This document shows, one piece after another, positions 1 through 64,000 of a stretch of 64,000 nt of DNA (position 1 is the first letter of the stretch; the number at the start of each line of letters is the position of its first letter). The notes beneath the pieces are model-generated. The model was given only the letters and a program-made list of their open reading frames with translations. It was not told where the DNA came from and made no database searches. The position numbers and the translations under genes are program-made. The stretch is from Myxococcota bacterium (GTDB lineage Bacteria; Myxococcota_A; UBA796; UBA2385), in contig JBIJDH010000003.1 of NCBI GenBank assembly GCA_044344255.1, forward strand, positions 224,001 through 288,000, in the 5' to 3' direction.

Positions 1-83
1 GCGGTGCTCCTAATCCACCGCTCCCCGGGGTGGGCGGGCTGAGGTCCCTCATTCGCCCGCGATCGGCCTGTCGGGAGCTGCTT

Positions 84-752
84 GTGGCGAACGTGATCCC
101 CCTGGAAGAGCGCCTCCGAGTCATCGAGGTCTACCCGAGCGTACAAGGGGAGAGCACCTTCGTGGGCCTCCCCTGCGTCTTCGTGCGCCTCGCTGGCTGC
201 AATCTTCGCTGCACGTGGTGTGACTCCACCTACACCTTCACGGGCGGGGAGCATCGCTCGATCGACGCGGTGGTGGAGGAGGTGGCAGCGATGGGCGTGT
301 CGCTGGTCGAGGTCACGGGGGGGGAGCCGTTGGTGCACCGCGCGGCGATCCCCTTGATGGAGCGGCTCCTCGCCCGCGGCCACACCGTGCTGCTCGAGAC
401 CTCGGGCTCCCGAGACATCGGCGCGGTGCCCGCCGGGGTCCACATCATCCTCGATCTCAAGCCGCCCGACTCCGGGGAGGCGGGCAAGAACCTCTGGTCC
501 AACATCCCGCTCCTCCAGGCGAAGGACGAGGTGAAATTCGTGATCGCCTCCCGCGCCGACTACGAGTGGAGCCGGGACCGCATCCGCGAGCACGCCCTCG
601 ATCGGCGCTGTGGCGCGGTGCTGCTGTCCCCGGTCTTCGGGAGGGTCGATCCCGCGGCGATCGTGGAGTGGATGCTCGCGGATCGGGTGCCCGCCCGCTT
701 CCAGCTGCAGCTCCACAAGTTCGTGTGGCCGCCGGAGGCCCGAGGGGTGTAA
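84..752 (+). CDS. queE: 7-carboxy-7-deazaguanine synthase (radical SAM, queuosine pathway)
   Basis: SVQGES..G.PCVFVRLAGCNLRCTWCD (CxxxCxxC), VTGGEPL, LETSG and QLQLHK motifs; start placed at GTG 84 behind GGAG at 74-77. Confidence 0.92.
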   Translation: MANVIPLEERLRVIEVYPSVQGESTFVGLPCVFVRLAGCNLRCTWCDSTYTFTGGEHRSIDAVVEEVAAMGVSLVEVTGGEPLVHRAAIPLMERLLARGHTVLLETSGSRDIGAVPAGVHIILDLKPPDSGEAGKNLWSNIPLLQAKDEVKFVIASRADYEWSRDRIREHALDRRCGAVLLSPVFGRVDPAAIVEWMLADRVPARFQLQLHKFVWPPEARGV

Positions 753-846
753 GGGACGAGCGGTGCCCGGCGCGGCCGGGGCCCCGGCTGTTCCGGTCGG
801 AGCGGCCGAAGAGAGGCCCCGCGAGGGCCGGAAGGAGAGGTGCAAC

Positions 847-1107
847 GTGGCTCAGGTGGATGCGGGGGGCACGGCCCTCCAAGAGGTGGTCTTCGGTGTC
901 AACGGGATGACGTGCGGCGGCTGTTCGAGCAGCGTCCGGCGCTCTCTCGAGGCCCTCCCCGGCGTCTCGGGCGTTGAGGTGACCCTCAGCCCCGGGCGGG
1001 CCGCCGTGCGCTACGATTCGCTCCGTGTCACCGCGGCGGAGCTCGTGTCTGCGGTGGAGGAGGCCGGCTTCGAGGTCGTCCCGTCGGCGATGGGCGCCGC
1101 CTCCTGA
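847..1107 (+). CDS. Heavy-metal-associated (CopZ-like) metallochaperone
   Basis: GMTCGGC metal-binding motif and C-terminal AVEEAGF; GTG 847 preceded by GGAGAGG. Confidence 0.88.
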   Translation: MAQVDAGGTALQEVVFGVNGMTCGGCSSSVRRSLEALPGVSGVEVTLSPGRAAVRYDSLRVTAAELVSAVEEAGFEVVPSAMGAAS

Positions 1108-1138
1108 CCGCCTGAAGTGACAGCCGCTTGGAGCGCCG

Positions 1139-1609
1139 ATGCGTCGTGATCACCGCCTGAAGCCCACCCTCCTACTGTGGGGCGCGCTCCTGTTGACCGC
1201 CGGCGGCTCCTGGGCGGCCGTCGGGTTGCCGCCTCGAATTCGTCCCCCGGCGGACACGGGCGCGGTCGACACGGGCGTCGTGGACACGGGCGTCGAGGAC
1301 ACCGGCGCCGTGGACACCGGCGCCGTGGACACGGGCACGGGGGGCGACACCGGCGCGGTGGACTCCGGCACGGGGGGCGACACGGGAAGCCCGTTGGACA
1401 CCGGCGCCCCCGTCGACACCGGGGCCCCCGCGGACACCGCTGTGACCGACACCGGCGCCTTGGACACAGCGGTCCCGGTCACCAGCGCCGCCCAGCTCAC
1501 CGACGAGAAGGGAGGCTTCGCCTGCAGCTCGGCCCCCGCCTCCGGCTCCACTTGGTTCGGGATGCTCGCGCTGGCGCTGCTCACCGCCGTCGGGCGCCGC
1601 TCCCGCTGA
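1139..1609 (+). CDS. Secreted D-T-G repeat protein with MYXO-CTERM-like sorting signal
   Basis: Signal peptide, many (V)DTG units, C-terminal GGFACSS + hydrophobic helix + RRSR. Confidence 0.75.
   Translation: MRRDHRLKPTLLLWGALLLTAGGSWAAVGLPPRIRPPADTGAVDTGVVDTGVEDTGAVDTGAVDTGTGGDTGAVDSGTGGDTGSPLDTGAPVDTGAPADTAVTDTGALDTAVPVTSAAQLTDEKGGFACSSAPASGSTWFGMLALALLTAVGRRSR
1252..1470 (+). repeat. Imperfect coding repeats of about 15 bp (GACACSGGC core) encoding xxDTG units
   Basis: Repeated gacacgggc/gacaccggc directly visible. Confidence 0.8.
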
Positions 1610-1626
1610 GCCTCCGCCGGTTGGCT

Positions 1627-3282
1627 TCACTTTTCGTGAGAGAGCTTCCAGTTCAGGTACAGGCAGGAGACCGCGTCCGGGAGCTGGGGGGGATCGCCGA
1701 AGACCCCCTTCATCTTCTCCGGGTTTCCGTTCAGCAGCGCGAGGCAAGGCACGGCGATGGACTGAGCGAGGGTGTCGGCGGTCTTGTCGAGGACCCAATC
1801 GCCGCGGGCCTCGAACTTGTCGAGCTGAATGGAGATCGCCCCCTCGCCGCTGAGGTCAAAGGCGGCGTCCTTGTCGAGGTAGTCGACCGTACCGAGGTCA
1901 GCGGCCCAGAACTTGGCCACGCGGGCGACGGCGGCGCGACCGCGACCGGCCTCCGGCACGTAGTCTGCGGACTTGCCAAGCTGATCGCGCACCATCGCGA
2001 AGCTCTTGTTCATCTCCTTTCGGTCGTCGGAGCCCTCGAGGTAGACACACTGGATCTTGCCGTTGGAGAGGCTCTCGAAGTTGCTCTCTACCTGTCCCTC
2101 CGGTCGGGCCCGTCCGGCCAGGTCAGCCGGGGTCCAGAGCAGCTTCTCGCGCTCTTCGGGGGCCTCGAGGGTGGAGGCGGGGCCGCGATGCTGGGCGTCG
2201 GGGACGGCGGTCATGCCGAGGTGGAGCGACTGCCGGTAGGTCATGCGGAGCGGGCCGCGGCCGCAGACGTCGACGCCGTCGGAGTCCGTAAAGGCCTCGA
2301 AGTCGGTCGACTGCAGATCGCGCCGGACGGGTAGCCAGGTCAACAGCACCTGCATGTCGCCGTCGAAGGTCTCCTCCTTTTGGACCCGGTCGCGCCACTC
2401 GGTGAAGGTGCGCTGGCGCTGGTCGCGGCCGTTCAAGAGCCACTCGTACTCTTTCTCCGCCGACAAGATTACCTTGACCTTCTTGCGGACGAGGTTTCGG
2501 AGCTCTTCGTCCTCCTTGAGCACGGCGAGCAGCGTCCCAGAATTGGTGACCTGGGCGGCGAGCTCCGAGAAGTCGAGCTCGGTGCTGTCCTTGGAGAGGG
2601 CGGCGTCGAGGTTCTTCCGGCCGCTCTCACACTCCTGTAGCCGCGTGGACTGGGAGGAGAGCAGCTTGCGGGAGCTGCAGCCCTGGCAGGAGAAGACCCC
2701 GGCGAAGAGCCAGCCGCCGAGCAGGGTCATGCCCAGGATGATGTTTCGGGGCTGATAGATGGCGCCCGACCGCACGAAGGTGACGGCCCGCTGGGCGATC
2801 TGGGCCGGGCCGAGCACGAGCAGGCGCGTCCAGGCCTGGCGCTTCACCTCCTGCCCCATCTTGTCGGCGGTGAGCCGATTTCGCCCTTGGCCGCTGCCCT
2901 TGACCGCCTTGCGTTGCTCGATCACCGCTGGCGGCAGGACGTCGAGCTCCACGATGAAGCGCGGGCCGTCCGGGGTGACCAGCGAGAAGCCATCCCCAGG
3001 GCGGACCGCGGTGGAGGTGGTGAGCTGGGTGGGGCGGCGCTCCCCCTGCTTCCACAAGAAGATCGTGGCGGTGCGGTCCGCCGGCGCCAGGATGAGGTTG
3101 GCCGAGCCTTGGCGGATCAGGCGGACGTGCTCGCCGATCACGCCCAGCGCTTCGTTGAGGACGATGTGGCAGCGATCGGCGTTGGAGCCGAGCCGAACCT
3201 CGAGCCCCTCGAAGGGGCCGAAGCGGGTGCCGCCGAATTCTGGCGTCAGCCTCAAGTAGACTGCGAGCTCTTCACCGGCCAT
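1627..3282 (-). CDS. FHA-like + TM + probably inactive SLT-like periplasmic protein
   Basis: N-terminal FHA-like fold (VRLGSN...EH...VRPGDGFSL), one TM (IILGMTLLGGWLFAGVF), C-terminal region aligns by eye with the SLT protein at 44239-45876. Confidence 0.65.
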   Translation of the reverse strand: MAGEELAVYLRLTPEFGGTRFGPFEGLEVRLGSNADRCHIVLNEALGVIGEHVRLIRQGSANLILAPADRTATIFLWKQGERRPTQLTTSTAVRPGDGFSLVTPDGPRFIVELDVLPPAVIEQRKAVKGSGQGRNRLTADKMGQEVKRQAWTRLLVLGPAQIAQRAVTFVRSGAIYQPRNIILGMTLLGGWLFAGVFSCQGCSSRKLLSSQSTRLQECESGRKNLDAALSKDSTELDFSELAAQVTNSGTLLAVLKEDEELRNLVRKKVKVILSAEKEYEWLLNGRDQRQRTFTEWRDRVQKEETFDGDMQVLLTWLPVRRDLQSTDFEAFTDSDGVDVCGRGPLRMTYRQSLHLGMTAVPDAQHRGPASTLEAPEEREKLLWTPADLAGRARPEGQVESNFESLSNGKIQCVYLEGSDDRKEMNKSFAMVRDQLGKSADYVPEAGRGRAAVARVAKFWAADLGTVDYLDKDAAFDLSGEGAISIQLDKFEARGDWVLDKTADTLAQSIAVPCLALLNGNPEKMKGVFGDPPQLPDAVSCLYLNWKLSHEK

Positions 3283-3353
3283 GCGCGCCGCTCCCCGGGG
3301 CGATGGTAACCGACGGCGGTCGACGTTGGGGTGAGCGACCTTGGGGAGGGCGG

Positions 3354-3382
3354 CTGACAGCTCCGGGCCGCTCGGGTAGGCT
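3354..3382 (+). promoter_or_regulatory. Putative sigma70-type promoter for the 3418 operon
   Basis: CTGACA-N17-TAGGCT in the divergent intergenic region, 35 nt upstream of GTG 3418. Confidence 0.45.
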
Positions 3383-3417
3383 CCGGGGCGGCCGAACCAC
3401 GCAGAGGCTCAATTCGC

Positions 3418-4437
3418 GTGAACATCTTCCTGGTCCCCTACACGTGGATGCGCCACCTCTCGATGGCCTTCTGGTGCGCCGCGGCCGGCCTCTTCGCCTG
3501 GTGGGCGGTGCTGACGCTCGTCGTGGTCGGCCCGCAGGTCTCGCTTGCCTTCGACTGGCCGCCCGGGGCCGACGGCCCGTTGCTCGTGGGCACCATCGCC
3601 GCCTTCGTCGCCGGGGCGAGCGTGCTCGGCGAGGGGAACCTGCGGAGGCAGCCGCTGCTCGGGCGTATCTTCCGGGTCGCGCTGGCCGTGCTGATCACCG
3701 AGCTCATCGCCCAGGTCTGGTACCAACTCTGGCACCTCATCGTGCCCGCCCTCCTGTTCAGCAGCCCGGCCCGCGCCGAGGACGCCGGTGACTCCTCGCT
3801 CGTCAGCCTGACCTACCGGCTCGGCGCCTTCGCGATGGCCGGCGCGGGCACCGGGATGGGGCCGCTGATCGTGCGTAAGGGCGCCGGGTGGATCGCCCAC
3901 CTCACCGGGGGCATGGCGGCCGGGCTGGGCGGGGCGTTGGTCTGGCACCTGCTTGGTTACAGCAACTTGAACACCGATCTCTACCTCCCCGGCGCGGCGC
4001 TGGGCCTCGTCTGGGGCTTCCTGTTCGGGCTCCTCTCTTGGGGGATCCCCGACGAGCTGTACGCTGGCTGGCTGCGGGTGTTGAGCCCGGGTCGGTACGG
4101 GCGACGTATCCCCATCGACGCGCCAGCCGGTGGCCCGAAGGAGCGCTTCATCGGTCACTTTCCGAGGGGGCTTGACCTCTTCCTCCCCGTCGAGAACGGC
4201 GTCTTGGAGCTCCACCTCTCCATCGCCGTCGACAAGCAGCAGCGCTACGCCGCCCGCGGGTTGACCCTCTCCCCCACGATCGTGCGGCGCTTCCTCGAGC
4301 GCATCGACCTCCGTTACGATCCACGCCGGCCCGCTCCCCTGGAGACTCCGCTCAGCAGCGGTGACCGCATCCAGCTCGGCACCGGGGCGAACAGCGCCGA
4401 GCTCGAGTTCATCCTCCTGCCTCGCGAAGAGAGCTGA
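3418..4437 (+). CDS. Polytopic membrane protein with C-terminal FHA-like domain
   Basis: About 7 hydrophobic segments, then GWLRVL..G..GRRIPID...RFIGH...LELHLSI...LSSGDRIQLG. Confidence 0.7.
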   Translation: MNIFLVPYTWMRHLSMAFWCAAAGLFAWWAVLTLVVVGPQVSLAFDWPPGADGPLLVGTIAAFVAGASVLGEGNLRRQPLLGRIFRVALAVLITELIAQVWYQLWHLIVPALLFSSPARAEDAGDSSLVSLTYRLGAFAMAGAGTGMGPLIVRKGAGWIAHLTGGMAAGLGGALVWHLLGYSNLNTDLYLPGAALGLVWGFLFGLLSWGIPDELYAGWLRVLSPGRYGRRIPIDAPAGGPKERFIGHFPRGLDLFLPVENGVLELHLSIAVDKQQRYAARGLTLSPTIVRRFLERIDLRYDPRRPAPLETPLSSGDRIQLGTGANSAELEFILLPREES

Positions 4438-4440
4438 GCC

Positions 4441-5901
4441 TTGACCGACCTCCGGCTGGCCCGCTTCGTCTCCCGGTGCCTGGTCGCGGCGGCGATGCTG
4501 GTCGGCGCTGGGGGATGCGCCGACAACTTGACCCCCATCCCCGGCACCACCACCCGCGTGGGTCGGCCGGTGCAGGCGGAGGGGCGGGAGCTCGGGCTCA
4601 AGATCTTCACCACGATGGACGACTGCAAGAGCTGGAGGATCGCGCCGGAGGACGTCCCATCCTGCCTCCCGCATGTCGATCGTTCGAGCGGGGAGGTGCG
4701 GCTCGGCTTTGCCTTCCTACGAAAGGAGACGGAGAGCGTCTACGCGATGCCCGAAGCGGAGGAGTACCTCCAGATCACGCACCAGGGTACCGCGGTCCAG
4801 GATGACGAGGGTGGTAAGATTGTGGAGGTGATCGGGCATGATCCGGAGGCCGTGCGGCGCCTCTACGTGCTGGTCATCGACGGTTCCTCCTCCATGTGGG
4901 AGGACAACCGGATGCAGAAGATCAAGTCGGCCTTGCGTCGCCAGGACGTGGTGGATTCGTTCTTTCCACAAGACGTCAAGTCCGCCGTGGTCCTCTTTCA
5001 GTTCACCGACGGTGATCCGAGGCCGGTCGGGGGCCAGCTCACCATCTTGCAGAACCGGAAACAATTCGGCGCCGCCGTCGAGCAGCTCCAGGTGCTGTCC
5101 GGCTACACGCACCTCTACGACGCCGTGGCCTTCGCGTCCGGCGCGCTCTTGAAGGACCCCTCGATCGCTGAGCTCCTCGACCGCGAGGAGATGGGCGTGA
5201 CCGTCATCGCGCTCACCGACGGGTTCAACAACGAGAAGCGGGACGACCAGTGTGCGACGAACGCTGATCGGATCAGCCGGCTGTTGAAGGGGATGCTCCA
5301 GCAGCGGCAGGACAAGCAGGACCTCCGGACTCGGCCGACGATCTACACGGTGGGCCTCGGCAAGCCGCTCCGCCCGGGCTTTCACCTCGACGGTGACGTC
5401 GGCACGGAGGTCAAGCCCATCCAGCTCTGCGGCAAGCGCTTCGCCTACATGACCATCGACGGAAACCTGGAGCGGTATGGCATCGACAACGCCAGCCTCG
5501 CTATCATCGCCGATGCAGGCGGGGGTACGAGCTACGTCAAGGAGACCAAGGACGGGCTGGCCGAGGCCTTCCGCGCGGCGGCGCCGATGCGCTACCGCTG
5601 GTTCGAGCTCCGCTACCGAACCGATCCCTTCTACCTCCGCCGCAAATTCAAGACGGGTATCAAGCTGACGAGCTTCGCCACCGCGGAGGCCTCGGTCGAG
5701 CTCTTTCCGAGCGCCTGGCTGGACGGACCTCCCGGGGTGGAGGGGGAGGACGGCTGGACGAAGAGCCAGTCCTACCTCCACACTACCGTGGTGGTGATGC
5801 CCGTTCTGGGGCTCCTCGTCGCGCTCTCCTATGTCGGGGCGGTGGTCTTCAACACGCGGCGCGTGCTCTTCGGCCGCACTCGTCCCGGTCGTACGCGTTA
5901 G
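4441..5901 (+). CDS. Exported VWA-domain protein with C-terminal TM anchor
   Basis: MIDAS DGSSS, T(HLYDAV), LTDG, IYTVGLG; N-terminal signal or marginal lipobox (AGGC); C-terminal TM followed by basic tail. Confidence 0.85.
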   Translation: MTDLRLARFVSRCLVAAAMLVGAGGCADNLTPIPGTTTRVGRPVQAEGRELGLKIFTTMDDCKSWRIAPEDVPSCLPHVDRSSGEVRLGFAFLRKETESVYAMPEAEEYLQITHQGTAVQDDEGGKIVEVIGHDPEAVRRLYVLVIDGSSSMWEDNRMQKIKSALRRQDVVDSFFPQDVKSAVVLFQFTDGDPRPVGGQLTILQNRKQFGAAVEQLQVLSGYTHLYDAVAFASGALLKDPSIAELLDREEMGVTVIALTDGFNNEKRDDQCATNADRISRLLKGMLQQRQDKQDLRTRPTIYTVGLGKPLRPGFHLDGDVGTEVKPIQLCGKRFAYMTIDGNLERYGIDNASLAIIADAGGGTSYVKETKDGLAEAFRAAAPMRYRWFELRYRTDPFYLRRKFKTGIKLTSFATAEASVELFPSAWLDGPPGVEGEDGWTKSQSYLHTTVVVMPVLGLLVALSYVGAVVFNTRRVLFGRTRPGRTR

Positions 5902-5919
5902 AATCCGCCCAGGAGCGTC

Positions 5920-8187
5920 GTGGCCCGGTTCATCGGACAATATGAGGTCGTCTCAGAGCTCGGATCCGGGCACTTTGGGGCCGTGTATCTGGCAGCCGGC
6001 GAGGTCCCCGGCCGTGGGGGGCAGCCCGGTCGGCGGCGGCTCGTCGCGATCAAGAAGCTCAAGGACTCCGCGGATCGGGAGGCGCTGGCGCTGCTCGTTC
6101 AGGAGTTCGCGCTCCTCGATCAGGTCAAACACCGCAGCGTCGTGAGGGTCTTTGAGTACCTGCAGGACGAGAACGCGGTGGTCATGGAGTACGTCCACGG
6201 CGTCACCCTCAAGCGGGTGACCGAGGAGCTCGACCGCGCCCGGGAGCAGGTCTTCACGGAGGCCGCCGTCGAGATCGGCTGCGAGATCGCAGACGCGCTC
6301 TTTCAGGCCTACACCACGCCAGGCGACAACGGAGAGCCGCTGCAGCTGGTCCACCGAGACCTCAAGCCTGCGAACCTGATGCTCACGCCGCAGGGGGAGG
6401 TCAAGATCCTCGACTGGGGGCTCGCCCGAGTCGACAACGCGGACTTTCGGAGAGAGTCGCGGGACCGCATCAAGGGCACCCTCCTTTACATGGCCCCCGA
6501 GCAGGCGAGGGGGAAAGGTGTCGATCACCGAAGCGACCTCTTTGCGCTCGGCCTCGTGCTGTATGAGCTGCTGCTCAACAAGACCGCCTACCAGGTGCCC
6601 GACAAGGTGGCCGATCCCTACGCCGCTGTCGTCAAGGCCATCGAGGCGGGGGACGTCGCCGGGCCCTGCAAGGAGCTGGAGGCGAGGCTCCCGGCCATCG
6701 GGCCGGTGATCACGCGGGCCCTTCAACCTCGGCAGGCCGATCGGTATCGGACGGGCCAGGAGCTGATGGTCGATCTCCGGCGTCAGCTTTATCGGGATCG
6801 CGGCGCCTATCTCCAAGAATTTTGCGAGTTCTTCTTTGGGACCATCTGCGACATCGGGGAGCCTCCCTCGATCGAGGGGTTGGGCCTCGTGGGTCGCGCG
6901 CCGGCCAAGGCGCGAGGCGGCCGCGCCTCCATCGAGGAGCGCCTGAAGGAGTCCATGGTGCGCGAGACACGAGCGCGGGACACCGTCCAGAGCTCCGCGC
7001 CGGTGCCCTTGAACTCGCCCGACGCGGCGAGGCGGGCCCCCGTGGCGCCGCCGCTCCGCGGGAACCCTGTCCCTGAGCCTGGAGGAGCCATGTCCGGCGC
7101 CCGTAAGCCTCCCCCGCCGCCGGTCGGTGGCGCCGCCTCCCGGGCTGGCCCGCCGCCGCCCCCCGCGCCGAGCCGGGCGCCGGCCCCCCCTCCGCCTCCC
7201 CGCGGCGCGGCGCCTCCGCCGGCTCCTCCCCGCCCGACTCCGCCGAAGCCGGTGGGTCAACGACGCCCCGACGAGACCGGCATGCTGGAGATGGTGCCGT
7301 TGAACCAGGACGACGATGAGGTAGAAGCCTCGGGAGACCCGAGCGCCACGTCCTTCTTCGCGATCCCGGCGCCCAAGGCGGGGCGGAGCTCGGCCAGCTC
7401 CGCGTCTGGAGGCGGCGGGATGGCCCCCTCGCCGATGTCCATGGCCTCGATGGCGCCGCCGCCCCCGCCGCCGCGGATGGGCATGGGGCAGCCCCCCGCC
7501 GCCGCGATGCCGGGGATGGGCGGCCCGATGGGGGTGAGCAGCATGCCTCCTCCCCCGCCGCCGCCGATGATCCAGGGCCCTGTGGCCGGATACGGTGCCC
7601 CTCCGCAAGGAGGCACCCCGTTCCATGTGCAGGGCGGAGTGGCGCCCCCGGCAGACGCGGGCGCGCGGGTCCAGTCGAACCGCGTCTATGCCATCCTCTT
7701 CTCGGTCTTCCTCCTGGTGTGCGCGGCGGTCTTCTTCGCCGTCTGGTTCAGCCCGTTGCTCACCAAGGCCGCCCCCGAGAAGGAGGAGACCAAGGTGGTC
7801 GCTACTGCGGCGGAGCCCGCGAAGAAGAAGCAGGACACGGGGCTCGCCCCGCCCCCGCCGCCGGAGCCTGTGAAGAGGCCTTCGGGTGGCGGCGGGACGA
7901 AGAAGGAGACCACGCCCAAGGTTCAGTCGAGCGCGCCGCCCGCGCGGGGCGGGACGCTCACGGTGACCATGACGGATGGGTCACCGGTGACGGGCTTCGA
8001 GGTCAACTGCCCGAGCGGCTTCCGCGAGCGCGGCACCATTCGAGGGACCAGCGGGTCGGTCGCGAACGTGCCGAATGAGCCGTGCACGATCTTCTTTAAG
8101 GGCGTCGGCTCCGCGAAGTGGGGGCCCGTGACCGGCGGTCGGTCCGTGAAGTGTCGCATCGAGGGGAGCACCGGCGTCTGCAGCTGA
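5920..8187 (+). CDS. Membrane Hanks-type Ser/Thr protein kinase
   Basis: GSGHFG, VAIK, HRDLKPAN, DWG (for DFG), YMAPE, SDLFALG; Pro/Met-rich linker, one TM, small Cys-containing extracytoplasmic domain. Confidence 0.93.
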   Translation: MARFIGQYEVVSELGSGHFGAVYLAAGEVPGRGGQPGRRRLVAIKKLKDSADREALALLVQEFALLDQVKHRSVVRVFEYLQDENAVVMEYVHGVTLKRVTEELDRAREQVFTEAAVEIGCEIADALFQAYTTPGDNGEPLQLVHRDLKPANLMLTPQGEVKILDWGLARVDNADFRRESRDRIKGTLLYMAPEQARGKGVDHRSDLFALGLVLYELLLNKTAYQVPDKVADPYAAVVKAIEAGDVAGPCKELEARLPAIGPVITRALQPRQADRYRTGQELMVDLRRQLYRDRGAYLQEFCEFFFGTICDIGEPPSIEGLGLVGRAPAKARGGRASIEERLKESMVRETRARDTVQSSAPVPLNSPDAARRAPVAPPLRGNPVPEPGGAMSGARKPPPPPVGGAASRAGPPPPPAPSRAPAPPPPPRGAAPPPAPPRPTPPKPVGQRRPDETGMLEMVPLNQDDDEVEASGDPSATSFFAIPAPKAGRSSASSASGGGGMAPSPMSMASMAPPPPPPRMGMGQPPAAAMPGMGGPMGVSSMPPPPPPPMIQGPVAGYGAPPQGGTPFHVQGGVAPPADAGARVQSNRVYAILFSVFLLVCAAVFFAVWFSPLLTKAAPEKEETKVVATAAEPAKKKQDTGLAPPPPPEPVKRPSGGGGTKKETTPKVQSSAPPARGGTLTVTMTDGSPVTGFEVNCPSGFRERGTIRGTSGSVANVPNEPCTIFFKGVGSAKWGPVTGGRSVKCRIEGSTGVCS

Positions 8188-8336
8188 GGCTCCGCGGAGC
8201 TGGAACCTCTGCGCCGTGGGGCGCGACCGACCGGGCGGGGCTTGCTTTCGACCTCCCCCCTGCCCGTGAGACCCGCGACGCGGTAGGATCTGCGCCGCGA
8301 GCCTGTTGAGAGAGCCTCCATCTCGAGAGAACGGCG

Positions 8337-10325
8337 ATGTTGATCCGGTTCCTGGTCCTGCTGCTCACCTTCTGCTTCGGCAGCGCCTATGCATCCACGC
8401 TTCCGGATGGCGATTCGCCGACGGTGGCCGGACGGTCCTACAAGAAGGACGAGAAGAGCGCCGAAGAGAAGTCGGAAGACCAGAAGCGTGCGGAGGCGGA
8501 GGCGGAGCGGAAGCGGAAGGAGAAGCTGGCGCGTGTCATCGTCCTCAAGTGGAAGGGCACCGACACCGACTACTCGAACGACCTCGTGATGCGGAACGTG
8601 CGGAGTCGAATCTCCCGTCCGGAGGCGATGTTCTTCCCCGAGGTCGATCTGTACCAGTCGGGCCGCAAGGTCCCCGATCGTACGGTGATCCCGGCGCTGC
8701 AGCCCGCCGTGGTCCCGGACGCCAACATCGCCGTGATCCTGAACGAGGTGAACAAGGTGGCGAGCGTGCCCTGGAACGCTTGGACCCCGTCGGAGTGGGG
8801 GCTCAAGGCCCAGGAGCTCGCCCGGCTGTCCGAGAGCCTGTGGTTCGTGGACCGGGTGGAGCTGCGCGAGCCGCTCTTCCTGCTGTACTCGCAGATTGGC
8901 AAGTGCGCGGAGAACCAGAACCACCCGGCCTCGCCCTTCTTCGAGCAGGTTGGCCCCACGCCGGTCAACTACTACTGGTACAAGGCGGCGCTCCTTGCGT
9001 ATCAGGAGCCTGCGTTGATGAGCAAGCTCACCGACCAGGACCTCGCCGGGAGCATCGGGTACCTGCTGTCCCAGCTCCAGCAGGGTTTCTACCCCTCCTA
9101 CAAGATCGACTTTGAGCTCGAGAACAACTACAACGCCGAACAGTTCAACAAAGAGTACGAGATCCGCATCAACGGCATCCCGGTTGAGCTCGACAAAGAC
9201 GCCCAGTACGACGCCTTCCTCGGGCGCACCGACATCTACCTGAAGCGGAAGGACTCCGGCCACGGCCTCTCAGAGCGCCTGGAGCTGCTTCAGCTCGACA
9301 ACAAGGTCTGGTTCGTCCGTGACGTCGCCCGCAAGATGATGGGCATCGACTTCATCGAGCAGCTCTTTCTCCACAAGATTGAGTGCTCCCCCGAGGTGGA
9401 TGGCAACATCCTGAACTACCTCGCGATCTACCAGAAGCTCCACGACAAGGCCGAGATCTACATCGCGGTGCCCGAGAACGGGAACCCGAACGAGGTCTGG
9501 ATCTGGCGATATGATCGGCAGAAGGCTGAGCTCAGCCGCGTGGGCGAGCCCGACAACTTCCCTGTGCACTTCGCCTTCGTCGCGAGCTCAGGCCTGATCT
9601 ACAACGGGGCCAGCAGCTCGGTCGATCAAGAGGTGGACACGGGCGGCAAGGACAACAGCTCCGAGCCGGGTGATCGGACCGGCCTCGACATCACGGTCGA
9701 CCCGGCCGCGGTTCCCTTCCAGGCCGAGCTGCGCATCCACTACAACCGCCTGATGGTGGCCTTCGGTGGGGAGTGGGGCCTCGAAGCCTCCCGCAAGGAT
9801 GAGGCGAACGGGTGGGTTGAGTACTACCAGCACCGCAAGCCCTTTGGATACGTGACGGATGCAGACGGGAACAGCACCTTCAAGGAGCTGGATGAGAACG
9901 ACATCGGTGCGGTGGCGCTCTCATCTTGTGGTGACAAGGGCGAGTCCTGCCAGGCTGACCAGATCCTCATGCACCGCGACTTCAACCGGAACCTCTGGCT
10001 CTCTTCGGGCATGGTCTTTGGCCGTGATGCGGGGATCGGCTTCGGCCCTCGGCTAGCCTTCCGCTTCGGTTGGAACAACATGCCCCACGGCGTGACCACC
10101 ACCGGCCACTTCGGCTGGGCCATCCAACCGCCGATCGGCGACTTCGGCGGGCGGGTGCGTCCGCTGGTGGACATCGATCTGCGCGGCGGCGCCATGATCC
10201 CCACCGACCGCTCCCTCGCTCGTGACCCCCTGCCTGGCTACGAACAGCTCGACAAGGAAGGGAACCCGGAGAGCCCGGTCCAGCCCCTCTTCGGAGGGAC
10301 GCTGGGGATCGGCCTCACCTTCTGA
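8337..10325 (+). CDS. Secreted protein with probable C-terminal outer-membrane beta-barrel
   Basis: Signal peptide ending AYA; helical N-half; alternating beta-strands; ends GTLGIGLTF (beta-signal-like). Confidence 0.6.
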   Translation: MLIRFLVLLLTFCFGSAYASTLPDGDSPTVAGRSYKKDEKSAEEKSEDQKRAEAEAERKRKEKLARVIVLKWKGTDTDYSNDLVMRNVRSRISRPEAMFFPEVDLYQSGRKVPDRTVIPALQPAVVPDANIAVILNEVNKVASVPWNAWTPSEWGLKAQELARLSESLWFVDRVELREPLFLLYSQIGKCAENQNHPASPFFEQVGPTPVNYYWYKAALLAYQEPALMSKLTDQDLAGSIGYLLSQLQQGFYPSYKIDFELENNYNAEQFNKEYEIRINGIPVELDKDAQYDAFLGRTDIYLKRKDSGHGLSERLELLQLDNKVWFVRDVARKMMGIDFIEQLFLHKIECSPEVDGNILNYLAIYQKLHDKAEIYIAVPENGNPNEVWIWRYDRQKAELSRVGEPDNFPVHFAFVASSGLIYNGASSSVDQEVDTGGKDNSSEPGDRTGLDITVDPAAVPFQAELRIHYNRLMVAFGGEWGLEASRKDEANGWVEYYQHRKPFGYVTDADGNSTFKELDENDIGAVALSSCGDKGESCQADQILMHRDFNRNLWLSSGMVFGRDAGIGFGPRLAFRFGWNNMPHGVTTTGHFGWAIQPPIGDFGGRVRPLVDIDLRGGAMIPTDRSLARDPLPGYEQLDKEGNPESPVQPLFGGTLGIGLTF

Positions 10326-10412
10326 TCTCGCCGAGGAGCGCGGGGACGCGGCCCTCAGTCTGCCGGCTCGTTGGTCGCCAACGGGCCCGCTCTTGGCCTT
10401 TCTGGAGGATGG

Positions 10413-11309
10413 ATGCTGTTGCTCGCGCTTCTCGGGGTCGCTCATGCCGGTGAGCTGGCTTGGCGGTGGACTCCAGGGGTCACCTACCGATACCACGCGG
10501 AGGCGATCCTCCAGGTCCCCGGAAACGTCTTCTTGATGCACGCGGAGCGCAACCTGGAGGCTCGCGCGGCACAGCTCGGGATCGCCGCAGACTTGACCTG
10601 CACGCCGACGGCCAAGAAGAAAGGCTGGGATCTGACGTGCACCCTCGATCAGGTCGGCTTGGAGGGCTTGGCCGTGTCCGGCGAGCAGGACAACCTCAAG
10701 GTCATCCTCGCCGAAGACAACGAGAAGCTGAAGGGCTCAACCTTGACCCTCGACGTCGCGGAAGACGGGCGGATCAAGGGCGTCGCCTTGCCGAACTGGG
10801 ACCGGCGGGATTCCCGCCACAAGCTGATCGTCGAGGAGATGCGGATGGTGCTGGCGCGCCTCGTCGTCCCCCTCGGTATGGAGACCCCCGGCGACGGTAT
10901 CGGCGCGACCGGTTGGAAGCACTCGGGCTCGTACCCTGGCTTTGTGCTGTTTGACAACGGCGGTTCGACGGGCGGTTCCTTCTATCGGTACGAGCTCGGC
11001 GGGCCCCCAGTCCCGGGCACCGTCGGCGTGCTCGGCGCTGGCACGGCCGCCCAGTCCACCTCGGCGGAGCTGGCGCGGAACATCGGCGCCGCCGTCAGCC
11101 TCGTGGGCGCCGGCCAGTACCGCTTCGACAGCCAGTCCGGCACCCTCGCGTGGGGTACGGTCACGATCACGGGCGAAGCGACGAACAGCAACCCGACGGC
11201 CCAGCTCAAGTACCAGTACGGCTACGCGGGATGGATCGGCCGGATAAACGCCGATGGATCGGTCGAGGGGATCGGCGGCCCCTCTCCGGTGCCCGCCGCG
11301 ACCCCCTGA
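10413..11309 (+). CDS. Secreted beta-rich hypothetical protein
   Basis: GGAGG RBS at 10404-10408, signal peptide MLLLALLGVAHA, host-like codon usage. Confidence 0.65.
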   Translation: MLLLALLGVAHAGELAWRWTPGVTYRYHAEAILQVPGNVFLMHAERNLEARAAQLGIAADLTCTPTAKKKGWDLTCTLDQVGLEGLAVSGEQDNLKVILAEDNEKLKGSTLTLDVAEDGRIKGVALPNWDRRDSRHKLIVEEMRMVLARLVVPLGMETPGDGIGATGWKHSGSYPGFVLFDNGGSTGGSFYRYELGGPPVPGTVGVLGAGTAAQSTSAELARNIGAAVSLVGAGQYRFDSQSGTLAWGTVTITGEATNSNPTAQLKYQYGYAGWIGRINADGSVEGIGGPSPVPAATP

Positions 11310-11381
11310 AGGTCAGCCCCCGGGGGTCCGAGGGAGATCGACGGTCCGCGCCACGGGTGCAGCGCTACCGGGCCGACCGAC

Positions 11382-13475
11382 TCAGAGATCGCGGACGAAC
11401 TCGTAGTACTTCCCGAAGTGCACCCGGCTGACCTGCTTGCCCATCTTGACGAGCTCGCGGGCGATGGCTTCGACGACGTGGCGCATGCACACCGGTTCGC
11501 GGCGCGTGGAGGCGATAATACAGGCGTTGATCGCCGCGTTGACGATGTTGCCGCCTGCAATGATGAACTGTTCGGCGATCTCGGCGAGCACGAGGTCGTC
11601 GCCGCGGGGCGCGCCGGGCGGGATCGCGCGACGCCAGAGCTCGGTGCGCTCTACGGCGGTGGGCATCGGGAATTCGATCACGGCGCCGAAGCGGCGGAGG
11701 AAGGCTTCGTCGATGTTCTCTTGGAGGTTGGTCGTGAGGATCGCGCAGCCTTCGAAGGTCTCCATCCGCTGGAGGAGGAAGCTCACCTCTTGGTTGGCAA
11801 AACGGTCCTGCGCCTGCTTGACGTCTCCGCGGGAGCCGAAGAGGGCGTCGGCCTCGTCGAACAGCACCACTGCTGTGCCGCCCTCGGCCGCGTCGAAGAT
11901 CTCGCGGAGGTTCTTCTCCGTCTCACCCACCCACCGGGAGACGACGGACGAGAGATCGACGCGGAAGAGGTCGAGGCCCAGCGTGCCGGCGATCACCTCC
12001 GCAGCCATCGTCTTTCCCGTGCCTGGGCCCCCGGAGAACAGCGCCTTGATGCCGTATCCGCGGGCGCGGACCTTGTTGGCACCCCAGCGATGGAAGACGG
12101 TCTCCTGCTCGGCGAGGAAGTCGATGATCTGCTGGAGCTGAGTGCGGATCTTGTCGCTGATGACCAGATCCTGCCACGTGTAGCGAGGGATGACGTGCAT
12201 CGCGAGTCCGCGGAACTCCGGCCGCGAGCACTCCCGCGCCGCGGTCCATAGCGACTCCTGGCTTGGCTCCTTGCCGCCGCACTCGGCCTCCGCCCGCTCC
12301 ATCACGCGGTCGATCGTGGTGCCGCCTACTGAATAGAAGCGCTCGGAGAGCTCGACCGCCGGATCAGTGCTCCAGCCGCGCTCCTCGAAGGCCTCGGTCC
12401 AGGCTCCGAGCCGCTCGGGCAGGTTCGTGCGGTGCACCTGGACGGTGACGCTTGGGCGCTCATTCCCGAGGAGGGAGCCGATCGCGCGACGGTCGGTGCC
12501 GCCGATCAAGACCGGGTAGGGGAGGGTGGCGAGGGCTCCACCGAGGTGGATGAGCTGGTTTCGGAGGGCGGGGTCCTCCTGTGCGCTCATCACGTTGACG
12601 ATGTAGGGCAGGGCCTGGCTGAGGCGCAGCTCTCGAACGAGATCCCAAGGTTGTTCGAGGTATTGTTGGCAGCGTTCAAGATCGACGCGGGCCAGGGGTG
12701 TCCCGGCGGAGCGGGCGATGGCCATCGCCGTGGCCTCCCGCGCACCCATGGTCGCGCCGATGATCGCGATGGTGACGGCCTTGTTGAGACCCCCTGCGAT
12801 TTCGGCGATGCGGAGCCGGGTGGGGCCCGGGATGAGGGTCTTCCGACTGGTGTCGAGGGGCGTGAAACCGACGCCGGCGGGCAGCTCGACCTCCTCCATC
12901 AGCCACTGCAAGAAGCGGCCGCTGGGGTGGATCCGCCGCGCGGTGTGGGTCTCGGAGCCCTCGGCGGGATCGAGCAGCAGCAGCCGGTTTCGGATCAGCG
13001 GAGCGCCGGACATCATGCGCGCCTGCAACCCGAGGCGCTCGGTGCGGTGCGTACGGAGGACGCGGGTGGCGAGGTCGACCGTCAGGAAGGGCTGATTCAA
13101 ATTGTCGTTGAGATAGGCGAAGATACGGCCGTAGCCGGCCGAGATCTCGGGGGCCATCGCGAGGAGCAGGAGGTCGGAGTCGTCGCCGTCGAGGGCGAAG
13201 GCGCGACGCAAGCGCGCAAAGCGACCATTGGGGTCGTCGCGCAGGGCGGCGCTGGCCACCACCGCGTTCTCGAGTCCGTCCGGGGTGTTCGGCGGCAGGT
13301 CGATCTCGCCGTGCGCCTGGAGCAGCGCGTCCACTTCGTCATCGGTGATGACGGAGCCCCAGAACTGCCCTTTGGCCCGCATGGCCGGCCGGGCGCGTTG
13401 GCGGCGAACCGCGCGAAGCAGGAGCAGATCCGTCCGTCGGAGCCGGCGCGCCAGCTCCTCATACACCGTTGCCAA
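11382..13475 (-). CDS. eCIS-associated AAA+ ATPase (Afp15/Pvc15-like)
   Basis: Walker A GGPGTGKT, VDLSSVVSRWVGETEKNL, Walker B LFDEADALFG, DRFANQEVSFLLQRME; N-terminal AYLND..PFLT region; first AAA module degenerate. Confidence 0.92.
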   Translation of the reverse strand: MATVYEELARRLRRTDLLLLRAVRRQRARPAMRAKGQFWGSVITDDEVDALLQAHGEIDLPPNTPDGLENAVVASAALRDDPNGRFARLRRAFALDGDDSDLLLLAMAPEISAGYGRIFAYLNDNLNQPFLTVDLATRVLRTHRTERLGLQARMMSGAPLIRNRLLLLDPAEGSETHTARRIHPSGRFLQWLMEEVELPAGVGFTPLDTSRKTLIPGPTRLRIAEIAGGLNKAVTIAIIGATMGAREATAMAIARSAGTPLARVDLERCQQYLEQPWDLVRELRLSQALPYIVNVMSAQEDPALRNQLIHLGGALATLPYPVLIGGTDRRAIGSLLGNERPSVTVQVHRTNLPERLGAWTEAFEERGWSTDPAVELSERFYSVGGTTIDRVMERAEAECGGKEPSQESLWTAARECSRPEFRGLAMHVIPRYTWQDLVISDKIRTQLQQIIDFLAEQETVFHRWGANKVRARGYGIKALFSGGPGTGKTMAAEVIAGTLGLDLFRVDLSSVVSRWVGETEKNLREIFDAAEGGTAVVLFDEADALFGSRGDVKQAQDRFANQEVSFLLQRMETFEGCAILTTNLQENIDEAFLRRFGAVIEFPMPTAVERTELWRRAIPPGAPRGDDLVLAEIAEQFIIAGGNIVNAAINACIIASTRREPVCMRHVVEAIARELVKMGKQVSRVHFGKYYEFVRDL

Positions 13476-13493
13476 GGGGACGCTCCGAATGTC

Positions 13494-14201
13494 TTAGACG
13501 ATCGTGCCTTTCTTGTCGGCGTGCCGGTCCAGCTGCGATTGAGAGTGATCGTCCATCGAGCCGAGCACACGCCGAGCGAGGTCGTCCACCACGTCGAGGT
13601 GGCTGTAACCTTGGGCGATCATCGCTCGGTAGCCGCGGACCGGATCGCTCTTCGACGCGATGGTCTCCGGCTTTCCGGCCGCGCCGCCGGCCGCGCCGCC
13701 CACGCTGCTGCCGCCCTTCTCGGAGGAATTGTGCGGGTCGCCGTGGCCGGCGCCTGCATGGGGCTGGTAGCCGCCTTCGTAACCGCCCTCCATCCGGTGG
13801 AAGACCATGCGCTCCACCGCCCGCGCCGCGACCTCTTCAGCGTCTCGGAAATTTTCCCCGCCTCCACCGCCTCCGCCGTCGCCGTGCTGGGCGTGGAAGG
13901 CCTCGTGGGCGTACAGCGCCTGATCTTCAGGGTTGGAAGGATTGAAGTCGTCGGCGACGATGATCTGCCGATCGAGGGTCATCGCGCGAGCGCCGACCGA
14001 CTTCAGGGCGCGCTGCGCGAGCTCACCCCGGTAGACCGAGCCGCCACCGGGCATCGACTGCCGTTGGAGGGCGCCCGACTCCAGCCGGCTCGCCACCCGA
14101 CCGACCGTGGAGGAGCCGACCACGCTCCGACCGTCACCCGCCCCTTCTCGGTCTCTCGCGACCGATCTCGCGGCCGCCTGCCCACCTGAACGTCCAGCCA
14201 T
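13494..14201 (-). CDS. DUF4157 (eCIS core domain) protein
   Basis: GARAMTLDRQI...ALYAHEAFHAQH (HExxH)...EEVAARAVE; 18 nt upstream of the ATPase. Confidence 0.82.
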   Translation of the reverse strand: MAGRSGGQAAARSVARDREGAGDGRSVVGSSTVGRVASRLESGALQRQSMPGGGSVYRGELAQRALKSVGARAMTLDRQIIVADDFNPSNPEDQALYAHEAFHAQHGDGGGGGGGENFRDAEEVAARAVERMVFHRMEGGYEGGYQPHAGAGHGDPHNSSEKGGSSVGGAAGGAAGKPETIASKSDPVRGYRAMIAQGYSHLDVVDDLARRVLGSMDDHSQSQLDRHADKKGTIV

Positions 14202-14344
14202 GGGGAACCCCCGCCCGTTCTCCGCAGCCTATCGCATCCATCCGGGGAATTGAAGGCAGAACACTTCGTGTGGGCGGCCGAACCCCATCCGCTGCTCGGT
14301 CGTCAACGGCCGAGACCGGGCGTGGCGCTGATTGCGGCCGAATT

Positions 14345-15523
14345 TCAGGCTTCTCCCGGTAGACATCGCCGGGACACGATCTCGGACACCACCTCGACCG
14401 CCCGAGTGAGCGCCGAGGCCTCGATGTACTCGTCCGGTCGATGCGCGACGTCGATGCTCCCCGGCCCGAAGATGATGGGCTCCATTCCCAAGGCGGCGAG
14501 GTTGCTGCCGTCGGTGGCGAAGGGGGCGCCCGTGGGGGCAGGATCGGAGGCGAGGTCAGCGATGAGGCTGATCAGCTCGGCCTTCTCGGAGGTTAGGAGC
14601 GAGGGGGTGGACTGGAGGGGCTCGAGGATCACTCGGCCTCCGTCCGCCCGGGCCGCCGCGTCCAGCTCAGCGATCCCCGGCAGGAGGTGAGAGAGGAAGC
14701 GGTCGATCGCCTGGCCGGGGAGGGGGCGCACACCCACGGTGATGACGCAGTGCTCAGGGACGATGTTGACAGCGGACCCCCCTTGGATGAGCCCGGCGTT
14801 CACCACGGTCCAGGGCGTCGGGAGCTCGGTCTCGAAGGCGCGGTCCACCGAGAGGTCTGCCTCGACGCAGTCAAGGAGCTCCAACACACGCCGGGCGAGC
14901 TTGATCGCGCTCAGCCCTAAGGCTGGCCGACTGCTGTGCGCGGGGCGCCCCTGGCACCGGATGCGGAACGTCGAGTGGCCTGGGTGCAAGCGGCAGATAC
15001 GAAAGGAAGTGGGCTCCCCGATCAGCGCGGCCCGCGGCAAGGGGCGTCGACCGTCGGCCCGTAGTCGCTCGACGAGCAAGCGGGAGCCGTGGCAGCCGAT
15101 CTCCTCGTCGTGGGTCCAGATCAGCACGAGCTCCCGCTCGAGCCGCCAGAGGGGCAGGCCGTGCAGGGCCTCGTCCACCGCGGCGATGAAGCCCTTCATG
15201 TCGCAGGCGCCGCGCCCGTACAGGCGACCATCTCGCTCGGTGAGGCGGAAGGGATCGGCGCTCCAGGCCTGACCCTCCACCGGGACCACGTCCATGTGGC
15301 CAGAGAGCACGAGCCCATCCGTCCCCTCGGGCCCGATCGCGGCGACGATGTTGCACTTTCCGGCGCTGCTCTCGAAGCGCTCGACCCGGAATCCGAGGCC
15401 CTCGGCGCGCTCCGCGAGGAAGGCGGCGAGCTCGGTCACCGGCTGGTCGCTGACCGTCGGCCAGGCGACGAGGCGCTCCAGGGTGCGACGGACCTCAGCT
15501 CCTTCGTTTCTTCTTCTTGTCAT
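14345..15523 (-). CDS. argE: Acetylornithine deacetylase (M20 family)
   Basis: LSGHMDVVP, GRGACDMKG, DEEIGC, IGEPT, PGSIDVAHRPDEY. Confidence 0.88.
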   Translation of the reverse strand: MTRRRNEGAEVRRTLERLVAWPTVSDQPVTELAAFLAERAEGLGFRVERFESSAGKCNIVAAIGPEGTDGLVLSGHMDVVPVEGQAWSADPFRLTERDGRLYGRGACDMKGFIAAVDEALHGLPLWRLERELVLIWTHDEEIGCHGSRLLVERLRADGRRPLPRAALIGEPTSFRICRLHPGHSTFRIRCQGRPAHSSRPALGLSAIKLARRVLELLDCVEADLSVDRAFETELPTPWTVVNAGLIQGGSAVNIVPEHCVITVGVRPLPGQAIDRFLSHLLPGIAELDAAARADGGRVILEPLQSTPSLLTSEKAELISLIADLASDPAPTGAPFATDGSNLAALGMEPIIFGPGSIDVAHRPDEYIEASALTRAVEVVSEIVSRRCLPGEA

Positions 15524-16244
15524 CGGCCTTGTCCTTGTCCGTCGCAGCCTTGGCTTCGCCCTCCTGTTCTTCTCCCTCTTCTTCGGTCTCCCACCAAGGA
15601 CGCTTACGCTGCCGATCGAGGGCGTCTGCCTCCATCGTGCTGGTCACGTTGAGGATGTCCATCGCGACGCTGAGCCCCTTGGGCAGGCTTACCCGCGCGG
15701 AGACCGCGGAAGACTGCACATGGCCGAGCTCCGCGGGGCCGCCGGCCATCGACACCTCTTGTTCTCCGGCGTCGAAGTTCTGGCGAACCTGATCGGGGAC
15801 GCTCTGAAATGCGGCCCGCTCGGCCTCCATGGCCCGGTCGAGCAGGGCCGCGCCCTGGCCGAGGTTGCCGTTGGCGAGGGCCTCGCCGGCACGCTTGTAG
15901 GCCTTCGCGCTCTCGTGCCAGCGGGTCGGATCAGGGAGCCCAAAGCCCTTGTTTCCGCGGGCAACCTCCTTGTACCAGTCGCGCTCGTCCTTCATCTCGG
16001 CGAGCTCCCTTTGCTGGACGCCCTTGACCACGCTCAGACGCTGCAGGATGAACGCGAGCAGCGCGTCGCGCTTGCCGTTGGCGCCCTTGATTTGACCTTC
16101 AACTTCCTGATTTCCAGCCTTTCTCCCTATTTTTTCGGCCCTCATGGCCTCGGGATCGGCCATCGCAGCCTGCCGCGGCATCGCCCGGATGCTCTGGGCC
16201 TGCCGGTCTTGCACCAGGGGCGTCTTCTTGTGGTCGCGGCTCAT
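15495..16244 (-). CDS. Hypothetical helical protein with N-terminal GNQ motif (candidate CIS cargo or accessory)
   Basis: ATG 16244 divergent from the structural operon; AEKIGRKAGNQEV motif; charged tail overlapping the argE start. Confidence 0.6.
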   Translation of the reverse strand: MSRDHKKTPLVQDRQAQSIRAMPRQAAMADPEAMRAEKIGRKAGNQEVEGQIKGANGKRDALLAFILQRLSVVKGVQQRELAEMKDERDWYKEVARGNKGFGLPDPTRWHESAKAYKRAGEALANGNLGQGAALLDRAMEAERAAFQSVPDQVRQNFDAGEQEVSMAGGPAELGHVQSSAVSARVSLPKGLSVAMDILNVTSTMEADALDRQRKRPWWETEEEGEEQEGEAKAATDKDKADDKKKKRRS

Positions 16245-16352
16245 GCACGAAATCCTAACACTCGATGGGCTTCGGCCTTGACCGGCCATGCGCGATTCGG
16301 GTAGCTTTGCCGCAGCCCGTTCCACGCCGCTGTCGTTGGAGTTCCCCTCCTG

Positions 16353-16802
16353 ATGAGAGATCCGCGAATCCGCCTCGAACGTCGGGTCACCGGAGAGCGA
16401 TCTCGGGACCTCCCGGAGATGGTCCTCCGGATGTTCGAGCGCGAGGCGGAGCGTGAAGGCAAGGTCCAGCTCCAGCCGCACCGCGAGGCGATGCGCTTCG
16501 ACGTGAGGAACATCCGTCGGCTCGTGGATCCCTCCCCGAACGCTCCGCAGATGATTCGCCTCATCCGGCACCCTTACGGGCTGATGCCCGGCGGGATGAA
16601 GAGGGCGGAGGGCTTTGGCCGCGTTCGGGTCGAGAAGAGAGCGCCTCTGCGCGCGGAGGACGCCTTCAAGGCTGCCCTCGCGGACCACGTGCTCCCCACC
16701 TGGCCGAGCCCGAGCGAGGCCCGGCCCCGCCGCGAAGCAAGGCCTCGGCTGTCTGGCCTCGATTGGTCCACCTGGGTCACCTCGGGCGAGGTGCTCGCAT
16801 GA
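16353..16802 (+). CDS. Hypothetical basic protein, first gene of the CIS structural operon
   Basis: ATGA overlap with the Pvc16-like gene at 16799; fills the gap; no recognised domain. Confidence 0.55.
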   Translation: MRDPRIRLERRVTGERSRDLPEMVLRMFEREAEREGKVQLQPHREAMRFDVRNIRRLVDPSPNAPQMIRLIRHPYGLMPGGMKRAEGFGRVRVEKRAPLRAEDAFKAALADHVLPTWPSPSEARPRREARPRLSGLDWSTWVTSGEVLA

Positions 16803-17641
16803 TCGGCGTTCCGCTCAACATCACGGGCATCGGCCCGATGTCGGGTCGAAACATCCTGGGTGAGGTCACCGAGGGGGTGCACCGCTTCCTCCTCGAGGGG
16901 TATGACGTCAGCGATCAGCCCCCTCGCTTCGAGGAGGATCTCAAGTTCGTCCCCAAGGATCGTGAAGAGGTGGTCTACCTCTACATGTACCGCGTGGCAC
17001 AGAACCCGAACCTGATCAACCGAAAGCGGCTCCGCCAGGCCCCCGTGTTCATGGACAGCGAGCCGGATGAAGGCGCGGAGGTCTTCTACCACCGACCGCC
17101 CTTGTTGCTCGATCTCTTCTACCTCGTGTGCGTCCACAGCAAGTTCCGCTCGGACGCAGAGCGCCTGCTCGGCTGGGTCTTGCTCCGCCTGAACGAGGCG
17201 ACCCACCTGATCTACCGGCCCCGTCGATTCGCGCTCCCAGACGGACGCGAGGTGGACAGCCTCGGGCGCACGTACAGCACCTCCTGCACGACCGACCACG
17301 ACGGTCTCCTCATGGAGAAAGTGTCCCTCGCGCTCTCCGACGATCTCACCGTCGGCGACGCGATCAACCTCTTCAGCCTGCACGAGGCGCCCTATCGACC
17401 CTTCCTCACCTACCGGGCGAGGGTTGCAATGGATACACCTCTTGTAGCAAGCTCTGGGGGCACGACGATCCGACTGCCGCCGCTGGCACAGACGGCCCGT
17501 CCCAACCCTCGGGAGACAACCGAGTCTCCCAGCGGGCGCCTCAAAGCTGCCCGTCCGCTCCCGACCCCCCGCAACTTGCCGGGTCCGAAACCCAACTTCG
17601 TGCGCCGATCGACAAGCGCTGAGCCCGAAACGGAGGATTGA
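16799..17641 (+). CDS. Pvc16/Afp16 N-terminal domain (DUF4255) cap/terminator protein
   Basis: VYLYMYRVAQNPNLIN, PPLLLDLFYLV, AERLLG, YRPFLTYRARV; directly upstream of the sheath. Confidence 0.85.
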   Translation: MIGVPLNITGIGPMSGRNILGEVTEGVHRFLLEGYDVSDQPPRFEEDLKFVPKDREEVVYLYMYRVAQNPNLINRKRLRQAPVFMDSEPDEGAEVFYHRPPLLLDLFYLVCVHSKFRSDAERLLGWVLLRLNEATHLIYRPRRFALPDGREVDSLGRTYSTSCTTDHDGLLMEKVSLALSDDLTVGDAINLFSLHEAPYRPFLTYRARVAMDTPLVASSGGTTIRLPPLAQTARPNPRETTESPSGRLKAARPLPTPRNLPGPKPNFVRRSTSAEPETED

Positions 17642-17649
17642 GCAGTCTC

Positions 17650-19455
17650 ATGGAATACCATACCCCAGGTGTATACATCCGTGAGGTCGACAGCGGCCCG
17701 AAGCCCATCGCTTCGGTCTCGACCAGCACGCCGGGCTTTCTCGGACTCTTCCCCTTCCTGCCGAATCCGGACGCGGTGGCCATCACCGGCACCGACGGTC
17801 GGCGTCAGATCCGAGGCAAGGTGATCCCCCAGCTGGTGGACACCAAGGGCACCGTCACCGGCGACGCCGACCAGGCGACCACCGCGTTGACCACCGCTTT
17901 CCGCCTCAAGACCAGCCAGGTCAAGGACGTCAAGGCGTACTTCGAGCTCCACGGCGCTGCGAAGTCGGGCGCCAAGGCCCCCAAGTTCGAGCCCGGCACC
18001 AAGGGCCGCGTCAAGATCTCTCTCGGCGAGAAGACCCTTGAGGTCGCCGATGTGATCCTCGACGTGCAGGGCAAGGTCGTCACCGAGAATGACCAGCTCG
18101 TCGAAGAGCTGCTCAACCAGCTCAAGGAGACCTTCTCGCTGACGAAGGCGGCCCCCAAGACCGCCGCTGACGTCCTCGCCGTCTACGGCTTCGAGTTCAA
18201 GGGCGCTGAGGGCACTGCGCTCCGCAGCGAGTACAGCGTCCCGCCGATGGCGGTGACGAACAAGGCAGAGTTCTTCCGCTGGCTGCAGAGCTTCTACGCG
18301 GAATATCTCCTGGCCACTGAGCCCATCGAAGACCTCATCGGCCAGAACATCGAAGACCCCGACGAAGCCGCTGACGCGGTCTTCGAGGCGCTCGGCAAGG
18401 ACGAGGCGCTCAAGAAGCGCTTCCGCGAGTTCCTCAGCCAGCCCACCGTCTTCAACTTCGTGGCGGCCGTCAACGGCTTCTACGACAACGGCGGCGGGAA
18501 GTCCTACGTCTACCTGATGGGCGCCCAGGACGTCGATTGTTCGATCCGCGAGAATCAGGCCGACAAGATCGGTCTCTACGCCTTCGACGACATCGACGAC
18601 ATGGCCATCATGGCCGTCCCTGGCCTCAACGTGAATCAGCAGCGCGAGATGCTGGAGCACTGTGAGACCCGCAAGGACCGCTTCGCGGTGCTCGACGGTC
18701 CGATCGTCAGCGACGGTAACATGGACATCCCGGCCTCGAACAAGGGCTACGGCGCCATGTACGTGCCCTGGCTCAAGATCACGAAGCCGAGCTGGTTCGT
18801 GGGCAACCAGGAGCACATCAAGGTCTCCGGCCCCAACCGCCGCAAGCTGATCAAGACCGAGAAGAACGAGCTCTTTGTGCCGCCGAGCGGTCACATCGCC
18901 GGCATCATGGCCCGCGTCGACACCGAGCGCGGCGTGCACAAGGCCCCCGCGAACGAGATCGCGATGGGGATCACGGGGCTCAGCCAGAGCATCAATCGGA
19001 TCGAGCAGGGTCAGTACAACGACCGCGGCATCAACGTGATCCGCGAGTTCAAGGACCGCGGCATTCGGGTGTGGGGCGCGCGCACCCTGGCCACGAAGTC
19101 CGACCCCTCTTGGAAGTACATCAACGTTCGCCGGCTCTTCATCATGATCGAGCAGTCGATCATGGTGGGCAGCCAGTGGTCCGTCTTCGAGCCGAACGAC
19201 CACACCCTGTGGAAGAAGCTCACCCGTGACGTGCGCGCCTACCTCATGCGCGTCTGGCGTTCGGGCGCCCTGTTCGGTCAGACTCCGGAAGAGGCCTTCT
19301 ACGTCAAGTGCGACGAGGAGACCAACCCGCGCTACCTCATCGACGCTGGCCAGGTCAACGTGCAGATCGGCATCTGCCCCGTGAAGCCCGCCGAGTTCGT
19401 CGTGTTCAGCATCGGTCAGTGGGACGGTGGAGGACTCATCGAAGAAGCTGGGTAA
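17650..19455 (+). CDS. Major contractile sheath protein (Afp2/3-like)
   Basis: YHTPGVYIREV, GFYDNGG, RFAVLDGP, VPPSGHIAG, GVHKAPAN, VWGARTL, YINVRRL, VFEPND, PVKPAEFV. Confidence 0.96.
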   Translation: MEYHTPGVYIREVDSGPKPIASVSTSTPGFLGLFPFLPNPDAVAITGTDGRRQIRGKVIPQLVDTKGTVTGDADQATTALTTAFRLKTSQVKDVKAYFELHGAAKSGAKAPKFEPGTKGRVKISLGEKTLEVADVILDVQGKVVTENDQLVEELLNQLKETFSLTKAAPKTAADVLAVYGFEFKGAEGTALRSEYSVPPMAVTNKAEFFRWLQSFYAEYLLATEPIEDLIGQNIEDPDEAADAVFEALGKDEALKKRFREFLSQPTVFNFVAAVNGFYDNGGGKSYVYLMGAQDVDCSIRENQADKIGLYAFDDIDDMAIMAVPGLNVNQQREMLEHCETRKDRFAVLDGPIVSDGNMDIPASNKGYGAMYVPWLKITKPSWFVGNQEHIKVSGPNRRKLIKTEKNELFVPPSGHIAGIMARVDTERGVHKAPANEIAMGITGLSQSINRIEQGQYNDRGINVIREFKDRGIRVWGARTLATKSDPSWKYINVRRLFIMIEQSIMVGSQWSVFEPNDHTLWKKLTRDVRAYLMRVWRSGALFGQTPEEAFYVKCDEETNPRYLIDAGQVNVQIGICPVKPAEFVVFSIGQWDGGGLIEEAG

Positions 19456-19531
19456 GCCCCACGGACTGTACCCCCGCCCGGCGCATTTCCACCGTGCATC
19501 GGGCATCCACAAGTAAGAAAGGAACAACAAC

Positions 19532-19975
19532 ATGGCTACCGAAGAACTGTTCGGCTCCTACAACTTCCTCCTCGAGATCCAGGGTGTCATCAATGACAAC
19601 AAGGTGATCGTGGGCGGGTTCAAGAGCGTCTCCGGCATGGACTCCGAGACCGAGATCATCGAGTTCAAGCAGGGCAACGACATGGTCGTGCGCAAGAAGC
19701 CCGGCCGCACCACCTACGCCAACATCGTCCTCGAGCGCGGCTACACCGCCACCGACGATCTCTGGCAGTGGCGCAAGAACATCGAGGACGGCAAGATCGA
19801 CCGCCGCGCCGGCTCGATCATCATCCTCGACCAGGACGGCCAGACCGAAGTGGCCCGCTACAACTTCTACGAAGGGTGGCCCTGCAAGTGGTACGTCCCC
19901 GACATGGACGCCGACAGCAGCGCCATGGCGATTGAGAAGGTTGAGATCGCGGTCGAGAAGATCGAGAGGGCCTGA
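19532..19975 (+). CDS. Major tail tube protein (T4 gp19/Afp1-like)
   Basis: YNFLLEI, GGFKSVSGM, KKPGRTTYANIVLERG, WPCKW, AIEKVEIAVE; strong A-rich RBS AAGAAAGGAAC. Confidence 0.96.
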   Translation: MATEELFGSYNFLLEIQGVINDNKVIVGGFKSVSGMDSETEIIEFKQGNDMVVRKKPGRTTYANIVLERGYTATDDLWQWRKNIEDGKIDRRAGSIIILDQDGQTEVARYNFYEGWPCKWYVPDMDADSSAMAIEKVEIAVEKIERA

Positions 19976-20340
19976 TGGAGCTGAAGACCGAGTTCGAGTT
20001 CACGCTCCCGAGGGGCTACGTCGATAAGGACGGAGTCCTCCATCGGGAGGGTGTGATGCGCCTGGCGAACGCCAAGGACGAGATTGTCCCGCTGAACGAC
20101 ATGCGAGTGCAGCGCAACCGCGCCTACCTCATCATCGTTTTGCTCAGCAGGGTGATCGCTCGGCTCGGCACGCTCAAGGAGGTGAACACGGGGGTCATCG
20201 AGAACTTGTTCGCGAGCGACCTCCGGTTCCTGGAAGAGATGTACAACCGGATCAACGAGGACGAGGCGACCGTAGAGGTGACGTGCCCCGAATGCAGCGC
20301 GAAGTTCGATAAGGAGTTCGGCCGCTTGGGGGAATCGTAA
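19975..20340 (+). CDS. Tail assembly chaperone-like protein
   Basis: TEFEFTLPRGYVD.DG.LHREGVMRLA, LLSRVI.RLG, DL.FL..MYNRIN, CPEC; directly after the tube gene. Confidence 0.8.
   Translation: MELKTEFEFTLPRGYVDKDGVLHREGVMRLANAKDEIVPLNDMRVQRNRAYLIIVLLSRVIARLGTLKEVNTGVIENLFASDLRFLEEMYNRINEDEATVEVTCPECSAKFDKEFGRLGES
20328..20334 (+). promoter_or_regulatory. Putative -1 ribosomal frameshift heptamer G-GGG-GAA
   Basis: Slippery heptamer in the correct phase just before the TAA at 20338; SD-like AAGGAG at 20311-20316, 11 nt upstream. Confidence 0.72.
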
Positions 20341-20495
20341 GCTACCCCTTGGAGAATGTCTTCAAGGAGGTAGCGTTCATCGCCTACCACTTCCATTGGG
20401 ACCGAGAGACCATCCTCAACTTGACGCACAAAGAGCGTCACGCTTGGGTGAAGGAGATATCGGCCATCAACGAGAAGATCAACACGACCCGATGA
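20331..20495 (+). CDS. DUF6760-like ORF, probable -1 frameshift extension of the chaperone (absent from the ORF track)
   Basis: Translates GIVSYPLENVFKEVAFIAYHFHWDRETILNLTHKERHAWVKEISAINEKINTTR*; no ATG. Confidence 0.82.
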   Translation, partial: GIVSYPLENVFKEVAFIAYHFHWDRETILNLTHKERHAWVKEISAINEKINTTR

Positions 20496-20502
20496 TTCGT
20501 CG

Positions 20503-20542
20503 GCGGCCCCACCCACCCGGGTGGGGTCGCTTTCCCATTTTT
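20503..20542 (+). terminator. Intrinsic terminator-like hairpin inside the CIS operon
   Basis: 12-bp stem GCGGCCCCACCC/GGGTGGGGTCGC (one G-U), 4-nt loop, then TTTCCCATTTTT. Confidence 0.72.
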
Positions 20543-20570
20543 GAGAGCTACCTTTTCCCCATGGGTCCCC

Positions 20571-21770
20571 ATGCGACCGGGAATCATCGTACAGCACGCG
20601 CGCCTGCCGGATCGTAAGAGCGAGCTGGTTCGAGGCGACGTGGCGGGGATCATCGGGTTCATCCCTCGTCGTCGCTGGCCTGAGGGTGCCACCGCGGGGG
20701 ACTTCATCGAGCTCGTGCTCCGCCGGGAGGCGGATCTCTGGGCGCACCCCGATCGCGAGCTCTTCGACGCCGCTGCCCGACGTGCTGTGCGCTCCTTCTT
20801 CACGAACGGCGGCGACACTGTGCACCTCTTCGGAGTCTGCCTCGCCACCGACGATGATCTGCGCAGCCCCTCGGGCGTCCTCGGGGTGCTCGCGCCGCTC
20901 TACGATCGTCTGCGCTCAGAGGACGAGATCGGCCTCCTGCTCGTCCCAGCGGCGGCCTACATGCGCTGTGAGGTCCTCCGCGACGGCTCGGTGCGCTGCG
21001 ACGCGGAGGCCCTCTACGATGAGCTCCTGGCGCACTGCCGCGAGATGAACAACCGCTTCCTCATCATGGACGCCCCCCGCGGCCTGCATGGAGAGGCTCT
21101 GCTTCGGTGGGTCCGGCACTTTCGAAGTCGCGAGCCCGCCAGCCGCAGCTATGGGGCGATCTATTACCCTTGGCTCTGCCAGGGCGACGAGGTCTTCCCT
21201 CCCGGCGGGGTGATTGCGGGCTCCTTCGCCGCCGGCGAGCTGGAGCGGCGCCCCTTCGGCGTGGGTTGGCCACCAGCGAATCAGCCGCTACGCGGAGCGA
21301 CGCACCCGGAGATCGACCTCGACTGGGAGGAGGCCGGCGCCCTGGCCGAAGAGGCCATCAACCCGATCGTCGTCCAGCCCGGCCGAGGCCTCCTGGCCTT
21401 CGGCGCGCGCACGCTCTCCACGGATCCGACGTGGAGATATGTAAATTCTCGGCGAATCATCAATATGATCACCGAGCAGCTCCGGCGGGACAGCGAGTGG
21501 GCCGTCTTCGAGACCAACAACCCACATCTTTGGGATGTCCTGGAGCGGGACGTCTTGTTTCGATTGGGTGAATTCGCGACCGCGGGGCTCCTCACCGGGC
21601 GTCGGGCCGGAGAGGATTACTCCGTGAAGTGCAACGCGGAGACCAACCTCTCCACACTTCGCGACGCCGGGCAGGTCAACGTGCAAATCCGCATGCGCCC
21701 GGTCGGAACGGTCGAGCATATCGTGGTAGACTTGCGCATCGGCGCAGAACAGGCCGCGGGAGGTGCGTGA
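20571..21770 (+). CDS. Second, divergent sheath protein (Afp4-like)
   Basis: RPGIIV, AVRSFFTNGG, RFLIMDAP, AIYYPWL, PPAN, FGARTLS, YVNSRR, WAVFETN. Confidence 0.9.
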   Translation: MRPGIIVQHARLPDRKSELVRGDVAGIIGFIPRRRWPEGATAGDFIELVLRREADLWAHPDRELFDAAARRAVRSFFTNGGDTVHLFGVCLATDDDLRSPSGVLGVLAPLYDRLRSEDEIGLLLVPAAAYMRCEVLRDGSVRCDAEALYDELLAHCREMNNRFLIMDAPRGLHGEALLRWVRHFRSREPASRSYGAIYYPWLCQGDEVFPPGGVIAGSFAAGELERRPFGVGWPPANQPLRGATHPEIDLDWEEAGALAEEAINPIVVQPGRGLLAFGARTLSTDPTWRYVNSRRIINMITEQLRRDSEWAVFETNNPHLWDVLERDVLFRLGEFATAGLLTGRRAGEDYSVKCNAETNLSTLRDAGQVNVQIRMRPVGTVEHIVVDLRIGAEQAAGGA

Positions 21771-22462
21771 TGGCAGAGTGGCGTGGACGGGGCAAGGGTC
21801 GTGTGCCAGGCCAGCCCAGCGTGCCGGCCGAGGGCGGCGCGGGTGCTGGGGGTGGCCGTGAAGGCTCGCAGCCGACGGTCGCTTCCTCGGGCTCCTGGAC
21901 GGGGCGAGGCAAGGGTCGGGAGGCCGCGCAGCCCTCGATGGGTGACGGCGGTATCTCTGCTGCCCCTGACAAGCGAAGCTGGAAGATGAAGGGCAGCGCG
22001 CCGAGCGCCACCTCTCGCAGCGCCACCTCCTCCATCGCCGATCCGGAGGGCAACTTTGTCTTCGCCCTTGAGCTGAACGGCTCAGAGGTGGCCCATTTCC
22101 TCGAGTGTTCCGGGCTGAAGACCACCACCGAGGTCTTCGAGCTGCAGGAGGGGGGCATGAACTACGCCGTCCACAAGCTTCCGGGGCAGTCGAAGTGGGA
22201 GAACATCCAGCTTCGGTACGGCGTGAGCCAGAGCACCACGCTCCTCGGGTGGCGGGACCAGATCCTGCAGGACTCCTTCACCGCCGGCAGCCGCTTGAAT
22301 GGCGCGATCGTGGTGAAGAACAACCAGATGCAGGTGGTCCGGCGCTATAATTTCGTGGATGCTTGGCCGGTTTCCTGGGAGGGTCCATCCTTCCAGGCCA
22401 GCGGCGCCGAGCTCGCGATCGAGAGCGTCGAGCTGGCCCACCACGGCATCTATGTGAGCTAA
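21770..22462 (+). CDS. Second tube protein (Afp5-like) with N-terminal low-complexity extension
   Basis: DPEGNFVF, FLECSGL, EGGMN..VHKLPG, AWPVSWEGP, AIESVELAH; ATG overlaps the sheath-2 stop. Confidence 0.9.
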   Translation: MAEWRGRGKGRVPGQPSVPAEGGAGAGGGREGSQPTVASSGSWTGRGKGREAAQPSMGDGGISAAPDKRSWKMKGSAPSATSRSATSSIADPEGNFVFALELNGSEVAHFLECSGLKTTTEVFELQEGGMNYAVHKLPGQSKWENIQLRYGVSQSTTLLGWRDQILQDSFTAGSRLNGAIVVKNNQMQVVRRYNFVDAWPVSWEGPSFQASGAELAIESVELAHHGIYVS

Positions 22463-22495
22463 AGTCGGGGCGCCGAAGAACTCCGGGAGTGTGTC

Positions 22496-25400
22496 ATGGA
22501 AGGGACAGAGCGAAAGGTTCCCGGTGAAGACATCGCCAGTCGGCTGTCCAGCCGTTGGCAGCGTCGCCCCCGCATGGGGATGGCTCCGGCCTTCTATGCC
22601 CGCTTCGGACTTGAAGATCCCTGGCTGGCGACCGGTCCGGTCGGGGGCGAAGGTCGTGACCTTGACCTCGTCTTCCTCTCCGCCGCGCCCTATTACCAGC
22701 ACATGATGCGGCTCGCCGCGGCGCGTCGTCGGCGTGAGCTGCGGATGTCACGGTTCCTGGCAGCCCACGGCGACCATGCGGTCACCGCCACTCGCCGAGC
22801 TTGGCCCGCGGCGGTCTCTACCGTCGTCGGCGGAGCCGTCTCGATGATGTCGGCCGCCGACATGGTCCTGCCCCCGGCGCCGATCGCCCCGGCGCTGGCG
22901 GAGGAGGCCGTCGCGGCCCAGCCGGTGTCCCGCCCCCGCTGGCATCGGCGCAATCATCCCACCCGTGGCGTCGCCAGCCCCTGGCTCAGCCGAGAACATG
23001 CGCCAGCCGCGGTCTTCACGACACCGGATGGCCATCGCCTTCATTCCGAACCCTCGTGGGAGATGGAGCGCCAGAGACAGCCTGAGATCCAGACGGTCGA
23101 TACCAAGGCAGCCCGGTCTCCCGCGAGCCGACCGCTCGATCGGCTGAACGCGGTCGCGCATGCACCCGCGCAGCGCTCGGAGCCGAAGGTGAAGGCCGCG
23201 GTCGAGGCCCTGAGCAGCCTCGGCGGCGGACGGCGGATCGAAGAGGCCTTGCGAATCGTCGAGCGCGCGGGTGTGGTCGAGCTGCGCGAGGTTGTCCGGG
23301 TCATCACTCGCCACATCGGCGTGGCCTCGCGCCTCGTCGAGGTCGAGCTGGAGAGCGTGCTCCCCGACGCGGGGCTCCGTCCGAGCGCGATCGCACGAGG
23401 TCGGACCGCCAGCGTCGATGCGGGCCCTCGCGGGCTGCGTCCCGCGCTCCGGAGTTCACCGCTCTACGCGCCCGCCATGACCGCTGTGGTCCCTCCCACC
23501 GAGGCTCCGGTGGAGGTCGCGGAGGCCGTAGAGACTTCCTCGTCGCAGCGTCGCAGTGCCGCCGCTCGCGCGGCCTCTATGGGCCAGCGTGCTCGCGCCG
23601 AGCGTCACGCCGCTGGGCCGGCTGTCCCCACACGTCGGCCGCGATCTTCGGCCGCGGCCGCCTTTACCCGGGGCGCGCGTCCATCTTCCTCGCATCTCAG
23701 CGCCTCCCCGGTGCGCCGTTCCCGCAGCGCGTCTGGCCCGCAGCTCAGCGCTTCGCCCGTGATCTCCAGCGGTGCGACGACCCCTCGGGCCGCCGTTCAG
23801 GCCCGCGCTGATGACTCCGGCGGAGATGGCGAACGCCGCCCGTCGGTCAACGGAGACCGACGGGCAAAATCGGGGAACGAGACGGAGGAACCGACTACGG
23901 CGGCGCGCTCTCTCCGTGACGCGGCCCGTGCACTCCCGTCCATCTTTGACGTAGAGTCCTTCGGCGACACCTCGCCGGCTGTTGGACGAGCCGGGGCATC
24001 TGCCGCGAGCGCCCGCCCTTCCGGTCCGTCGGAGGTCCAGCACAGTGGTTCGGGCGCCCGCCTGACTAGCGGCGCGGTCCCCGAAGCGCGTGACCGGTTG
24101 AGCTGGGGGGACGCCGGTGAGCCCGTGGCCTTCCAGTCGGAGCGACGTCTGGGGATGTCCGCCCGCGCCGCCGCTCGCCTGGAACAAGCGGAGGGGGGCG
24201 TCTGGACGATCGATCGGGAGATTGAGCCGCAGGCCCCCTTTGTTCGCCGTTTGGAGCGGAGTCTGGCGACGGCCCCGGCGGGAGTCACTCGCGCCCGCCA
24301 CGGGGCGATCGTCCCCGAACAGTCTCTCTTGGTCCCGGCCGCTCCATTGGCCGAGGCGCAGGCGGGTGAAGTCTCGCCTTCTACCGTCGCTGTGGCCCGT
24401 CCCTCGGCCAGTCGGCCGCCCGGGAGCGAGCGCCGCAGCGCCGCGGCGCGCGCGCCCCGAAGCCCGGGTGCGGCCCACGCTGCCGATCGCGGCGCGTTGG
24501 GGGAAGCTATCGAAGGTTCGGTCCTCCCCCGGCTTCGCGCCGCCCCTTCGAAGAGCTCGGTGACCGCGCCGGTGAGCGAGCTGCGTGCATCTGAGCGCGC
24601 TTCGTCCCGCGCCGAGCTGGACGTCTCGGAGGAGCGCTCGATCGTCCCGCGGGTCGCCTCTCGGCCGACGCGTAAGGTCGCTCCGGCGGTGGTGCTGGCC
24701 GAGGCCCTGGTGGCTGAAATCGGTGAAGGGGGCGTCACGGATGCCCAGTCCGCCCCGCGGCTTGACCGCCGCTCGGTATCGGCTGCCCGCGTCGCCGTCG
24801 GAACGTCGGGTCCTGCGGACGCGGCCCGTTCGGTCGGATCCGAGTCTTCGTTGCGTGACGGGCGGGGCTCGCCGGTCGAGCGGATCGCCGCGGCCCTGCC
24901 GGAGGTCCGGGGTGTGGAGCGCTTGGTGAGCGGTGAGCCCCCAGCGGCCGCCGCCCGTCCGACAGGCATCGCAGGGGTCGAGGCCCGCTCCCGAGGCTTG
25001 GCCTCCATCCTCGATGTCTCCGAGCACGATCGTGTGCAAGATCGATTCGAGAGGCAGGAGGTCGCGGTCGAGCGAGACCGGTCCGCCGCTGCCCGGATCG
25101 GCGCTCACACCGTCGGCGCGCGGGCGGCGATCACGGCGCCCGCCGCGGTGCCCCTCAGCCCGCCGGCGGCCGCGGCGCCACCGGCAGAGGCTGCGCCCTC
25201 GGCGACGCCCGCCTCTCGTCGTCCCGCACATCGGTCCGGAGCGGCTGTTGGTCGGCGACGGTCGGCCGTTCGGGAGGCGCGGGCTCGCCTCTCGCTAGGT
25301 GTGGAGCCTCAGCTCCGCTCCGTCGTGCCCCACCCCACAGCGGCTCGCGCGTCAGCCCCGGTGGGCGCTCGCCTCGCCGTGGGCAGCCCTCTTGTCGCAT

Positions 25401-27025
25401 CCCGTTCGGCCGCGTCGCCTCCGGCCATGATGGCGCCGGCGACCCCCGCGCGGGCGAGCCGTGGTGCTCGGTCCTTGCGGCTCCCGGCCGCCCTCCTCGC
25501 CGGTGCGCGTGGCTCGACCGCCCCCATCGTGAGCTGGCTCGCCCGCAACACCGCCGAGCCGGTCACCGCCGAGGTCCGAGACGCGATCGTCGAGATGGTC
25601 AGCCGTCGCGGTCGACCGGGGCCCGCCTCTTACGCTCGCCTGGTCGGAGGGACGCGGGTGGAGACCATCTTCGCCGGTCCCGACGCGACGCCCGCCGAGG
25701 TGCTACCCGCGTCGGCGGCGCCGGTGAAGCCGATCATTCGTGTCCGTCCCGCACGCGTTCCGCCGAAGCGGGCCGCCCGTCGTCCTCGGGTCACTGCCGC
25801 GCCCGGCCGGCCGCTGGAGTGGGCGGGCATCCGCAGCTTGCAAGGCTTGGTCGAGTCCGGGAGCCTCAGCTCGATCCGTCTCCCCGGCGGGAGCACTATC
25901 GAGCTCATCCGCCCAGACGCCGACGCCGCCGATACAGACTCCGCTGCCCTGGCCGCCCGCGGCGTCCGCACCAGTCGGCGCCGAGCGCCAGAGGGTGTCA
26001 ACCTCCGCGCCGAGGCTACAGGCTCGGCAACCGCGACCACCTCTTCCGAGCTCGAAGGAGCCGGGGAAGAGGTCGGCGCTCCGCTCGGCAGCCGTGTGGG
26101 CCGGCGCCGCCGAGCCGCCCGCCGCGCCGCTTCCCGCCATGTGTCTCGGAGCGCGGACGGGCGCTACGTTCCCGCGGCCGGGGTCCAGGCCCGTCGAACG
26201 GTGGCCACTGCTTCGGAGCTCATCCTCCCGTCTGCGGGTTTGGATGTCGGCGTCGACCCCGCCGCCCGTACCGCCGAGACTGCGCGTTGGGCCGGCGCGG
26301 GTGCGGGAGGTGCTGAGCTTGGCCGCACCCTCAACGCCGTCGAGCGGGGCGAGGTCGAGCAGGATCTCCCGAGCTGGGCGCAACGAGCCTCCGGTGAGCC
26401 GCTGGTCCGTGGCACGGGCGGTGACATCGTGGCCGCGCTGGCCCGTGCGAGCGATCCGGAGGAGGTCGTTCGGGTCATCATCGAGCGCGGAAGCGCCCTC
26501 GGCGCCTTGGCCTCCACGCTCCCCCGGCCGCTCCTCCAGGTCATCGAGCAGATCCGCTCCGAGTCCCAGGCCGAACGCCTGAGCGAGGCAGAGGGTGTGG
26601 AAGGTGGCTCCGTCGCGGGCTCCACGCTCCGGCCTTCCTCCCCGCGCGCGGCCTCCTCGCGCGGGCCGGCCCGATCGAGCGCGCGGGTCATGCGCGGCTT
26701 CACGAACTTGAGCGTCGGCGCCCGCCCGGTGGAGGGCGTGGGCCAGAACAAGATCACCAAGCTCGCCGCGAAGCTGCAGCAGCTCATCTTGCTCGCCGAG
26801 AACCAGCAGCGAGACACGGCGCGCCGTCAGGTCCGAATGGCCGAGGACAACAGCCAGGCTCGCGCCGAGGGGCAGGGCGCCGTCAGCGGCCCCGGCAACA
26901 CCAACAATCGACAGGTGGACCTCGAGGCGCTGGCGCACGAGGTGACCGAGACCGTGTTGAGAGAGATCGAACTGCGCCGCGAGCGGCGCCCGGAGGACCC
27001 CGATGAGCGCAGCGTCTGGTGGTAG
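22496..27025 (+). CDS. Very large Ala/Arg/Ser/Pro-rich CIS protein (tape-measure-like or lumenal; function uncertain)
   Basis: Single 1509-aa ORF between tube-2 and Afp7; C-terminal VDLEALAHEV...LRRER helix. Confidence 0.65.
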   Translation: MEGTERKVPGEDIASRLSSRWQRRPRMGMAPAFYARFGLEDPWLATGPVGGEGRDLDLVFLSAAPYYQHMMRLAAARRRRELRMSRFLAAHGDHAVTATRRAWPAAVSTVVGGAVSMMSAADMVLPPAPIAPALAEEAVAAQPVSRPRWHRRNHPTRGVASPWLSREHAPAAVFTTPDGHRLHSEPSWEMERQRQPEIQTVDTKAARSPASRPLDRLNAVAHAPAQRSEPKVKAAVEALSSLGGGRRIEEALRIVERAGVVELREVVRVITRHIGVASRLVEVELESVLPDAGLRPSAIARGRTASVDAGPRGLRPALRSSPLYAPAMTAVVPPTEAPVEVAEAVETSSSQRRSAAARAASMGQRARAERHAAGPAVPTRRPRSSAAAAFTRGARPSSSHLSASPVRRSRSASGPQLSASPVISSGATTPRAAVQARADDSGGDGERRPSVNGDRRAKSGNETEEPTTAARSLRDAARALPSIFDVESFGDTSPAVGRAGASAASARPSGPSEVQHSGSGARLTSGAVPEARDRLSWGDAGEPVAFQSERRLGMSARAAARLEQAEGGVWTIDREIEPQAPFVRRLERSLATAPAGVTRARHGAIVPEQSLLVPAAPLAEAQAGEVSPSTVAVARPSASRPPGSERRSAAARAPRSPGAAHAADRGALGEAIEGSVLPRLRAAPSKSSVTAPVSELRASERASSRAELDVSEERSIVPRVASRPTRKVAPAVVLAEALVAEIGEGGVTDAQSAPRLDRRSVSAARVAVGTSGPADAARSVGSESSLRDGRGSPVERIAAALPEVRGVERLVSGEPPAAAARPTGIAGVEARSRGLASILDVSEHDRVQDRFERQEVAVERDRSAAARIGAHTVGARAAITAPAAVPLSPPAAAAPPAEAAPSATPASRRPAHRSGAAVGRRRSAVREARARLSLGVEPQLRSVVPHPTAARASAPVGARLAVGSPLVASRSAASPPAMMAPATPARASRGARSLRLPAALLAGARGSTAPIVSWLARNTAEPVTAEVRDAIVEMVSRRGRPGPASYARLVGGTRVETIFAGPDATPAEVLPASAAPVKPIIRVRPARVPPKRAARRPRVTAAPGRPLEWAGIRSLQGLVESGSLSSIRLPGGSTIELIRPDADAADTDSAALAARGVRTSRRRAPEGVNLRAEATGSATATTSSELEGAGEEVGAPLGSRVGRRRRAARRAASRHVSRSADGRYVPAAGVQARRTVATASELILPSAGLDVGVDPAARTAETARWAGAGAGGAELGRTLNAVERGEVEQDLPSWAQRASGEPLVRGTGGDIVAALARASDPEEVVRVIIERGSALGALASTLPRPLLQVIEQIRSESQAERLSEAEGVEGGSVAGSTLRPSSPRAASSRGPARSSARVMRGFTNLSVGARPVEGVGQNKITKLAAKLQQLILLAENQQRDTARRQVRMAEDNSQARAEGQGAVSGPGNTNNRQVDLEALAHEVTETVLREIELRRERRPEDPDERSVWW

Positions 27026-27665
27026 TCTCGCGAAGGCGATCTTCAAGAGCGAGGACGACGGCAAGACCTTGACCGTCCAGTACAACCCGACCAACTTCCA
27101 GTTCAGCAAGCCGCTGTCCTGGAAGGAGCATGACGATCAGGGAGAGGTCTCCTCTCTGGAGTTCCAAAAGAACTCGCCGGCCTCGATGTCTTGCGAGCTC
27201 CTGTTCGACACGACCTCGGATGGGTCGGATGTCCGCTCCACCTTCGTGAACAAGCTCCTCGAGTTCACGAACCCGGAGGTCCCGGCCTCTGGTGACGGCG
27301 AGGGCAGCTCCCTTGACAAGAAGCGGCCCCATAAGGTGCGGTTCACCTGGGGTTCCTTCAACCTCGTGGGTGTCTTTGAGTCGGTTGACGTCTCTTACAT
27401 CATGTTCTCGACCGACGGCAATCCGCTTCGGGCCAAGGTCGGGGTCAAGATGAAGGAGTGGACCTCCAAGGACCGCTACTCCGGCTCTCAGGGGAGCGCC
27501 GGGTACAGCATGAAGCGCGCCAAGCTCGTCACCGTGGGCGCGGGTGACACCGTCACCTCCATCGCCGCGGCGCAGGGCACCACCGCCCAGGCGATCTGCG
27601 ACGCCAACAACATCAGCGACCCCCTGAACATCCAGGTGGGCGTGACCTTGGCGGTCTTCTTCTAA
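27003..27665 (+). CDS. CIS tube initiator / LysM protein (Afp7-like)
   Basis: LAKA, VQYNP, LLFDTT, VRFTWG, MF..DG.PLRAKV, C-terminal LysM (VGAGDTVTSIA...ICDANNISDPL). Confidence 0.9.
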   Translation: MSAASGGSLAKAIFKSEDDGKTLTVQYNPTNFQFSKPLSWKEHDDQGEVSSLEFQKNSPASMSCELLFDTTSDGSDVRSTFVNKLLEFTNPEVPASGDGEGSSLDKKRPHKVRFTWGSFNLVGVFESVDVSYIMFSTDGNPLRAKVGVKMKEWTSKDRYSGSQGSAGYSMKRAKLVTVGAGDTVTSIAAAQGTTAQAICDANNISDPLNIQVGVTLAVFF

Positions 27666-27708
27666 GGCCGGGAACTGGCTGGAGCCGAGCAACGGCAGGA
27701 GGCATGGC

Positions 27709-28731
27709 ATGGCTCAGAGCACTGCGCCCGGGTACGAGGTCACCATTGGGGGGACGAAGTTCACCCAGGCCGACCCCCAGGGTCTTGAGATGTTGGTCTT
27801 CGAAGACCATGTCGACATGCTCGACATGTTGACGATCCGCGTCGGCGGCTCCGAGGAGCAGCCGAAGTGGAATTTCAACATCGGGGATGAGATCAAGGTC
27901 AAGCTCGGGTCTGGCACCCAGGTCTTCGAGGGTGAGCTCGTCTCGATGGAGCCGAGCTATCAGGTCGAGGGGGTCTCCAGCATCTCGCTCCGCGCGCTCG
28001 ACAAGATGCACCGCCTGGGGCGTGGTCGGAAGACACGCTTCTGGGAGAAGAAGAAGGACTCCGACGTCGTCTCCGAGGTTGGGGCCGAGTGCGGCGTCAG
28101 CGTCGACGCCGACGCCACCGAAGAGACGCAGCCGTACACGCTGCAGCGGAACGAGACGAACATCGCCTTCGTCAAGCGGCTGGCAGCCCGGAACAACTAC
28201 CTGGCCCGGATCGTGGACGGGAAGCTTGAGTTTAAGAAGGCGACCTTCCAGGGCAGCTCGGTCGCGGTGAAGATGGGTGAGGGGCTGCGCAGCATGCGCA
28301 TGTCGTTCAACAGCATGGACATGGTGCAGAAGGTCGTGGTCCGCGGCTGGGACATCACGAAGAAGGCCGAGATCGTGGGTCAGGCCACCACGGGTGACAT
28401 CACCGCGATCGGCGGCGGCACCAAGGGCGCCGACGTCGCCGGTAAGTTCGGCGACGCTACCGCCTACGTCACCGACGTGCCGGTCTCCTCGCAGGCCATG
28501 GCCAACCAGGTCGCCAAGGCAGAGCTTGAGCGCCTCGCGCGTCAGTTCTGCCACGGGAGCCTCTCGGTCACGGGCAACGACAAGATCCGCGCTGGGACGA
28601 TGGTCGAGCTCTCCGGGCTCTCGCAGAACGTGAACGGCAAGGTGTATGTGCTGGCCACGCGGCACCAGATCAGCAGCCGTACAGGTTACACGACCGAGGT
28701 CATGTTCTGCAGCAACACGCTGGGGACCTGA
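27709..28731 (+). CDS. Phage late control D / gp27-like baseplate hub (N-half of Afp8/VgrG)
   Basis: RLGRGRKTR, DSDVV, QRNETNIAFVKRLA.R, VVVRGWD, G...IRAG, GYTT; stops before any gp5 domain. Confidence 0.88.
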   Translation: MAQSTAPGYEVTIGGTKFTQADPQGLEMLVFEDHVDMLDMLTIRVGGSEEQPKWNFNIGDEIKVKLGSGTQVFEGELVSMEPSYQVEGVSSISLRALDKMHRLGRGRKTRFWEKKKDSDVVSEVGAECGVSVDADATEETQPYTLQRNETNIAFVKRLAARNNYLARIVDGKLEFKKATFQGSSVAVKMGEGLRSMRMSFNSMDMVQKVVVRGWDITKKAEIVGQATTGDITAIGGGTKGADVAGKFGDATAYVTDVPVSSQAMANQVAKAELERLARQFCHGSLSVTGNDKIRAGTMVELSGLSQNVNGKVYVLATRHQISSRTGYTTEVMFCSNTLGT

Positions 28732-28742
28732 GCGGGAGAGGG

Positions 28743-29138
28743 ATGACAGTCCGCAAGGAATTCCTCGGTCGGGGCTTCTCGTTCCCCTTCCAGTTTGACC
28801 CCGCCATCGGCGGGGTCGCGCTGTCGGAGTATGAAGAGAACATCCGGCAGAACATCACGATCATCATCGGCACCCGCCCCGGGGAGCGCCAGATGCTGCC
28901 CGCCTTTGGTTGCCGCATCCACGAGCTGCTCTTCGCGCCCGACACCCGTGCCACGTCTCTGGCGGCGGGTCGATATGTTGAAGACGCGATCCGCCGATGG
29001 GAGGGCCGCGTCGAGGTGGTGTCCGTTGAGGCGCGGATTGATGCGTCGGGAGCAATCCGCGTGGAGGTGGTGTACAAGATCACGTCGACCGGGGCGGTGG
29101 AGCGGCTCGAGCACCTCGTCTCCAACACGCCGCGCTGA
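28743..29138 (+). CDS. GPW/gp25 baseplate protein (Afp9-like)
   Basis: FLGRGFSFP, I.Q.I.IIIGTRPGERQM.P.FGC.I..LLF, I.RWEGRV. Confidence 0.93.
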   Translation: MTVRKEFLGRGFSFPFQFDPAIGGVALSEYEENIRQNITIIIGTRPGERQMLPAFGCRIHELLFAPDTRATSLAAGRYVEDAIRRWEGRVEVVSVEARIDASGAIRVEVVYKITSTGAVERLEHLVSNTPR

Positions 29139-29207
29139 GCCCTTCGCTCGGTCTCCGGCTGAGCAGCCTCCTCGTGCGGTAACTTCGACCTAGCGGATTC
29201 CCCTCCG

Positions 29208-32200
29208 ATGCCCATCAAACCGCCCAATCTGGACGACCGTCGATACGCCGACCTGGTCGCGGAAGCGCGGGCCCTCATCCCGCAGTACTGCCCGGAGTGG
29301 ACCAACCTCTCCGACGCCGATCCCGGCATCACGCTGGTGCAGCTCTTCGCCTGGATGACAGAGCTGACGATCTACCGGCTGAATCGCGTGCCGGACAAGA
29401 CCTACATCCACTTCCTCAACTTCATTGGGGAGGAGCGGAAGCGGGCCCGGCCGGCGGTGGCGCCGCTCACCTTCTCGCTGCGGGCCGATCGCCCCGTGGA
29501 GCTGCCGGCCTTCGCCAAGAGCTCCACCCGGCAGCGGGAGGACAACACGGCCCTGGATCTGCTCACGACCGATCGCCTCACGGTGCACAATTCGCGATTG
29601 AAGCGGGTGATGAGCGTGCGCGGCGGGCGGCGGCCGGCGGTGCGAGAGATCCCCTTCACCCAGTTCGACGATCATCCGTCCGTGCTCTCCTTCTCGGGCG
29701 GCAAGGGCGTACAGTTCTTCGACCTTGATCCTGTGGAATACGGGCCAGACGCCTATACGCCGCACCAGTTCCTCTACATTGCCCACGATGATCTGCGGCT
29801 GATGAACATCGTCCCTGAAGAAGGGCGTCGGCTCGGGCGAGTTCGGGTCCGGCGGCAGGGCGACGGCCTCGCCATCACGCCCTTCTTCCGTTGGGAGTAC
29901 CCCACGGAGCGCGGCTGGATGCCCGTGCCGATCGAGGAGGAGAAGGACGAGCAGCTCGGAATGCCCGAGAGCTCGCTGGTGACCGCGCTCCCCGGCATCG
30001 TCCCCATTCCCTTCGACCTCGGGCGGGCCTCCGATCAGCTCCCCGAGCCGGTCGCCCAGGCCCGGTGGTGGATCCGAGGCCGCCTCGACTTCGAGCGCTG
30101 GCTCGCCGCCCGCATGCAGGATGATCTCGAGATCACCTGGAAGGACGATCGCGGAGGGGAAGAGCGGAAGATCAACAACTGGGAGGTTCGGGCCCGGGGC
30201 CGCAGCCTCGAGTACTTCCTCCAAGACCTCCCCCCGATCAAGGGCGGCTGGACCATTCGGATGTCCCTGGTCGACCGCGGAGTGTCGGCCGGTCGCCATG
30301 GTTATTTGCCCGCCTGCCGTTGGTTCTACCGGCGCGGCGAGGTGTGGGAGGAGATCCCCCGCGAGCGGATCCGGCCGGAGGGCACCTCGATCACCCTCCT
30401 CGGCCCCCTCGCCGACATGGCCAGCGACGGCTTCAACCTGCGGGCCGAGCGCATCGAGACGGTGTTCCTCCGCGGCTTCATCCCGGATCTGGACCTCGAG
30501 CTCACCTGGCTCCGGCCCGTCGAGATCGACCTCTTCGCGGGTGACGATCCGCGGCGAGCCGAGCGCTTGCAGCTCGGCGAGGGCCCCTGGTCGCCCTTCC
30601 AGATCGCCCCCATGATCCCACCGACGATCGGGCGAAAGCTGTATATCGGCGCCGATCTCTTCGAGAACCGCAAGAAGGCCCCCGTGCTCGTCGAGCTCGA
30701 GGTCGGCTTCGAGATGAACGGTGAGCTCATCGAGGAGCCCACCGAGCTCTACCAGCTCCAGCTCACGTACCGCGCCGACGACTCTTGGCGTGTGGTGTGG
30801 ACCGAAGACCAGAGCTTCGCGCGTTTCACCTTCTCCCAGCTCGATGAGGACGGCTCGAAGCGGGCCGCCCGCCGTAAGATCCGGATCGTGCTCGATCCGA
30901 AGACCCAGCTCCGCGGCCTCGCGCGACACGAGATGGGCGGCACCGAGACCACCTGGCTGCGCCTCGAGCTCATGAAGTCGAGCCTCACCGGGCAGGACGA
31001 GAAGAAGCAGCAGCACCCGATCGCGCTCAAGTTCTACGGGATCCGCCTCGGCGTCGACAAGACGCTCGGAGACGAGACCTACGAGCAGCCGATGCCCGGG
31101 CCGAGGATGGCACAGCTCGATCTGCGCGATCAGAACCGCCGCCTCACCCGCGTGGTCACCCGGGCGACGGGCCGGTTGGCCGAGTTCTTCCCCTTCTTCC
31201 CTTTCGTCGAGATCGAAGAGGAGAACCAGGCGCTCTACCTGGAGTTCGACAAGCCGCTCCCGGTGGGCTCGCGGCACGCCCTCCACTTCCGCGGCCGCGG
31301 GGAGGCCTTCCTTCCGCGCGGCACACGGGTCGAGTGGGAGATCCTCGAAGATCGCGGGCACGGTCGCACCGGCTGGCGGCGAATCCAGCCCTTCCATGAC
31401 GGCGAGGCCGAGCGCAGCCCGTACGACCTCTCCAAGTCCGGGGTGCTCGAATTCCCGCTGCTGGAGCTGCCGCCGATCCCGGCCGACGGCTTCTGGGTGC
31501 GAGGGCGCTTCTCGCTGCCCGCCGAGGTCACCCTCGACCGGCTGCCGCCGCTCCCGCCGATCACCCACCTGATGCTGAACACCGTAGACGCCGCCACGCT
31601 GTTCACGCAGCGGACCGAGCGCTACAGCGGCCTCGGCGTGCCCGGCCAGACGATCCAGCTGCTCCGACGGCCCATCTTCCTCCACCCGGGAGAGGGAGAG
31701 CGCTCGATCTTCCCCCGCGTCGAGCTCTTCGATGACATCAAGGTCTTCGTCGAGCGAGAGGCCGGGCAGAAGGACGAGTGGAAGCGCGTCGAGAACATGC
31801 TCACCGCCAGCAAGGACGATCGGGTCTTCGTGGTCGATCCGGTTGACGGCACGCTCACCTTCGGAAACGGCATCCGTGGCCGGATGTTGCCCGCTGGCTC
31901 GAACAACCTGCTGGTCGACACCTACCGGGTGGTGCCGGGCGGCCGCTCCAACGTCGGTCCGCACGAGATCTCGGTCATCGAGGGCTATGGGGACATGCTT
32001 GAGGTGACGAACCTCATGCCGGCCACGGGCGGCCGAGACGCCGAGAGCATCGAGGAGATCGTCCGTCGGGCGCCCGCGATCCTCACGAGCCGAGACCGCG
32101 CCGTCACCCGCGGTGACTTTGAGATCATCGCCCGTGAGGCCTCCGGGGAGGTGGCCCGCGCCGCTTGCTCCGAGCGGATGGCCGGGGACGGACAGGTGGA

Positions 32201-32699
32201 GGTGGTCATCCTGCCCCACCGCCGCGAGGGTGAGGTCGTCCCTGACCCCTTCCTCTCGCAGGGCCTCCGAGATCACGTGAGCCGCTACCTCAAGCGGCGG
32301 TGCCTCATCAACGTCGATCCGGTCGTGCGCCTCGCAGCCTTCCTGCCGCTCGACGTGAGCGTGACCCTCCGGCTGCGCCCGAACGCGAACGTGCTCCAGG
32401 TGCGGGAGCAGGCCGAGCGCTGGGTGAGCGGCTTCCTCGACCCCTACTCCGGCGGGCTCGACCGCGAGGGCTGGCCCTTCGCGGGCACGATCTACGCCCA
32501 GGACTTCGCGCGGATGGTCACCGACATCCCCGACGTCCGCCATGTCGTCTCTGTGCGCCTCTTCGACATGTCCCACGCCGAGAACCGCGCGGTTCCCGGC
32601 TGGGACGAGGGGGAGGGCGACGACTCCGTCGTATTGGTCAAGCATGACCTCTTCACCGTGCGCCGCATCCGCGTGCGCACCGAGGAGGGCGGCGAGTGA
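29208..32699 (+). CDS. Baseplate J/gp6-like wedge protein (Afp11-like), enlarged
   Basis: PNLDDRRY.DL...IP.YCPEWT...DPGITL.QLFAW; FGNG.RG..; GG.DAES; RDRAVT..DFE; GWPF. Confidence 0.93.
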   Translation: MPIKPPNLDDRRYADLVAEARALIPQYCPEWTNLSDADPGITLVQLFAWMTELTIYRLNRVPDKTYIHFLNFIGEERKRARPAVAPLTFSLRADRPVELPAFAKSSTRQREDNTALDLLTTDRLTVHNSRLKRVMSVRGGRRPAVREIPFTQFDDHPSVLSFSGGKGVQFFDLDPVEYGPDAYTPHQFLYIAHDDLRLMNIVPEEGRRLGRVRVRRQGDGLAITPFFRWEYPTERGWMPVPIEEEKDEQLGMPESSLVTALPGIVPIPFDLGRASDQLPEPVAQARWWIRGRLDFERWLAARMQDDLEITWKDDRGGEERKINNWEVRARGRSLEYFLQDLPPIKGGWTIRMSLVDRGVSAGRHGYLPACRWFYRRGEVWEEIPRERIRPEGTSITLLGPLADMASDGFNLRAERIETVFLRGFIPDLDLELTWLRPVEIDLFAGDDPRRAERLQLGEGPWSPFQIAPMIPPTIGRKLYIGADLFENRKKAPVLVELEVGFEMNGELIEEPTELYQLQLTYRADDSWRVVWTEDQSFARFTFSQLDEDGSKRAARRKIRIVLDPKTQLRGLARHEMGGTETTWLRLELMKSSLTGQDEKKQQHPIALKFYGIRLGVDKTLGDETYEQPMPGPRMAQLDLRDQNRRLTRVVTRATGRLAEFFPFFPFVEIEEENQALYLEFDKPLPVGSRHALHFRGRGEAFLPRGTRVEWEILEDRGHGRTGWRRIQPFHDGEAERSPYDLSKSGVLEFPLLELPPIPADGFWVRGRFSLPAEVTLDRLPPLPPITHLMLNTVDAATLFTQRTERYSGLGVPGQTIQLLRRPIFLHPGEGERSIFPRVELFDDIKVFVEREAGQKDEWKRVENMLTASKDDRVFVVDPVDGTLTFGNGIRGRMLPAGSNNLLVDTYRVVPGGRSNVGPHEISVIEGYGDMLEVTNLMPATGGRDAESIEEIVRRAPAILTSRDRAVTRGDFEIIAREASGEVARAACSERMAGDGQVEVVILPHRREGEVVPDPFLSQGLRDHVSRYLKRRCLINVDPVVRLAAFLPLDVSVTLRLRPNANVLQVREQAERWVSGFLDPYSGGLDREGWPFAGTIYAQDFARMVTDIPDVRHVVSVRLFDMSHAENRAVPGWDEGEGDDSVVLVKHDLFTVRRIRVRTEEGGE

Positions 32700-33802
32700 G
32701 CACCAACTGGCTGGCGCTGCGCGACACGGTGGGCGGACGGGACGGGGTCCCGGGCGACTACCGCGCCCTCGAGGACGTCGTGCGCATCGGGTACCCGGTG
32801 CGGGACGCTCGCACCTGGCTCTCCCGGCAGCTCGGCAACCCCGTCGGATACCGCCTCGTCGAGAGCCGTCGCGGTGAGAAGGTGGGCTGCGTGCGGGAGA
32901 TCGAGGTGATCCCGCACGGCGGTGGTGACGTCGTGCACGTCCGCACCCTGCGCGTGATGCCGGACGGCAGCCCCGCGAGCTTCTACGCCCCGGATGAGCT
33001 GGTTGAGGTCCACGCGGTGGTCGAGACGGACACCGGATCGGTCCCGCCCTCACTCCAGCCCCGCGACCGTGTGATCCTCCACATCCCGGTTCGGAGCTAT
33101 CTCCGCTTCCTCCCTGGGCTCTATCAGGGCGGCGCGCCCACCACCCGCCGGGACGTGGCCCGGGTGAACGAGCGCTCGGCGCGGCAATGGGGGGCCCGGG
33201 ACGAGGTGCGGTCGAGCTCGGTGGCCGTGCATCAGGCCGACCAGTTCCGCCGCTTCCTGTTCATCTTCCAGCATCAAATGACCACAGTGACCGATCGGAT
33301 CGACCAGATCCCGTCGCTCACCGATCCGATGACCACCGAGGCGAAGTTCCTCTCCTGGATCGCCTCCTGGGTGGGCTTCGAGCTGGACGAGTCCCTGCCG
33401 CTCCATCAGCAGCGGGAGCTCGTCAAGCGAAGCATCGGGCTCCACCGCCGCCGTGGTACGAAGGCCGGGGTGGAGGAGATGATCCAGGTGCTGACGAGCG
33501 CGCCCGTTGAGGTGATCGAGCGACGGAAGCCCGCGGGTACGGTGATGGGCCGGATGACCCTCGCGGGCGGCCGGTCGGTCGATGAGCGGTACCTGCGCGG
33601 CGAGCCGGCGGGGTGCTACATGGTGCCCCCCGAGCGCAGCAGCACGAGCTTCTTCGCGCTCCGCCTCGAAGATCGACACTCCTTCAAGAAACGGTTCGGC
33701 GAACGAGGCCCCCAGGTCTTGAGACGCATCGCGCAGATCGTCACCGCCGAGAAGCCAGCCCACGTCACCTTCACGATTGAGTTTGAGGAGCGGGTTCGAT
33801 GA
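32696..33802 (+). CDS. Baseplate/tail protein I-like (gp7-type) with N-terminal extension
   Basis: YLRFLPGLY, RRFLFIF, DP.T....FLSWIASWVG, RRGT..G, EKPAHV. Confidence 0.85.
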   Translation: MSTNWLALRDTVGGRDGVPGDYRALEDVVRIGYPVRDARTWLSRQLGNPVGYRLVESRRGEKVGCVREIEVIPHGGGDVVHVRTLRVMPDGSPASFYAPDELVEVHAVVETDTGSVPPSLQPRDRVILHIPVRSYLRFLPGLYQGGAPTTRRDVARVNERSARQWGARDEVRSSSVAVHQADQFRRFLFIFQHQMTTVTDRIDQIPSLTDPMTTEAKFLSWIASWVGFELDESLPLHQQRELVKRSIGLHRRRGTKAGVEEMIQVLTSAPVEVIERRKPAGTVMGRMTLAGGRSVDERYLRGEPAGCYMVPPERSSTSFFALRLEDRHSFKKRFGERGPQVLRRIAQIVTAEKPAHVTFTIEFEERVR

Positions 33803-34734
33803 AGAACGACCCCATCCTGCGACGGCTGCGGGCCTTTGAGGGCCTCTGCCTCACCGCCGGCGACCTCCAGGACGAGCAGAGCTACCACCGCCAGAACCTG
33901 CATCGGCACCACCTCTTCCTGCACGGCCACGGCATCGTGCAGGGCTTGCAGGTCGAGCTCCAGCAGAAGAAGGAGAAGTACGTCGCCATCATCCAGGCGG
34001 GCTTCGGCATCACCCGGCTCGGCCAGGGGGTGCACCTGCCCGAGGCGGTGAGCGTGCCGCTCGAGGTCCCGAAGAAGGACGGCGAGTACATGCTGTGGAT
34101 CTTCCACGTCGAGTCTCCCGACGATGGCGACATGCGGACGATCTTCGACACCTCGGAGAGGTCCTCGGCCCGCACCAAAGAGAGCTGTGCCCCGCGCCTC
34201 CACGCCATCGACGAAGACCAGGCGGACGCCGTCGCGCTCTGCCGGATCAACGTTCGGCTCGGGCGCATGGTGCAGGTGCTGCTCCCGGTGCCGCGCGCCG
34301 GTAGACAGGCCCGTGCGGCGGAGAGCTACCTCAAGCCTCGGGTCGTCGAATTCATCCGGGTCAACAAGAAGATCGTGATGTTCCTCTTTCGAACTCGGCT
34401 CCTCGCCGAGCTCGATCTGGGGGCGCTCGGCTTCTACTCCGCCCTCGTCTCTTCGGAATTCCTCCTCATCGAAGAGGGGACGAGCGACCGTGTGTTGTAC
34501 CGCACCGCCGGCTCGCTCATCGGCTACGCCCACGACTTCTTCAGCCCGCTGCCCCGCACCATCGAGCGGGTCGAGCAGTTCAAGGAGTTCGTCCGGCGGG
34601 TGGGGGCCGAGGTGCCCGCCCCCGATCAGGGCGATGAGATCTGGCTCCGCTGGTTCGACAAGTTCGAGCGGCTGCTCCAGCCCTTGAACAAGATCGCCGA
34701 CGAGCTGGGCGCCACCGTCGAAGCGCAGCGGTAA
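33799..34734 (+). CDS. Short Afp13-like protein (baseplate-anchoring fibre N-domain plus helical C-domain)
   Basis: R...FEG..LTAGDL.DEQSYH....H...LHG.GIVQGL.V...I.AG.GI...G; no fibre repeats. Confidence 0.7.
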   Translation: MKNDPILRRLRAFEGLCLTAGDLQDEQSYHRQNLHRHHLFLHGHGIVQGLQVELQQKKEKYVAIIQAGFGITRLGQGVHLPEAVSVPLEVPKKDGEYMLWIFHVESPDDGDMRTIFDTSERSSARTKESCAPRLHAIDEDQADAVALCRINVRLGRMVQVLLPVPRAGRQARAAESYLKPRVVEFIRVNKKIVMFLFRTRLLAELDLGALGFYSALVSSEFLLIEEGTSDRVLYRTAGSLIGYAHDFFSPLPRTIERVEQFKEFVRRVGAEVPAPDQGDEIWLRWFDKFERLLQPLNKIADELGATVEAQR

Positions 34735-34740
34735 CGAGAG

Positions 34741-35721
34741 ATGGCCGTGGGCCCGCCTCCGAACATGGGCCAGAGCATGGCCCAGAGCATGATCGGGCAG
34801 GCCTCCGCCCCCGCCGCGGGGCAGGGCGGCCAGCAGACGGTCCGGGTGCGGGTCCAGGTCGTGGACATGAAGAGCTTCACCCTCGATCTGGAGCTCCCCA
34901 CCTACCTGCCGGCCAGGGATCTCACGCAGCGGGTGGCCCGTGACGCCGGTCTGAACGCGTTCTGGACGGACGGTCGTCGTCGTCTGTACTGGTTACGCGC
35001 GCGCGGTCGCTTGCTCCAAGATGAGGAGACGCTGGGCGACCTCGGGGTCATTGATCAGGAGCTCGTCTACCTCCTCCCGGAGCCGCCGCAGGGCTCGGGC
35101 GTGCTCGAGCAGGTGCCGGACTACCCGGAGAACCGTGGTTACACCGGTAAAGGTACGCTCACGCTCCTCGGCTCGGTGGCCGGGGTCATGGCCTGGGCAA
35201 CCGGATGGGGCACCGCGCTCATCATCGACCGCAACCTGCTCACGGTGATCGTGCCGGGCCTCGGGATGGGCTTCCTCTGTATCTCCCTCTCTCGACATAT
35301 GTGGGGAGGGCAGGGGAGCCAGGCGCGGGTCGCCCTGACGGCGGTGATCTTCTATCTGCTGGTCTTCGTGCTGGTGTTCCTGCCGGCGGTCTTCTTCGGC
35401 GAGGAGCTGGGCGCCGTCTACGCCCAGAGCGTGTCGGGCTTCACGATGGGCCTGATCGGCGTCTTCGTCGGTTGGCTGGCCTGGTGGGGCGCCGTCGAGT
35501 CCTTGCCGCCCCTCCCCACCCAGGCGGAGGTGGCGGAGGAGAAGAAGGACGTCGAGATCGTGCCCTGCGGCATCTGCGCGCAGGGCGTGGTCCCCGACGT
35601 TCGGGCCGCATGCCCCTACGGGTGCGGACAGAACTTCCACAAGGGCTGTTACCAGGCCCGCCTCTCTGTGTATCGTGGTGACCCCCGCTTCTGCGCGGTG
35701 TGTAACGCTCGCGTACGCTGA
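34741..35721 (+). CDS. EsaB/YukD-like ubiquitin fold + 4 TM + C4HC3 (PHD/RING-like) zinc-finger protein
   Basis: DLELP...Y.L...GRLL...ETL.DLGV.D...YL; four hydrophobic helices; C-x2-C-x11-C-x3-C-x4-H-x2-C-x14-C-x2-C. Confidence 0.75.
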   Translation: MAVGPPPNMGQSMAQSMIGQASAPAAGQGGQQTVRVRVQVVDMKSFTLDLELPTYLPARDLTQRVARDAGLNAFWTDGRRRLYWLRARGRLLQDEETLGDLGVIDQELVYLLPEPPQGSGVLEQVPDYPENRGYTGKGTLTLLGSVAGVMAWATGWGTALIIDRNLLTVIVPGLGMGFLCISLSRHMWGGQGSQARVALTAVIFYLLVFVLVFLPAVFFGEELGAVYAQSVSGFTMGLIGVFVGWLAWWGAVESLPPLPTQAEVAEEKKDVEIVPCGICAQGVVPDVRAACPYGCGQNFHKGCYQARLSVYRGDPRFCAVCNARVR

Positions 35722-35752
35722 GCCGGCCCCCCGACCACGTTAAGCGGCCGCC

Positions 35753-38557
35753 ATGAAGCCCGCTTCCCCTGCTCGCCCCTGGCTCCGTCGGCTGACCCTC
35801 TTCGGTGGAGCCGGCGTCGGCCTGCTCTGCGGGGCGGCGCTCGCTACCCCGGCCCTCTTGCGCGGCCCGGTGCGGGCGCGCCTCGATCGCGAGCTGGCGG
35901 CGCGGGTCGACGCCGACGTCTCCATCGGCGACTTTGACCTCACCCTGATCCCCGCCTTCCCCAACCTCACCCTCGAGCTCAGCGACCTGCGGGTCACCGG
36001 CACGGGCGACTTCGAGGGGGTCGAGCTCCTTCAGGTCAAGGAGGCCGCCTTCTCGGTCGATCTGGCCAGCCTCGCCTCGGGAGGGACGGTCGAGCTCCGT
36101 GAGCTCCGCCTCGTCGAGCCGGTGATCCACGTTCGTGTCAACGCCGATGGGCGCAGCAACACCGACATCATGAAGCCCCAGCCGACCCCGCCCGGAGAGG
36201 CGGCTCCCCCGGCTCCCCTCCGCGCCCGCCTCAAGCGCGCGGTCGTGAGAGACCTCTCGCTGACCTACGACGACGCGCCCGGGCGGGTTTCGGTCATCGC
36301 CGCCGACCTTGACCATGAGGGCAGCGGCTCCATCTCCGGAGATCGGCTGCGATATCGAGCCGAGACCGGCGTGGGCGCGCTCACCGTGCGACAGGGCGGG
36401 GTGGGGCTGCTCGACGCCGCTCGTGTGGCCCTCGATCTCGACGTCGCGCTCGATCTCGCCACCGGCGCCGCCGCCTTCGGGTCGAGCCGCCTGCAGGTCA
36501 ACTCCCTCCCCCTCCGCTTTGAGGGAGAGGTGGAGCCGGTCCGCGAAGGCACCCGCCTCGACATGAGCTTCACGGCGGAGGAGAGCAGCTTTCGCGAGAT
36601 CCTGTCGCTCATCCCATCGGTATACAAGGGGGACATCGCCCGCCTCGAGGCCTCCGGCAGCCTCGCGGTGTCGGGTAAGGTGAATGGCATACTCCCCGAG
36701 CAGGGCGACAGCCTCCCGGCGCTGAGCCTCCGCGCCAAAGTGGAGGATGGGCGCTTCCGGGACCCCTCGCTGCCGGTCGGCGTCGACGACGTGGCGCTCG
36801 AGGTGCTCGTCGATCACCCGGGGGGCCCTCCCGACGCCCTCGTCCTCGATGTCCCCCGCTTTCACTTCTCTGTAGACGGGCGCCCCGTGGACGGTCGCCT
36901 GCGCTTGAAACACATCACCACCGATCCGCTGGTAGAGGCGGCGGTCCAGGCCGACCTCGACCTCGGCCGCCTCCGCGCCGCGCTGCCGCCCGACGACTCC
37001 ACCTTCTCGGGCGCCCTCAAGCTCGACCTCGACGTGCTCGGCCGCGTCTCACAGCTCGAGTCGGCCTCCCTGGACGGCGTTCGAGCCCGAGGTTCCGTGG
37101 AGCTCAAGGACGCCCGTTACATGGGCCCCGACGTGGCCGAGGAGCTTCAGGTCGCGCGGCTGAGCATGGAGATGGACACCGCGTCCGTGCAGGTGAAGGC
37201 GCTGGAGATGCGCTTCGGGAGCTCCGATCTGTCCGGCCAGGGTCGGCTCGAGAACGTGATCGGCTACGCGCTCGGCAAGGGCGCCCTCGCGGGGGAGCTC
37301 ACCGCGAAGTCGAAGCGCCTCGACCTCCGCCCCTGGAGCGGCCCCGACGAGCCCGCCACTTCGGGGGGCGGCAAGGGCAAGGAGCCCGCCGCCGAAGAGG
37401 CCGGCGTGGCTACGGTGCCCACCGATCTCGCGGTCCGGGTCAAGGCCGAGGCGGGGCGTGTGCTCTACGACACCTACGATCTGACCGACTTTCACGGCGA
37501 CATCGAGGTGAAGGACGGCGTGGCCGACGTCCGCGACTTCCGCGCCCGGGCCTTCGGCGGGCAGGTCTCGATGAAGGGCCGCTACGCCGCGCCCACCGAG
37601 CGGCAGGCCGACGTCGACATGGTGCTCGGCATCTCCGGCTTCGGGCTGAGCGACCTCTTGGCGGCCTCCGACACCCTCCAGCGTATCGCCCCCATCGCCA
37701 AGGGAGCCCCGGGCAAGGTCTCGGCCAGCTTCCGGGTGAAGACGCGCCTGCGCCGAGACATGAGCCCCGACCTGAGCACGCTCTACTCCCAGGGCGACCT
37801 CTCGGCCGTGAACCTCCGCCTGAGCCCGGCCTTCATGAAGAAGGTCTCAGACGTGATGAAGGACAAGAGCTTCGGGAGTATTGTCCTTGACAATCACAAG
37901 CTCGGCTTCGAAATTGAGCAGGGAAAGGTCCACATCTCGCCGACGATGCTGCTCCTCGCCGGCGCCGCCGCCACCTTGGCGGGCTCGACCGGCGTGCTCG
38001 ACGAGTCCCTCGACCTTGACCTGAAGACCGACGTCCCCCTGCCGAAGGCGAAGGCCAGCGGCCTGCTCCAGGAGGCGGGGGTGGCCAAAGGCGGGAAGGT
38101 GCCGCTTCGGATCCAGGTCGGCGGCACCTTCGACAAGCCCACCGTGAAGACCAACCTCGGTGACCTCGCCGCTGAGGTGGTGGACGCGGGCGTCGATAAG
38201 GCGGTCGAGGCCGCCAAGAAAGCAGGGGATAAGCTGATCGACGAGGCGGAGGTCGCGGGGGACGCGCTCATCACCGAGGCCAAGAAGGCGGGGGACAAGC
38301 TCCGCGAAGAGGCCAAGAAGGCCTCCGATCGCCTCGTCAAGGAGGCGGGAAAGAACCCGGTCGCCGTGGCCGCCGCCAAGGAGGCCGGCAAGAAGCTCAA
38401 GAAGGAGGCCGACGAGAAGGCAGGTAAGCTCGTGAAGGCCGCCGAGAAGAAGAAGGGCGAGCTCGTGGAGAAGGCCCGTGACAAGAAGGACCAGCTCATC
38501 GAGGAGGCGGGCAAGGGGGCCAAGGCCAAGGCCAAGGCCAAGGCGAAGGGCGGCTGA
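35753..38557 (+). CDS. AsmA-like protein
   Basis: N-terminal TM, FPNL.L...DL.V, L.EP.I.V....DG.SN, repeated beta-groove-like segments, IGGT-type C-domain (VGGTFDKP), Lys/Ala/Glu helical tail. Confidence 0.85.
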   Translation: MKPASPARPWLRRLTLFGGAGVGLLCGAALATPALLRGPVRARLDRELAARVDADVSIGDFDLTLIPAFPNLTLELSDLRVTGTGDFEGVELLQVKEAAFSVDLASLASGGTVELRELRLVEPVIHVRVNADGRSNTDIMKPQPTPPGEAAPPAPLRARLKRAVVRDLSLTYDDAPGRVSVIAADLDHEGSGSISGDRLRYRAETGVGALTVRQGGVGLLDAARVALDLDVALDLATGAAAFGSSRLQVNSLPLRFEGEVEPVREGTRLDMSFTAEESSFREILSLIPSVYKGDIARLEASGSLAVSGKVNGILPEQGDSLPALSLRAKVEDGRFRDPSLPVGVDDVALEVLVDHPGGPPDALVLDVPRFHFSVDGRPVDGRLRLKHITTDPLVEAAVQADLDLGRLRAALPPDDSTFSGALKLDLDVLGRVSQLESASLDGVRARGSVELKDARYMGPDVAEELQVARLSMEMDTASVQVKALEMRFGSSDLSGQGRLENVIGYALGKGALAGELTAKSKRLDLRPWSGPDEPATSGGGKGKEPAAEEAGVATVPTDLAVRVKAEAGRVLYDTYDLTDFHGDIEVKDGVADVRDFRARAFGGQVSMKGRYAAPTERQADVDMVLGISGFGLSDLLAASDTLQRIAPIAKGAPGKVSASFRVKTRLRRDMSPDLSTLYSQGDLSAVNLRLSPAFMKKVSDVMKDKSFGSIVLDNHKLGFEIEQGKVHISPTMLLLAGAAATLAGSTGVLDESLDLDLKTDVPLPKAKASGLLQEAGVAKGGKVPLRIQVGGTFDKPTVKTNLGDLAAEVVDAGVDKAVEAAKKAGDKLIDEAEVAGDALITEAKKAGDKLREEAKKASDRLVKEAGKNPVAVAAAKEAGKKLKKEADEKAGKLVKAAEKKKGELVEKARDKKDQLIEEAGKGAKAKAKAKAKGG

Positions 38558-38569
38558 CCCGGGGCGCCC

Positions 38570-39691
38570 TCAGCTCGCCGCCGGCTCGGGGGCATCCTCC
38601 TCGGCTGCGTCGTCCGCGTCGTCCTCGTCTGGCGCGGGTAGCTCGATGCCTGCGGCCAGGGCGAATTCGACCTCGCCCCACTCGCCGCGGAGCTCGGCGA
38701 GGCGCGCCTTGATCAGGTTGAGGGCGGCATCGGCCCCTCGCTCAGCGAGCTGTCCGCCGACCTCGAGGAGGAGGGCGACGGCCGCCGGCCGATCGCCGAT
38801 CCAAGCGCGGGTGCCGGCGAGGGTCAGCGAGGCGTCGGCGACCCCGATCCAGTTGTGGCGGCGCTCCGCGGCCCCGCGCGCCGGCCGGGCGACCGCGTCG
38901 GCCTCTGCCCAGGCACCCCGAGCCTGGTAGAGCGCGGCGAGCAGGCTGCCCAGGAGGACGGTGGAGAGGTCGTCGTGGCGCGCGACCGCCAGCGTGAAGG
39001 CGGCGCGCAGGGGGGGCTCGGCCTCGTCGGCGAGGCCGATCTCCATCAGGTGGGCGCCGAGCAGGGTGAGGCAGCGGGCCTGCGCCACCCCGTCGTCGTG
39101 GCGCCGCGACAGCGCGACGGCGGCTTCGAGCTCGACCCTCGCGCGGACCCGATCGGCCCCGGCCGTGAGCAGCTCGGCGAGCACGAGGTGGACGGCGAGG
39201 CGGTCATGATCGCGTGCGGGGGAGGGCAGGAGGGCGAGCGCGTCCTCGAGGTGCTCCCGGGCGGGCGAAGGCGCAGCGGCGACGCGGGCGAGGGCCAGAT
39301 CGGCGCCGAGGCTGGGGTGGGCCTCGGCCTCGATCACGAGGGGCAAGAGCAGATCTTGGGCCCGCTCCTGCAGCCCGCTCGCGGCGGTGGCCCGGACGCC
39401 GAGGAGGCGGAGGCGCAGGGCCTCGACCGCGGCGCCGTGCTGCTCGGCCCGGCGAGCGGCGAGGGCGAGCTGACGGGCGGCGCCGGCCTCACCTCGGTGG
39501 AAGGAGAGCTCGGCGGCCCAGGCCAGCAGGGCGTCGGAGGCGCGCTGGGCCCCCAGGTCGAGGGTGGTCTCCGAAGGGAGCTCGACGGCGAGCTCACCCG
39601 CGAGCGCGAGGGCCCGATCTCGAGACTGGCCGAGGAGGGCGTGCCCGCGCAGCCGTCGCAGCCGCTCCTCCGCGCTGGGGGCCTCGCTCAT
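38570..39691 (-). CDS. TPR-like all-helical hypothetical protein
   Basis: Ala/Leu-rich helical repeats; ATGA overlap with the upstream gene; start trimmed to ATG 39691. Confidence 0.65.
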   Translation of the reverse strand: MSEAPSAEERLRRLRGHALLGQSRDRALALAGELAVELPSETTLDLGAQRASDALLAWAAELSFHRGEAGAARQLALAARRAEQHGAAVEALRLRLLGVRATAASGLQERAQDLLLPLVIEAEAHPSLGADLALARVAAAPSPAREHLEDALALLPSPARDHDRLAVHLVLAELLTAGADRVRARVELEAAVALSRRHDDGVAQARCLTLLGAHLMEIGLADEAEPPLRAAFTLAVARHDDLSTVLLGSLLAALYQARGAWAEADAVARPARGAAERRHNWIGVADASLTLAGTRAWIGDRPAAVALLLEVGGQLAERGADAALNLIKARLAELRGEWGEVEFALAAGIELPAPDEDDADDAAEEDAPEPAAS

Positions 39692-41298
39692 CGGTCCATG
39701 GCTCCGGCCAGCGTCGAGAAGGCCCAGCTCCGCAGCTCGACCAGCGAGGCCCGGGCGGCAGAGAGGCCCTGGTGGATGTCTTCGGGGCGATCGTCCAGCG
39801 CGTCGAGGGGGGTGCCGGCGAGGCTGTCGAGGGCCCGGCCCGCCTGGACCACGCCGCGGGCGAGCTGGCGCAGCGCCTTGTCTCCGGAGCGGAGGGTGGC
39901 CGAGACGGGGGAGCCGGGGCGCACCCGGCAGACCGCGAGCGCCGCGGCGGCGATCTCGACCTGGCATCGCCCGATCGCGTTCATCAGGTAGCGGGCGGCG
40001 TGGACGCTCTGCTCGAGCTGCTCGGGGCGGACGACCGGCTCACCGGGCGCCTCCTCAGGACTTCCGTCTCCGTCGCCGAGGTAGGCGTTGATCAGGGCGT
40101 CGAGCGCGTCGAGCTGGTCGTCGGCAGGGTGGACCCACTCTCCCTCACCGCCCTCGCTGTCAGCGGACGGCGGCAGGAGGTCGAGGCGCGGCACCTCGGG
40201 GAGGTAGCCGCTCGGGATGATGCGGGAGAGGGCCATCCCGCCGAGGGCGCTCGGGGAGCCGCCGCCGCGGGAGCCAGGGGCCTCGTCCAGCTCGCGGACC
40301 CCGAGGGCGTCCTCGAGGATCTGGAGGGCGTGGAGGCGCCCCTCTTCGGCCAGCGGTCGGGCGGCGGCGACCGACTCCTCCCAGGCTGTGCGGACCAGCG
40401 AGAGAGAGACGGCGCGATCGGTGCGGACGCCGCCCCCCTCGAGGGCCTCGGCGCAGACGGCGAGGTTGGCGAGCCGGGCGACGCCCCCCGCGTAGCCGCC
40501 GGCCTCGGGCACCAGGGCGGCGATCGAGGCGCCGAGCACCCGGCCGAGGGCGCGGGAGAGCGGCGACTGGCCGGCCGCCGCGAGGAAACGACCGATCTCG
40601 CTGGGGCGGCCGATGGGATCGTGGATCCCGTCCGCCTGCAGCAGGTCCTCCGGCTCGACCCGGAGGCGCCCGAGCTCGACCGGGTTCTGGAGGCTGAGCT
40701 CCACAGCGGCGTAGAGGGCGTCCCCCTCCCGACCCGCCAACGTCGGCGGCCCGTGGTGCTCGAAGAGGACGTCAATCGCCCCCAGCGCCTCGTCGTCGAG
40801 CGCGCCCTCGTCACCGATGTCCTCCTCGTCGAAGGGGTCGTCTTCATCGAAGTTCTGGACGGGAGAGCTCCGGAGCTTGCGGTAGCGGGTCGGGGCACGG
40901 GGATCGTCGGGGTCGTCTTCGCCGCCGAACAGGAGGCCGACGTCCCAAGGGCTCTCCCCGTCGCCGCCGTCCGCGCCACCTCCGCCGCCACCGCCGACCT
41001 GGCGGGCCTCGAGCTCCATGCCCTCCTCGAGGTCCTCCCCCTCGACCAGCTCTTCGATCTGCTCCTCTTCTTCTTCGTGTTCGGCCCCCGCGCCGGACTG
41101 CGCGCCACCCTGCCTGCCGATTAGCGCCGCCAGGGCCTGATTGCCGAGCTGCGGCGCGAGCTTCTGCGCGGCCTCGGCCGAGATCTCCTGGCCCTCTTCG
41201 AGCTTCTGGAGCTCCTCGAGCTGCTGGGGGTCGAGCTCACGCTCGGACTCCGGCTTCTTCAGCTCCTGCTGGCGGCGCTGCTCGTAGGCCGTGGCCAT
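39688..41298 (-). CDS. Acidic hypothetical protein with N-terminal LGNQA motif (candidate CIS cargo)
   Basis: ATG 41298; AQKLAPQLGNQALAALI, then an acidic disordered region and a helical C-half. Confidence 0.62.
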   Translation of the reverse strand: MATAYEQRRQQELKKPESERELDPQQLEELQKLEEGQEISAEAAQKLAPQLGNQALAALIGRQGGAQSGAGAEHEEEEEQIEELVEGEDLEEGMELEARQVGGGGGGGADGGDGESPWDVGLLFGGEDDPDDPRAPTRYRKLRSSPVQNFDEDDPFDEEDIGDEGALDDEALGAIDVLFEHHGPPTLAGREGDALYAAVELSLQNPVELGRLRVEPEDLLQADGIHDPIGRPSEIGRFLAAAGQSPLSRALGRVLGASIAALVPEAGGYAGGVARLANLAVCAEALEGGGVRTDRAVSLSLVRTAWEESVAAARPLAEEGRLHALQILEDALGVRELDEAPGSRGGGSPSALGGMALSRIIPSGYLPEVPRLDLLPPSADSEGGEGEWVHPADDQLDALDALINAYLGDGDGSPEEAPGEPVVRPEQLEQSVHAARYLMNAIGRCQVEIAAAALAVCRVRPGSPVSATLRSGDKALRQLARGVVQAGRALDSLAGTPLDALDDRPEDIHQGLSAARASLVELRSWAFSTLAGAMDR

Positions 41299-41431
41299 GC
41301 CGTTCTTCTCGGGGCCGGAGTCGCGGTTCGTCGGACTTGTAACCGGCCGCGGGGCCACGCCGCGCCCTCCCGGCGGGGCGCTCCGGTTAGACTGCGCCGA
41401 ACGGTCAGGCGGGCGGGGAGAGGTGGAGCGC

Positions 41432-44242
41432 ATGGAGAGCATCGGCGGGCTGGTCGCGACGGGCCGAAAGTTACGGGGGCCGGGCTCCGATCTGGTCGAG
41501 CTCGACTCTCCGAAGGGCCTCAAGCACACCGCGGTCCAGTTTCATCCGGAGTACCGGTCGCACAACGCGATCAACGACGCCCTGTCCGTGGTGCGCGGCT
41601 TCCTCGAGTCGCCGATGGTCACGGGCCTCGTGGAGCTGGTCCGGGACGACCCGAACGAGGGCGCCTTCATCTACCCGACCGGCCAGGTTTGGAGCGTGGC
41701 CGAGGTGATCCGCACGATGGCGGACCTCGGGGAGCCCGCCGGGGTGCGCGCCGGCCTGGAGCTGATGTTCGCAGCGGGGCGTATCCTCGTGGAAGCGGCG
41801 GACACCGGGGCGAATCAAGGGGTGTACTCCCACGGGGGCCTCACCCCCTGGCGCTGCATGCTGCGGCGGAACGGGGAGGTGCTGATCATCGGTCACGCGC
41901 TCCCACAAGTGGAGATCCTGCTCTTTCACGAAGATCCGAGCCGGATCCCGCGGGAGGACTCCTTTCGTTACTGCCCCCCCGAGCGCATGGAGTCGGCCGC
42001 CGAGGATGTCTCGAGCGACCTCTTCGGCCTCACGCTCGTCGCCTTCGAGCTCATGACCGGCAAGCCGGTCTATGACGGGCTCGTCAACGACATCCGCCAG
42101 CAGGCGGCGCGGGGGGAGGGCTCGCGGCGCCTGTACCGCTTCCGGGAGATCCTGCCGCAGCGGGTCCGCGACCTGCTCTCGACCGCGATGAAGCCGGCCA
42201 CTTCAGACCGCTTCTCGAGCGGCGAGGAGTTCCTCACCGAGGTGCGCGCGGTGCTCTCGAGCGCGGACGCGACGGGCCCTTCGCTGATCGACCTGATGGC
42301 CCACATCGGCCAGCAGAACGTGCGCACGGGCACCGCGGTGGAGGCCAGCAAGACCACGATGACCTCCCGGGAGGAGCTCCAGCGCCTCGTCGGGGCGGAG
42401 GACGACGAGGTCGCCGAGGCCTCGGGGCGGGGCGCGCGCGAGGCGTGGAGCCCTGCGCCGGCGCGAGGGGGAGATCAACCCCAGCGTCGCAGCCCCCGCA
42501 GGGCCGGCGAGAGCGGCGACGGGCCCGCGGCGCCGGTCGCCGCGCCGCCGGCCGCCGCACCGCCGCCCGCCGCACCGCCGCCGGATCTGAGAGCCCTCAC
42601 GGAGTCCCAGTCCCGCTGGTCGAAGCCGAACCGCGGCAACGAGGCACCGGCTCGCGCGCCGGAGCCGCCTCCGCGAGCCCCGGAGCCGGCCGGGCCGCGC
42701 CCCGCAGCGCCGCCCCGCACCCCGGAGCCGCCACCCCGGATGACCGAGCCGCCGCGAGCCCAGGAGCCGCCTCGCATCCCGGAGGCGCCGCGGGCTGTGG
42801 AGCCGCCGCGGACCTTCGAGCCAGCGCACTCGATCGGCGGCGGCCCCCGTGCGGGTCGGCTCCCCCCCCGAGCGCGGCCCGAAGGGGAGCCGGAGCCCGT
42901 TCGACGCGGTGGGGTGGATATCGCCGAGCTCTTGAGCCGGGTGAATCAGGGGGCCGCCGCTCTGGTGGCGCCGGTCGCCCCGGCGCGCCCCCCGCCGGAT
43001 CCGGCGATCGACGCCGCGCGGCCCGAGGGCCCCGCGCGTCGTGTTCCCCTGCGGGAGCGGCTGAACCAGAGCGCCTCGCTCCCGCCGCCCGTGTCCGCCG
43101 CGCCGCCGCCGCCGCCGCCTTCGCCTTCTCCGCCGTCTCCCACGGTCCAGACCTCCCCCGCATCGGCGGTCGCCCCGACCTCGTCGATGACCGCAGGGCC
43201 GGGCCTCACGGAGGCGGGGCGGCCACGCTTCCAGTCCGGCCGTGCCCGGGTCCCGGAGCCGACTGCGCCAGCGGGGGCGTCTCCCTCGGAGGTGCCGCCC
43301 GCAGACGCGCCGCCCGTAGACGCGGCGCCGGTGGTCTCGCCGCCTGCGGTCTCGGCGCCGGTGGTCGCGCCGGTGCTTCAGCCGCCCGAACCGGTCCCCC
43401 TCGCAGTGCAGCCGGCCCCGGCCATCCCGCCGGCCTCCTTCGCCGCGCAGGGCATCTCTCCGGTGATCGTGCCGCCGGCGCCGGTGAGCGCGCCCCCCGC
43501 GGCGCCCTTCGTCGCCGGCCTGCCGGTGAGCGCCGGCCCGCCGGCGGAGCTCCCTCTCCCCGTGGCGCCCCCTTTGCCCGCGCCGCCCCCTCCGGTGGTC
43601 GCGCCGCCGACTCCACCGAGCCCTGCGCCGGCCGCTCCGCCGTCGGAGTCGCCTGGAGCGGCGGCGAGCGGCGCCTCCGCGGTGCACGTGATGGCGGCGG
43701 CCTCGGTGAGCGGCTCGGGTGTGGCCGGCGCGGCCCGAGCGGCGCCGGCGGGGAGCGGTGCGTTCACCGTTCGCCGCGCCGACGGTCGTGTCGCTCGGAG
43801 CCGCCTACCCTCAGCGGCGAGCTCGGCCGAGGGGGTCTCGATGCTGGTCGGCACGGTCTTCCCCGTCCGCCTCGACCTCGCCGGTCGCCTCGCGGGTTGG
43901 TACCGCATGGAGCAAGGAGGGGTGCAGATCCCCGCCGACCGACGCATGTTCGAGCTCGATCCGGAGAGGGAGATCACCTTTCGGTTTGTGCCAAATGACA
44001 CGATCATCGCCGAGATCGAGGTGCGGGGAGCCGACCTGCCCCACCGCTTCAAGGCGCCGGTGGGCACGGCGGTGCTCGTCACCTCGATGGTCGACCACCT
44101 CATCACGTGGCTCGAGCTCGGCCCGGGGGAGTGGGGCCTCCTCCTCAACGGGCGCTCCCTCGAGCCCCACGGCATCCTCCAGGACGCGCTCGAGCCGGGC
44201 GCCCCCGTCCGCCTGTTGCTGAGCCGGGTGAACGCCCGATGA
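41432..44242 (+). CDS. Pseudokinase + Pro-rich linker + two C-terminal ubiquitin-like (YukD-type) domains
   Basis: Kinase C-lobe kept (YCPPE, SDLFGL...FELMTG, R of subdomain XI) but HGGLTPWR for HRDLKPxN, IGH for DFG, no VAIK lysine; GGAG before ATG 41432. Confidence 0.7.
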   Translation: MESIGGLVATGRKLRGPGSDLVELDSPKGLKHTAVQFHPEYRSHNAINDALSVVRGFLESPMVTGLVELVRDDPNEGAFIYPTGQVWSVAEVIRTMADLGEPAGVRAGLELMFAAGRILVEAADTGANQGVYSHGGLTPWRCMLRRNGEVLIIGHALPQVEILLFHEDPSRIPREDSFRYCPPERMESAAEDVSSDLFGLTLVAFELMTGKPVYDGLVNDIRQQAARGEGSRRLYRFREILPQRVRDLLSTAMKPATSDRFSSGEEFLTEVRAVLSSADATGPSLIDLMAHIGQQNVRTGTAVEASKTTMTSREELQRLVGAEDDEVAEASGRGAREAWSPAPARGGDQPQRRSPRRAGESGDGPAAPVAAPPAAAPPPAAPPPDLRALTESQSRWSKPNRGNEAPARAPEPPPRAPEPAGPRPAAPPRTPEPPPRMTEPPRAQEPPRIPEAPRAVEPPRTFEPAHSIGGGPRAGRLPPRARPEGEPEPVRRGGVDIAELLSRVNQGAAALVAPVAPARPPPDPAIDAARPEGPARRVPLRERLNQSASLPPPVSAAPPPPPPSPSPPSPTVQTSPASAVAPTSSMTAGPGLTEAGRPRFQSGRARVPEPTAPAGASPSEVPPADAPPVDAAPVVSPPAVSAPVVAPVLQPPEPVPLAVQPAPAIPPASFAAQGISPVIVPPAPVSAPPAAPFVAGLPVSAGPPAELPLPVAPPLPAPPPPVVAPPTPPSPAPAAPPSESPGAAASGASAVHVMAAASVSGSGVAGAARAAPAGSGAFTVRRADGRVARSRLPSAASSAEGVSMLVGTVFPVRLDLAGRLAGWYRMEQGGVQIPADRRMFELDPEREITFRFVPNDTIIAEIEVRGADLPHRFKAPVGTAVLVTSMVDHLITWLELGPGEWGLLLNGRSLEPHGILQDALEPGAPVRLLLSRVNAR

Positions 44243-45876
44243 GCACGGTGGAACGGTGGGATGTCCTGCTCCGCTTCGTCGCGGGGCCGCTCTCCCTGCA
44301 GGGGGACATGGTGCTGCAGGGCCCCGTGGTCCGGATGGGGGCCAACCCTGGCCCCGGCGGCCTTAAGCTCGAGGGATACCGTGGCCTGGACGATCGACAG
44401 GCGGTGATCACGGCCTACGACGGGACCGCGGTCTCGATCGCGCCGGTGGGGGTCAATCAGGTCCGCGTCGCCCCGCACGAGAACCAGAACTGGGCGGAGA
44501 TCCAAGCGATCCGCGGCCCGGTTTACCTGAGCTCGGGGGACGCCTTCCACCTCGGCCCACCCGGTCGCGGGGTCACGGCGGTCTTCATCAAGGCGCAGCG
44601 CCTGGGTGTCTGGGAGCAGAATCGCATCCTCTCGGAGTCGGCCCAGGTCGATCCGGGCCTCCAGCCCTCGAACGTCAAGGAGCTCTCGAGCCGCCGGGGC
44701 ATCCCCATCTGGGTGATCCCCGCCTTCATCGTGACGAGCATGTTCACCGCGGTCGGGCTCGTGGCCGTGGTCGCCGTGCGCAACATCAACCTCGACCCTG
44801 ACCCCTTGGGCCCCGTGATCGAGGGGGAGGAGGTGCACAAGTTCGTCAACATCTCGTCGCAGAAGGTGGATCCGAGCCTCAAGGAGGGCCTGCGCGGCCC
44901 CTTCGAAGACTTCGTGATGAAGCCGAATGAGCAGGTCTCGGGCATCAAGGGCCTGGCCAAGGACGAGAAGCAGTGGGACCAGACCTTCTACCGCTATGTT
45001 GAGGCGGCGGTCTCCGCCCACGCGGCAGGATGGCGTTTCTGGAGCCGCCTGGAGGCCATCAAGGACCAGTACGCCTACGTGGTCACCGAGCTCCGAAAGG
45101 CCAAGCTGCCCGAGGTCTTCGCGGCCATCCCCTACCAGGAGTCCTCGTACCGCCCCGACGCCCGCTCACCCGTCTGTGCGGTGGGGTACTGGCAGTTCAT
45201 GCCAGAGGTCGCGTTTCGGGTGGGGATCCCGGTCAAGGACTGCCACATGTCGGGCAGCCAGGGCCTCTGGACCCCCACCGAGCCGGTGCCAGTGCGCGGC
45301 GTGCTCAAGAACGCGGTCTATGTCGAACAGGATCCGCTCCGCTGTCGCATCTCGCGCTGCGACGTCGATGAGCGGACGAACCTCGAGGTCTCCACCGCCG
45401 GCGCGATCGTCGCGCTGTCCGAGGCCTGGGAAGACGATCAGTTCCGGGCCTCCGGCTCGGCCGTTCAGATCACCATCCTCACGCACAACTCCGGCTACGA
45501 CAACGCGAAGTACTACGAAGACAAGCAGCCCAACATCATCAACATCAAGCCTGCTTACAACCGCTACCTGAAGGACAAGAAGGTCGAGCGGGCGGTGGAC
45601 TTCTACGGACAGAACATCACCTGTACCGGCACCGAGGCCGGGCAGATCATGGAGTCCAACAACCGTTGTGGCGGCGTGATCGCCAACCAATCCCAACATT
45701 ATGCGTACTCGATCGTCGCTCAGCACATCCTCGCCGTCTGTTACTATGCGAAGAATCACGGCGATATGTCAGCCTTCAAGCAGTGGAACCGGGACTATGT
45801 CATCGGTGACGGCTACTGTGACAAGCTGAAGGGTGTGCCGAGCCTGGACGAGATCAAGGCGCGCGGGGGCTCCTGA
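44239..45876 (+). CDS. FHA-like + TM + SLT (MltD-like) lytic transglycosylase
   Basis: IPYQESSY.P.ARS...AVGYWQFMP, VDERT.LEVST.GA, HNSG; ATGA coupling to the pseudokinase. Confidence 0.85.
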   Translation: MSTVERWDVLLRFVAGPLSLQGDMVLQGPVVRMGANPGPGGLKLEGYRGLDDRQAVITAYDGTAVSIAPVGVNQVRVAPHENQNWAEIQAIRGPVYLSSGDAFHLGPPGRGVTAVFIKAQRLGVWEQNRILSESAQVDPGLQPSNVKELSSRRGIPIWVIPAFIVTSMFTAVGLVAVVAVRNINLDPDPLGPVIEGEEVHKFVNISSQKVDPSLKEGLRGPFEDFVMKPNEQVSGIKGLAKDEKQWDQTFYRYVEAAVSAHAAGWRFWSRLEAIKDQYAYVVTELRKAKLPEVFAAIPYQESSYRPDARSPVCAVGYWQFMPEVAFRVGIPVKDCHMSGSQGLWTPTEPVPVRGVLKNAVYVEQDPLRCRISRCDVDERTNLEVSTAGAIVALSEAWEDDQFRASGSAVQITILTHNSGYDNAKYYEDKQPNIINIKPAYNRYLKDKKVERAVDFYGQNITCTGTEAGQIMESNNRCGGVIANQSQHYAYSIVAQHILAVCYYAKNHGDMSAFKQWNRDYVIGDGYCDKLKGVPSLDEIKARGGS

Positions 45877-45881
45877 ACCAG

Positions 45882-46607
45882 ATGCGCACCATCATGTCCC
45901 TCGCCGTGCTCGTCATTGTGCTGCTCCTCACGAGCTACCTCGTGTATTTGGAGAACGCGCACAACAAGATCGCACCCACCGAGGCGAAGGTGCGCCACCT
46001 CGCCGAGAAGTCCGATCCTCAGTTCGACATGCTCTTTCTGTCCACCAAGCGAGAGGAGAACCTGACGCGGATGGGGCTCACCGGCGCGCTGCTCAAAGAC
46101 ACGCTCCGGCAGGCCCAGCGGAATGAAGACGAGCTCGCAGGGAAGCTGACCCGTCTCCTCAACGAGTCCGCCGAGCCCGACAAGCTGGTGGCCGACATCT
46201 GCGGCCGGACCAACGATCGTCGGCCCCGTTACGGCGCGATCGCCTGGCTGGTGGTCGACGAGAAGGGCGAACGACGGCCCATTGACCTCGCCCGGATCAC
46301 CAAGCTCGAACGTCAAGACTGGGCCGTGGGCTCGTCAGTCGATGAGATCTACAAGCACCTCGAGCTCGCCGACGGCCCCCATCCGGACGCGACCTTGATG
46401 GGCGTGGCGGGCATCCTGCTCAAGCAGGAGGAGAAGGTGCTCCAGGACTACAAGCCGTGGGGTTCGGGCCTCGTGATCGGTCAGTGGAGCTGGGAGGACG
46501 TCATCAAGACCTACCCCGGCATCGCCGCCTGGAGCCGCGACTACTTCGCCCTGATGCACGTCACCCTGGAGCTGGCCAACGCGGAGGAGGGGGTCTGTAA
46601 TGGCTGA
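45882..46607 (+). CDS. Single-TM/secreted hypothetical protein
   Basis: N-terminal hydrophobic helix; 5 nt after the SLT stop. Confidence 0.7.
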   Translation: MRTIMSLAVLVIVLLLTSYLVYLENAHNKIAPTEAKVRHLAEKSDPQFDMLFLSTKREENLTRMGLTGALLKDTLRQAQRNEDELAGKLTRLLNESAEPDKLVADICGRTNDRRPRYGAIAWLVVDEKGERRPIDLARITKLERQDWAVGSSVDEIYKHLELADGPHPDATLMGVAGILLKQEEKVLQDYKPWGSGLVIGQWSWEDVIKTYPGIAAWSRDYFALMHVTLELANAEEGVCNG

Positions 46608-46834
46608 GGTCGCCGATCGGGCCCGCTCGTGGGGCCCTCGGTGAACCTCCAGCGCGGATCTGCCGAGGGCATTGGCCCGTCCTGCGCTGTGCGGGGTATA
46701 GTCCTGGGGGCGACGCGGCTGCGCTACACTCCGCTCCGTGGCCAACACCCGCACCATCTTTCCAAGATCCTGCCTTCAAGCCTCGCCTTCACGAGCCTTG
46801 CCCTTCTTAGCCCTGCACCCCGCTGCGACTGCTG

Positions 46835-49000
46835 ATGTCCGAGCCTAGACGGCGGTTTCGTTTCCTGAAGGAGCTCTCGGAGGGCGCCTTCGGGAAGGTG
46901 TACCTCGCCGAGATGATCACCGGCGACGCCTTCAAGAGCGTCGTGGCCATCAAGCTCCTCCACGGGAAGTGGGGTGGCCACGAGGAGATCGTGCGTCGGT
47001 CCCGCGATGAGGCGCGCGTGCTCGGCCTGCTCCACCACCGAAACATCATCCGGGTGGACGACCTCACCTCCCTCAATGGCCAATGCGCCATCGTGATGGA
47101 GTACCTCGACGGCGTCGACATCAAGAACCTGATCAACTACTCGCGGGAGCTGGGGGTCGGCTTCCCCCGAAAGGTCTCCTTCGAGATCGGCGCTCAGATC
47201 GCGGCCGCCCTCGACGCCGCCTACAACCACCGCCCGCTCGGCGGCGGTGACCCCCTGCAGGTCATCCACCGCGACATCAAGCCCTCCAACGTGATGATCA
47301 CGACGGCGGGTGAGGTGAAGGTGCTCGACTTCGGCACCGCCCAGGCCCGCTTCGACGAGCGAGAGGCCCACACGCAGGCCCTGGCCTTCGGCTCTGCCGC
47401 CTACATGGCCCCAGAGCGCTTGCTCGGGGATCCGGACGCCCCGAGCGGGGACGTCTTCTCGCTCGGCATCACCCTCTTCGAGATCATTGCCTTCGATCCC
47501 TTCGGGAAGATCCACATCCGCCCTGAGAAGTTCGACGCTCGCCTCGAACGCCGGTTGGGTGAGATCGACCTCTCGGACCTCAGCGAAGGCCAGGGCGAGC
47601 AGGTGAGGGGGCTGCTGCGGCAGTTCCTCGCCTACGAGGCCTCGGAGCGCCCGAACGCGAGCCAGTGTGTGGAGCTGCTCGAGTCTTTCGCCGATGAGCT
47701 CAGCGATGGGAACCTGCGTCGTTTTTGCCGGGAGGTCGTCAAGCCTTGCCGCGAGGCGATGGCGCCGGAGCAGGATCCGAACGACCCCCTCACCGGGAGC
47801 ACCCTCTTCGAGGACAGCTCCGGGCTCCGCAGCATGGAGGGGCCGTCGGCCACTTGGGTAGACGGCGGCGAGCCTCCTTCCGCTGAGGCTGGCGGCGTCA
47901 ACAGCGCGTCCCGCAGCGCATCCCGCGCGATTCGCGCGCCCGGGGAGGGCGTGAGCCCGCGGCCCACGCCGGCGCCCCCGGTTGACTCCACCGTCGAGCT
48001 GCCGAAGGTGCAGCATTCGCCATCGGCGGACTCGGCGCCCCGCCTCGATCCGCGGGTCATGGTCTCCGGCTCCCGCCCCGCCGGCCGACCGCAGGTGGTG
48101 AGCCCGACCATCATCCCGCCGCCGCCGGAGGCCGACGCCAACTTCTTCGCGGCGCCGACGATGCTCGGCTTCACGGGCGACGAAGATCCGAGCGAGGGCA
48201 TCGAGATCCGCCCGATCGCCTCGGGGCCCTCCGCCTCGTCTGCTGTCCCATCCGAGCCGCGGCGCGCCCCCACGCCGCCTCCGCCGCTCGACCGGGGCAC
48301 CCCGGCGGACCCCTCCGCTGAGCCGGACACGGGCCGAGTGGCCGCCGTCGCCCCCTCCAGCCACGTCGCCAACCAGCCGCTCCCCCAGCCCACCCTCAGG
48401 CCGGTCCCCTTGTCCGGTCCGGTGGTCAACCAGGCGCCGGTCCGCCCCACGGCGCCCATTCCCCAACGACCGGCGGCCGTGCGGCCCGAGGTCGCCCGCC
48501 CCGATCCCCGAAATGCTGATGCTCCGCCTCGCTCTGGCGGTGGCTTCATCAAGCTGCTCGTGGCCGCCCTCGCCCTGCTGCTGGTGGTGGGCGCTGGCGG
48601 GGCGGTCGTCGTGCTCTCCGGCGTGCTCACGCGGGACGGCTCCTCTCTGCCCGATGGAGAGGGTGTGCCGGGCGACGCCTCGAAGGGTGGTCGAAAGGTG
48701 GAGATCGCCACGCTCGGCCCCTCAGTCGGCGTCGCCACCCTGGTCATCCTGCCGCCGGGCAAGGCGGAGGTGGATGTCCGGGCCATGGGCGGCTCGATGA
48801 AAGAAGAGTGGGACGGCTCTGGACGGCTGGAGCTGCTCGGCCTCGAGCCGGGCACCTATCAGACCAAGATCGCCCCCCACTCGGGCTCCAGCCGCCGCGC
48901 GACCTTCGATGTAAAGGGCGGTGAGACCTGCACCTACACCTTCGACACCCGGAAGGACGGTGAGGAATGGGAGAAGTCCGGTTGCGCGCCCCTGCCTTGA
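46835..49000 (+). CDS. Membrane Hanks-type Ser/Thr protein kinase
   Basis: EGAFGKV, VAIK, HRDIKPSN, DFG, YMAPE, DVFSLG; Pro-rich linker, TM, small beta-rich (PEGA-like) extracytoplasmic domain. Confidence 0.94.
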   Translation: MSEPRRRFRFLKELSEGAFGKVYLAEMITGDAFKSVVAIKLLHGKWGGHEEIVRRSRDEARVLGLLHHRNIIRVDDLTSLNGQCAIVMEYLDGVDIKNLINYSRELGVGFPRKVSFEIGAQIAAALDAAYNHRPLGGGDPLQVIHRDIKPSNVMITTAGEVKVLDFGTAQARFDEREAHTQALAFGSAAYMAPERLLGDPDAPSGDVFSLGITLFEIIAFDPFGKIHIRPEKFDARLERRLGEIDLSDLSEGQGEQVRGLLRQFLAYEASERPNASQCVELLESFADELSDGNLRRFCREVVKPCREAMAPEQDPNDPLTGSTLFEDSSGLRSMEGPSATWVDGGEPPSAEAGGVNSASRSASRAIRAPGEGVSPRPTPAPPVDSTVELPKVQHSPSADSAPRLDPRVMVSGSRPAGRPQVVSPTIIPPPPEADANFFAAPTMLGFTGDEDPSEGIEIRPIASGPSASSAVPSEPRRAPTPPPPLDRGTPADPSAEPDTGRVAAVAPSSHVANQPLPQPTLRPVPLSGPVVNQAPVRPTAPIPQRPAAVRPEVARPDPRNADAPPRSGGGFIKLLVAALALLLVVGAGGAVVVLSGVLTRDGSSLPDGEGVPGDASKGGRKVEIATLGPSVGVATLVILPPGKAEVDVRAMGGSMKEEWDGSGRLELLGLEPGTYQTKIAPHSGSSRRATFDVKGGETCTYTFDTRKDGEEWEKSGCAPLP

Positions 49001-50463
49001 GGGTGCTTCGCGGTCTCCTGCTCGGCGTGGGGCTGCTCCTCTCGGGGCTGGCCTCTGCCTCGTCCTTCGACGATCAGGTCGGGGCGGCGCGGGCGGCGAT
49101 CGCCAAGAAGGACACGAAGGCTGCAGACAAGGCCCTCGATCTCGCGGAGGCGGCGGCGCCGGACTCCACGACGCTGCTCGGCCCGCGCAGCCTCGCGCAG
49201 TTTTGGTACTACCGGGGCCTCGTCGCTCAGCTCGGGAAGCAGAAGAGCAGCGTGGTGATGGACGCTTGGCGTCAGGCCTTGCTCGTGGACAACACGCTCC
49301 CTTGGGAGCAGGGCCTCATCCCGAACGAGGATGATCCGTGGAGCCTCTTCGAGGCGCTGCGGGCGGAGGTCCGAGGGCGACCGACCGTCAAGGTGGGTGT
49401 CCCGGAGAAGACGGGGAGGACGAAGATCTACATCGACGGTGTGCGTCGGGTCGCGGGCGATGAGGTGCTCTCGGGCACCCACCTCGGCCAGGTGATCTGC
49501 GATGACGGCTCGTTTCACGGCGTCTGGACCGACCTCGGCAAGGAGGTCAAGTGGTTCAAGCTCTGCCCCGGCGGGGTGGACACGACGGTGGTGGTCGCCG
49601 AGTCCGCTGGCTCCGACGACTGGGATGAGATGGGGCCGGCCTTCGGCGAGGATGGCGCGGACGTCGGCGGAGCCGAGGTCGCCGCCGTCGTGCCGCCCGT
49701 CGAGAAGAAGGTCGCTGAGAAGCCGCCCGTCGAGAAGAAGGTCGCTGAGAAGCCGCCCGTCGAGAAGAGGGTCGCTGAGAAGCCGCCCGTCGAGAAGAAG
49801 GTCGCTGAGAAGCCGCCCGTCGAGAAGAAGGTCGCTGTGGTGCCGCCGGTCGAGGACAAGGCCGCCTCGGAGGGCCATCCGGCGACCAAGGGCGCGACCA
49901 AGAAGGGCACCGCCGGTCCGGGCACCGTCGAGGCGGGAGCAGCCAGCTCGTCGGGGGGGGAGAAGTCGGTCGCCGCGAAGGCCGCTGGCGAGAAGAAGTC
50001 CAGCGGCAAGGGCGGCAAGGGCGGCAAGGGTGGCAAGGGTGGCAAGGGTGGTAAGGGCGGCAAGGGTGGAGGTGCCAAGAGCGGAGCGGGTGAGGGGAAG
50101 GGCGCGACCGCCGCGAAGGACCCGAAGGACAAGGGCGGCTGGAGCCCGGTGGCCACCGGGCTGGTGGCCGGGGGCGGCGGCCTCCTGCTGACGGGGACCG
50201 CCCTCAATTTCGCCTGGGTGAACCCTGCCTGGGCCGAGCTTGACGCCGCCCGCTCCGATCCAGGTACGGTCACGTCCGCCGAAGCCGACGCCCTCTCGCA
50301 GACCTTCAACACCCGTCGGATGGTCACGCTGGGCGTGGGCGGCGCCGGGGCGGCGATCGCGCTCGGCGGCGTGCTGGTCGTAGCCATCGACGTCGAGCGC
50401 TCCCCCTGGATGCTCCGACCCTTGGTCGGGCCGGCCTCATTCGGCATCGCGGGCCGCTTCTGA
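48997..50463 (+). CDS. Secreted TPR/PEGA-like protein with Lys-rich repeats and hydrophobic C-terminus
   Basis: Signal peptide ending ASA, helical N-domain, IYIDG..., ends FGIAGRF; TTGA overlap with the kinase stop. Confidence 0.65.
   Translation: MRVLRGLLLGVGLLLSGLASASSFDDQVGAARAAIAKKDTKAADKALDLAEAAAPDSTTLLGPRSLAQFWYYRGLVAQLGKQKSSVVMDAWRQALLVDNTLPWEQGLIPNEDDPWSLFEALRAEVRGRPTVKVGVPEKTGRTKIYIDGVRRVAGDEVLSGTHLGQVICDDGSFHGVWTDLGKEVKWFKLCPGGVDTTVVVAESAGSDDWDEMGPAFGEDGADVGGAEVAAVVPPVEKKVAEKPPVEKKVAEKPPVEKRVAEKPPVEKKVAEKPPVEKKVAVVPPVEDKAASEGHPATKGATKKGTAGPGTVEAGAASSSGGEKSVAAKAAGEKKSSGKGGKGGKGGKGGKGGKGGKGGGAKSGAGEGKGATAAKDPKDKGGWSPVATGLVAGGGGLLLTGTALNFAWVNPAWAELDAARSDPGTVTSAEADALSQTFNTRRMVTLGVGGAGAAIALGGVLVVAIDVERSPWMLRPLVGPASFGIAGRF
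49692..49837 (+). repeat. 30-bp coding tandem repeat, about 5 copies (PPVEKKVAEK)
   Basis: gccgcccgtcgagaagaaggtcgctgagaa at 49692, 49722, 49752, 49782 and 49812 (last partial), one substitution. Confidence 0.95.
50005..50067 (+). repeat. 9-bp coding repeat, (GKG)x7
   Basis: ggYaagggY repeated seven times. Confidence 0.9.
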
Positions 50464-50525
50464 GCGCGCACGCGCAGGGATCGGCGGGGCGGCTCCAGGA
50501 GCAGGCGGATCGGGCCGCGCGGCTC

Positions 50526-51560
50526 ATGGAGGAGCGGCGCTGGTCTGAGGCGGCCGCGACCTTTGAGCTGTTGGCGGAGCGGGCTCGGCAACGGGGGGAC
50601 CGCTCGACCGCGCAGCAGGCCTGGGCCCTCGCCGGAGACGCCCTCCGACGCGATGATCGGGTAGCGGCGGGGGCACGGGCGCTCCGGCGGGCACTCGACC
50701 TCCTCGATCGCGGCGACGGCGCGGCCCTCGAGCGGCGTGGACTCGCTGAGGTGGAGCTGGCCAGCCTCCTCGTCCAGGCGGGAGCGATCGAGGCCGGGGC
50801 GACCCTCTGCCGAGAGCGATCGGCGGGGCCCTGCTCGGCCGGGCTGCGCGCGCTCGCCCTCGATGGCCTCTGTGGGGCGCGCTTGCTCCAAGGTCGGCTT
50901 GCCGACGCGCTCGGCGCGATGGCGGAGCTCGAGGCCGTCTGCCCCCCGTCTGCCCGCCCGGCGGTCTGGTTTCGACGCGCCGCCGAGGCGAGGCTCGGCG
51001 GTGACCTCGCCTGCGCGCAAGCCCACCTCGATCGGGTGCTGGCGGAGGCCCCCGCTGGTGCCGACTGGAGCGGGCCGCGGGCCGCGGCGGCAGAGGAGCA
51101 GGGTGAGCTGGCCCTCCTGCGGGGTGACCTCGATCGCGCGGCGAGCTGGCTGGACGATGCGGCGCGGGGCTGGACCGCCGCGGGGCGGCGCTCCGCGCTC
51201 TATCGAGTGGAGGCCGCGTCGGTGCGGGTCCAGCTCACGGCCGGCGCGCTCCCGCTGGCCGCCGTGTTGGACGGGCCGGTCGAGTATGCGGCGGAGCGGG
51301 GCTTGCTCCTGCTGGAGGTCGAGCTCCGGCGGGCCCGCGGAGCCGCGCGCAGCCGACTGGGCCTCGATGGCGCGTCCGATCTGGACCTCGCCGTCTCGTT
51401 GGCCGAGCAGAGCGGGGCGGTGCTCGCGGAGGGATATGCCCGTTTCACCCGTCTCCGCTGCCTCGCGCGCGGCTCAGAGGGGCCGCGGCTCGCGCAGTGC
51501 CTCTCCTCCGATCGGGTCCTGTCCGGCTGGCTGGACCGCCCCGGGGACGCCCCCTGGTGA
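50526..51560 (+). CDS. TPR-like helical hypothetical protein
   Basis: Ala/Leu/Arg-rich helical repeats; 3' end overlaps the convergent gene. Confidence 0.55.
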   Translation: MEERRWSEAAATFELLAERARQRGDRSTAQQAWALAGDALRRDDRVAAGARALRRALDLLDRGDGAALERRGLAEVELASLLVQAGAIEAGATLCRERSAGPCSAGLRALALDGLCGARLLQGRLADALGAMAELEAVCPPSARPAVWFRRAAEARLGGDLACAQAHLDRVLAEAPAGADWSGPRAAAAEEQGELALLRGDLDRAASWLDDAARGWTAAGRRSALYRVEAASVRVQLTAGALPLAAVLDGPVEYAAERGLLLLEVELRRARGAARSRLGLDGASDLDLAVSLAEQSGAVLAEGYARFTRLRCLARGSEGPRLAQCLSSDRVLSGWLDRPGDAPW

Positions 51561-52667
51561 GCCTCCGGCGGCGCGAGGGTGAGCGAGGGCCTCGGCCGCG
51601 TGCCAGCGGAGCTCTGGATCGGGGCTCCGATCTCGGAGCTCGGTGAAGAGCGCCCGCTCCTCTGGCTCACCGCCCGGGAGCCCCGCGGCGCGGAGGAGGC
51701 GCATCGCGGTCCAGCGGACGCGCGGGCGGGGATCGTCGAGGGCGGACAGGAAGACCGCGCCGCCTTGTGCGGGGTCCCAGAACAGGGCCTCGAGCGCGGC
51801 GATGATCACGTCCTCCTCCACGGTCTCCCCGACCAGGCGCACCCCACCGCCATAGAGCGGGACATGGGGTAGGCCGCGCTCCCCGGGGGACAGGATCGGG
51901 GTGGCATAGCGGCCGAAGGGCGCGCCCGCAGGGAGGGCTGGGCCGGTGGGGGCCGGAGCGGCCCGCTGCCAAATGGTCAGCACCTCGGCGGGGAGAGTGC
52001 CCGGGCGGATCCGCACCACCTCGATGGCGAAGCCGGTGCGGAGCACGGCGCCGAGCGGATCGTCGAGGTGGGCGGGGTCGGGATCGGTCTCGCCCCGGCC
52101 CACGTAGAGGTTGTAGCCGAAGCGGGCGAGCACGAGGTCGCGACCCTCGCCTTCGAGGCCGTCGCCGGCCCCCGCGAGCGCGGCCTCCACGCCCGACCGC
52201 AGCTCTTCGGCGGCGGCCCGCAGGGTCTCTGGATCGGCGCTCGGACGGAGTGCGGGATCGGCCGGCAGGCGCCAGGCGGTGTGGGTCAGGCAGTTGCGGC
52301 CGAACCAGCCCGCCGCCCGGCAGTGACGGAGGGCGGACAGAGTCTGTCCGGCTCGGCCGAGCTCCTCGCCCGCTCGAAAGTGGCACTCCTCTTGCCAGGT
52401 CCCGGGTGGCACGGCGGCGCAGAGGGCGTCGGCGGCGGCGCTGTCCCCCGATGCCGCAGCCAGCGCCGCGGCTTGCACCCAGCATGTGGTGGCGAGCTCG
52501 GGGAAGGTCTCGCGGTCGCAGGCGGCGATCAGGGCGGGCAGCTCACGCGGCCAGGGGGCGAGGGCGAGGGCGGCGGGGTCTCCGTCGTCGCAGGCGAGGA
52601 GCAGGATCGCGAGCGGCCAACCCGCTCGGCGGCGGGCGGCGTGGGTGCGCGTGGGGGCGCCGCTCAT
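51474..52667 (-). CDS. Putative Cys-rich lipoprotein
   Basis: Lipobox LLAC, paired Cys helical repeats, HEAT-like C-terminus; ATGA overlap with the upstream gene. Confidence 0.55.
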   Translation of the reverse strand: MSGAPTRTHAARRRAGWPLAILLLACDDGDPAALALAPWPRELPALIAACDRETFPELATTCWVQAAALAAASGDSAAADALCAAVPPGTWQEECHFRAGEELGRAGQTLSALRHCRAAGWFGRNCLTHTAWRLPADPALRPSADPETLRAAAEELRSGVEAALAGAGDGLEGEGRDLVLARFGYNLYVGRGETDPDPAHLDDPLGAVLRTGFAIEVVRIRPGTLPAEVLTIWQRAAPAPTGPALPAGAPFGRYATPILSPGERGLPHVPLYGGGVRLVGETVEEDVIIAALEALFWDPAQGGAVFLSALDDPRPRVRWTAMRLLRAAGLPGGEPEERALFTELRDRSPDPELRWHAAEALAHPRAAGGSPGGVPGAVQPAGQDPIGGEALREPRPL

Positions 52668-53053
52668 CCCGGCGGCTGCGGGGGGCGGCGGGTAGTCTGC
52701 AGGTGCGGCCGCCCGACCACCTGCTGGCACTTCTCCTGGGCCTGCGCGGTGCGGGTCCGCGCGCAGAGCCGCGCCCCCTGGTCGGGTCGCGTGATCGCGA
52801 GGCGCAGCAGGAGGAGGTCGTGGCTGGCGTCGTCCGCGATGGCGGCGAGGGCCCGGTTCAGGGCGGGCTCGTCGTCCACGAGGGGGAGGGTCAGGGTGTA
52901 ACGACACTCCTCTCGATCGGCGGCGAGGGATAGGGTCTCACAGTCCGGGCGCCCCTCGCGCGCCGCCCCGCCGCAGGCCAGGGCGCCGAGGGGAGCCAGG
53001 AGCAGCCCGAACCGCTGCTGCAGGCGACGCGCTTCCAATCGGGCCGCTCTCAT
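52664..53053 (-). CDS. Small Cys-rich putative lipoprotein
   Basis: ALAC lipobox, four further Cys; ATGA overlaps on both sides. Confidence 0.55.
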   Translation of the reverse strand: MRAARLEARRLQQRFGLLLAPLGALACGGAAREGRPDCETLSLAADREECRYTLTLPLVDDEPALNRALAAIADDASHDLLLLRLAITRPDQGARLCARTRTAQAQEKCQQVVGRPHLQTTRRPPQPPG

Positions 53054-53973
53054 GGATCAAAGGGCATCCGGGGCCCCCAGCTCACCGACTCCCCGGCGGT
53101 GATCGCCTTGAAGTTGGCCCGACCGATCGCGGCGTCTCCGCTCGACACGCAGCGCTCGTAGGCCGCGGCCTCGATGTCCGAGCGCTCCGTGTGGGTGCGG
53201 CCGATGCTGGCCAACAGGCCCTCCTTGAAGGCGCCGACCGCGGTCGGGGAGCGTCGAGCGACCAGGAGGGCGAGCTGCCAGGCTCGCTCCAGCGCCGCCT
53301 CCTGGGTGGCGGCCTGCTCCTGGACGAGGCCGATGCGGCAGGCCTCGGTCGCGTCGATGCGCTCGCCGGTCATGCCCAGGCGGAGCGCCTGAGCGGGGCC
53401 GATGAGCGACCAGAGCTCGCTCGTGCCGCCGGCGCCCGGTAGGATGCCGATGCCCGTCTCGGGGAGCGCGAACTGGCCGTTGGGACCGCTGATCCGGTAG
53501 TCGGCTGTGATCAGGAACTCCGTCCCCCAGCCGAGCGCGACGCCATCCACCACCGCGATGTGGAAGACCGGCGCCCGGCGGAGCCGCTGCAACACGCTGC
53601 GCTGGTATCGCACGTGGGCCCGGATCTGGTCGTCGGACCAGCCCACCCGTTCGGTGACGTTGGCGCCGGAGATGAAGATCGGTGTGCCGGAGGCGCTGCG
53701 GCGACGGCTCCAGGTGATCAGGGCTCGGACCTCCCCGGACTCGAGGTGCTTGGTGAGCGCCTCCCACTCCTCGAGCTCGGCGCGCCCCATCTCATTGGCG
53801 CGCCCGTGGTTGAGCTCCACGGAGAGCACCCGCGGATCCGAGCTGCCGGTCGAGCTCGCCAGCGCGGCGCTCACGCGGAGGCTGCGCGTGGGGGGGGGAG
53901 AGCTGTGTGTGGGGGAGCTTGGGAGCGGAGCGCTGAGGGGCCCCGGGGCGGGATCGGCGATGTCGGTGCTCAT
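53050..53973 (-). CDS. Enoyl-CoA hydratase/isomerase family protein
   Basis: FISGAN, IAVVDGVALGWGTE, FALPETGIGILPGAGGT, MTGERIDA.EA.RIGLV. Confidence 0.9.
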   Translation of the reverse strand: MSTDIADPAPGPLSAPLPSSPTHSSPPPTRSLRVSAALASSTGSSDPRVLSVELNHGRANEMGRAELEEWEALTKHLESGEVRALITWSRRRSASGTPIFISGANVTERVGWSDDQIRAHVRYQRSVLQRLRRAPVFHIAVVDGVALGWGTEFLITADYRISGPNGQFALPETGIGILPGAGGTSELWSLIGPAQALRLGMTGERIDATEACRIGLVQEQAATQEAALERAWQLALLVARRSPTAVGAFKEGLLASIGRTHTERSDIEAAAYERCVSSGDAAIGRANFKAITAGESVSWGPRMPFDP

Positions 53974-54067
53974 CCTGGGGCCCTAACTCCCTCGGAGACG
54001 CGACCGCACCGTCACAGGCGGCGGCATGCCGGTGAGGTTATCGCCCAAGGAGCAAGTCGAGGCCCCC

Positions 54068-54634
54068 ATGCTGCACCCTTCCGCGACTCCCGTTGTCCCG
54101 TCCGCGGTGCTCGGCTCTCTCTCGGGCCGCTCGGCGGCGCTCTGCGCGGCGCTCTGTCTCGGCGCTTGTGCGAAGGAGGTGAGCCTCGAGGGGAGCTGGT
54201 CGGGCACGCTCGTGTGTGACGCGGCCTCCTATGAGTTCACCGATGAGGACGGTGAGCCCTACACCGTGGAGGTCGCGAGCTACGATGTCCTCACCACGCT
54301 CTCCCTCGAGGCCCCGAACGAGGATCGGATCTACCGAGGGCTGCTGGAGAGCAACGCGACCTACGAGGCCGATGACTCTCGGAGGCAGAGGCCCTTCCTC
54401 TACGAGACCCTCCGCGCCTATGACGTGGAGCTCACCCAGAAGTATGGCTCCGGCCAGCAGGGGGTGGAGCTCGTCGAGGTCTGCGGTGAGGCGCGCGTGA
54501 CGGTAGACGGGGACGTGATCTCCGACACCTGCGAGGAGGTCGATGATCCAGGCGGGATCGAGGTCTTCATCTGGGACGGTGAGGATGAGCTCGCCGTTCA
54601 ACGAACCACCTGCGCCGGCGCCCTGAGCCGCTGA
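54068..54634 (+). CDS. Putative acidic lipoprotein
   Basis: LGAC lipobox followed by LEGSWSGTL; start uncertain. Confidence 0.55.
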   Translation: MLHPSATPVVPSAVLGSLSGRSAALCAALCLGACAKEVSLEGSWSGTLVCDAASYEFTDEDGEPYTVEVASYDVLTTLSLEAPNEDRIYRGLLESNATYEADDSRRQRPFLYETLRAYDVELTQKYGSGQQGVELVEVCGEARVTVDGDVISDTCEEVDDPGGIEVFIWDGEDELAVQRTTCAGALSR

Positions 54635-54643
54635 GGGAGCGCT

Positions 54644-56701
54644 GTGGGCTTGGATCTACGACGGGTCGCGCGGGTCTTCGGCGGAGGTCGCTCCGGTGAG
54701 GCGACCGCCTGCGCCCGCGCCCTCACCGTGCTCGCAGGCCGCACCCTCTCGGTCGAGCTGCTCCCGGGCGGCACCGCGGAGCTCACGCGCGCCGCGCTCA
54801 CGGCGCGCGCGATCGCCGTTCAAGATCCAGTCCCTTGGCCCTGTGCGGTGATGCGTCAGCTGGATCCCGACGATCCGGCCTTTCTGCCCGCGATCGGCCT
54901 CCACCCGGTGCTGGCCGCGCGGGACCGCTCCCGGCTCGGCCTGCCGGGTCGCCCCCGCACGGCCTGGGTCGACCCCGCGGGTTGGAGCGGCCTCGAAGGG
55001 GGGCCCTCGGTGACGGTCTGGTTCGCGGATGGCGCCGAGGCCTCCTGCGTGGGGCGCCAGCCCGGCTTCTCCTCGGCGGGGGCCGCGCCCGTCCTGCAGC
55101 GCCGGAGCCCGGACGGGGTGGGCCTGGAGACCATCACCACCGTCGGCGCCCTCGAGCTCCGGCTCGAACATTGGCCGGTGGTGGTGCAGGGGGCCCTCGC
55201 CTGGGCGATCCAGGCCACCCTGCTCAACCTGAGCGAACGCCCGAGCGCGGCCCGCTTGGCCTTCGCGATCCGCCCCGCCGGCTTCGACGGGGTGGCGCCC
55301 ATCTTCCAGCTCGACCGCGACGCGCAAGGCACCTGGAAGGCCGACGAGACGCCCCTGCTCGCGTTCTCCCGCCCCGGCGACGAGCTCCTGACCGGCCGAC
55401 ACTCCGATCCAGACCCCTGGCTGCGCTTCTCCGGCCTCGCCCCTGCGCAGCCCGTGCCCGTCGGTCGGATCGAGCTCCACTGCGGCGCCGGGCTGGCCAC
55501 GGCGGCGGAGGTGTGGCGAATCCCCCTCCAGCCGGGGGAGCGCACCTCCCGCCTCGCGATCCTCGGGCCGCCCACCGAGGCCGCCTCCGCCCTCACCCGG
55601 ACGAACGGCGCCTCGCTTCGCCGCAGCGCGGCCGCCGATCGGGACGGCCTGCTCGCCTCTGGTTGCCAGATTGAGCTCCGGGAACACACGAGCCTCCTCG
55701 CCGCCGCCCGTGATCGCCTGTTGGATGAGCCGGTCCGGGGCGACCTCGCCGCCTGCCTCGGCGCCGTCGCGCTCGCTCGGCTGGGCTTTGTTCGGCGTGC
55801 GGAGGAGCGGATCGGCGGCTGGCTCGACGAGGTGGGCCGCGACGGCCGCATCCCGGGCTCGGACCACGAAGAGGGGGCGGTCCTCGCCTGGGCCGCGGCG
55901 GAGCTCCGCACCTGGACCGGCGACCGAGGCTGGGCCCGCGAGCATGACGAAGGTTGGCTGCGCATCCTCGACCGCTTGTCGGAGGGGGCCCTCGAGCCGG
56001 GCGGCCACGCCCTCTTCGGCCCAGATGGCAGCATCCGCTGGACCACGATCTGGGCCACCGCCGCGCTGTTGTCGAGCGCCGCCGCGCTGCGCGGCCAACG
56101 AGAGGAGCACGGAGAGCTCGCCCTCGCCGGGGGCCGCCTCCGAGAGGGCCTCCTCGGCGTCCTCGGGGAGGCCCCCTGGTCGGCCTCGCCGGGCCGCGCC
56201 CCGGATGGCTCGAGCGCGGCGCTGCTCGCCGCGGTCTGGCTCGGCCTCGTCCCGCCGGATGCCCCGGCCGTGACTCGCACCCTCGACCATGTGCGGGCTC
56301 GTTGCTGGCACGGCGGTGGAGTGCTGCTCCAAGGCGGGGCGCACGTCGGCGCGACCTCGCTCTTCGCCGCCGTCGAGGCGCGGCTCGACCCTCGCTTCGA
56401 CCCCCTCGCCCGCATCGCACCTCTGGCGTCGCCCACCGGGGCCCTCCCCACCGCCCGTCACCCGGCGCGGGGCGCGGTCGGCGAAGGGGATGACGCGCTC
56501 TCCGCCGCCCTCTTCGTGCTGCTGGTCCTCGACTGTGTGCAGGTAGACCGTGGGGTCATCGCGATCGGCCGCGGGCTGTCGCGGGCCCGCGACCTGCCGA
56601 CGCCGTACGGTCGCCTCGACGTCGACCTCCTGGACGACGGCCGGCGGGTCGTGACCGGGCGCTGGCGTGGCGCGCCGCCCCAGGTCCTGATCCGCGACTG
56701 A
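54644..56701 (+). CDS. Hypothetical protein, possibly a six-hairpin glycosidase-like fold
   Basis: Beta-rich N-half plus helical-toroid-like C-half and PTPYGRL tail; catalytic residues not identified. Confidence 0.45.
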   Translation: MGLDLRRVARVFGGGRSGEATACARALTVLAGRTLSVELLPGGTAELTRAALTARAIAVQDPVPWPCAVMRQLDPDDPAFLPAIGLHPVLAARDRSRLGLPGRPRTAWVDPAGWSGLEGGPSVTVWFADGAEASCVGRQPGFSSAGAAPVLQRRSPDGVGLETITTVGALELRLEHWPVVVQGALAWAIQATLLNLSERPSAARLAFAIRPAGFDGVAPIFQLDRDAQGTWKADETPLLAFSRPGDELLTGRHSDPDPWLRFSGLAPAQPVPVGRIELHCGAGLATAAEVWRIPLQPGERTSRLAILGPPTEAASALTRTNGASLRRSAAADRDGLLASGCQIELREHTSLLAAARDRLLDEPVRGDLAACLGAVALARLGFVRRAEERIGGWLDEVGRDGRIPGSDHEEGAVLAWAAAELRTWTGDRGWAREHDEGWLRILDRLSEGALEPGGHALFGPDGSIRWTTIWATAALLSSAAALRGQREEHGELALAGGRLREGLLGVLGEAPWSASPGRAPDGSSAALLAAVWLGLVPPDAPAVTRTLDHVRARCWHGGGVLLQGGAHVGATSLFAAVEARLDPRFDPLARIAPLASPTGALPTARHPARGAVGEGDDALSAALFVLLVLDCVQVDRGVIAIGRGLSRARDLPTPYGRLDVDLLDDGRRVVTGRWRGAPPQVLIRD

Positions 56702-56729
56702 GCGGCGACCAGGTCGCGCGGCGGTCTGC

Positions 56730-58274
56730 TCATTCTGCGGTGCGCGTGTCCTTGCCCCAGGCCCAGGTGAGGCCGACGCTGGCCATCGCGATCGAGGACT
56801 TGAACTTGCCGTTCCCGACCACCTTGCCGTTGGTGATCGGGTACTCGACGTCTGGGTTGGAGGCCGTCAGCGGATCGATGGCCACCTCGAGGCGCCGCAC
56901 GTCGCTGTCCTTGATGTCGATCTCGGGCATGAAGCTGCCGAGCCCGCCGATGTCGACCGTGAGGTGCTTGCCGGCCTTCACCGAGCCGCCGAGGCCGAAG
57001 CCGATCTTGTTGCCGTCGGCGAGGTTTACGCCCTGGGTGGCGTCGGGCACGCCGCTCGTCTCATAGAAGACGCCGCCGCGCAGGCGGACGGGGTCGGCGA
57101 CGTCATAATGCCCGCCCAGGCGTACGCTCCAGGCGTCCTGGTAGTTCGCCGGCAGGTAGACCGGCCCGTTGATGCTCGTCCCGTCGGGGGGGAGCTTGAT
57201 GAGGGGGTCGGTGTTGTCGGGATCGGCGGCCAGGTGCACGGAGAGATCGTCGATGGTGATGGTCTCGGTCTGGCTCCAGCGCTGGAAGACGCCCGCGAGC
57301 TCGATCTCCGAGCGGTCGGTGGGCCGAATGGCGACGCCGCTGCGGAGGGTGAGAGGGAGCTGGAGCCGAACGCTGATGTCATCGTCGCTGAGCGGCTCCT
57401 CTTCGAGGGCCACGAGCAGCCAGTGGTCGTCCGCGGTGACCCCATCCTGCTTCTTGCCCTCGGCGTCCACCGTGAGGCTCCCGTCACCGTCCACCTTCAT
57501 CGGAGGCATCACGCTCAAGCCGATGCTGATCCACGGCTTGGGCTCGATGAGCACGCCGGCGTTCCACGTGAGCGTCCATCGGTCGAGCATCTTCATCGCG
57601 ATGTCCACGCGGTCGTTGCCCGCCGTGTCCCCGCCGATCGCGACAGGCTCCTCGGGGCAGCCGGCGTCGGCGGTGCCGGTGGTGGAGCCGTCTCCGTCGA
57701 GATCGTCGGACTTGTTGTCCAGGCAGAGCTCGATGGCCAGCGACTGTTCGGCCCGCATCAAGGACCAGGCCACGCCGCCGCCGACCGTGAGCCAGGGCAG
57801 CGGGCGCCAAGCGGCCGAGGGGCCGGCCCAGGTCTGCCAGACGAGGGCGTCGACCAGCGTGTTGTTCTGCGGTCCGTCGGACGGCCAGGCCATGTCGGGC
57901 GAGAACGGGGTGTAGAGGCCGAAGGCGAAGTAGGCGTTCTTCAGCCCGAAGTTGTGACCCACGCTGAGGGCGGGGATCTCCATCGGGTTGAAGTCGTTCT
58001 CGACCGCGTCGTACTCCTGGGACACCGCGCCGTCGAGCCCGTAGTCCACGCGCTCGAAGCGTACGAATTGGTGCACCTCGGAGAAGTTCAGCATCGCCTG
58101 GGGGCGGCCGAGGTGGATCAGACCGGCCGGGTTGTAGTACTGGGCCGAGAGATCGTCGACGCCGGCGACGAAGGCGCCGCCTCGGGCCATCCCGCGGGTG
58201 CCCACGTCGAGGAAGTAGTACGCGGAGGCGTGGGCGGAGCCGGACAGTCCGGCGAGGGCGAGAAGTGCGAGCAC
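56730..58274 (-). CDS. OmpP1/FadL family outer-membrane transporter
   Basis: Signal peptide AHA, G.RGMARGGAFVA..DD.SA.YYNPAGL, FGLYTPF, WS, LRGGVFYE. Confidence 0.88.
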   Translation of the reverse strand: MLALLALAGLSGSAHASAYYFLDVGTRGMARGGAFVAGVDDLSAQYYNPAGLIHLGRPQAMLNFSEVHQFVRFERVDYGLDGAVSQEYDAVENDFNPMEIPALSVGHNFGLKNAYFAFGLYTPFSPDMAWPSDGPQNNTLVDALVWQTWAGPSAAWRPLPWLTVGGGVAWSLMRAEQSLAIELCLDNKSDDLDGDGSTTGTADAGCPEEPVAIGGDTAGNDRVDIAMKMLDRWTLTWNAGVLIEPKPWISIGLSVMPPMKVDGDGSLTVDAEGKKQDGVTADDHWLLVALEEEPLSDDDISVRLQLPLTLRSGVAIRPTDRSEIELAGVFQRWSQTETITIDDLSVHLAADPDNTDPLIKLPPDGTSINGPVYLPANYQDAWSVRLGGHYDVADPVRLRGGVFYETSGVPDATQGVNLADGNKIGFGLGGSVKAGKHLTVDIGGLGSFMPEIDIKDSDVRRLEVAIDPLTASNPDVEYPITNGKVVGNGKFKSSIAMASVGLTWAWGKDTRTAE

Positions 58275-58517
58275 GAACACCTCCGAGAGCGGGAGCACAC
58301 TCGGGTGGGCCCGCCGCGCGGACCCGGTGGAGATCCCGAGGGCCCTCCTGTATACCAGGAAGCTCACCCGCCGTGGAGCCACGGCCTCCATCCCCGCTCC
58401 AGCGACGAAGGCGGCCGTGGGGGCGCTCTGGGTGTCGCGCCCTCCGCGAGGCGGTAGAGTCTGGTCGGCGCCGGGGCGGCGCTGGCCCACTGTGTCGGGC
58501 CGAACGTTGGAGGGGCC

Positions 58518-59795
58518 ATGAACGCGACTGAACGCTGTCCGAGCTGCGCCCGTTCGAACGCCGTGACACGCCAAACCTGCCTCTATTGTGGCGCCAACCT
58601 TCCGGAACCCCGCCCGGCGGCGGCGCAGGGGCAGATCGAGCTTCCGCCGGATCTCGACGAGCTCGTCCGTCAGGCCTTGAGCGGCGGCAGCGTCTCCAAG
58701 GTCAAGGCCGCCCTCGATCAAGCGCGGACCGCCCGAGCTGCGACGGCGTCGGCCTCCCTCGCGGCTCCGAGCCCCCTCTCCGCAGGGCGTCCGGGCCGGC
58801 CTGAAGCCGCTTCGTCCGAGGCGCCGTCCGCTCCGGCCGCTCTCTCCTTAGATGTCCTGTTGGCCGAGCTTCGCGGCCTCTCGGAGCAGGCCGATGTGGC
58901 CTGGCGGGGGCGTCGTCCTTCGGAGGTGGTCGTCGCCCTGGGCGCGCTCCGTCGTACCCTCTCTCTGGTCGAGGCCCACCCAGGGCTGCGGGCAGCACCC
59001 CCGGGGGTGGTGCTGCCGCCGATCCGCCAACCCTGGATCCTGATCGTGGAGGGCGCCGGGGATGGCGGTCGAGCGGCGGCGATGGCCCTCGCCCTCGAGG
59101 TCGACAACGCGACGGCGAGGATGCTCGCCGTGGCCCGGTGCCCGCGGGTGGCCATGCGGGGTGACGATCGGGCGCACCTCACGCGCCTCTCGCGGCGGGT
59201 GGTTGAGATCGTCGGGGTTGGGGCCGCCGTCGCCAGCCGGGACGACTTGCTCTGCATCGGCCCCCCGCGCACCTGGCTGCGGGCGGATGGGCCGGGGCAG
59301 CTCTGGGTGACCGACGAGGCCGTGTGGTTCGGCGGGGCCGAGGGTGTCGATGGCCAGGCGGCGGAGGCGGGCCCGATCTACTTAGCCGTGCCCGGCGAGA
59401 TCGTGCACCGGCGGATCCGGAGCGGCCCGGAGCGGCGCGGGGGCCGCTCGACCGACCTCAATGAGCGACGGGTGGCGGTGCTCGATCTGCACGGCCCCCG
59501 TGAGTTCTATCGGCTGGTCGAGGGGGTCACCGAGACCGCCGGCCTGCCCGGCTTCGAGGTCAACGGCGCGCGGCGCTCCCTCCGTGGCTTCACCGAGCGC
59601 CTGGGCGAATGGTGGCCCGAGCTGACCGCAGTGGAGGGGCGGGTCTGTCAGCCCGGTGACGCGCCTTCGCCGAGCCCCACCGGTGAGCGGCCCGATGTGG
59701 TCGAGATCACCGGCTGGCCCCTTTGGGAGGAGCACACCCGCCTGTGCCGCCTCCTCGCCGGCTTGGGCGTGCCGGAAGCGCAGGCCATCGGCTGA
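58518..59795 (+). CDS. Hypothetical protein with N-terminal zinc ribbon
   Basis: CPSC...CLYCG; GGAGG RBS. Confidence 0.65.
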   Translation: MNATERCPSCARSNAVTRQTCLYCGANLPEPRPAAAQGQIELPPDLDELVRQALSGGSVSKVKAALDQARTARAATASASLAAPSPLSAGRPGRPEAASSEAPSAPAALSLDVLLAELRGLSEQADVAWRGRRPSEVVVALGALRRTLSLVEAHPGLRAAPPGVVLPPIRQPWILIVEGAGDGGRAAAMALALEVDNATARMLAVARCPRVAMRGDDRAHLTRLSRRVVEIVGVGAAVASRDDLLCIGPPRTWLRADGPGQLWVTDEAVWFGGAEGVDGQAAEAGPIYLAVPGEIVHRRIRSGPERRGGRSTDLNERRVAVLDLHGPREFYRLVEGVTETAGLPGFEVNGARRSLRGFTERLGEWWPELTAVEGRVCQPGDAPSPSPTGERPDVVEITGWPLWEEHTRLCRLLAGLGVPEAQAIG

Positions 59796-59805
59796 TCGGG
59801 GGCCG

Positions 59806-61701
59806 TCAGGGGTCGAGCCAACGCCGGGCTTGACCCTCCTCCCAGCCGGCCCGCAGGGCGGCCCGCGAGCCCTCGTCCGGCGCGCTCACCGCGCTGGGAT
59901 CGCTGGTGGGCCCCCACTCTTCCCCGAGCCCGAAGCCGAAGCCCTCCCAGAAGGCCGGGGCGATCGCCGTGGGGACGGACGGAACCTCAAGCGACTTCGG
60001 TTGGGCAAAGGCGGTGATGTCGCTGGCGTAGCGCCGGCCGGCGGCCCAGGCGACGGCCCTGCGTAAGCGCGGGCTCCGGGCCTCCAAGAGGCGCGAGAGC
60101 TCGATCAGGGCCCGCTCGTCGTGCCGCTGGAGGGCGAGGGTCCAGTCCGCTCGTGCCCCTGCACGGCGAGCGGCGGCGGCCCGGAGCGCCGGCTCGATGA
60201 GCGGCTGCGTGTCCAGGTCGAGCGTCTCGAGGCGCGCCTCGGCGGCGGCCAGGGCGTCGACGCCGCCGGCCTCGTCGCCGTCCAACTGCTCGATCAGGGC
60301 CTCCCCGACGCCCTCGGCCCAGGCCTGGTCGGGCTCCCGCGGCTGCAGTCCCGCGAGCGAGGCGCCGCGGTCTGCGAGCAGTCGGTGGCTGAGGCTGTTC
60401 CGTCCGAGGGCGTAGGCGTGCAGGGCCTGCGAGCGTGGGTCCACCGAGCGGCAGGCCGCGTGCTCCTCATCGCGCAGCAGGTAGCTGACTTGGAGGCGGA
60501 GGCTCTCGAGGTCTACCGGATCCATCCGGGCGACCGAGACCGTCGGGAAGGGCCCCCGTAGGGCCTCGAGCCGCGCCGCCGCGCCGCTCAGCAGCACCGG
60601 GCCGATCAGCAGGGCGCGGGCGGCCGAGCTGCGGAGTCCGGCTGTCCCCAGGGCGAGGAGGAGGGCGATCAAGGGGTAGATCGGCGCCGCGTAGCGGAGG
60701 GATCCGGGACCTGCGATCTCCGGCCAAGGCGGATCGTAGATCTGAAAGCGCACGAGCGAGTAGGTGACGAGCCAGGCCCCGAGGAAGGCGAGGGGGACCC
60801 GGAGGGGCGGCCGTTGGAGCGCGAGCAGCAGGCCGCCCAGGATGGACGCGGCGGCCCCCCAGCCGAGCAGCCAGCCGCCGGGTGCGTATGGGAGCCCGAA
60901 CAGCGCGACGAGCTGGCCCGGGGTGAAGAGGGTGGCGAGCTTGTGGGGCAGCCGCGCGAGGGATGGGAGCGCTTCTCCCGGTTCATAGATCGTCACGAAG
61001 GGCTGGGTGTGCGCCGTCAGCCATTGGCCGAGCCACGGGCTGAGGCCGAGCCCGATTCCCACCAGCGTGGGCACGAGGAGCCGCGGCTGACGGCGGGCGA
61101 CGGGGAGGCAGAGGGTGGCGACCAAGGCCGGAGCGCCTGAAAAGGAGACCCAGGTGGCGAGACCGGCGAGCAGCCCGGCGAGCGCCGCGGTCCCAGGGCG
61201 CCCAGGGCCGAGCAGCACGAGCGCCGCCATCGCGCCGAGGGCGCCGGCCTCGACATGGTTTCCCCAGGCGATCAGGGAGAGGTGCAACGCTGCCGCAGGA
61301 GGGAGCGCCATGAGCGCGGCCCAGGTCGCGGGGCCGATCCTGTCCCCCCCTTCGGACAGCCGACGGAGGCCCACGGCGGTGAGTAGCGCCGTGAAGCCGA
61401 TGGGGACGAGCTTCCAGGCGAGCCAGCTTCGAGGCAGCAGCGAGAAGACCGCGGCGCCGAGCGCTGCGTCTAGCGTGCAGCCCCCACAAAAGTCGCGGTA
61501 TTGGAGCCGCCACAGCGCGTCGAGGTGCCCATGGAGCAGAAGCCAACCGTGGCCCGCGTTGTACATCTCCTCAGGGTCCCGCTCGACCAGGGCGGGGTTG
61601 AGCACCGCGAGCGCCTGAAGGAGCCCGATGGCGGTCGTGAGGGCGAAGATCGCAGGCCAACCGAGGGCGGCGCCGCGCTCAGCCATCCGAAGGAGGGTCA
61701 C
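59806..61701 (-). CDS. Polytopic membrane protein, GT-C (ArnT/PMT-like) glycosyltransferase candidate
   Basis: Acidic DPEE after TM1, about 11 TMs, RY..P motif, soluble C-domain. Confidence 0.5.
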   Translation of the reverse strand: MTLLRMAERGAALGWPAIFALTTAIGLLQALAVLNPALVERDPEEMYNAGHGWLLLHGHLDALWRLQYRDFCGGCTLDAALGAAVFSLLPRSWLAWKLVPIGFTALLTAVGLRRLSEGGDRIGPATWAALMALPPAAALHLSLIAWGNHVEAGALGAMAALVLLGPGRPGTAALAGLLAGLATWVSFSGAPALVATLCLPVARRQPRLLVPTLVGIGLGLSPWLGQWLTAHTQPFVTIYEPGEALPSLARLPHKLATLFTPGQLVALFGLPYAPGGWLLGWGAAASILGGLLLALQRPPLRVPLAFLGAWLVTYSLVRFQIYDPPWPEIAGPGSLRYAAPIYPLIALLLALGTAGLRSSAARALLIGPVLLSGAAARLEALRGPFPTVSVARMDPVDLESLRLQVSYLLRDEEHAACRSVDPRSQALHAYALGRNSLSHRLLADRGASLAGLQPREPDQAWAEGVGEALIEQLDGDEAGGVDALAAAEARLETLDLDTQPLIEPALRAAAARRAGARADWTLALQRHDERALIELSRLLEARSPRLRRAVAWAAGRRYASDITAFAQPKSLEVPSVPTAIAPAFWEGFGFGLGEEWGPTSDPSAVSAPDEGSRAALRAGWEEGQARRWLDP

Positions 61702-62245
61702 CCATCCGGGTGAGCATGAACCAGGCCGGGAAGGGCTTGCCCTTCTTGGTCGCCGCGCCGATCGTGCAGTGCCGGGAGACGCGCCGGAGGTGGTCGACCA
61801 GCTCCCCGAAGATGAGGCCGCGGGTGCCGCCGTTGTTGTCGATCAGCGCCGGGAATCCTGCGGGCACGTCGGCCGGCAGTCGGGTGTAGTCGACCCGAAG
61901 CTCAGCCCCCTCCTCCGCGCAGGTGAAATGACCGGGCCCGGAGACCCAGGCCACGATCGCCGGGTTGTGGTTGTACCCCTGAACCTGTCCGTTCCGGAGC
62001 ACGAAGCGCTTTTGAAAGCGAGTGAATGCAGGGAGGGAGTTCTGGCCCTCGTGGATCACGATCTCGCCTTCGGCGCCACCGAGGAGGCTCAGCGGGACGG
62101 CCTCACCCGCGGCCAGCGCGTACAACGCTCGGAGCTCCCCCCTCCCAAGGCCCCGCATCCAGTTCACCCGTTGGTCCGAGGTCGCCGCGTCGAGCGCCTG
62201 CCGGATCGGGGGGAGTGAATCGGAGAGCGAGGGGAGGGGGATCAC
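61679..62245 (-). CDS. Hypothetical protein
   Basis: Compact ORF in the operon after the TlpA-like gene; normal composition. Confidence 0.6.
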   Translation of the reverse strand: MIPLPSLSDSLPPIRQALDAATSDQRVNWMRGLGRGELRALYALAAGEAVPLSLLGGAEGEIVIHEGQNSLPAFTRFQKRFVLRNGQVQGYNHNPAIVAWVSGPGHFTCAEEGAELRVDYTRLPADVPAGFPALIDNNGGTRGLIFGELVDHLRRVSRHCTIGAATKKGKPFPAWFMLTRMGDPPSDG

Positions 62246-62251
62246 GGCGGC

Positions 62252-63037
62252 TCAGGAGGCGATGAGCTTGTTCAGCATGTCCGGAGTGATGCGCTGGGGG
62301 TGTCCGCGCCAGATGATCTTGCCGTTCTTGACCAGCGCGGCGGCTGGGATGCCGCTCACGTTGAAGAGCTCGGCGATCTTGCCGTTCTCCTTCGCGATCG
62401 GGTAGGTCACCTTGTTCTCCTTCAGGAACTCCTCGACCTTCTCCGGGGTCGAGCTCTTCGTGATGCGGGTGTAGCCGACCACCTTGAGGCCCTTGCCCTT
62501 GTACTCGTTGTAGGTGGCCTCGAGCTCGGGCACCTCCCGCTTGCAGTGCGGGCACCAGACCTCCCAGAAGACAACGAGGGTGGCGCCCTCGGAGAGCTCA
62601 CCGTCCTTGGCGGAGCCGATGAACCACTTCTCCACGTTGGAGTCGACCCCTGCGGGGAGCTCGCGGCCGAAGACCTCAAGCTCGGCCTTCATCCGGGAGG
62701 CGCTCTTGGCGGTGTTGGTGTCGCCGAAGTTCTCGAAGAGCTCGGCTACCTTGGCCTTGGCGGCCTCGGTCTCGCCCTTCTCCATGGCCTCGTTGGCGGC
62801 GGTGAAGAGCTCCTTGGCCTTTGCCTCCTTCGCCGGATCGGCCGCCGGAGCCGCGGCGCGGGCGCCCGGCTTGGACTCCAGGGTCTTCACCTTCTCCTCT
62901 AGGCCGACCACTCGGCTCTCCAAGTCTTTCACGCGATCTTCGGTCGCGCAGCTCGAGAGGAGGAGGCCGGAGGAGGCCAGGAGGAGGCCAATGCGGACGG
63001 ACCGCAGGCCGAATCGGGAGGTGAAGGGCGAGTTCAT
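62252..63037 (-). CDS. TlpA-like thioredoxin-fold lipoprotein
   Basis: LSSC lipobox, coiled coil and TPR-like hairpin, VVFWEVWCPHC, GIP cis-Pro loop. Confidence 0.88.
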   Translation of the reverse strand: MNSPFTSRFGLRSVRIGLLLASSGLLLSSCATEDRVKDLESRVVGLEEKVKTLESKPGARAAAPAADPAKEAKAKELFTAANEAMEKGETEAAKAKVAELFENFGDTNTAKSASRMKAELEVFGRELPAGVDSNVEKWFIGSAKDGELSEGATLVVFWEVWCPHCKREVPELEATYNEYKGKGLKVVGYTRITKSSTPEKVEEFLKENKVTYPIAKENGKIAELFNVSGIPAAALVKNGKIIWRGHPQRITPDMLNKLIAS

Positions 63038-63164
63038 GCGATGACCCTCGGATCGAATGGGGGGCCCACGTAGCCCAAGATCAGGTAGACCTGCAAGTCG
63101 TCGGGGCTGGCGCTTGCGATGGATGACGACACGGGATACCCCGCCGGCCTTCCGAGAGCTGAAG

Positions 63165-63668
63165 ATGCTGGAAGCGGTCCTGTTCTACCTGCTGGCCATC
63201 GGTGCCATCGTCGCTGGGATCACGGTGGTCACCCGCCGGAACGCGATCTCGTCTGCGGTGGCCCTTGTCGTCTGCTTCTTCTTCCTCTCCGGTTTGTACG
63301 TCCTGTTGGACGCGCACTTCGTGGCGGTCACACAGATCCTGGTCTACGCCGGCGCCATCATGGTGCTGTTCATCTTCGTGATCATGCTGCTCAACCTTCG
63401 GGGTGACGGCGCGAAGCTGATCGGCGACCTACCGGCGCGCGGCGTGTTCGGGCTGGCCGCGGCGGGGCTCACCGGCCTCGGGCTGCTGGTCGCGTTGGAG
63501 GCCGTCCTCCATGAAGACTTTGGCTCCGCGCCCGGAGACTTCGGTACGATTGAGTCCGTCGGAATGGCGCTCTTCGGGGGCGCTTACCTCCTGCCCTTCG
63601 AGATCGCCTCCGCTCTGCTCACGGTCGCGATGATCGGGGCGGTGGTGTTGGCCAAGCGGGAGATTTGA
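63165..63668 (+). CDS. nuoJ: NADH-quinone oxidoreductase subunit J
   Basis: QILVYAGAIMVLFIFVIML, YLLPFEIAS.LL.VAMIGAVVLA. Confidence 0.95.
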   Translation: MLEAVLFYLLAIGAIVAGITVVTRRNAISSAVALVVCFFFLSGLYVLLDAHFVAVTQILVYAGAIMVLFIFVIMLLNLRGDGAKLIGDLPARGVFGLAAAGLTGLGLLVALEAVLHEDFGSAPGDFGTIESVGMALFGGAYLLPFEIASALLTVAMIGAVVLAKREI

Positions 63669-63976
63669 TGGAACAGGTCGGACTCTTCCCGGTCCTCGCG
63701 GTGAGCGCGGTGATGTTCGTCACTGGCGCGGCCGGCGTGTTGACCCGAAAGAACGCGCTCATCGTCTTGATGAGCGTCGAGCTCATGCTCAACGCCGCAA
63801 ACCTCGCCTTCGTCGCGTTCGCCCGGCATCAGGGTGGCGTGGACGGGCATGTCTTCGCGGTCTTTGTCATGGCCATCGCCGCGGCTGAGGCGGCGGTGGG
63901 GTTGGCACTCGTCATCTTGGTGTTCCGACACAAGGTGTCGGTGAACCTCGAGGACTTCAACATTCTCAAGGGTTGA
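63668..63976 (+). CDS. nuoK: NADH-quinone oxidoreductase subunit K
   Basis: LMSVELMLNAANL, AAAEAAVGLAL. Confidence 0.96.
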   Translation: MEQVGLFPVLAVSAVMFVTGAAGVLTRKNALIVLMSVELMLNAANLAFVAFARHQGGVDGHVFAVFVMAIAAAEAAVGLALVILVFRHKVSVNLEDFNILKG

Positions 63977-64000
63977 GCCTTGTCGCCGTCTCTCATCGCG

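Follow-up and report, generated by a model that had tools for sequence, protein, structure and literature searches.

Gene content of the locus

The window analysed here is a 64,000-nt stretch of DNA from a Myxococcota bacterium (GTDB lineage Bacteria; Myxococcota_A; UBA796; UBA2385), covering positions 224,001-288,000 of the forward strand of contig JBIJDH010000003.1 (GCA_044344255.1). A previous sequence-only reading had placed a CIS locus between two flanking envelope modules, and searches with Pfam and other family profiles indeed recovered an eCIS-type core at 11.4-34.7 kb, comprising AAA ATPase, DUF4157, Pvc16, two sheaths, two tubes, DUF6760, CIS_tube-LysM, hub, gp25, baseplate J, Tail_P2_I and CIS13-like proteins. 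The minus strand carries an Afp15/Pvc15-type eCIS AAA ATPase (11382..13475, Pfam WHD and AAA), the eCIS core protein DUF4157 (13494..14201, PF13699), the acetylornithine deacetylase gene argE (14345..15523, TIGR01892), a passenger used as an internal control, and a conserved, syntenic helical protein with no assigned function (15495..16244). On the plus strand are a Pvc16-type cap/terminator (16841..17641, PF14065); sheath 1, tube 1, a conserved 121-aa protein that we take to be tail-chaperone-like, and DUF6760 (17650..20495, family profiles); sheath 2 and tube 2 (20571..22462, Pfam); a 1509-aa low-complexity protein with conserved ends and no family match (22496..27025), which is a candidate tape measure; and, all by family profiles, CIS_tube-LysM, a baseplate hub without a spike domain and gp25 (27003..29138), then baseplate J (1163 aa, with a large insertion) and a Tail_P2_I/TssG-like protein (29208..33802). 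Spike OB-fold and PAAR genes were absent from the CIS locus and are encoded in trans, with a spike pair on contig C64 and PAAR on contig C18. In sister genomes G127, G121, G147 and G136 the spikes lie immediately upstream of the sheath, and a PAAR homologue adjoins the spikes in G007 and G057.

The core ends with two plus-strand genes. The fibre-position protein (33799..34734, NF053767; proteins are named by start position from here on) has 311 aa and combines a CIS13-like shoulder with a short, highly conserved helical domain. It is followed by a fusion of Ubl, TM helices and an invariant C4HC3 RING/PHD-type finger (34741..35721, profiles and alignment), whose Ubl, already suspected from sequence, matched YukD with an E-value of 1.6e-6.

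The left flank begins with a 551-aa protein on the minus strand (1627..3282), whose structure model contains an N-terminal FHA fold (Z up to 10.7 in the fold search), a TM segment and a C-terminal MltD-like lytic transglycosylase fold (8rhe, Z 9.7, rmsd 3.7, 181 aligned residues). The other left-flank genes are on the plus strand: a 339-aa multi-pass membrane protein with a C-terminal FHA-like domain (3418..4437), an exported VWA protein with a C-terminal TM (4441..5901), confirmed as VWA-TM by Pfam, membrane Ser/Thr kinase 1 (5920..8187, Pfam and TM prediction), an outer-membrane protein (8337..10325), and a syntenic exported protein of unassigned family (10413..11309). The 8337 model (pLDDT 60) shows a periplasmic helical region and a C-terminal 8-stranded barrel matching NspA (Z 14.4), and its terminal Phe is invariant. 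In a sister family, a homologue of 3418 (hhalign E 5.4e-7) adjoins the VWA-TM gene, which is itself a homologue of 4441 (E 2.8e-4).

In the right flank, an AsmA-like protein (35753..38557, plus strand) is followed by two conserved minus-strand genes (38570..41298), which encode a helical-repeat-like protein and an acidic 536-aa protein and separate the CIS from the right module in several families. Then come, all on the plus strand, a cytoplasmic pseudokinase with a long Pro-rich linker and conserved C-terminal domain(s) (41432..44242), an FHA-like-TM-lytic transglycosylase protein (44239..45876, family profiles and alignment), an N-terminally anchored exported protein with an invariant Cys pair that is syntenic with 44239 (45882..46607), and membrane kinase 2 (46835) together with exported protein 48967 (46835..50463). 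The pseudokinase shows no match to VAIK, HRD or DFG and has no predicted TM, which agrees with its initial assignment; the Ubl-like domains also proposed for it may be present at its C-terminus, where one of 17 members matched YukD weakly, at E 0.029.

The sequence-only reading described the two modules as paralogous, with matching parts. A membrane Ser/Thr kinase was found in each, as 5920 and 46835 are both TM kinases carrying VAIK/HRD motifs. The FHA-TM-transglycosylase architecture is likewise shared by 1627 and 44239, but the two are not significantly related in sequence (BLASTP E 0.38; hhalign E 0.43), and paralogy of the modules was not borne out. Neither 3418 nor 44239 had a Pfam match for its FHA-like region (hhalign E 0.19 and 0.43, respectively). 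The catalytic Glu motif of 44239 is intact, with an invariant Glu-Ser (E301-S302) and a G-x-W-Q motif, whereas our reading of the alignments places no conserved Glu at the equivalent site of 1627; on these residues, 1627 is probably a catalytically inactive structural twin of 44239. As for the matched secreted proteins ending in Phe, the barrel and terminal Phe of 8337 stood, but 8337 and 48967 proved unrelated. Overall, the earlier observation is partly confirmed and largely holds.

Inheritance and co-loss of the CIS and its flanks

Baseplate J was detected in 111/121 genomes of the window's order, nearly always as one full-length copy with 45-75% identity. A tree of 34 Tail_P2_I proteins needed 7 label changes for 8 families, which is the minimum (mean of 21.8 after shuffling); the CIS tree follows host families. 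Thus, the machine is near-universal and vertically inherited in an order of uncultured aquatic Myxococcota.

Six genomes (four genera, two families), which may represent only two to four independent loss events, lack J, the 19975 protein, 1627, 3418, 8337, 34741 and 44239 together. No orthologue-level match to 41432 was found in these six either, and 4441 and 45882 were found in 0/5 CIS-negative genomes tested. For 8337 the contrast was 26/26 CIS-positive versus 0/6 CIS-negative genomes. Because all eight flank and fusion families (1627, 3418, 8337, 34741, 44239, 41432, 4441 and 45882) lack orthologue-level matches in the CIS-negative genomes searched, they belong to the system. Kinase 5920 has syntenic orthologues at 52-70% identity, and CIS-negative genomes contain only generic kinases at 35-40%; for 10413 there is one 30% homologue in CIS-negative G106 and a paralogue on contig C73.

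It could be argued that the flanks are neighbours with no tie to the CIS, held in place by conserved gene order and removed by deletions of whole blocks. Synteny alone is indeed weak evidence, since argE (14/21 loci) and an enoyl-CoA hydratase (7/21) are syntenic too, as is queE, and kinase 2, 48967 and AsmA are in fact unrelated to the CIS. However, argE, embedded in the cluster, survives inside the lost interval in 3/5 CIS-negative genomes tested, and the unlinked spike pair is also missing in 5/6. Moreover, family f7, in which the CIS cluster is scattered in pieces, retains everything despite dispersal (44239 and 1627 in 14/14, 34741 in 16/16), and sister families whose J is only ~30% identical have these partners beside the CIS as well. 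Chance linkage is largely refuted by these data and has very little probability left.

Flanking modules occurring independently of the CIS would have refuted the earlier reading, which mostly survived this check. The key flank families were absent from CIS-negative genomes of the order, but CIS-negative G008 and G027 both retain kinase 46835 and a 48967-like gene (G079 has a kinase fragment at a contig end), and the 46835..50463 pair has a paralogue on contig C65. These two syntenic neighbours are not CIS-specific. AsmA is present in the window as described, yet it is a local insertion, found in 0/21 genomes' loci and in 0/41 loci with at least 9 kb downstream. Kinase 2, 48967 and AsmA were ruled out as parts of the system on these grounds.

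The flanks could also form a regulated lysis cassette of an ordinary released eCIS, with the TM-tethered SLT domain acting as an endolysin under kinase/FHA control and multi-pass proteins as holins. The core genes are of eCIS type (DUF4157, Pvc16, AAA ATPase), eCIS have been described as lysis-released, horizontally spread and patchy (PMC8213781), and a PLTS-like cluster in seamount Myxococcota MAGs, mostly of class UBA796, was treated as a released eCIS (PMC11937823). That cluster, whose tube gene was highly expressed and was the top-expressed gene in two MAGs of related type, is probably of the same family as the CIS in the window, judging from gene content; the available portion of the report does not mention the accessory module. 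A PHROGs scan of 25 proteins, bearing on the proposed absence of lysis genes, gave no holin or spanin family and a single lysis-class match, that of the 44239 SLT domain to an endolysin family (E 7e-8). Against release, the CIS follows host taxonomy, and top tube expression would be a heavy burden on lone planktonic cells if they died with every use. In addition, eCIS fibres have diverse C-terminal binding modules (PMC12923769), whereas the in-locus fibre-position protein 33799 shows no variable receptor-binding C-terminus across 55 sequences (mean column identity 78%), as a free particle would need. We regard the lysis explanation as quite unlikely.

Ubiquitin-system ancestry of the Ubl-TM-RING fusion

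In place of the gene that follows the fibre-position gene, sister families f8 and f10 have genes for E1, TM-RING, free Ubl and E2; a JAB-TM protease and an FHA-TM-transglycosylase are encoded close by. All five components (E1, E2, RING, Ubl and JAB) were found in these families (Pfam ThiF, UQ_con, YukD and JAB). The HPN..C motif is present in 16/16 sister E2 proteins and the JAB motif in 10/11 JAB proteins; in the f8 RING, Thr replaces the second Cys. The sister Ubl is YukD-type and ends in Ala (f8) or Gly (G128). By position and sequence, 34741 is the counterpart of the free Ubl and TM-RING genes, which shows its ubiquitin-system ancestry. This E1-E2-RING-JAB ancestry is new here and had escaped the earlier reading. 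The distributions are complementary: E2 occurs in 14/15 f8 and 2/2 f10 genomes versus 0/73 in the window's order, where the Ubl was found fused, and fused 34741 occurs in 65/73 order genomes versus 0/28. A sister E2 query also retrieved nothing from the window's genome (G000) by tblastn or phmmer.

FHA-TM-SLT was found in 13/15 f8 genomes and is missing from exactly the two without CIS markers, G131 (94% complete) and G137 (90%). In both, the 19975 protein, the spike and FHA-SLT went unmatched, while E1, TM-RING, Ubl, E2, JAB-TM, TM-FHA and VWA-TM are all present; the ubiquitin/TM-FHA/VWA part can thus persist without a CIS. Their gene content would suit a module for membrane signalling and protein modification, combining kinase/FHA with Ubl conjugation, whose role is to regulate expression, assembly or turnover of the CIS and not to anchor it physically. 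In T6SS, control by kinase and FHA is itself regulatory (PMC13584744), and the f8 Ubl, 92-96% identical across genera versus 54-78% for neighbouring genes, has the conservation of a modifier with several partners. On the other hand, a regulatory module leaves unexplained both the lack of a variable fibre and the co-loss of a periplasmic transglycosylase, its inactive twin and an outer-membrane barrel. We consider it improbable, but still deserving of attention.

Some bacterial E1/E2/Ubl operons are anti-phage (PMC11601603), and the Streptomyces CIS, which depends on the membrane protein CisA, brings about regulated cell death (PMC12237407). A cytoplasmic, self-directed CIS is therefore conceivable, in which the ubiquitin-like cascade would sense stress or phage attack and the machine would be recruited to the cell's own membrane, killing the producer. 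The locus showed no recognisable toxin-immunity pairs, and spike conservation is 57-79% outside f4, both in line with this idea. Nevertheless, the periplasmic and outer-membrane parts (44239, 4441 and 8337) point past the inner membrane. PADLOC (2023 library, in which Bub is possibly not included) gave no match for the sister E2, Ubl or TM-RING and only partial, domain-level matches for E1 (ThiF) and JAB. Defence systems are usually patchy, unlike the near-universal system of the window. Self-killing thus seems a rather remote explanation.

Comparison with known systems and a proposed docking mechanism

With eCIS such as Afp, PVC and AlgoCIS, the system shares sheath, tube, hub, gp25, J, Pvc16, AAA ATPase and DUF4157, but it differs in order-wide vertical inheritance, unlinked spikes and PAAR, the lack of a variable fibre, and the envelope and ubiquitin-like genes inherited along with it. 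Among CIS that descend from eCIS but are attached to the cell are T6SS-iv of Amoebophilus and Aureispira, haloarchaeal T6SS, thylakoid tCIS and the Streptomyces CIS with CisA; as far as the accessible parts of these sources go, they have in common a tail of eCIS type for which membrane binding without TssJLM has been proposed, and conserved membrane genes within the cluster or close to it. Aureispira, moreover, has its own trans-envelope complex, used for predation. Here, too, conserved membrane genes (1627, 3418, 8337, 34741 and 44239) are co-inherited with the CIS, but attachment is a proposal from genes. There are differences: the words 'FHA' and 'kinase' do not occur in the Aureispira preprint (10.1101/2024.01.29.577165); the archaeal candidate anchor is a single 6-TM protein (PMC11566945) and CisA a single bitopic protein (PMC12237407). 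SLT pairs, RING, Ubl, E1, E2 and JAB are not mentioned for these systems in the portions of the sources available.

Canonical T6SS resembles the system in Ser/Thr kinase-Fha control, a recruited lytic transglycosylase (MltE) and a TssG-like baseplate protein (PMC13584744). However, the sheath, cap and ATPase here are eCIS-type, FHA and SLT are fused in one locus-encoded membrane protein, and TssM/IcmF (PF06761) had no match in G000 (95% complete; the E. coli control was positive). T7SSb (YukB-YukC-YukD) offers a pseudokinase, FHA domains and a YukD-type Ubl in a membrane secretion complex, with YukD reported as not conjugated (PMC13037476, PMC1779556), whereas the sister families carry E1, E2, RING and JAB. 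Pseudokinase 41432 lacks a TM, unlike transmembrane YukC/EssB, and matched YukC/EssB neither among its best 60 PDB matches nor in Pfam; FtsK ATPase (YukB/EssC) and WXG100 substrates had no Pfam match among the window genes. Sub-threshold WXG100 matches in 7/55 homologues of 33799 were read as helical-bundle noise. Bil, Bub and CBASS Cap2/Cap3 share E1, E2 with HPN..C, JAB with HxH..S..D, and Ubl, and the lambda TAPI/TAPK pair is a precedent for Ubl and JAB in tail assembly (PMC11601603, PMC1779556). The sister cascade differs from Bil, Bub and CBASS in its membrane RING E3 and membrane JAB, its YukD-type Ubl with terminal Ala or Gly, its operonic position with a CIS baseplate and the PADLOC result for E2 and Ubl.

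The fixed set of membrane, cell-wall-cutting and ubiquitin-like genes suggests an undescribed way of anchoring and triggering a CIS from inside the cell. The reading we favour, to which we give somewhat less than an even chance, is a cell-attached, envelope-docked injector with its own anchor, housekeeping-like and vertically inherited, that works like a T6SS from eCIS parts. The earlier interpretation of the envelope modules as anchor or trigger of such a CIS is partly supported. Tail_P2_I/eBAP3 baseplates are similar to TssG/TssK (PMC12923769), and 33799, with a CIS13 shoulder match but no Pfam match to TssK among 55 members, might act as a TssK-like adaptor between baseplate and membrane instead of a prey-binding fibre. 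Inner-membrane 34741, 3418, 44239 and the inactive twin 1627 would form the docking site, where the 44239 transglycosylase could open a local hole in the peptidoglycan. VWA protein 4441, 45882 and the 8337 barrel may carry this site on to the outer membrane, where they would anchor the machine or sense contact; the tube itself could not fit through a barrel of only eight strands. Assembly might be controlled via the FHA domains by kinase 5920 and pseudokinase 41432. In the sister families, the E1-E2-RING cascade would conjugate a Ubl at this site and the membrane JAB protease would take it off again; the window's order has the Ubl-TM-RING fusion and no longer the enzymes. The likely use would be contact-dependent killing of prey or competitors. 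The parts, their folds and co-inheritance and the ubiquitin-system ancestry of 34741 are shown, whereas contacts of the flank proteins with the baseplate are proposed.

Near-universality, the family-following tree, co-loss sparing argE, f7 retention, FHA-TM-SLT tracking in f8, the conserved 33799, the TssG/TssK resemblance of such baseplates, the lack of TssM, the E2 and fusion distributions and sheath-tube RNA contigs from freshwater speak for this reading. Speaking against it are G131/G137, the weakness of synteny as evidence, the lack of matches to 8337 and 41432 in 6 CIS-positive sister genomes tested, the few independent losses, the missing TssK match and the published released-eCIS reading.

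A more specific and tentative version, which we hold to be rather unlikely as it stands, is that docking or arming is under the control of a eukaryote-like ubiquitin cascade at the membrane (E1, E2, TM-RING E3, strongly conserved Ubl and TM-JAB), working at a new FHA/transglycosylase/barrel trans-envelope complex. The window's order would later have hard-wired the conjugate by fusing the Ubl gene to TM-RING, and lost the conjugation enzymes. If this were true, the system would serve an abundant, uncultured aquatic class as a standing weapon for predation and would give bacterial ubiquitination a non-defence role, and the fusion would offer a testable example of a conjugate fixed at the gene level. 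A complete bacterial E1-E2-RING-Ubl-JAB set is linked here with a secretion machine and not with phage defence, and the modest size of all the genes would allow conjugation and complex assembly to be tried in vitro. The broader cell-attached reading, if true, would represent an independent solution for converting an eCIS-type tail into a cell-bound weapon, with candidate anchor genes named. The hosts are uncultured aquatic myxobacteria in which the tube gene is strongly transcribed in nature, and near-identical sheath-tube RNA contigs were found in 4/4 freshwater runs from four studies.

CIS core, spike genes and descent

From 11.4 to 34.7 kb, Pfam and NCBIfam searches identified a full eCIS-type set, including an AAA ATPase, DUF4157, Pvc16, two sheaths, two tubes, DUF6760, CIS_tube-LysM and a hub, as well as gp25, baseplate J, Tail_P2_I and a CIS13-like gene. 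By the same profiles, the hub protein of the window lacks a spike domain. The window is positions 224001-288000 of contig C52 in a genome (G000) of 8.2 Mb and 95% completeness, whose class is probably UBA796. Spike genes were found unlinked in G000, as a tandem pair on contig C64, together with a single PAAR gene on C18. The C64 pair belongs to the window's machine: four sister-family genomes carry its homologues immediately upstream of their sheath, and the PAAR homologue adjoins those spike homologues in G007 and G057. The orphan pair (G000:C64:73850-77092; L001, L002) is followed by a conserved HTH-like gene, a candidate regulator, which also stands beside the spikes in G005, G007, G057 and G059; in family f4 the spike is one longer, diverged gene.

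On C83, G000 carries a further CIS, which is compact and includes a spike gene of its own (G000:C83:24000-49200; L188, L189), with a 1333-aa gene upstream and large membrane or surface genes downstream, and a 60%-identical sheath cluster of this type occurs in G041, a genome without the main system. Within the window's core, the ORF at 22496-27025 encodes 1509 Ala/Arg/Ser/Pro-rich residues with an atypical codon pattern and conservation at the ends only; its homologues in G088 and G004 have approximately 1580-1820 aa. In the sister CIS of L172 and L176 (G127, G121), sheath 1 is followed by three tandem tube genes, and tube 2 and the LysM gene are not separated by a long low-complexity gene. 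A shared cargo motif in G000 was dropped, since just 2 proteins matched.

In the window's order, 111 of the 121 genomes have a match to baseplate J. In a tree of 34 Tail_P2_I proteins, sampled from loci already retrieved, 7 changes sufficed for 8 family labels; this is the minimum, which indicates vertical descent of the window-type CIS.

The sheath-tube stretch was partly present in 24 RNA runs from 14 studies. Four runs contained half or more of it, and in these, sheath 1, tube 1 and gene 19975 (encoding a conserved 121-aa core protein; genes are designated by their start in the window) are covered by near-identical contigs; two of the four also have pieces on 8337. The runs were selected by that stretch, so the contigs attest presence rather than level, with DNA carry-over possible. 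RNA bins that had no cover, and runs whose shares were small, did not enter the analysis.

In one published report, no gene of two Myxococcota MAGs was more strongly expressed than the tube gene, and the cluster is read as a released eCIS (PMC11937823). Release of free particles by regulated lysis would agree with that reading. On the other side, the 33799 protein in the fibre position is short (311 aa) and 78% conserved by column, whereas eCIS fibres have been described as variable (PMC12923769, in part of its text), and we consider release by lysis distinctly unlikely for the window's system. Distant homologues of 33799 were found in the sister families f8 and f10; in a 201-genome phylum sample the matches were confined to f1-f8 and f10, with none in the remainder at E 1e-12. 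Sequence searches of 33799 for TssK gave no match, and only unnamed clusters were retrieved from the ESM Atlas.

Co-loss of the flanking genes

The sequence-only reading had joined the CIS and two flanking envelope modules into one system. Of 21 genomes inspected around J, 11 had the left module next to it and 10 the right one, many of the rest being truncated by contig ends or by the limits of the region inspected. Parts of the cluster lie elsewhere in the genome in G113, G116 and family f7. Among 80 named loci of 34741, the 33799 homologue was upstream in 64 of the 77 with enough flank, and the pseudokinase gene lay within about 10 kb downstream in 17 of 41. Synteny alone is weak evidence here, because the passenger gene argE (14/21) and an enoyl-CoA hydratase gene (7/21) are syntenic too. 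In L155 (G029:C3:127000-142000), the left and right modules stand side by side on the contig that also carries the CIS core, approximately 100 kb away from it.

Co-loss was examined in 69 of the order's 120 genomes, namely the full 11 that lack a close J and 58 better assemblies. Genes 44239 (FHA-like-TM-SLT) and 1627 (FHA-TM-transglycosylase-like) were each matched in 62 of the 69. Both are lacking in G008, G027, G083, G041, G079 and G106 (78-97% complete; four genera, two families), where J, the 19975 protein, 34741, 3418 (TM-FHA) and 8337 (barrel) were not found either. The remaining misses fell in G091, which is 59% complete, and in G053, a fast-evolving genome. In G079, pseudokinase-like matches were only 28-31% identical and lay in very long ORFs. 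Genes 4441 (VWA-TM) and 45882 (exported) were not found in any of the five CIS-negative genomes tested, in searches run without a positive control. As for control genes, argE, located inside the cluster, was kept in 3/5 CIS-negatives, queE in 2/5 and the hydratase in 5/5. Three CIS-negatives have other sheath genes, that of G041 being of the C83 type. Among 26 CIS-positive order genomes of a 42-genome subset, 8337 was matched in all, 3418 in 25 and the pseudokinase in 23, and in family f7 both 44239 and 1627 were present in 14/14 genomes although the cluster is dispersed. G037, G089 and G093 lack J, yet contain sheath 1 at 72-81%, and their missing J was read as assembly gaps. The co-losses may represent two to four events, kin not being independent.

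Co-occurrence with the CIS held for 1627, 3418, 8337, 34741 and 44239, none of them found in the six genomes, and failed for the ubiquitin, TM-FHA and VWA genes of the sister family in G131 and G137. Other proposed members did not survive: kinase 46835 persists in CIS-negative G008 and G027, as does a 48967-like gene, and the AsmA gene was in none of the related loci. Linkage of the flanks by chance, with which the synteny of argE and the hydratase would be compatible and the co-losses much less so, appears extremely unlikely.

G053 was considered as a CIS without flanks, and this was rejected once diverged homologues of 1627, 8337, 10413, 33799, the Ubl and 44239 were located in position; 3418, 4441, 45882 and the pseudokinase were not found there. 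In L140-L141 (G053:C87:32000-62000), the entire cluster, reduced and fast-evolving, again stands between queE and the hydratase gene. Some 12 kb further downstream is a cluster read from its translations as Tad/Flp pilus genes (L142, G053:C87:73000-82000), with homologues on G000:C83 at approximately 216-224 kb.

A predicted ubiquitin-type cascade in sister families

In the 34741 protein, a Ubl domain is joined to TM helices and a C4HC3 finger. Across 55 sequences the ligands of the finger are invariant, C318 being nearly so. All 80 named loci are MAGs, titled for instance Myxococcota or Deltaproteobacteria and mostly aquatic by name. In f8 and f10, the 33799 homologue is followed by an E1 (ThiF), a TM-RING, a free YukD-type Ubl and an E2, with JAB-TM, FHA-TM-SLT, TM-FHA and VWA-TM genes nearby. 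The order E1, TM-RING, Ubl, E2 was observed in 16 of 17 E2-positive genomes; E1 comes immediately after the 33799 homologue in 10 and is 7 kb off in one, the rest being masked by contig ends or rearrangement. The E2 motif HPN..C was present in 16/16 sister-family sequences and the JAB motif in 10/11. Identity of the f8 Ubl (minimum 92%, mean 96%; 14 genomes) exceeds the neighbour-gene means of 54-78%; its C-terminal residue is always Ala, and that of the G128 Ubl is Gly.

Over 57 residues, the Ubl of f10 shares 46% identity with that of 34741, and the TM part and finger of 34741 also align with the sister TM-RING. Window and sister counterparts likewise align for TM-FHA (E 5e-7), VWA (E 3e-4) and FHA-SLT (E 2e-3); 8337 and the pseudokinase had no match in the sister genomes tested. 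E2 was found in 0/73 window-order genomes, 14/15 of f8, 2/2 of f10 and 1/8 of f12, and the fused 34741 showed the reverse pattern (65/73 window-order genomes vs 0/28 others). Because of these alignments and opposite distributions, we infer that 34741 may be a genetically fixed Ubl-E3 conjugate, in a lineage that would have lost the enzymes.

G131 (94% complete) and G137 (90%) retain E1, TM-RING, Ubl, E2, JAB-TM, TM-FHA and VWA-TM, and no 19975 protein, spike or FHA-SLT was found in them; the ubiquitin part may thus serve a function by itself or persist longer than the machine. FHA-SLT is absent from exactly these two among 15 f8 genomes and therefore tracks the CIS in both the window's order and f8. 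A ubiquitin-controlled injection machine, which would be new in kind, is possible but doubtful. The G137 and G131 loci (L195-L196 and L203, respectively) might represent a stand-alone membrane ubiquitination system, and L206 (G143:C249, family f12) has an E2 with JAB- and E1-like neighbours on a 13-kb contig without a CIS gene. Database protein searches with the Ubl profile (45 matches) and E2 (27 matches) retrieved only metagenome-derived or unnamed records.

Envelope proteins and mode of action

In the 44239 protein, a TM helix is combined with an SLT domain whose E301-S302 is invariant; the best PDB match of the protein is MltD (8rhe, E 7e-7). The model of 1627 (pLDDT 70) has an N-terminal FHA fold, and a fold search with this model matched its C-terminus to the same entry (Z 9.7, 181 residues). 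Their sequences could not be aligned with each other, and where 44239 carries the Glu, at a helix end, 1627 has none that is conserved; 1627 is hence probably an inactive structural twin. The earlier suggestion that 1627/44239 and 8337/48967 are paralogues was not borne out, neither pair having significant similarity. The 8337 protein is modelled (pLDDT 60) with a C-terminal outer-membrane barrel of eight strands, which matches NspA at Z 14.4. A role of 8337 as tube channel was rejected, the modelled OmpA-type barrel being too narrow, and its ESM Atlas leads were all under 0.9. Sequence analysis identified 41432 as a cytoplasmic pseudokinase; YukC/EssB was discarded for it, as neither appeared in Pfam or among its best 60 PDB matches and it has no predicted TM.

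The most economical reading, held at somewhat less than even confidence, is a cell-attached injector. A short conserved adaptor (33799) would take the place of the fibre, an inner-membrane docking complex would be built on FHA, Ubl, RING and pseudokinase scaffolds, a dedicated transglycosylase would act on the cell wall, and periplasmic and outer-membrane partners would complete the complex. Such docking would share the scaffold logic of T7SSb YukB-YukC-YukD (PMC13037476, in part), and the transglycosylase is likened to MltE, used by T6SS for the wall (PMC13584744, in part). A regulatory-only module, which would suit the FHA and pseudokinase parts better than the SLT domain and the barrel, is unlikely. 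No TssM-like gene was found in G000. A cytoplasmic, self-directed CIS is quite improbable, the periplasmic and outer-membrane components pointing beyond the inner membrane.

A membrane-bound CIS of eCIS ancestry is reportedly known in Anabaena. Others have been described in Amoebophilus, Aureispira (10.1101/2024.01.29.577165), haloarchaea (PMC11566945) and Streptomyces (PMC12237407), and a cell-attached mode of action would therefore not be new. Neither this accessory set nor a link between a CIS and an E1-E2-RING-Ubl-JAB cascade came up in titles and abstract openings of the open-access literature, and both may be new.

Additional pseudokinase-domain paralogues occur in family f4 (G047, G003, G079 and G089), some in ORFs of 1,300-3,600 aa. 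Just beyond the left module, a small MYXO-CTERM protein with DTG repeats is encoded at 1139-1609 of the window.
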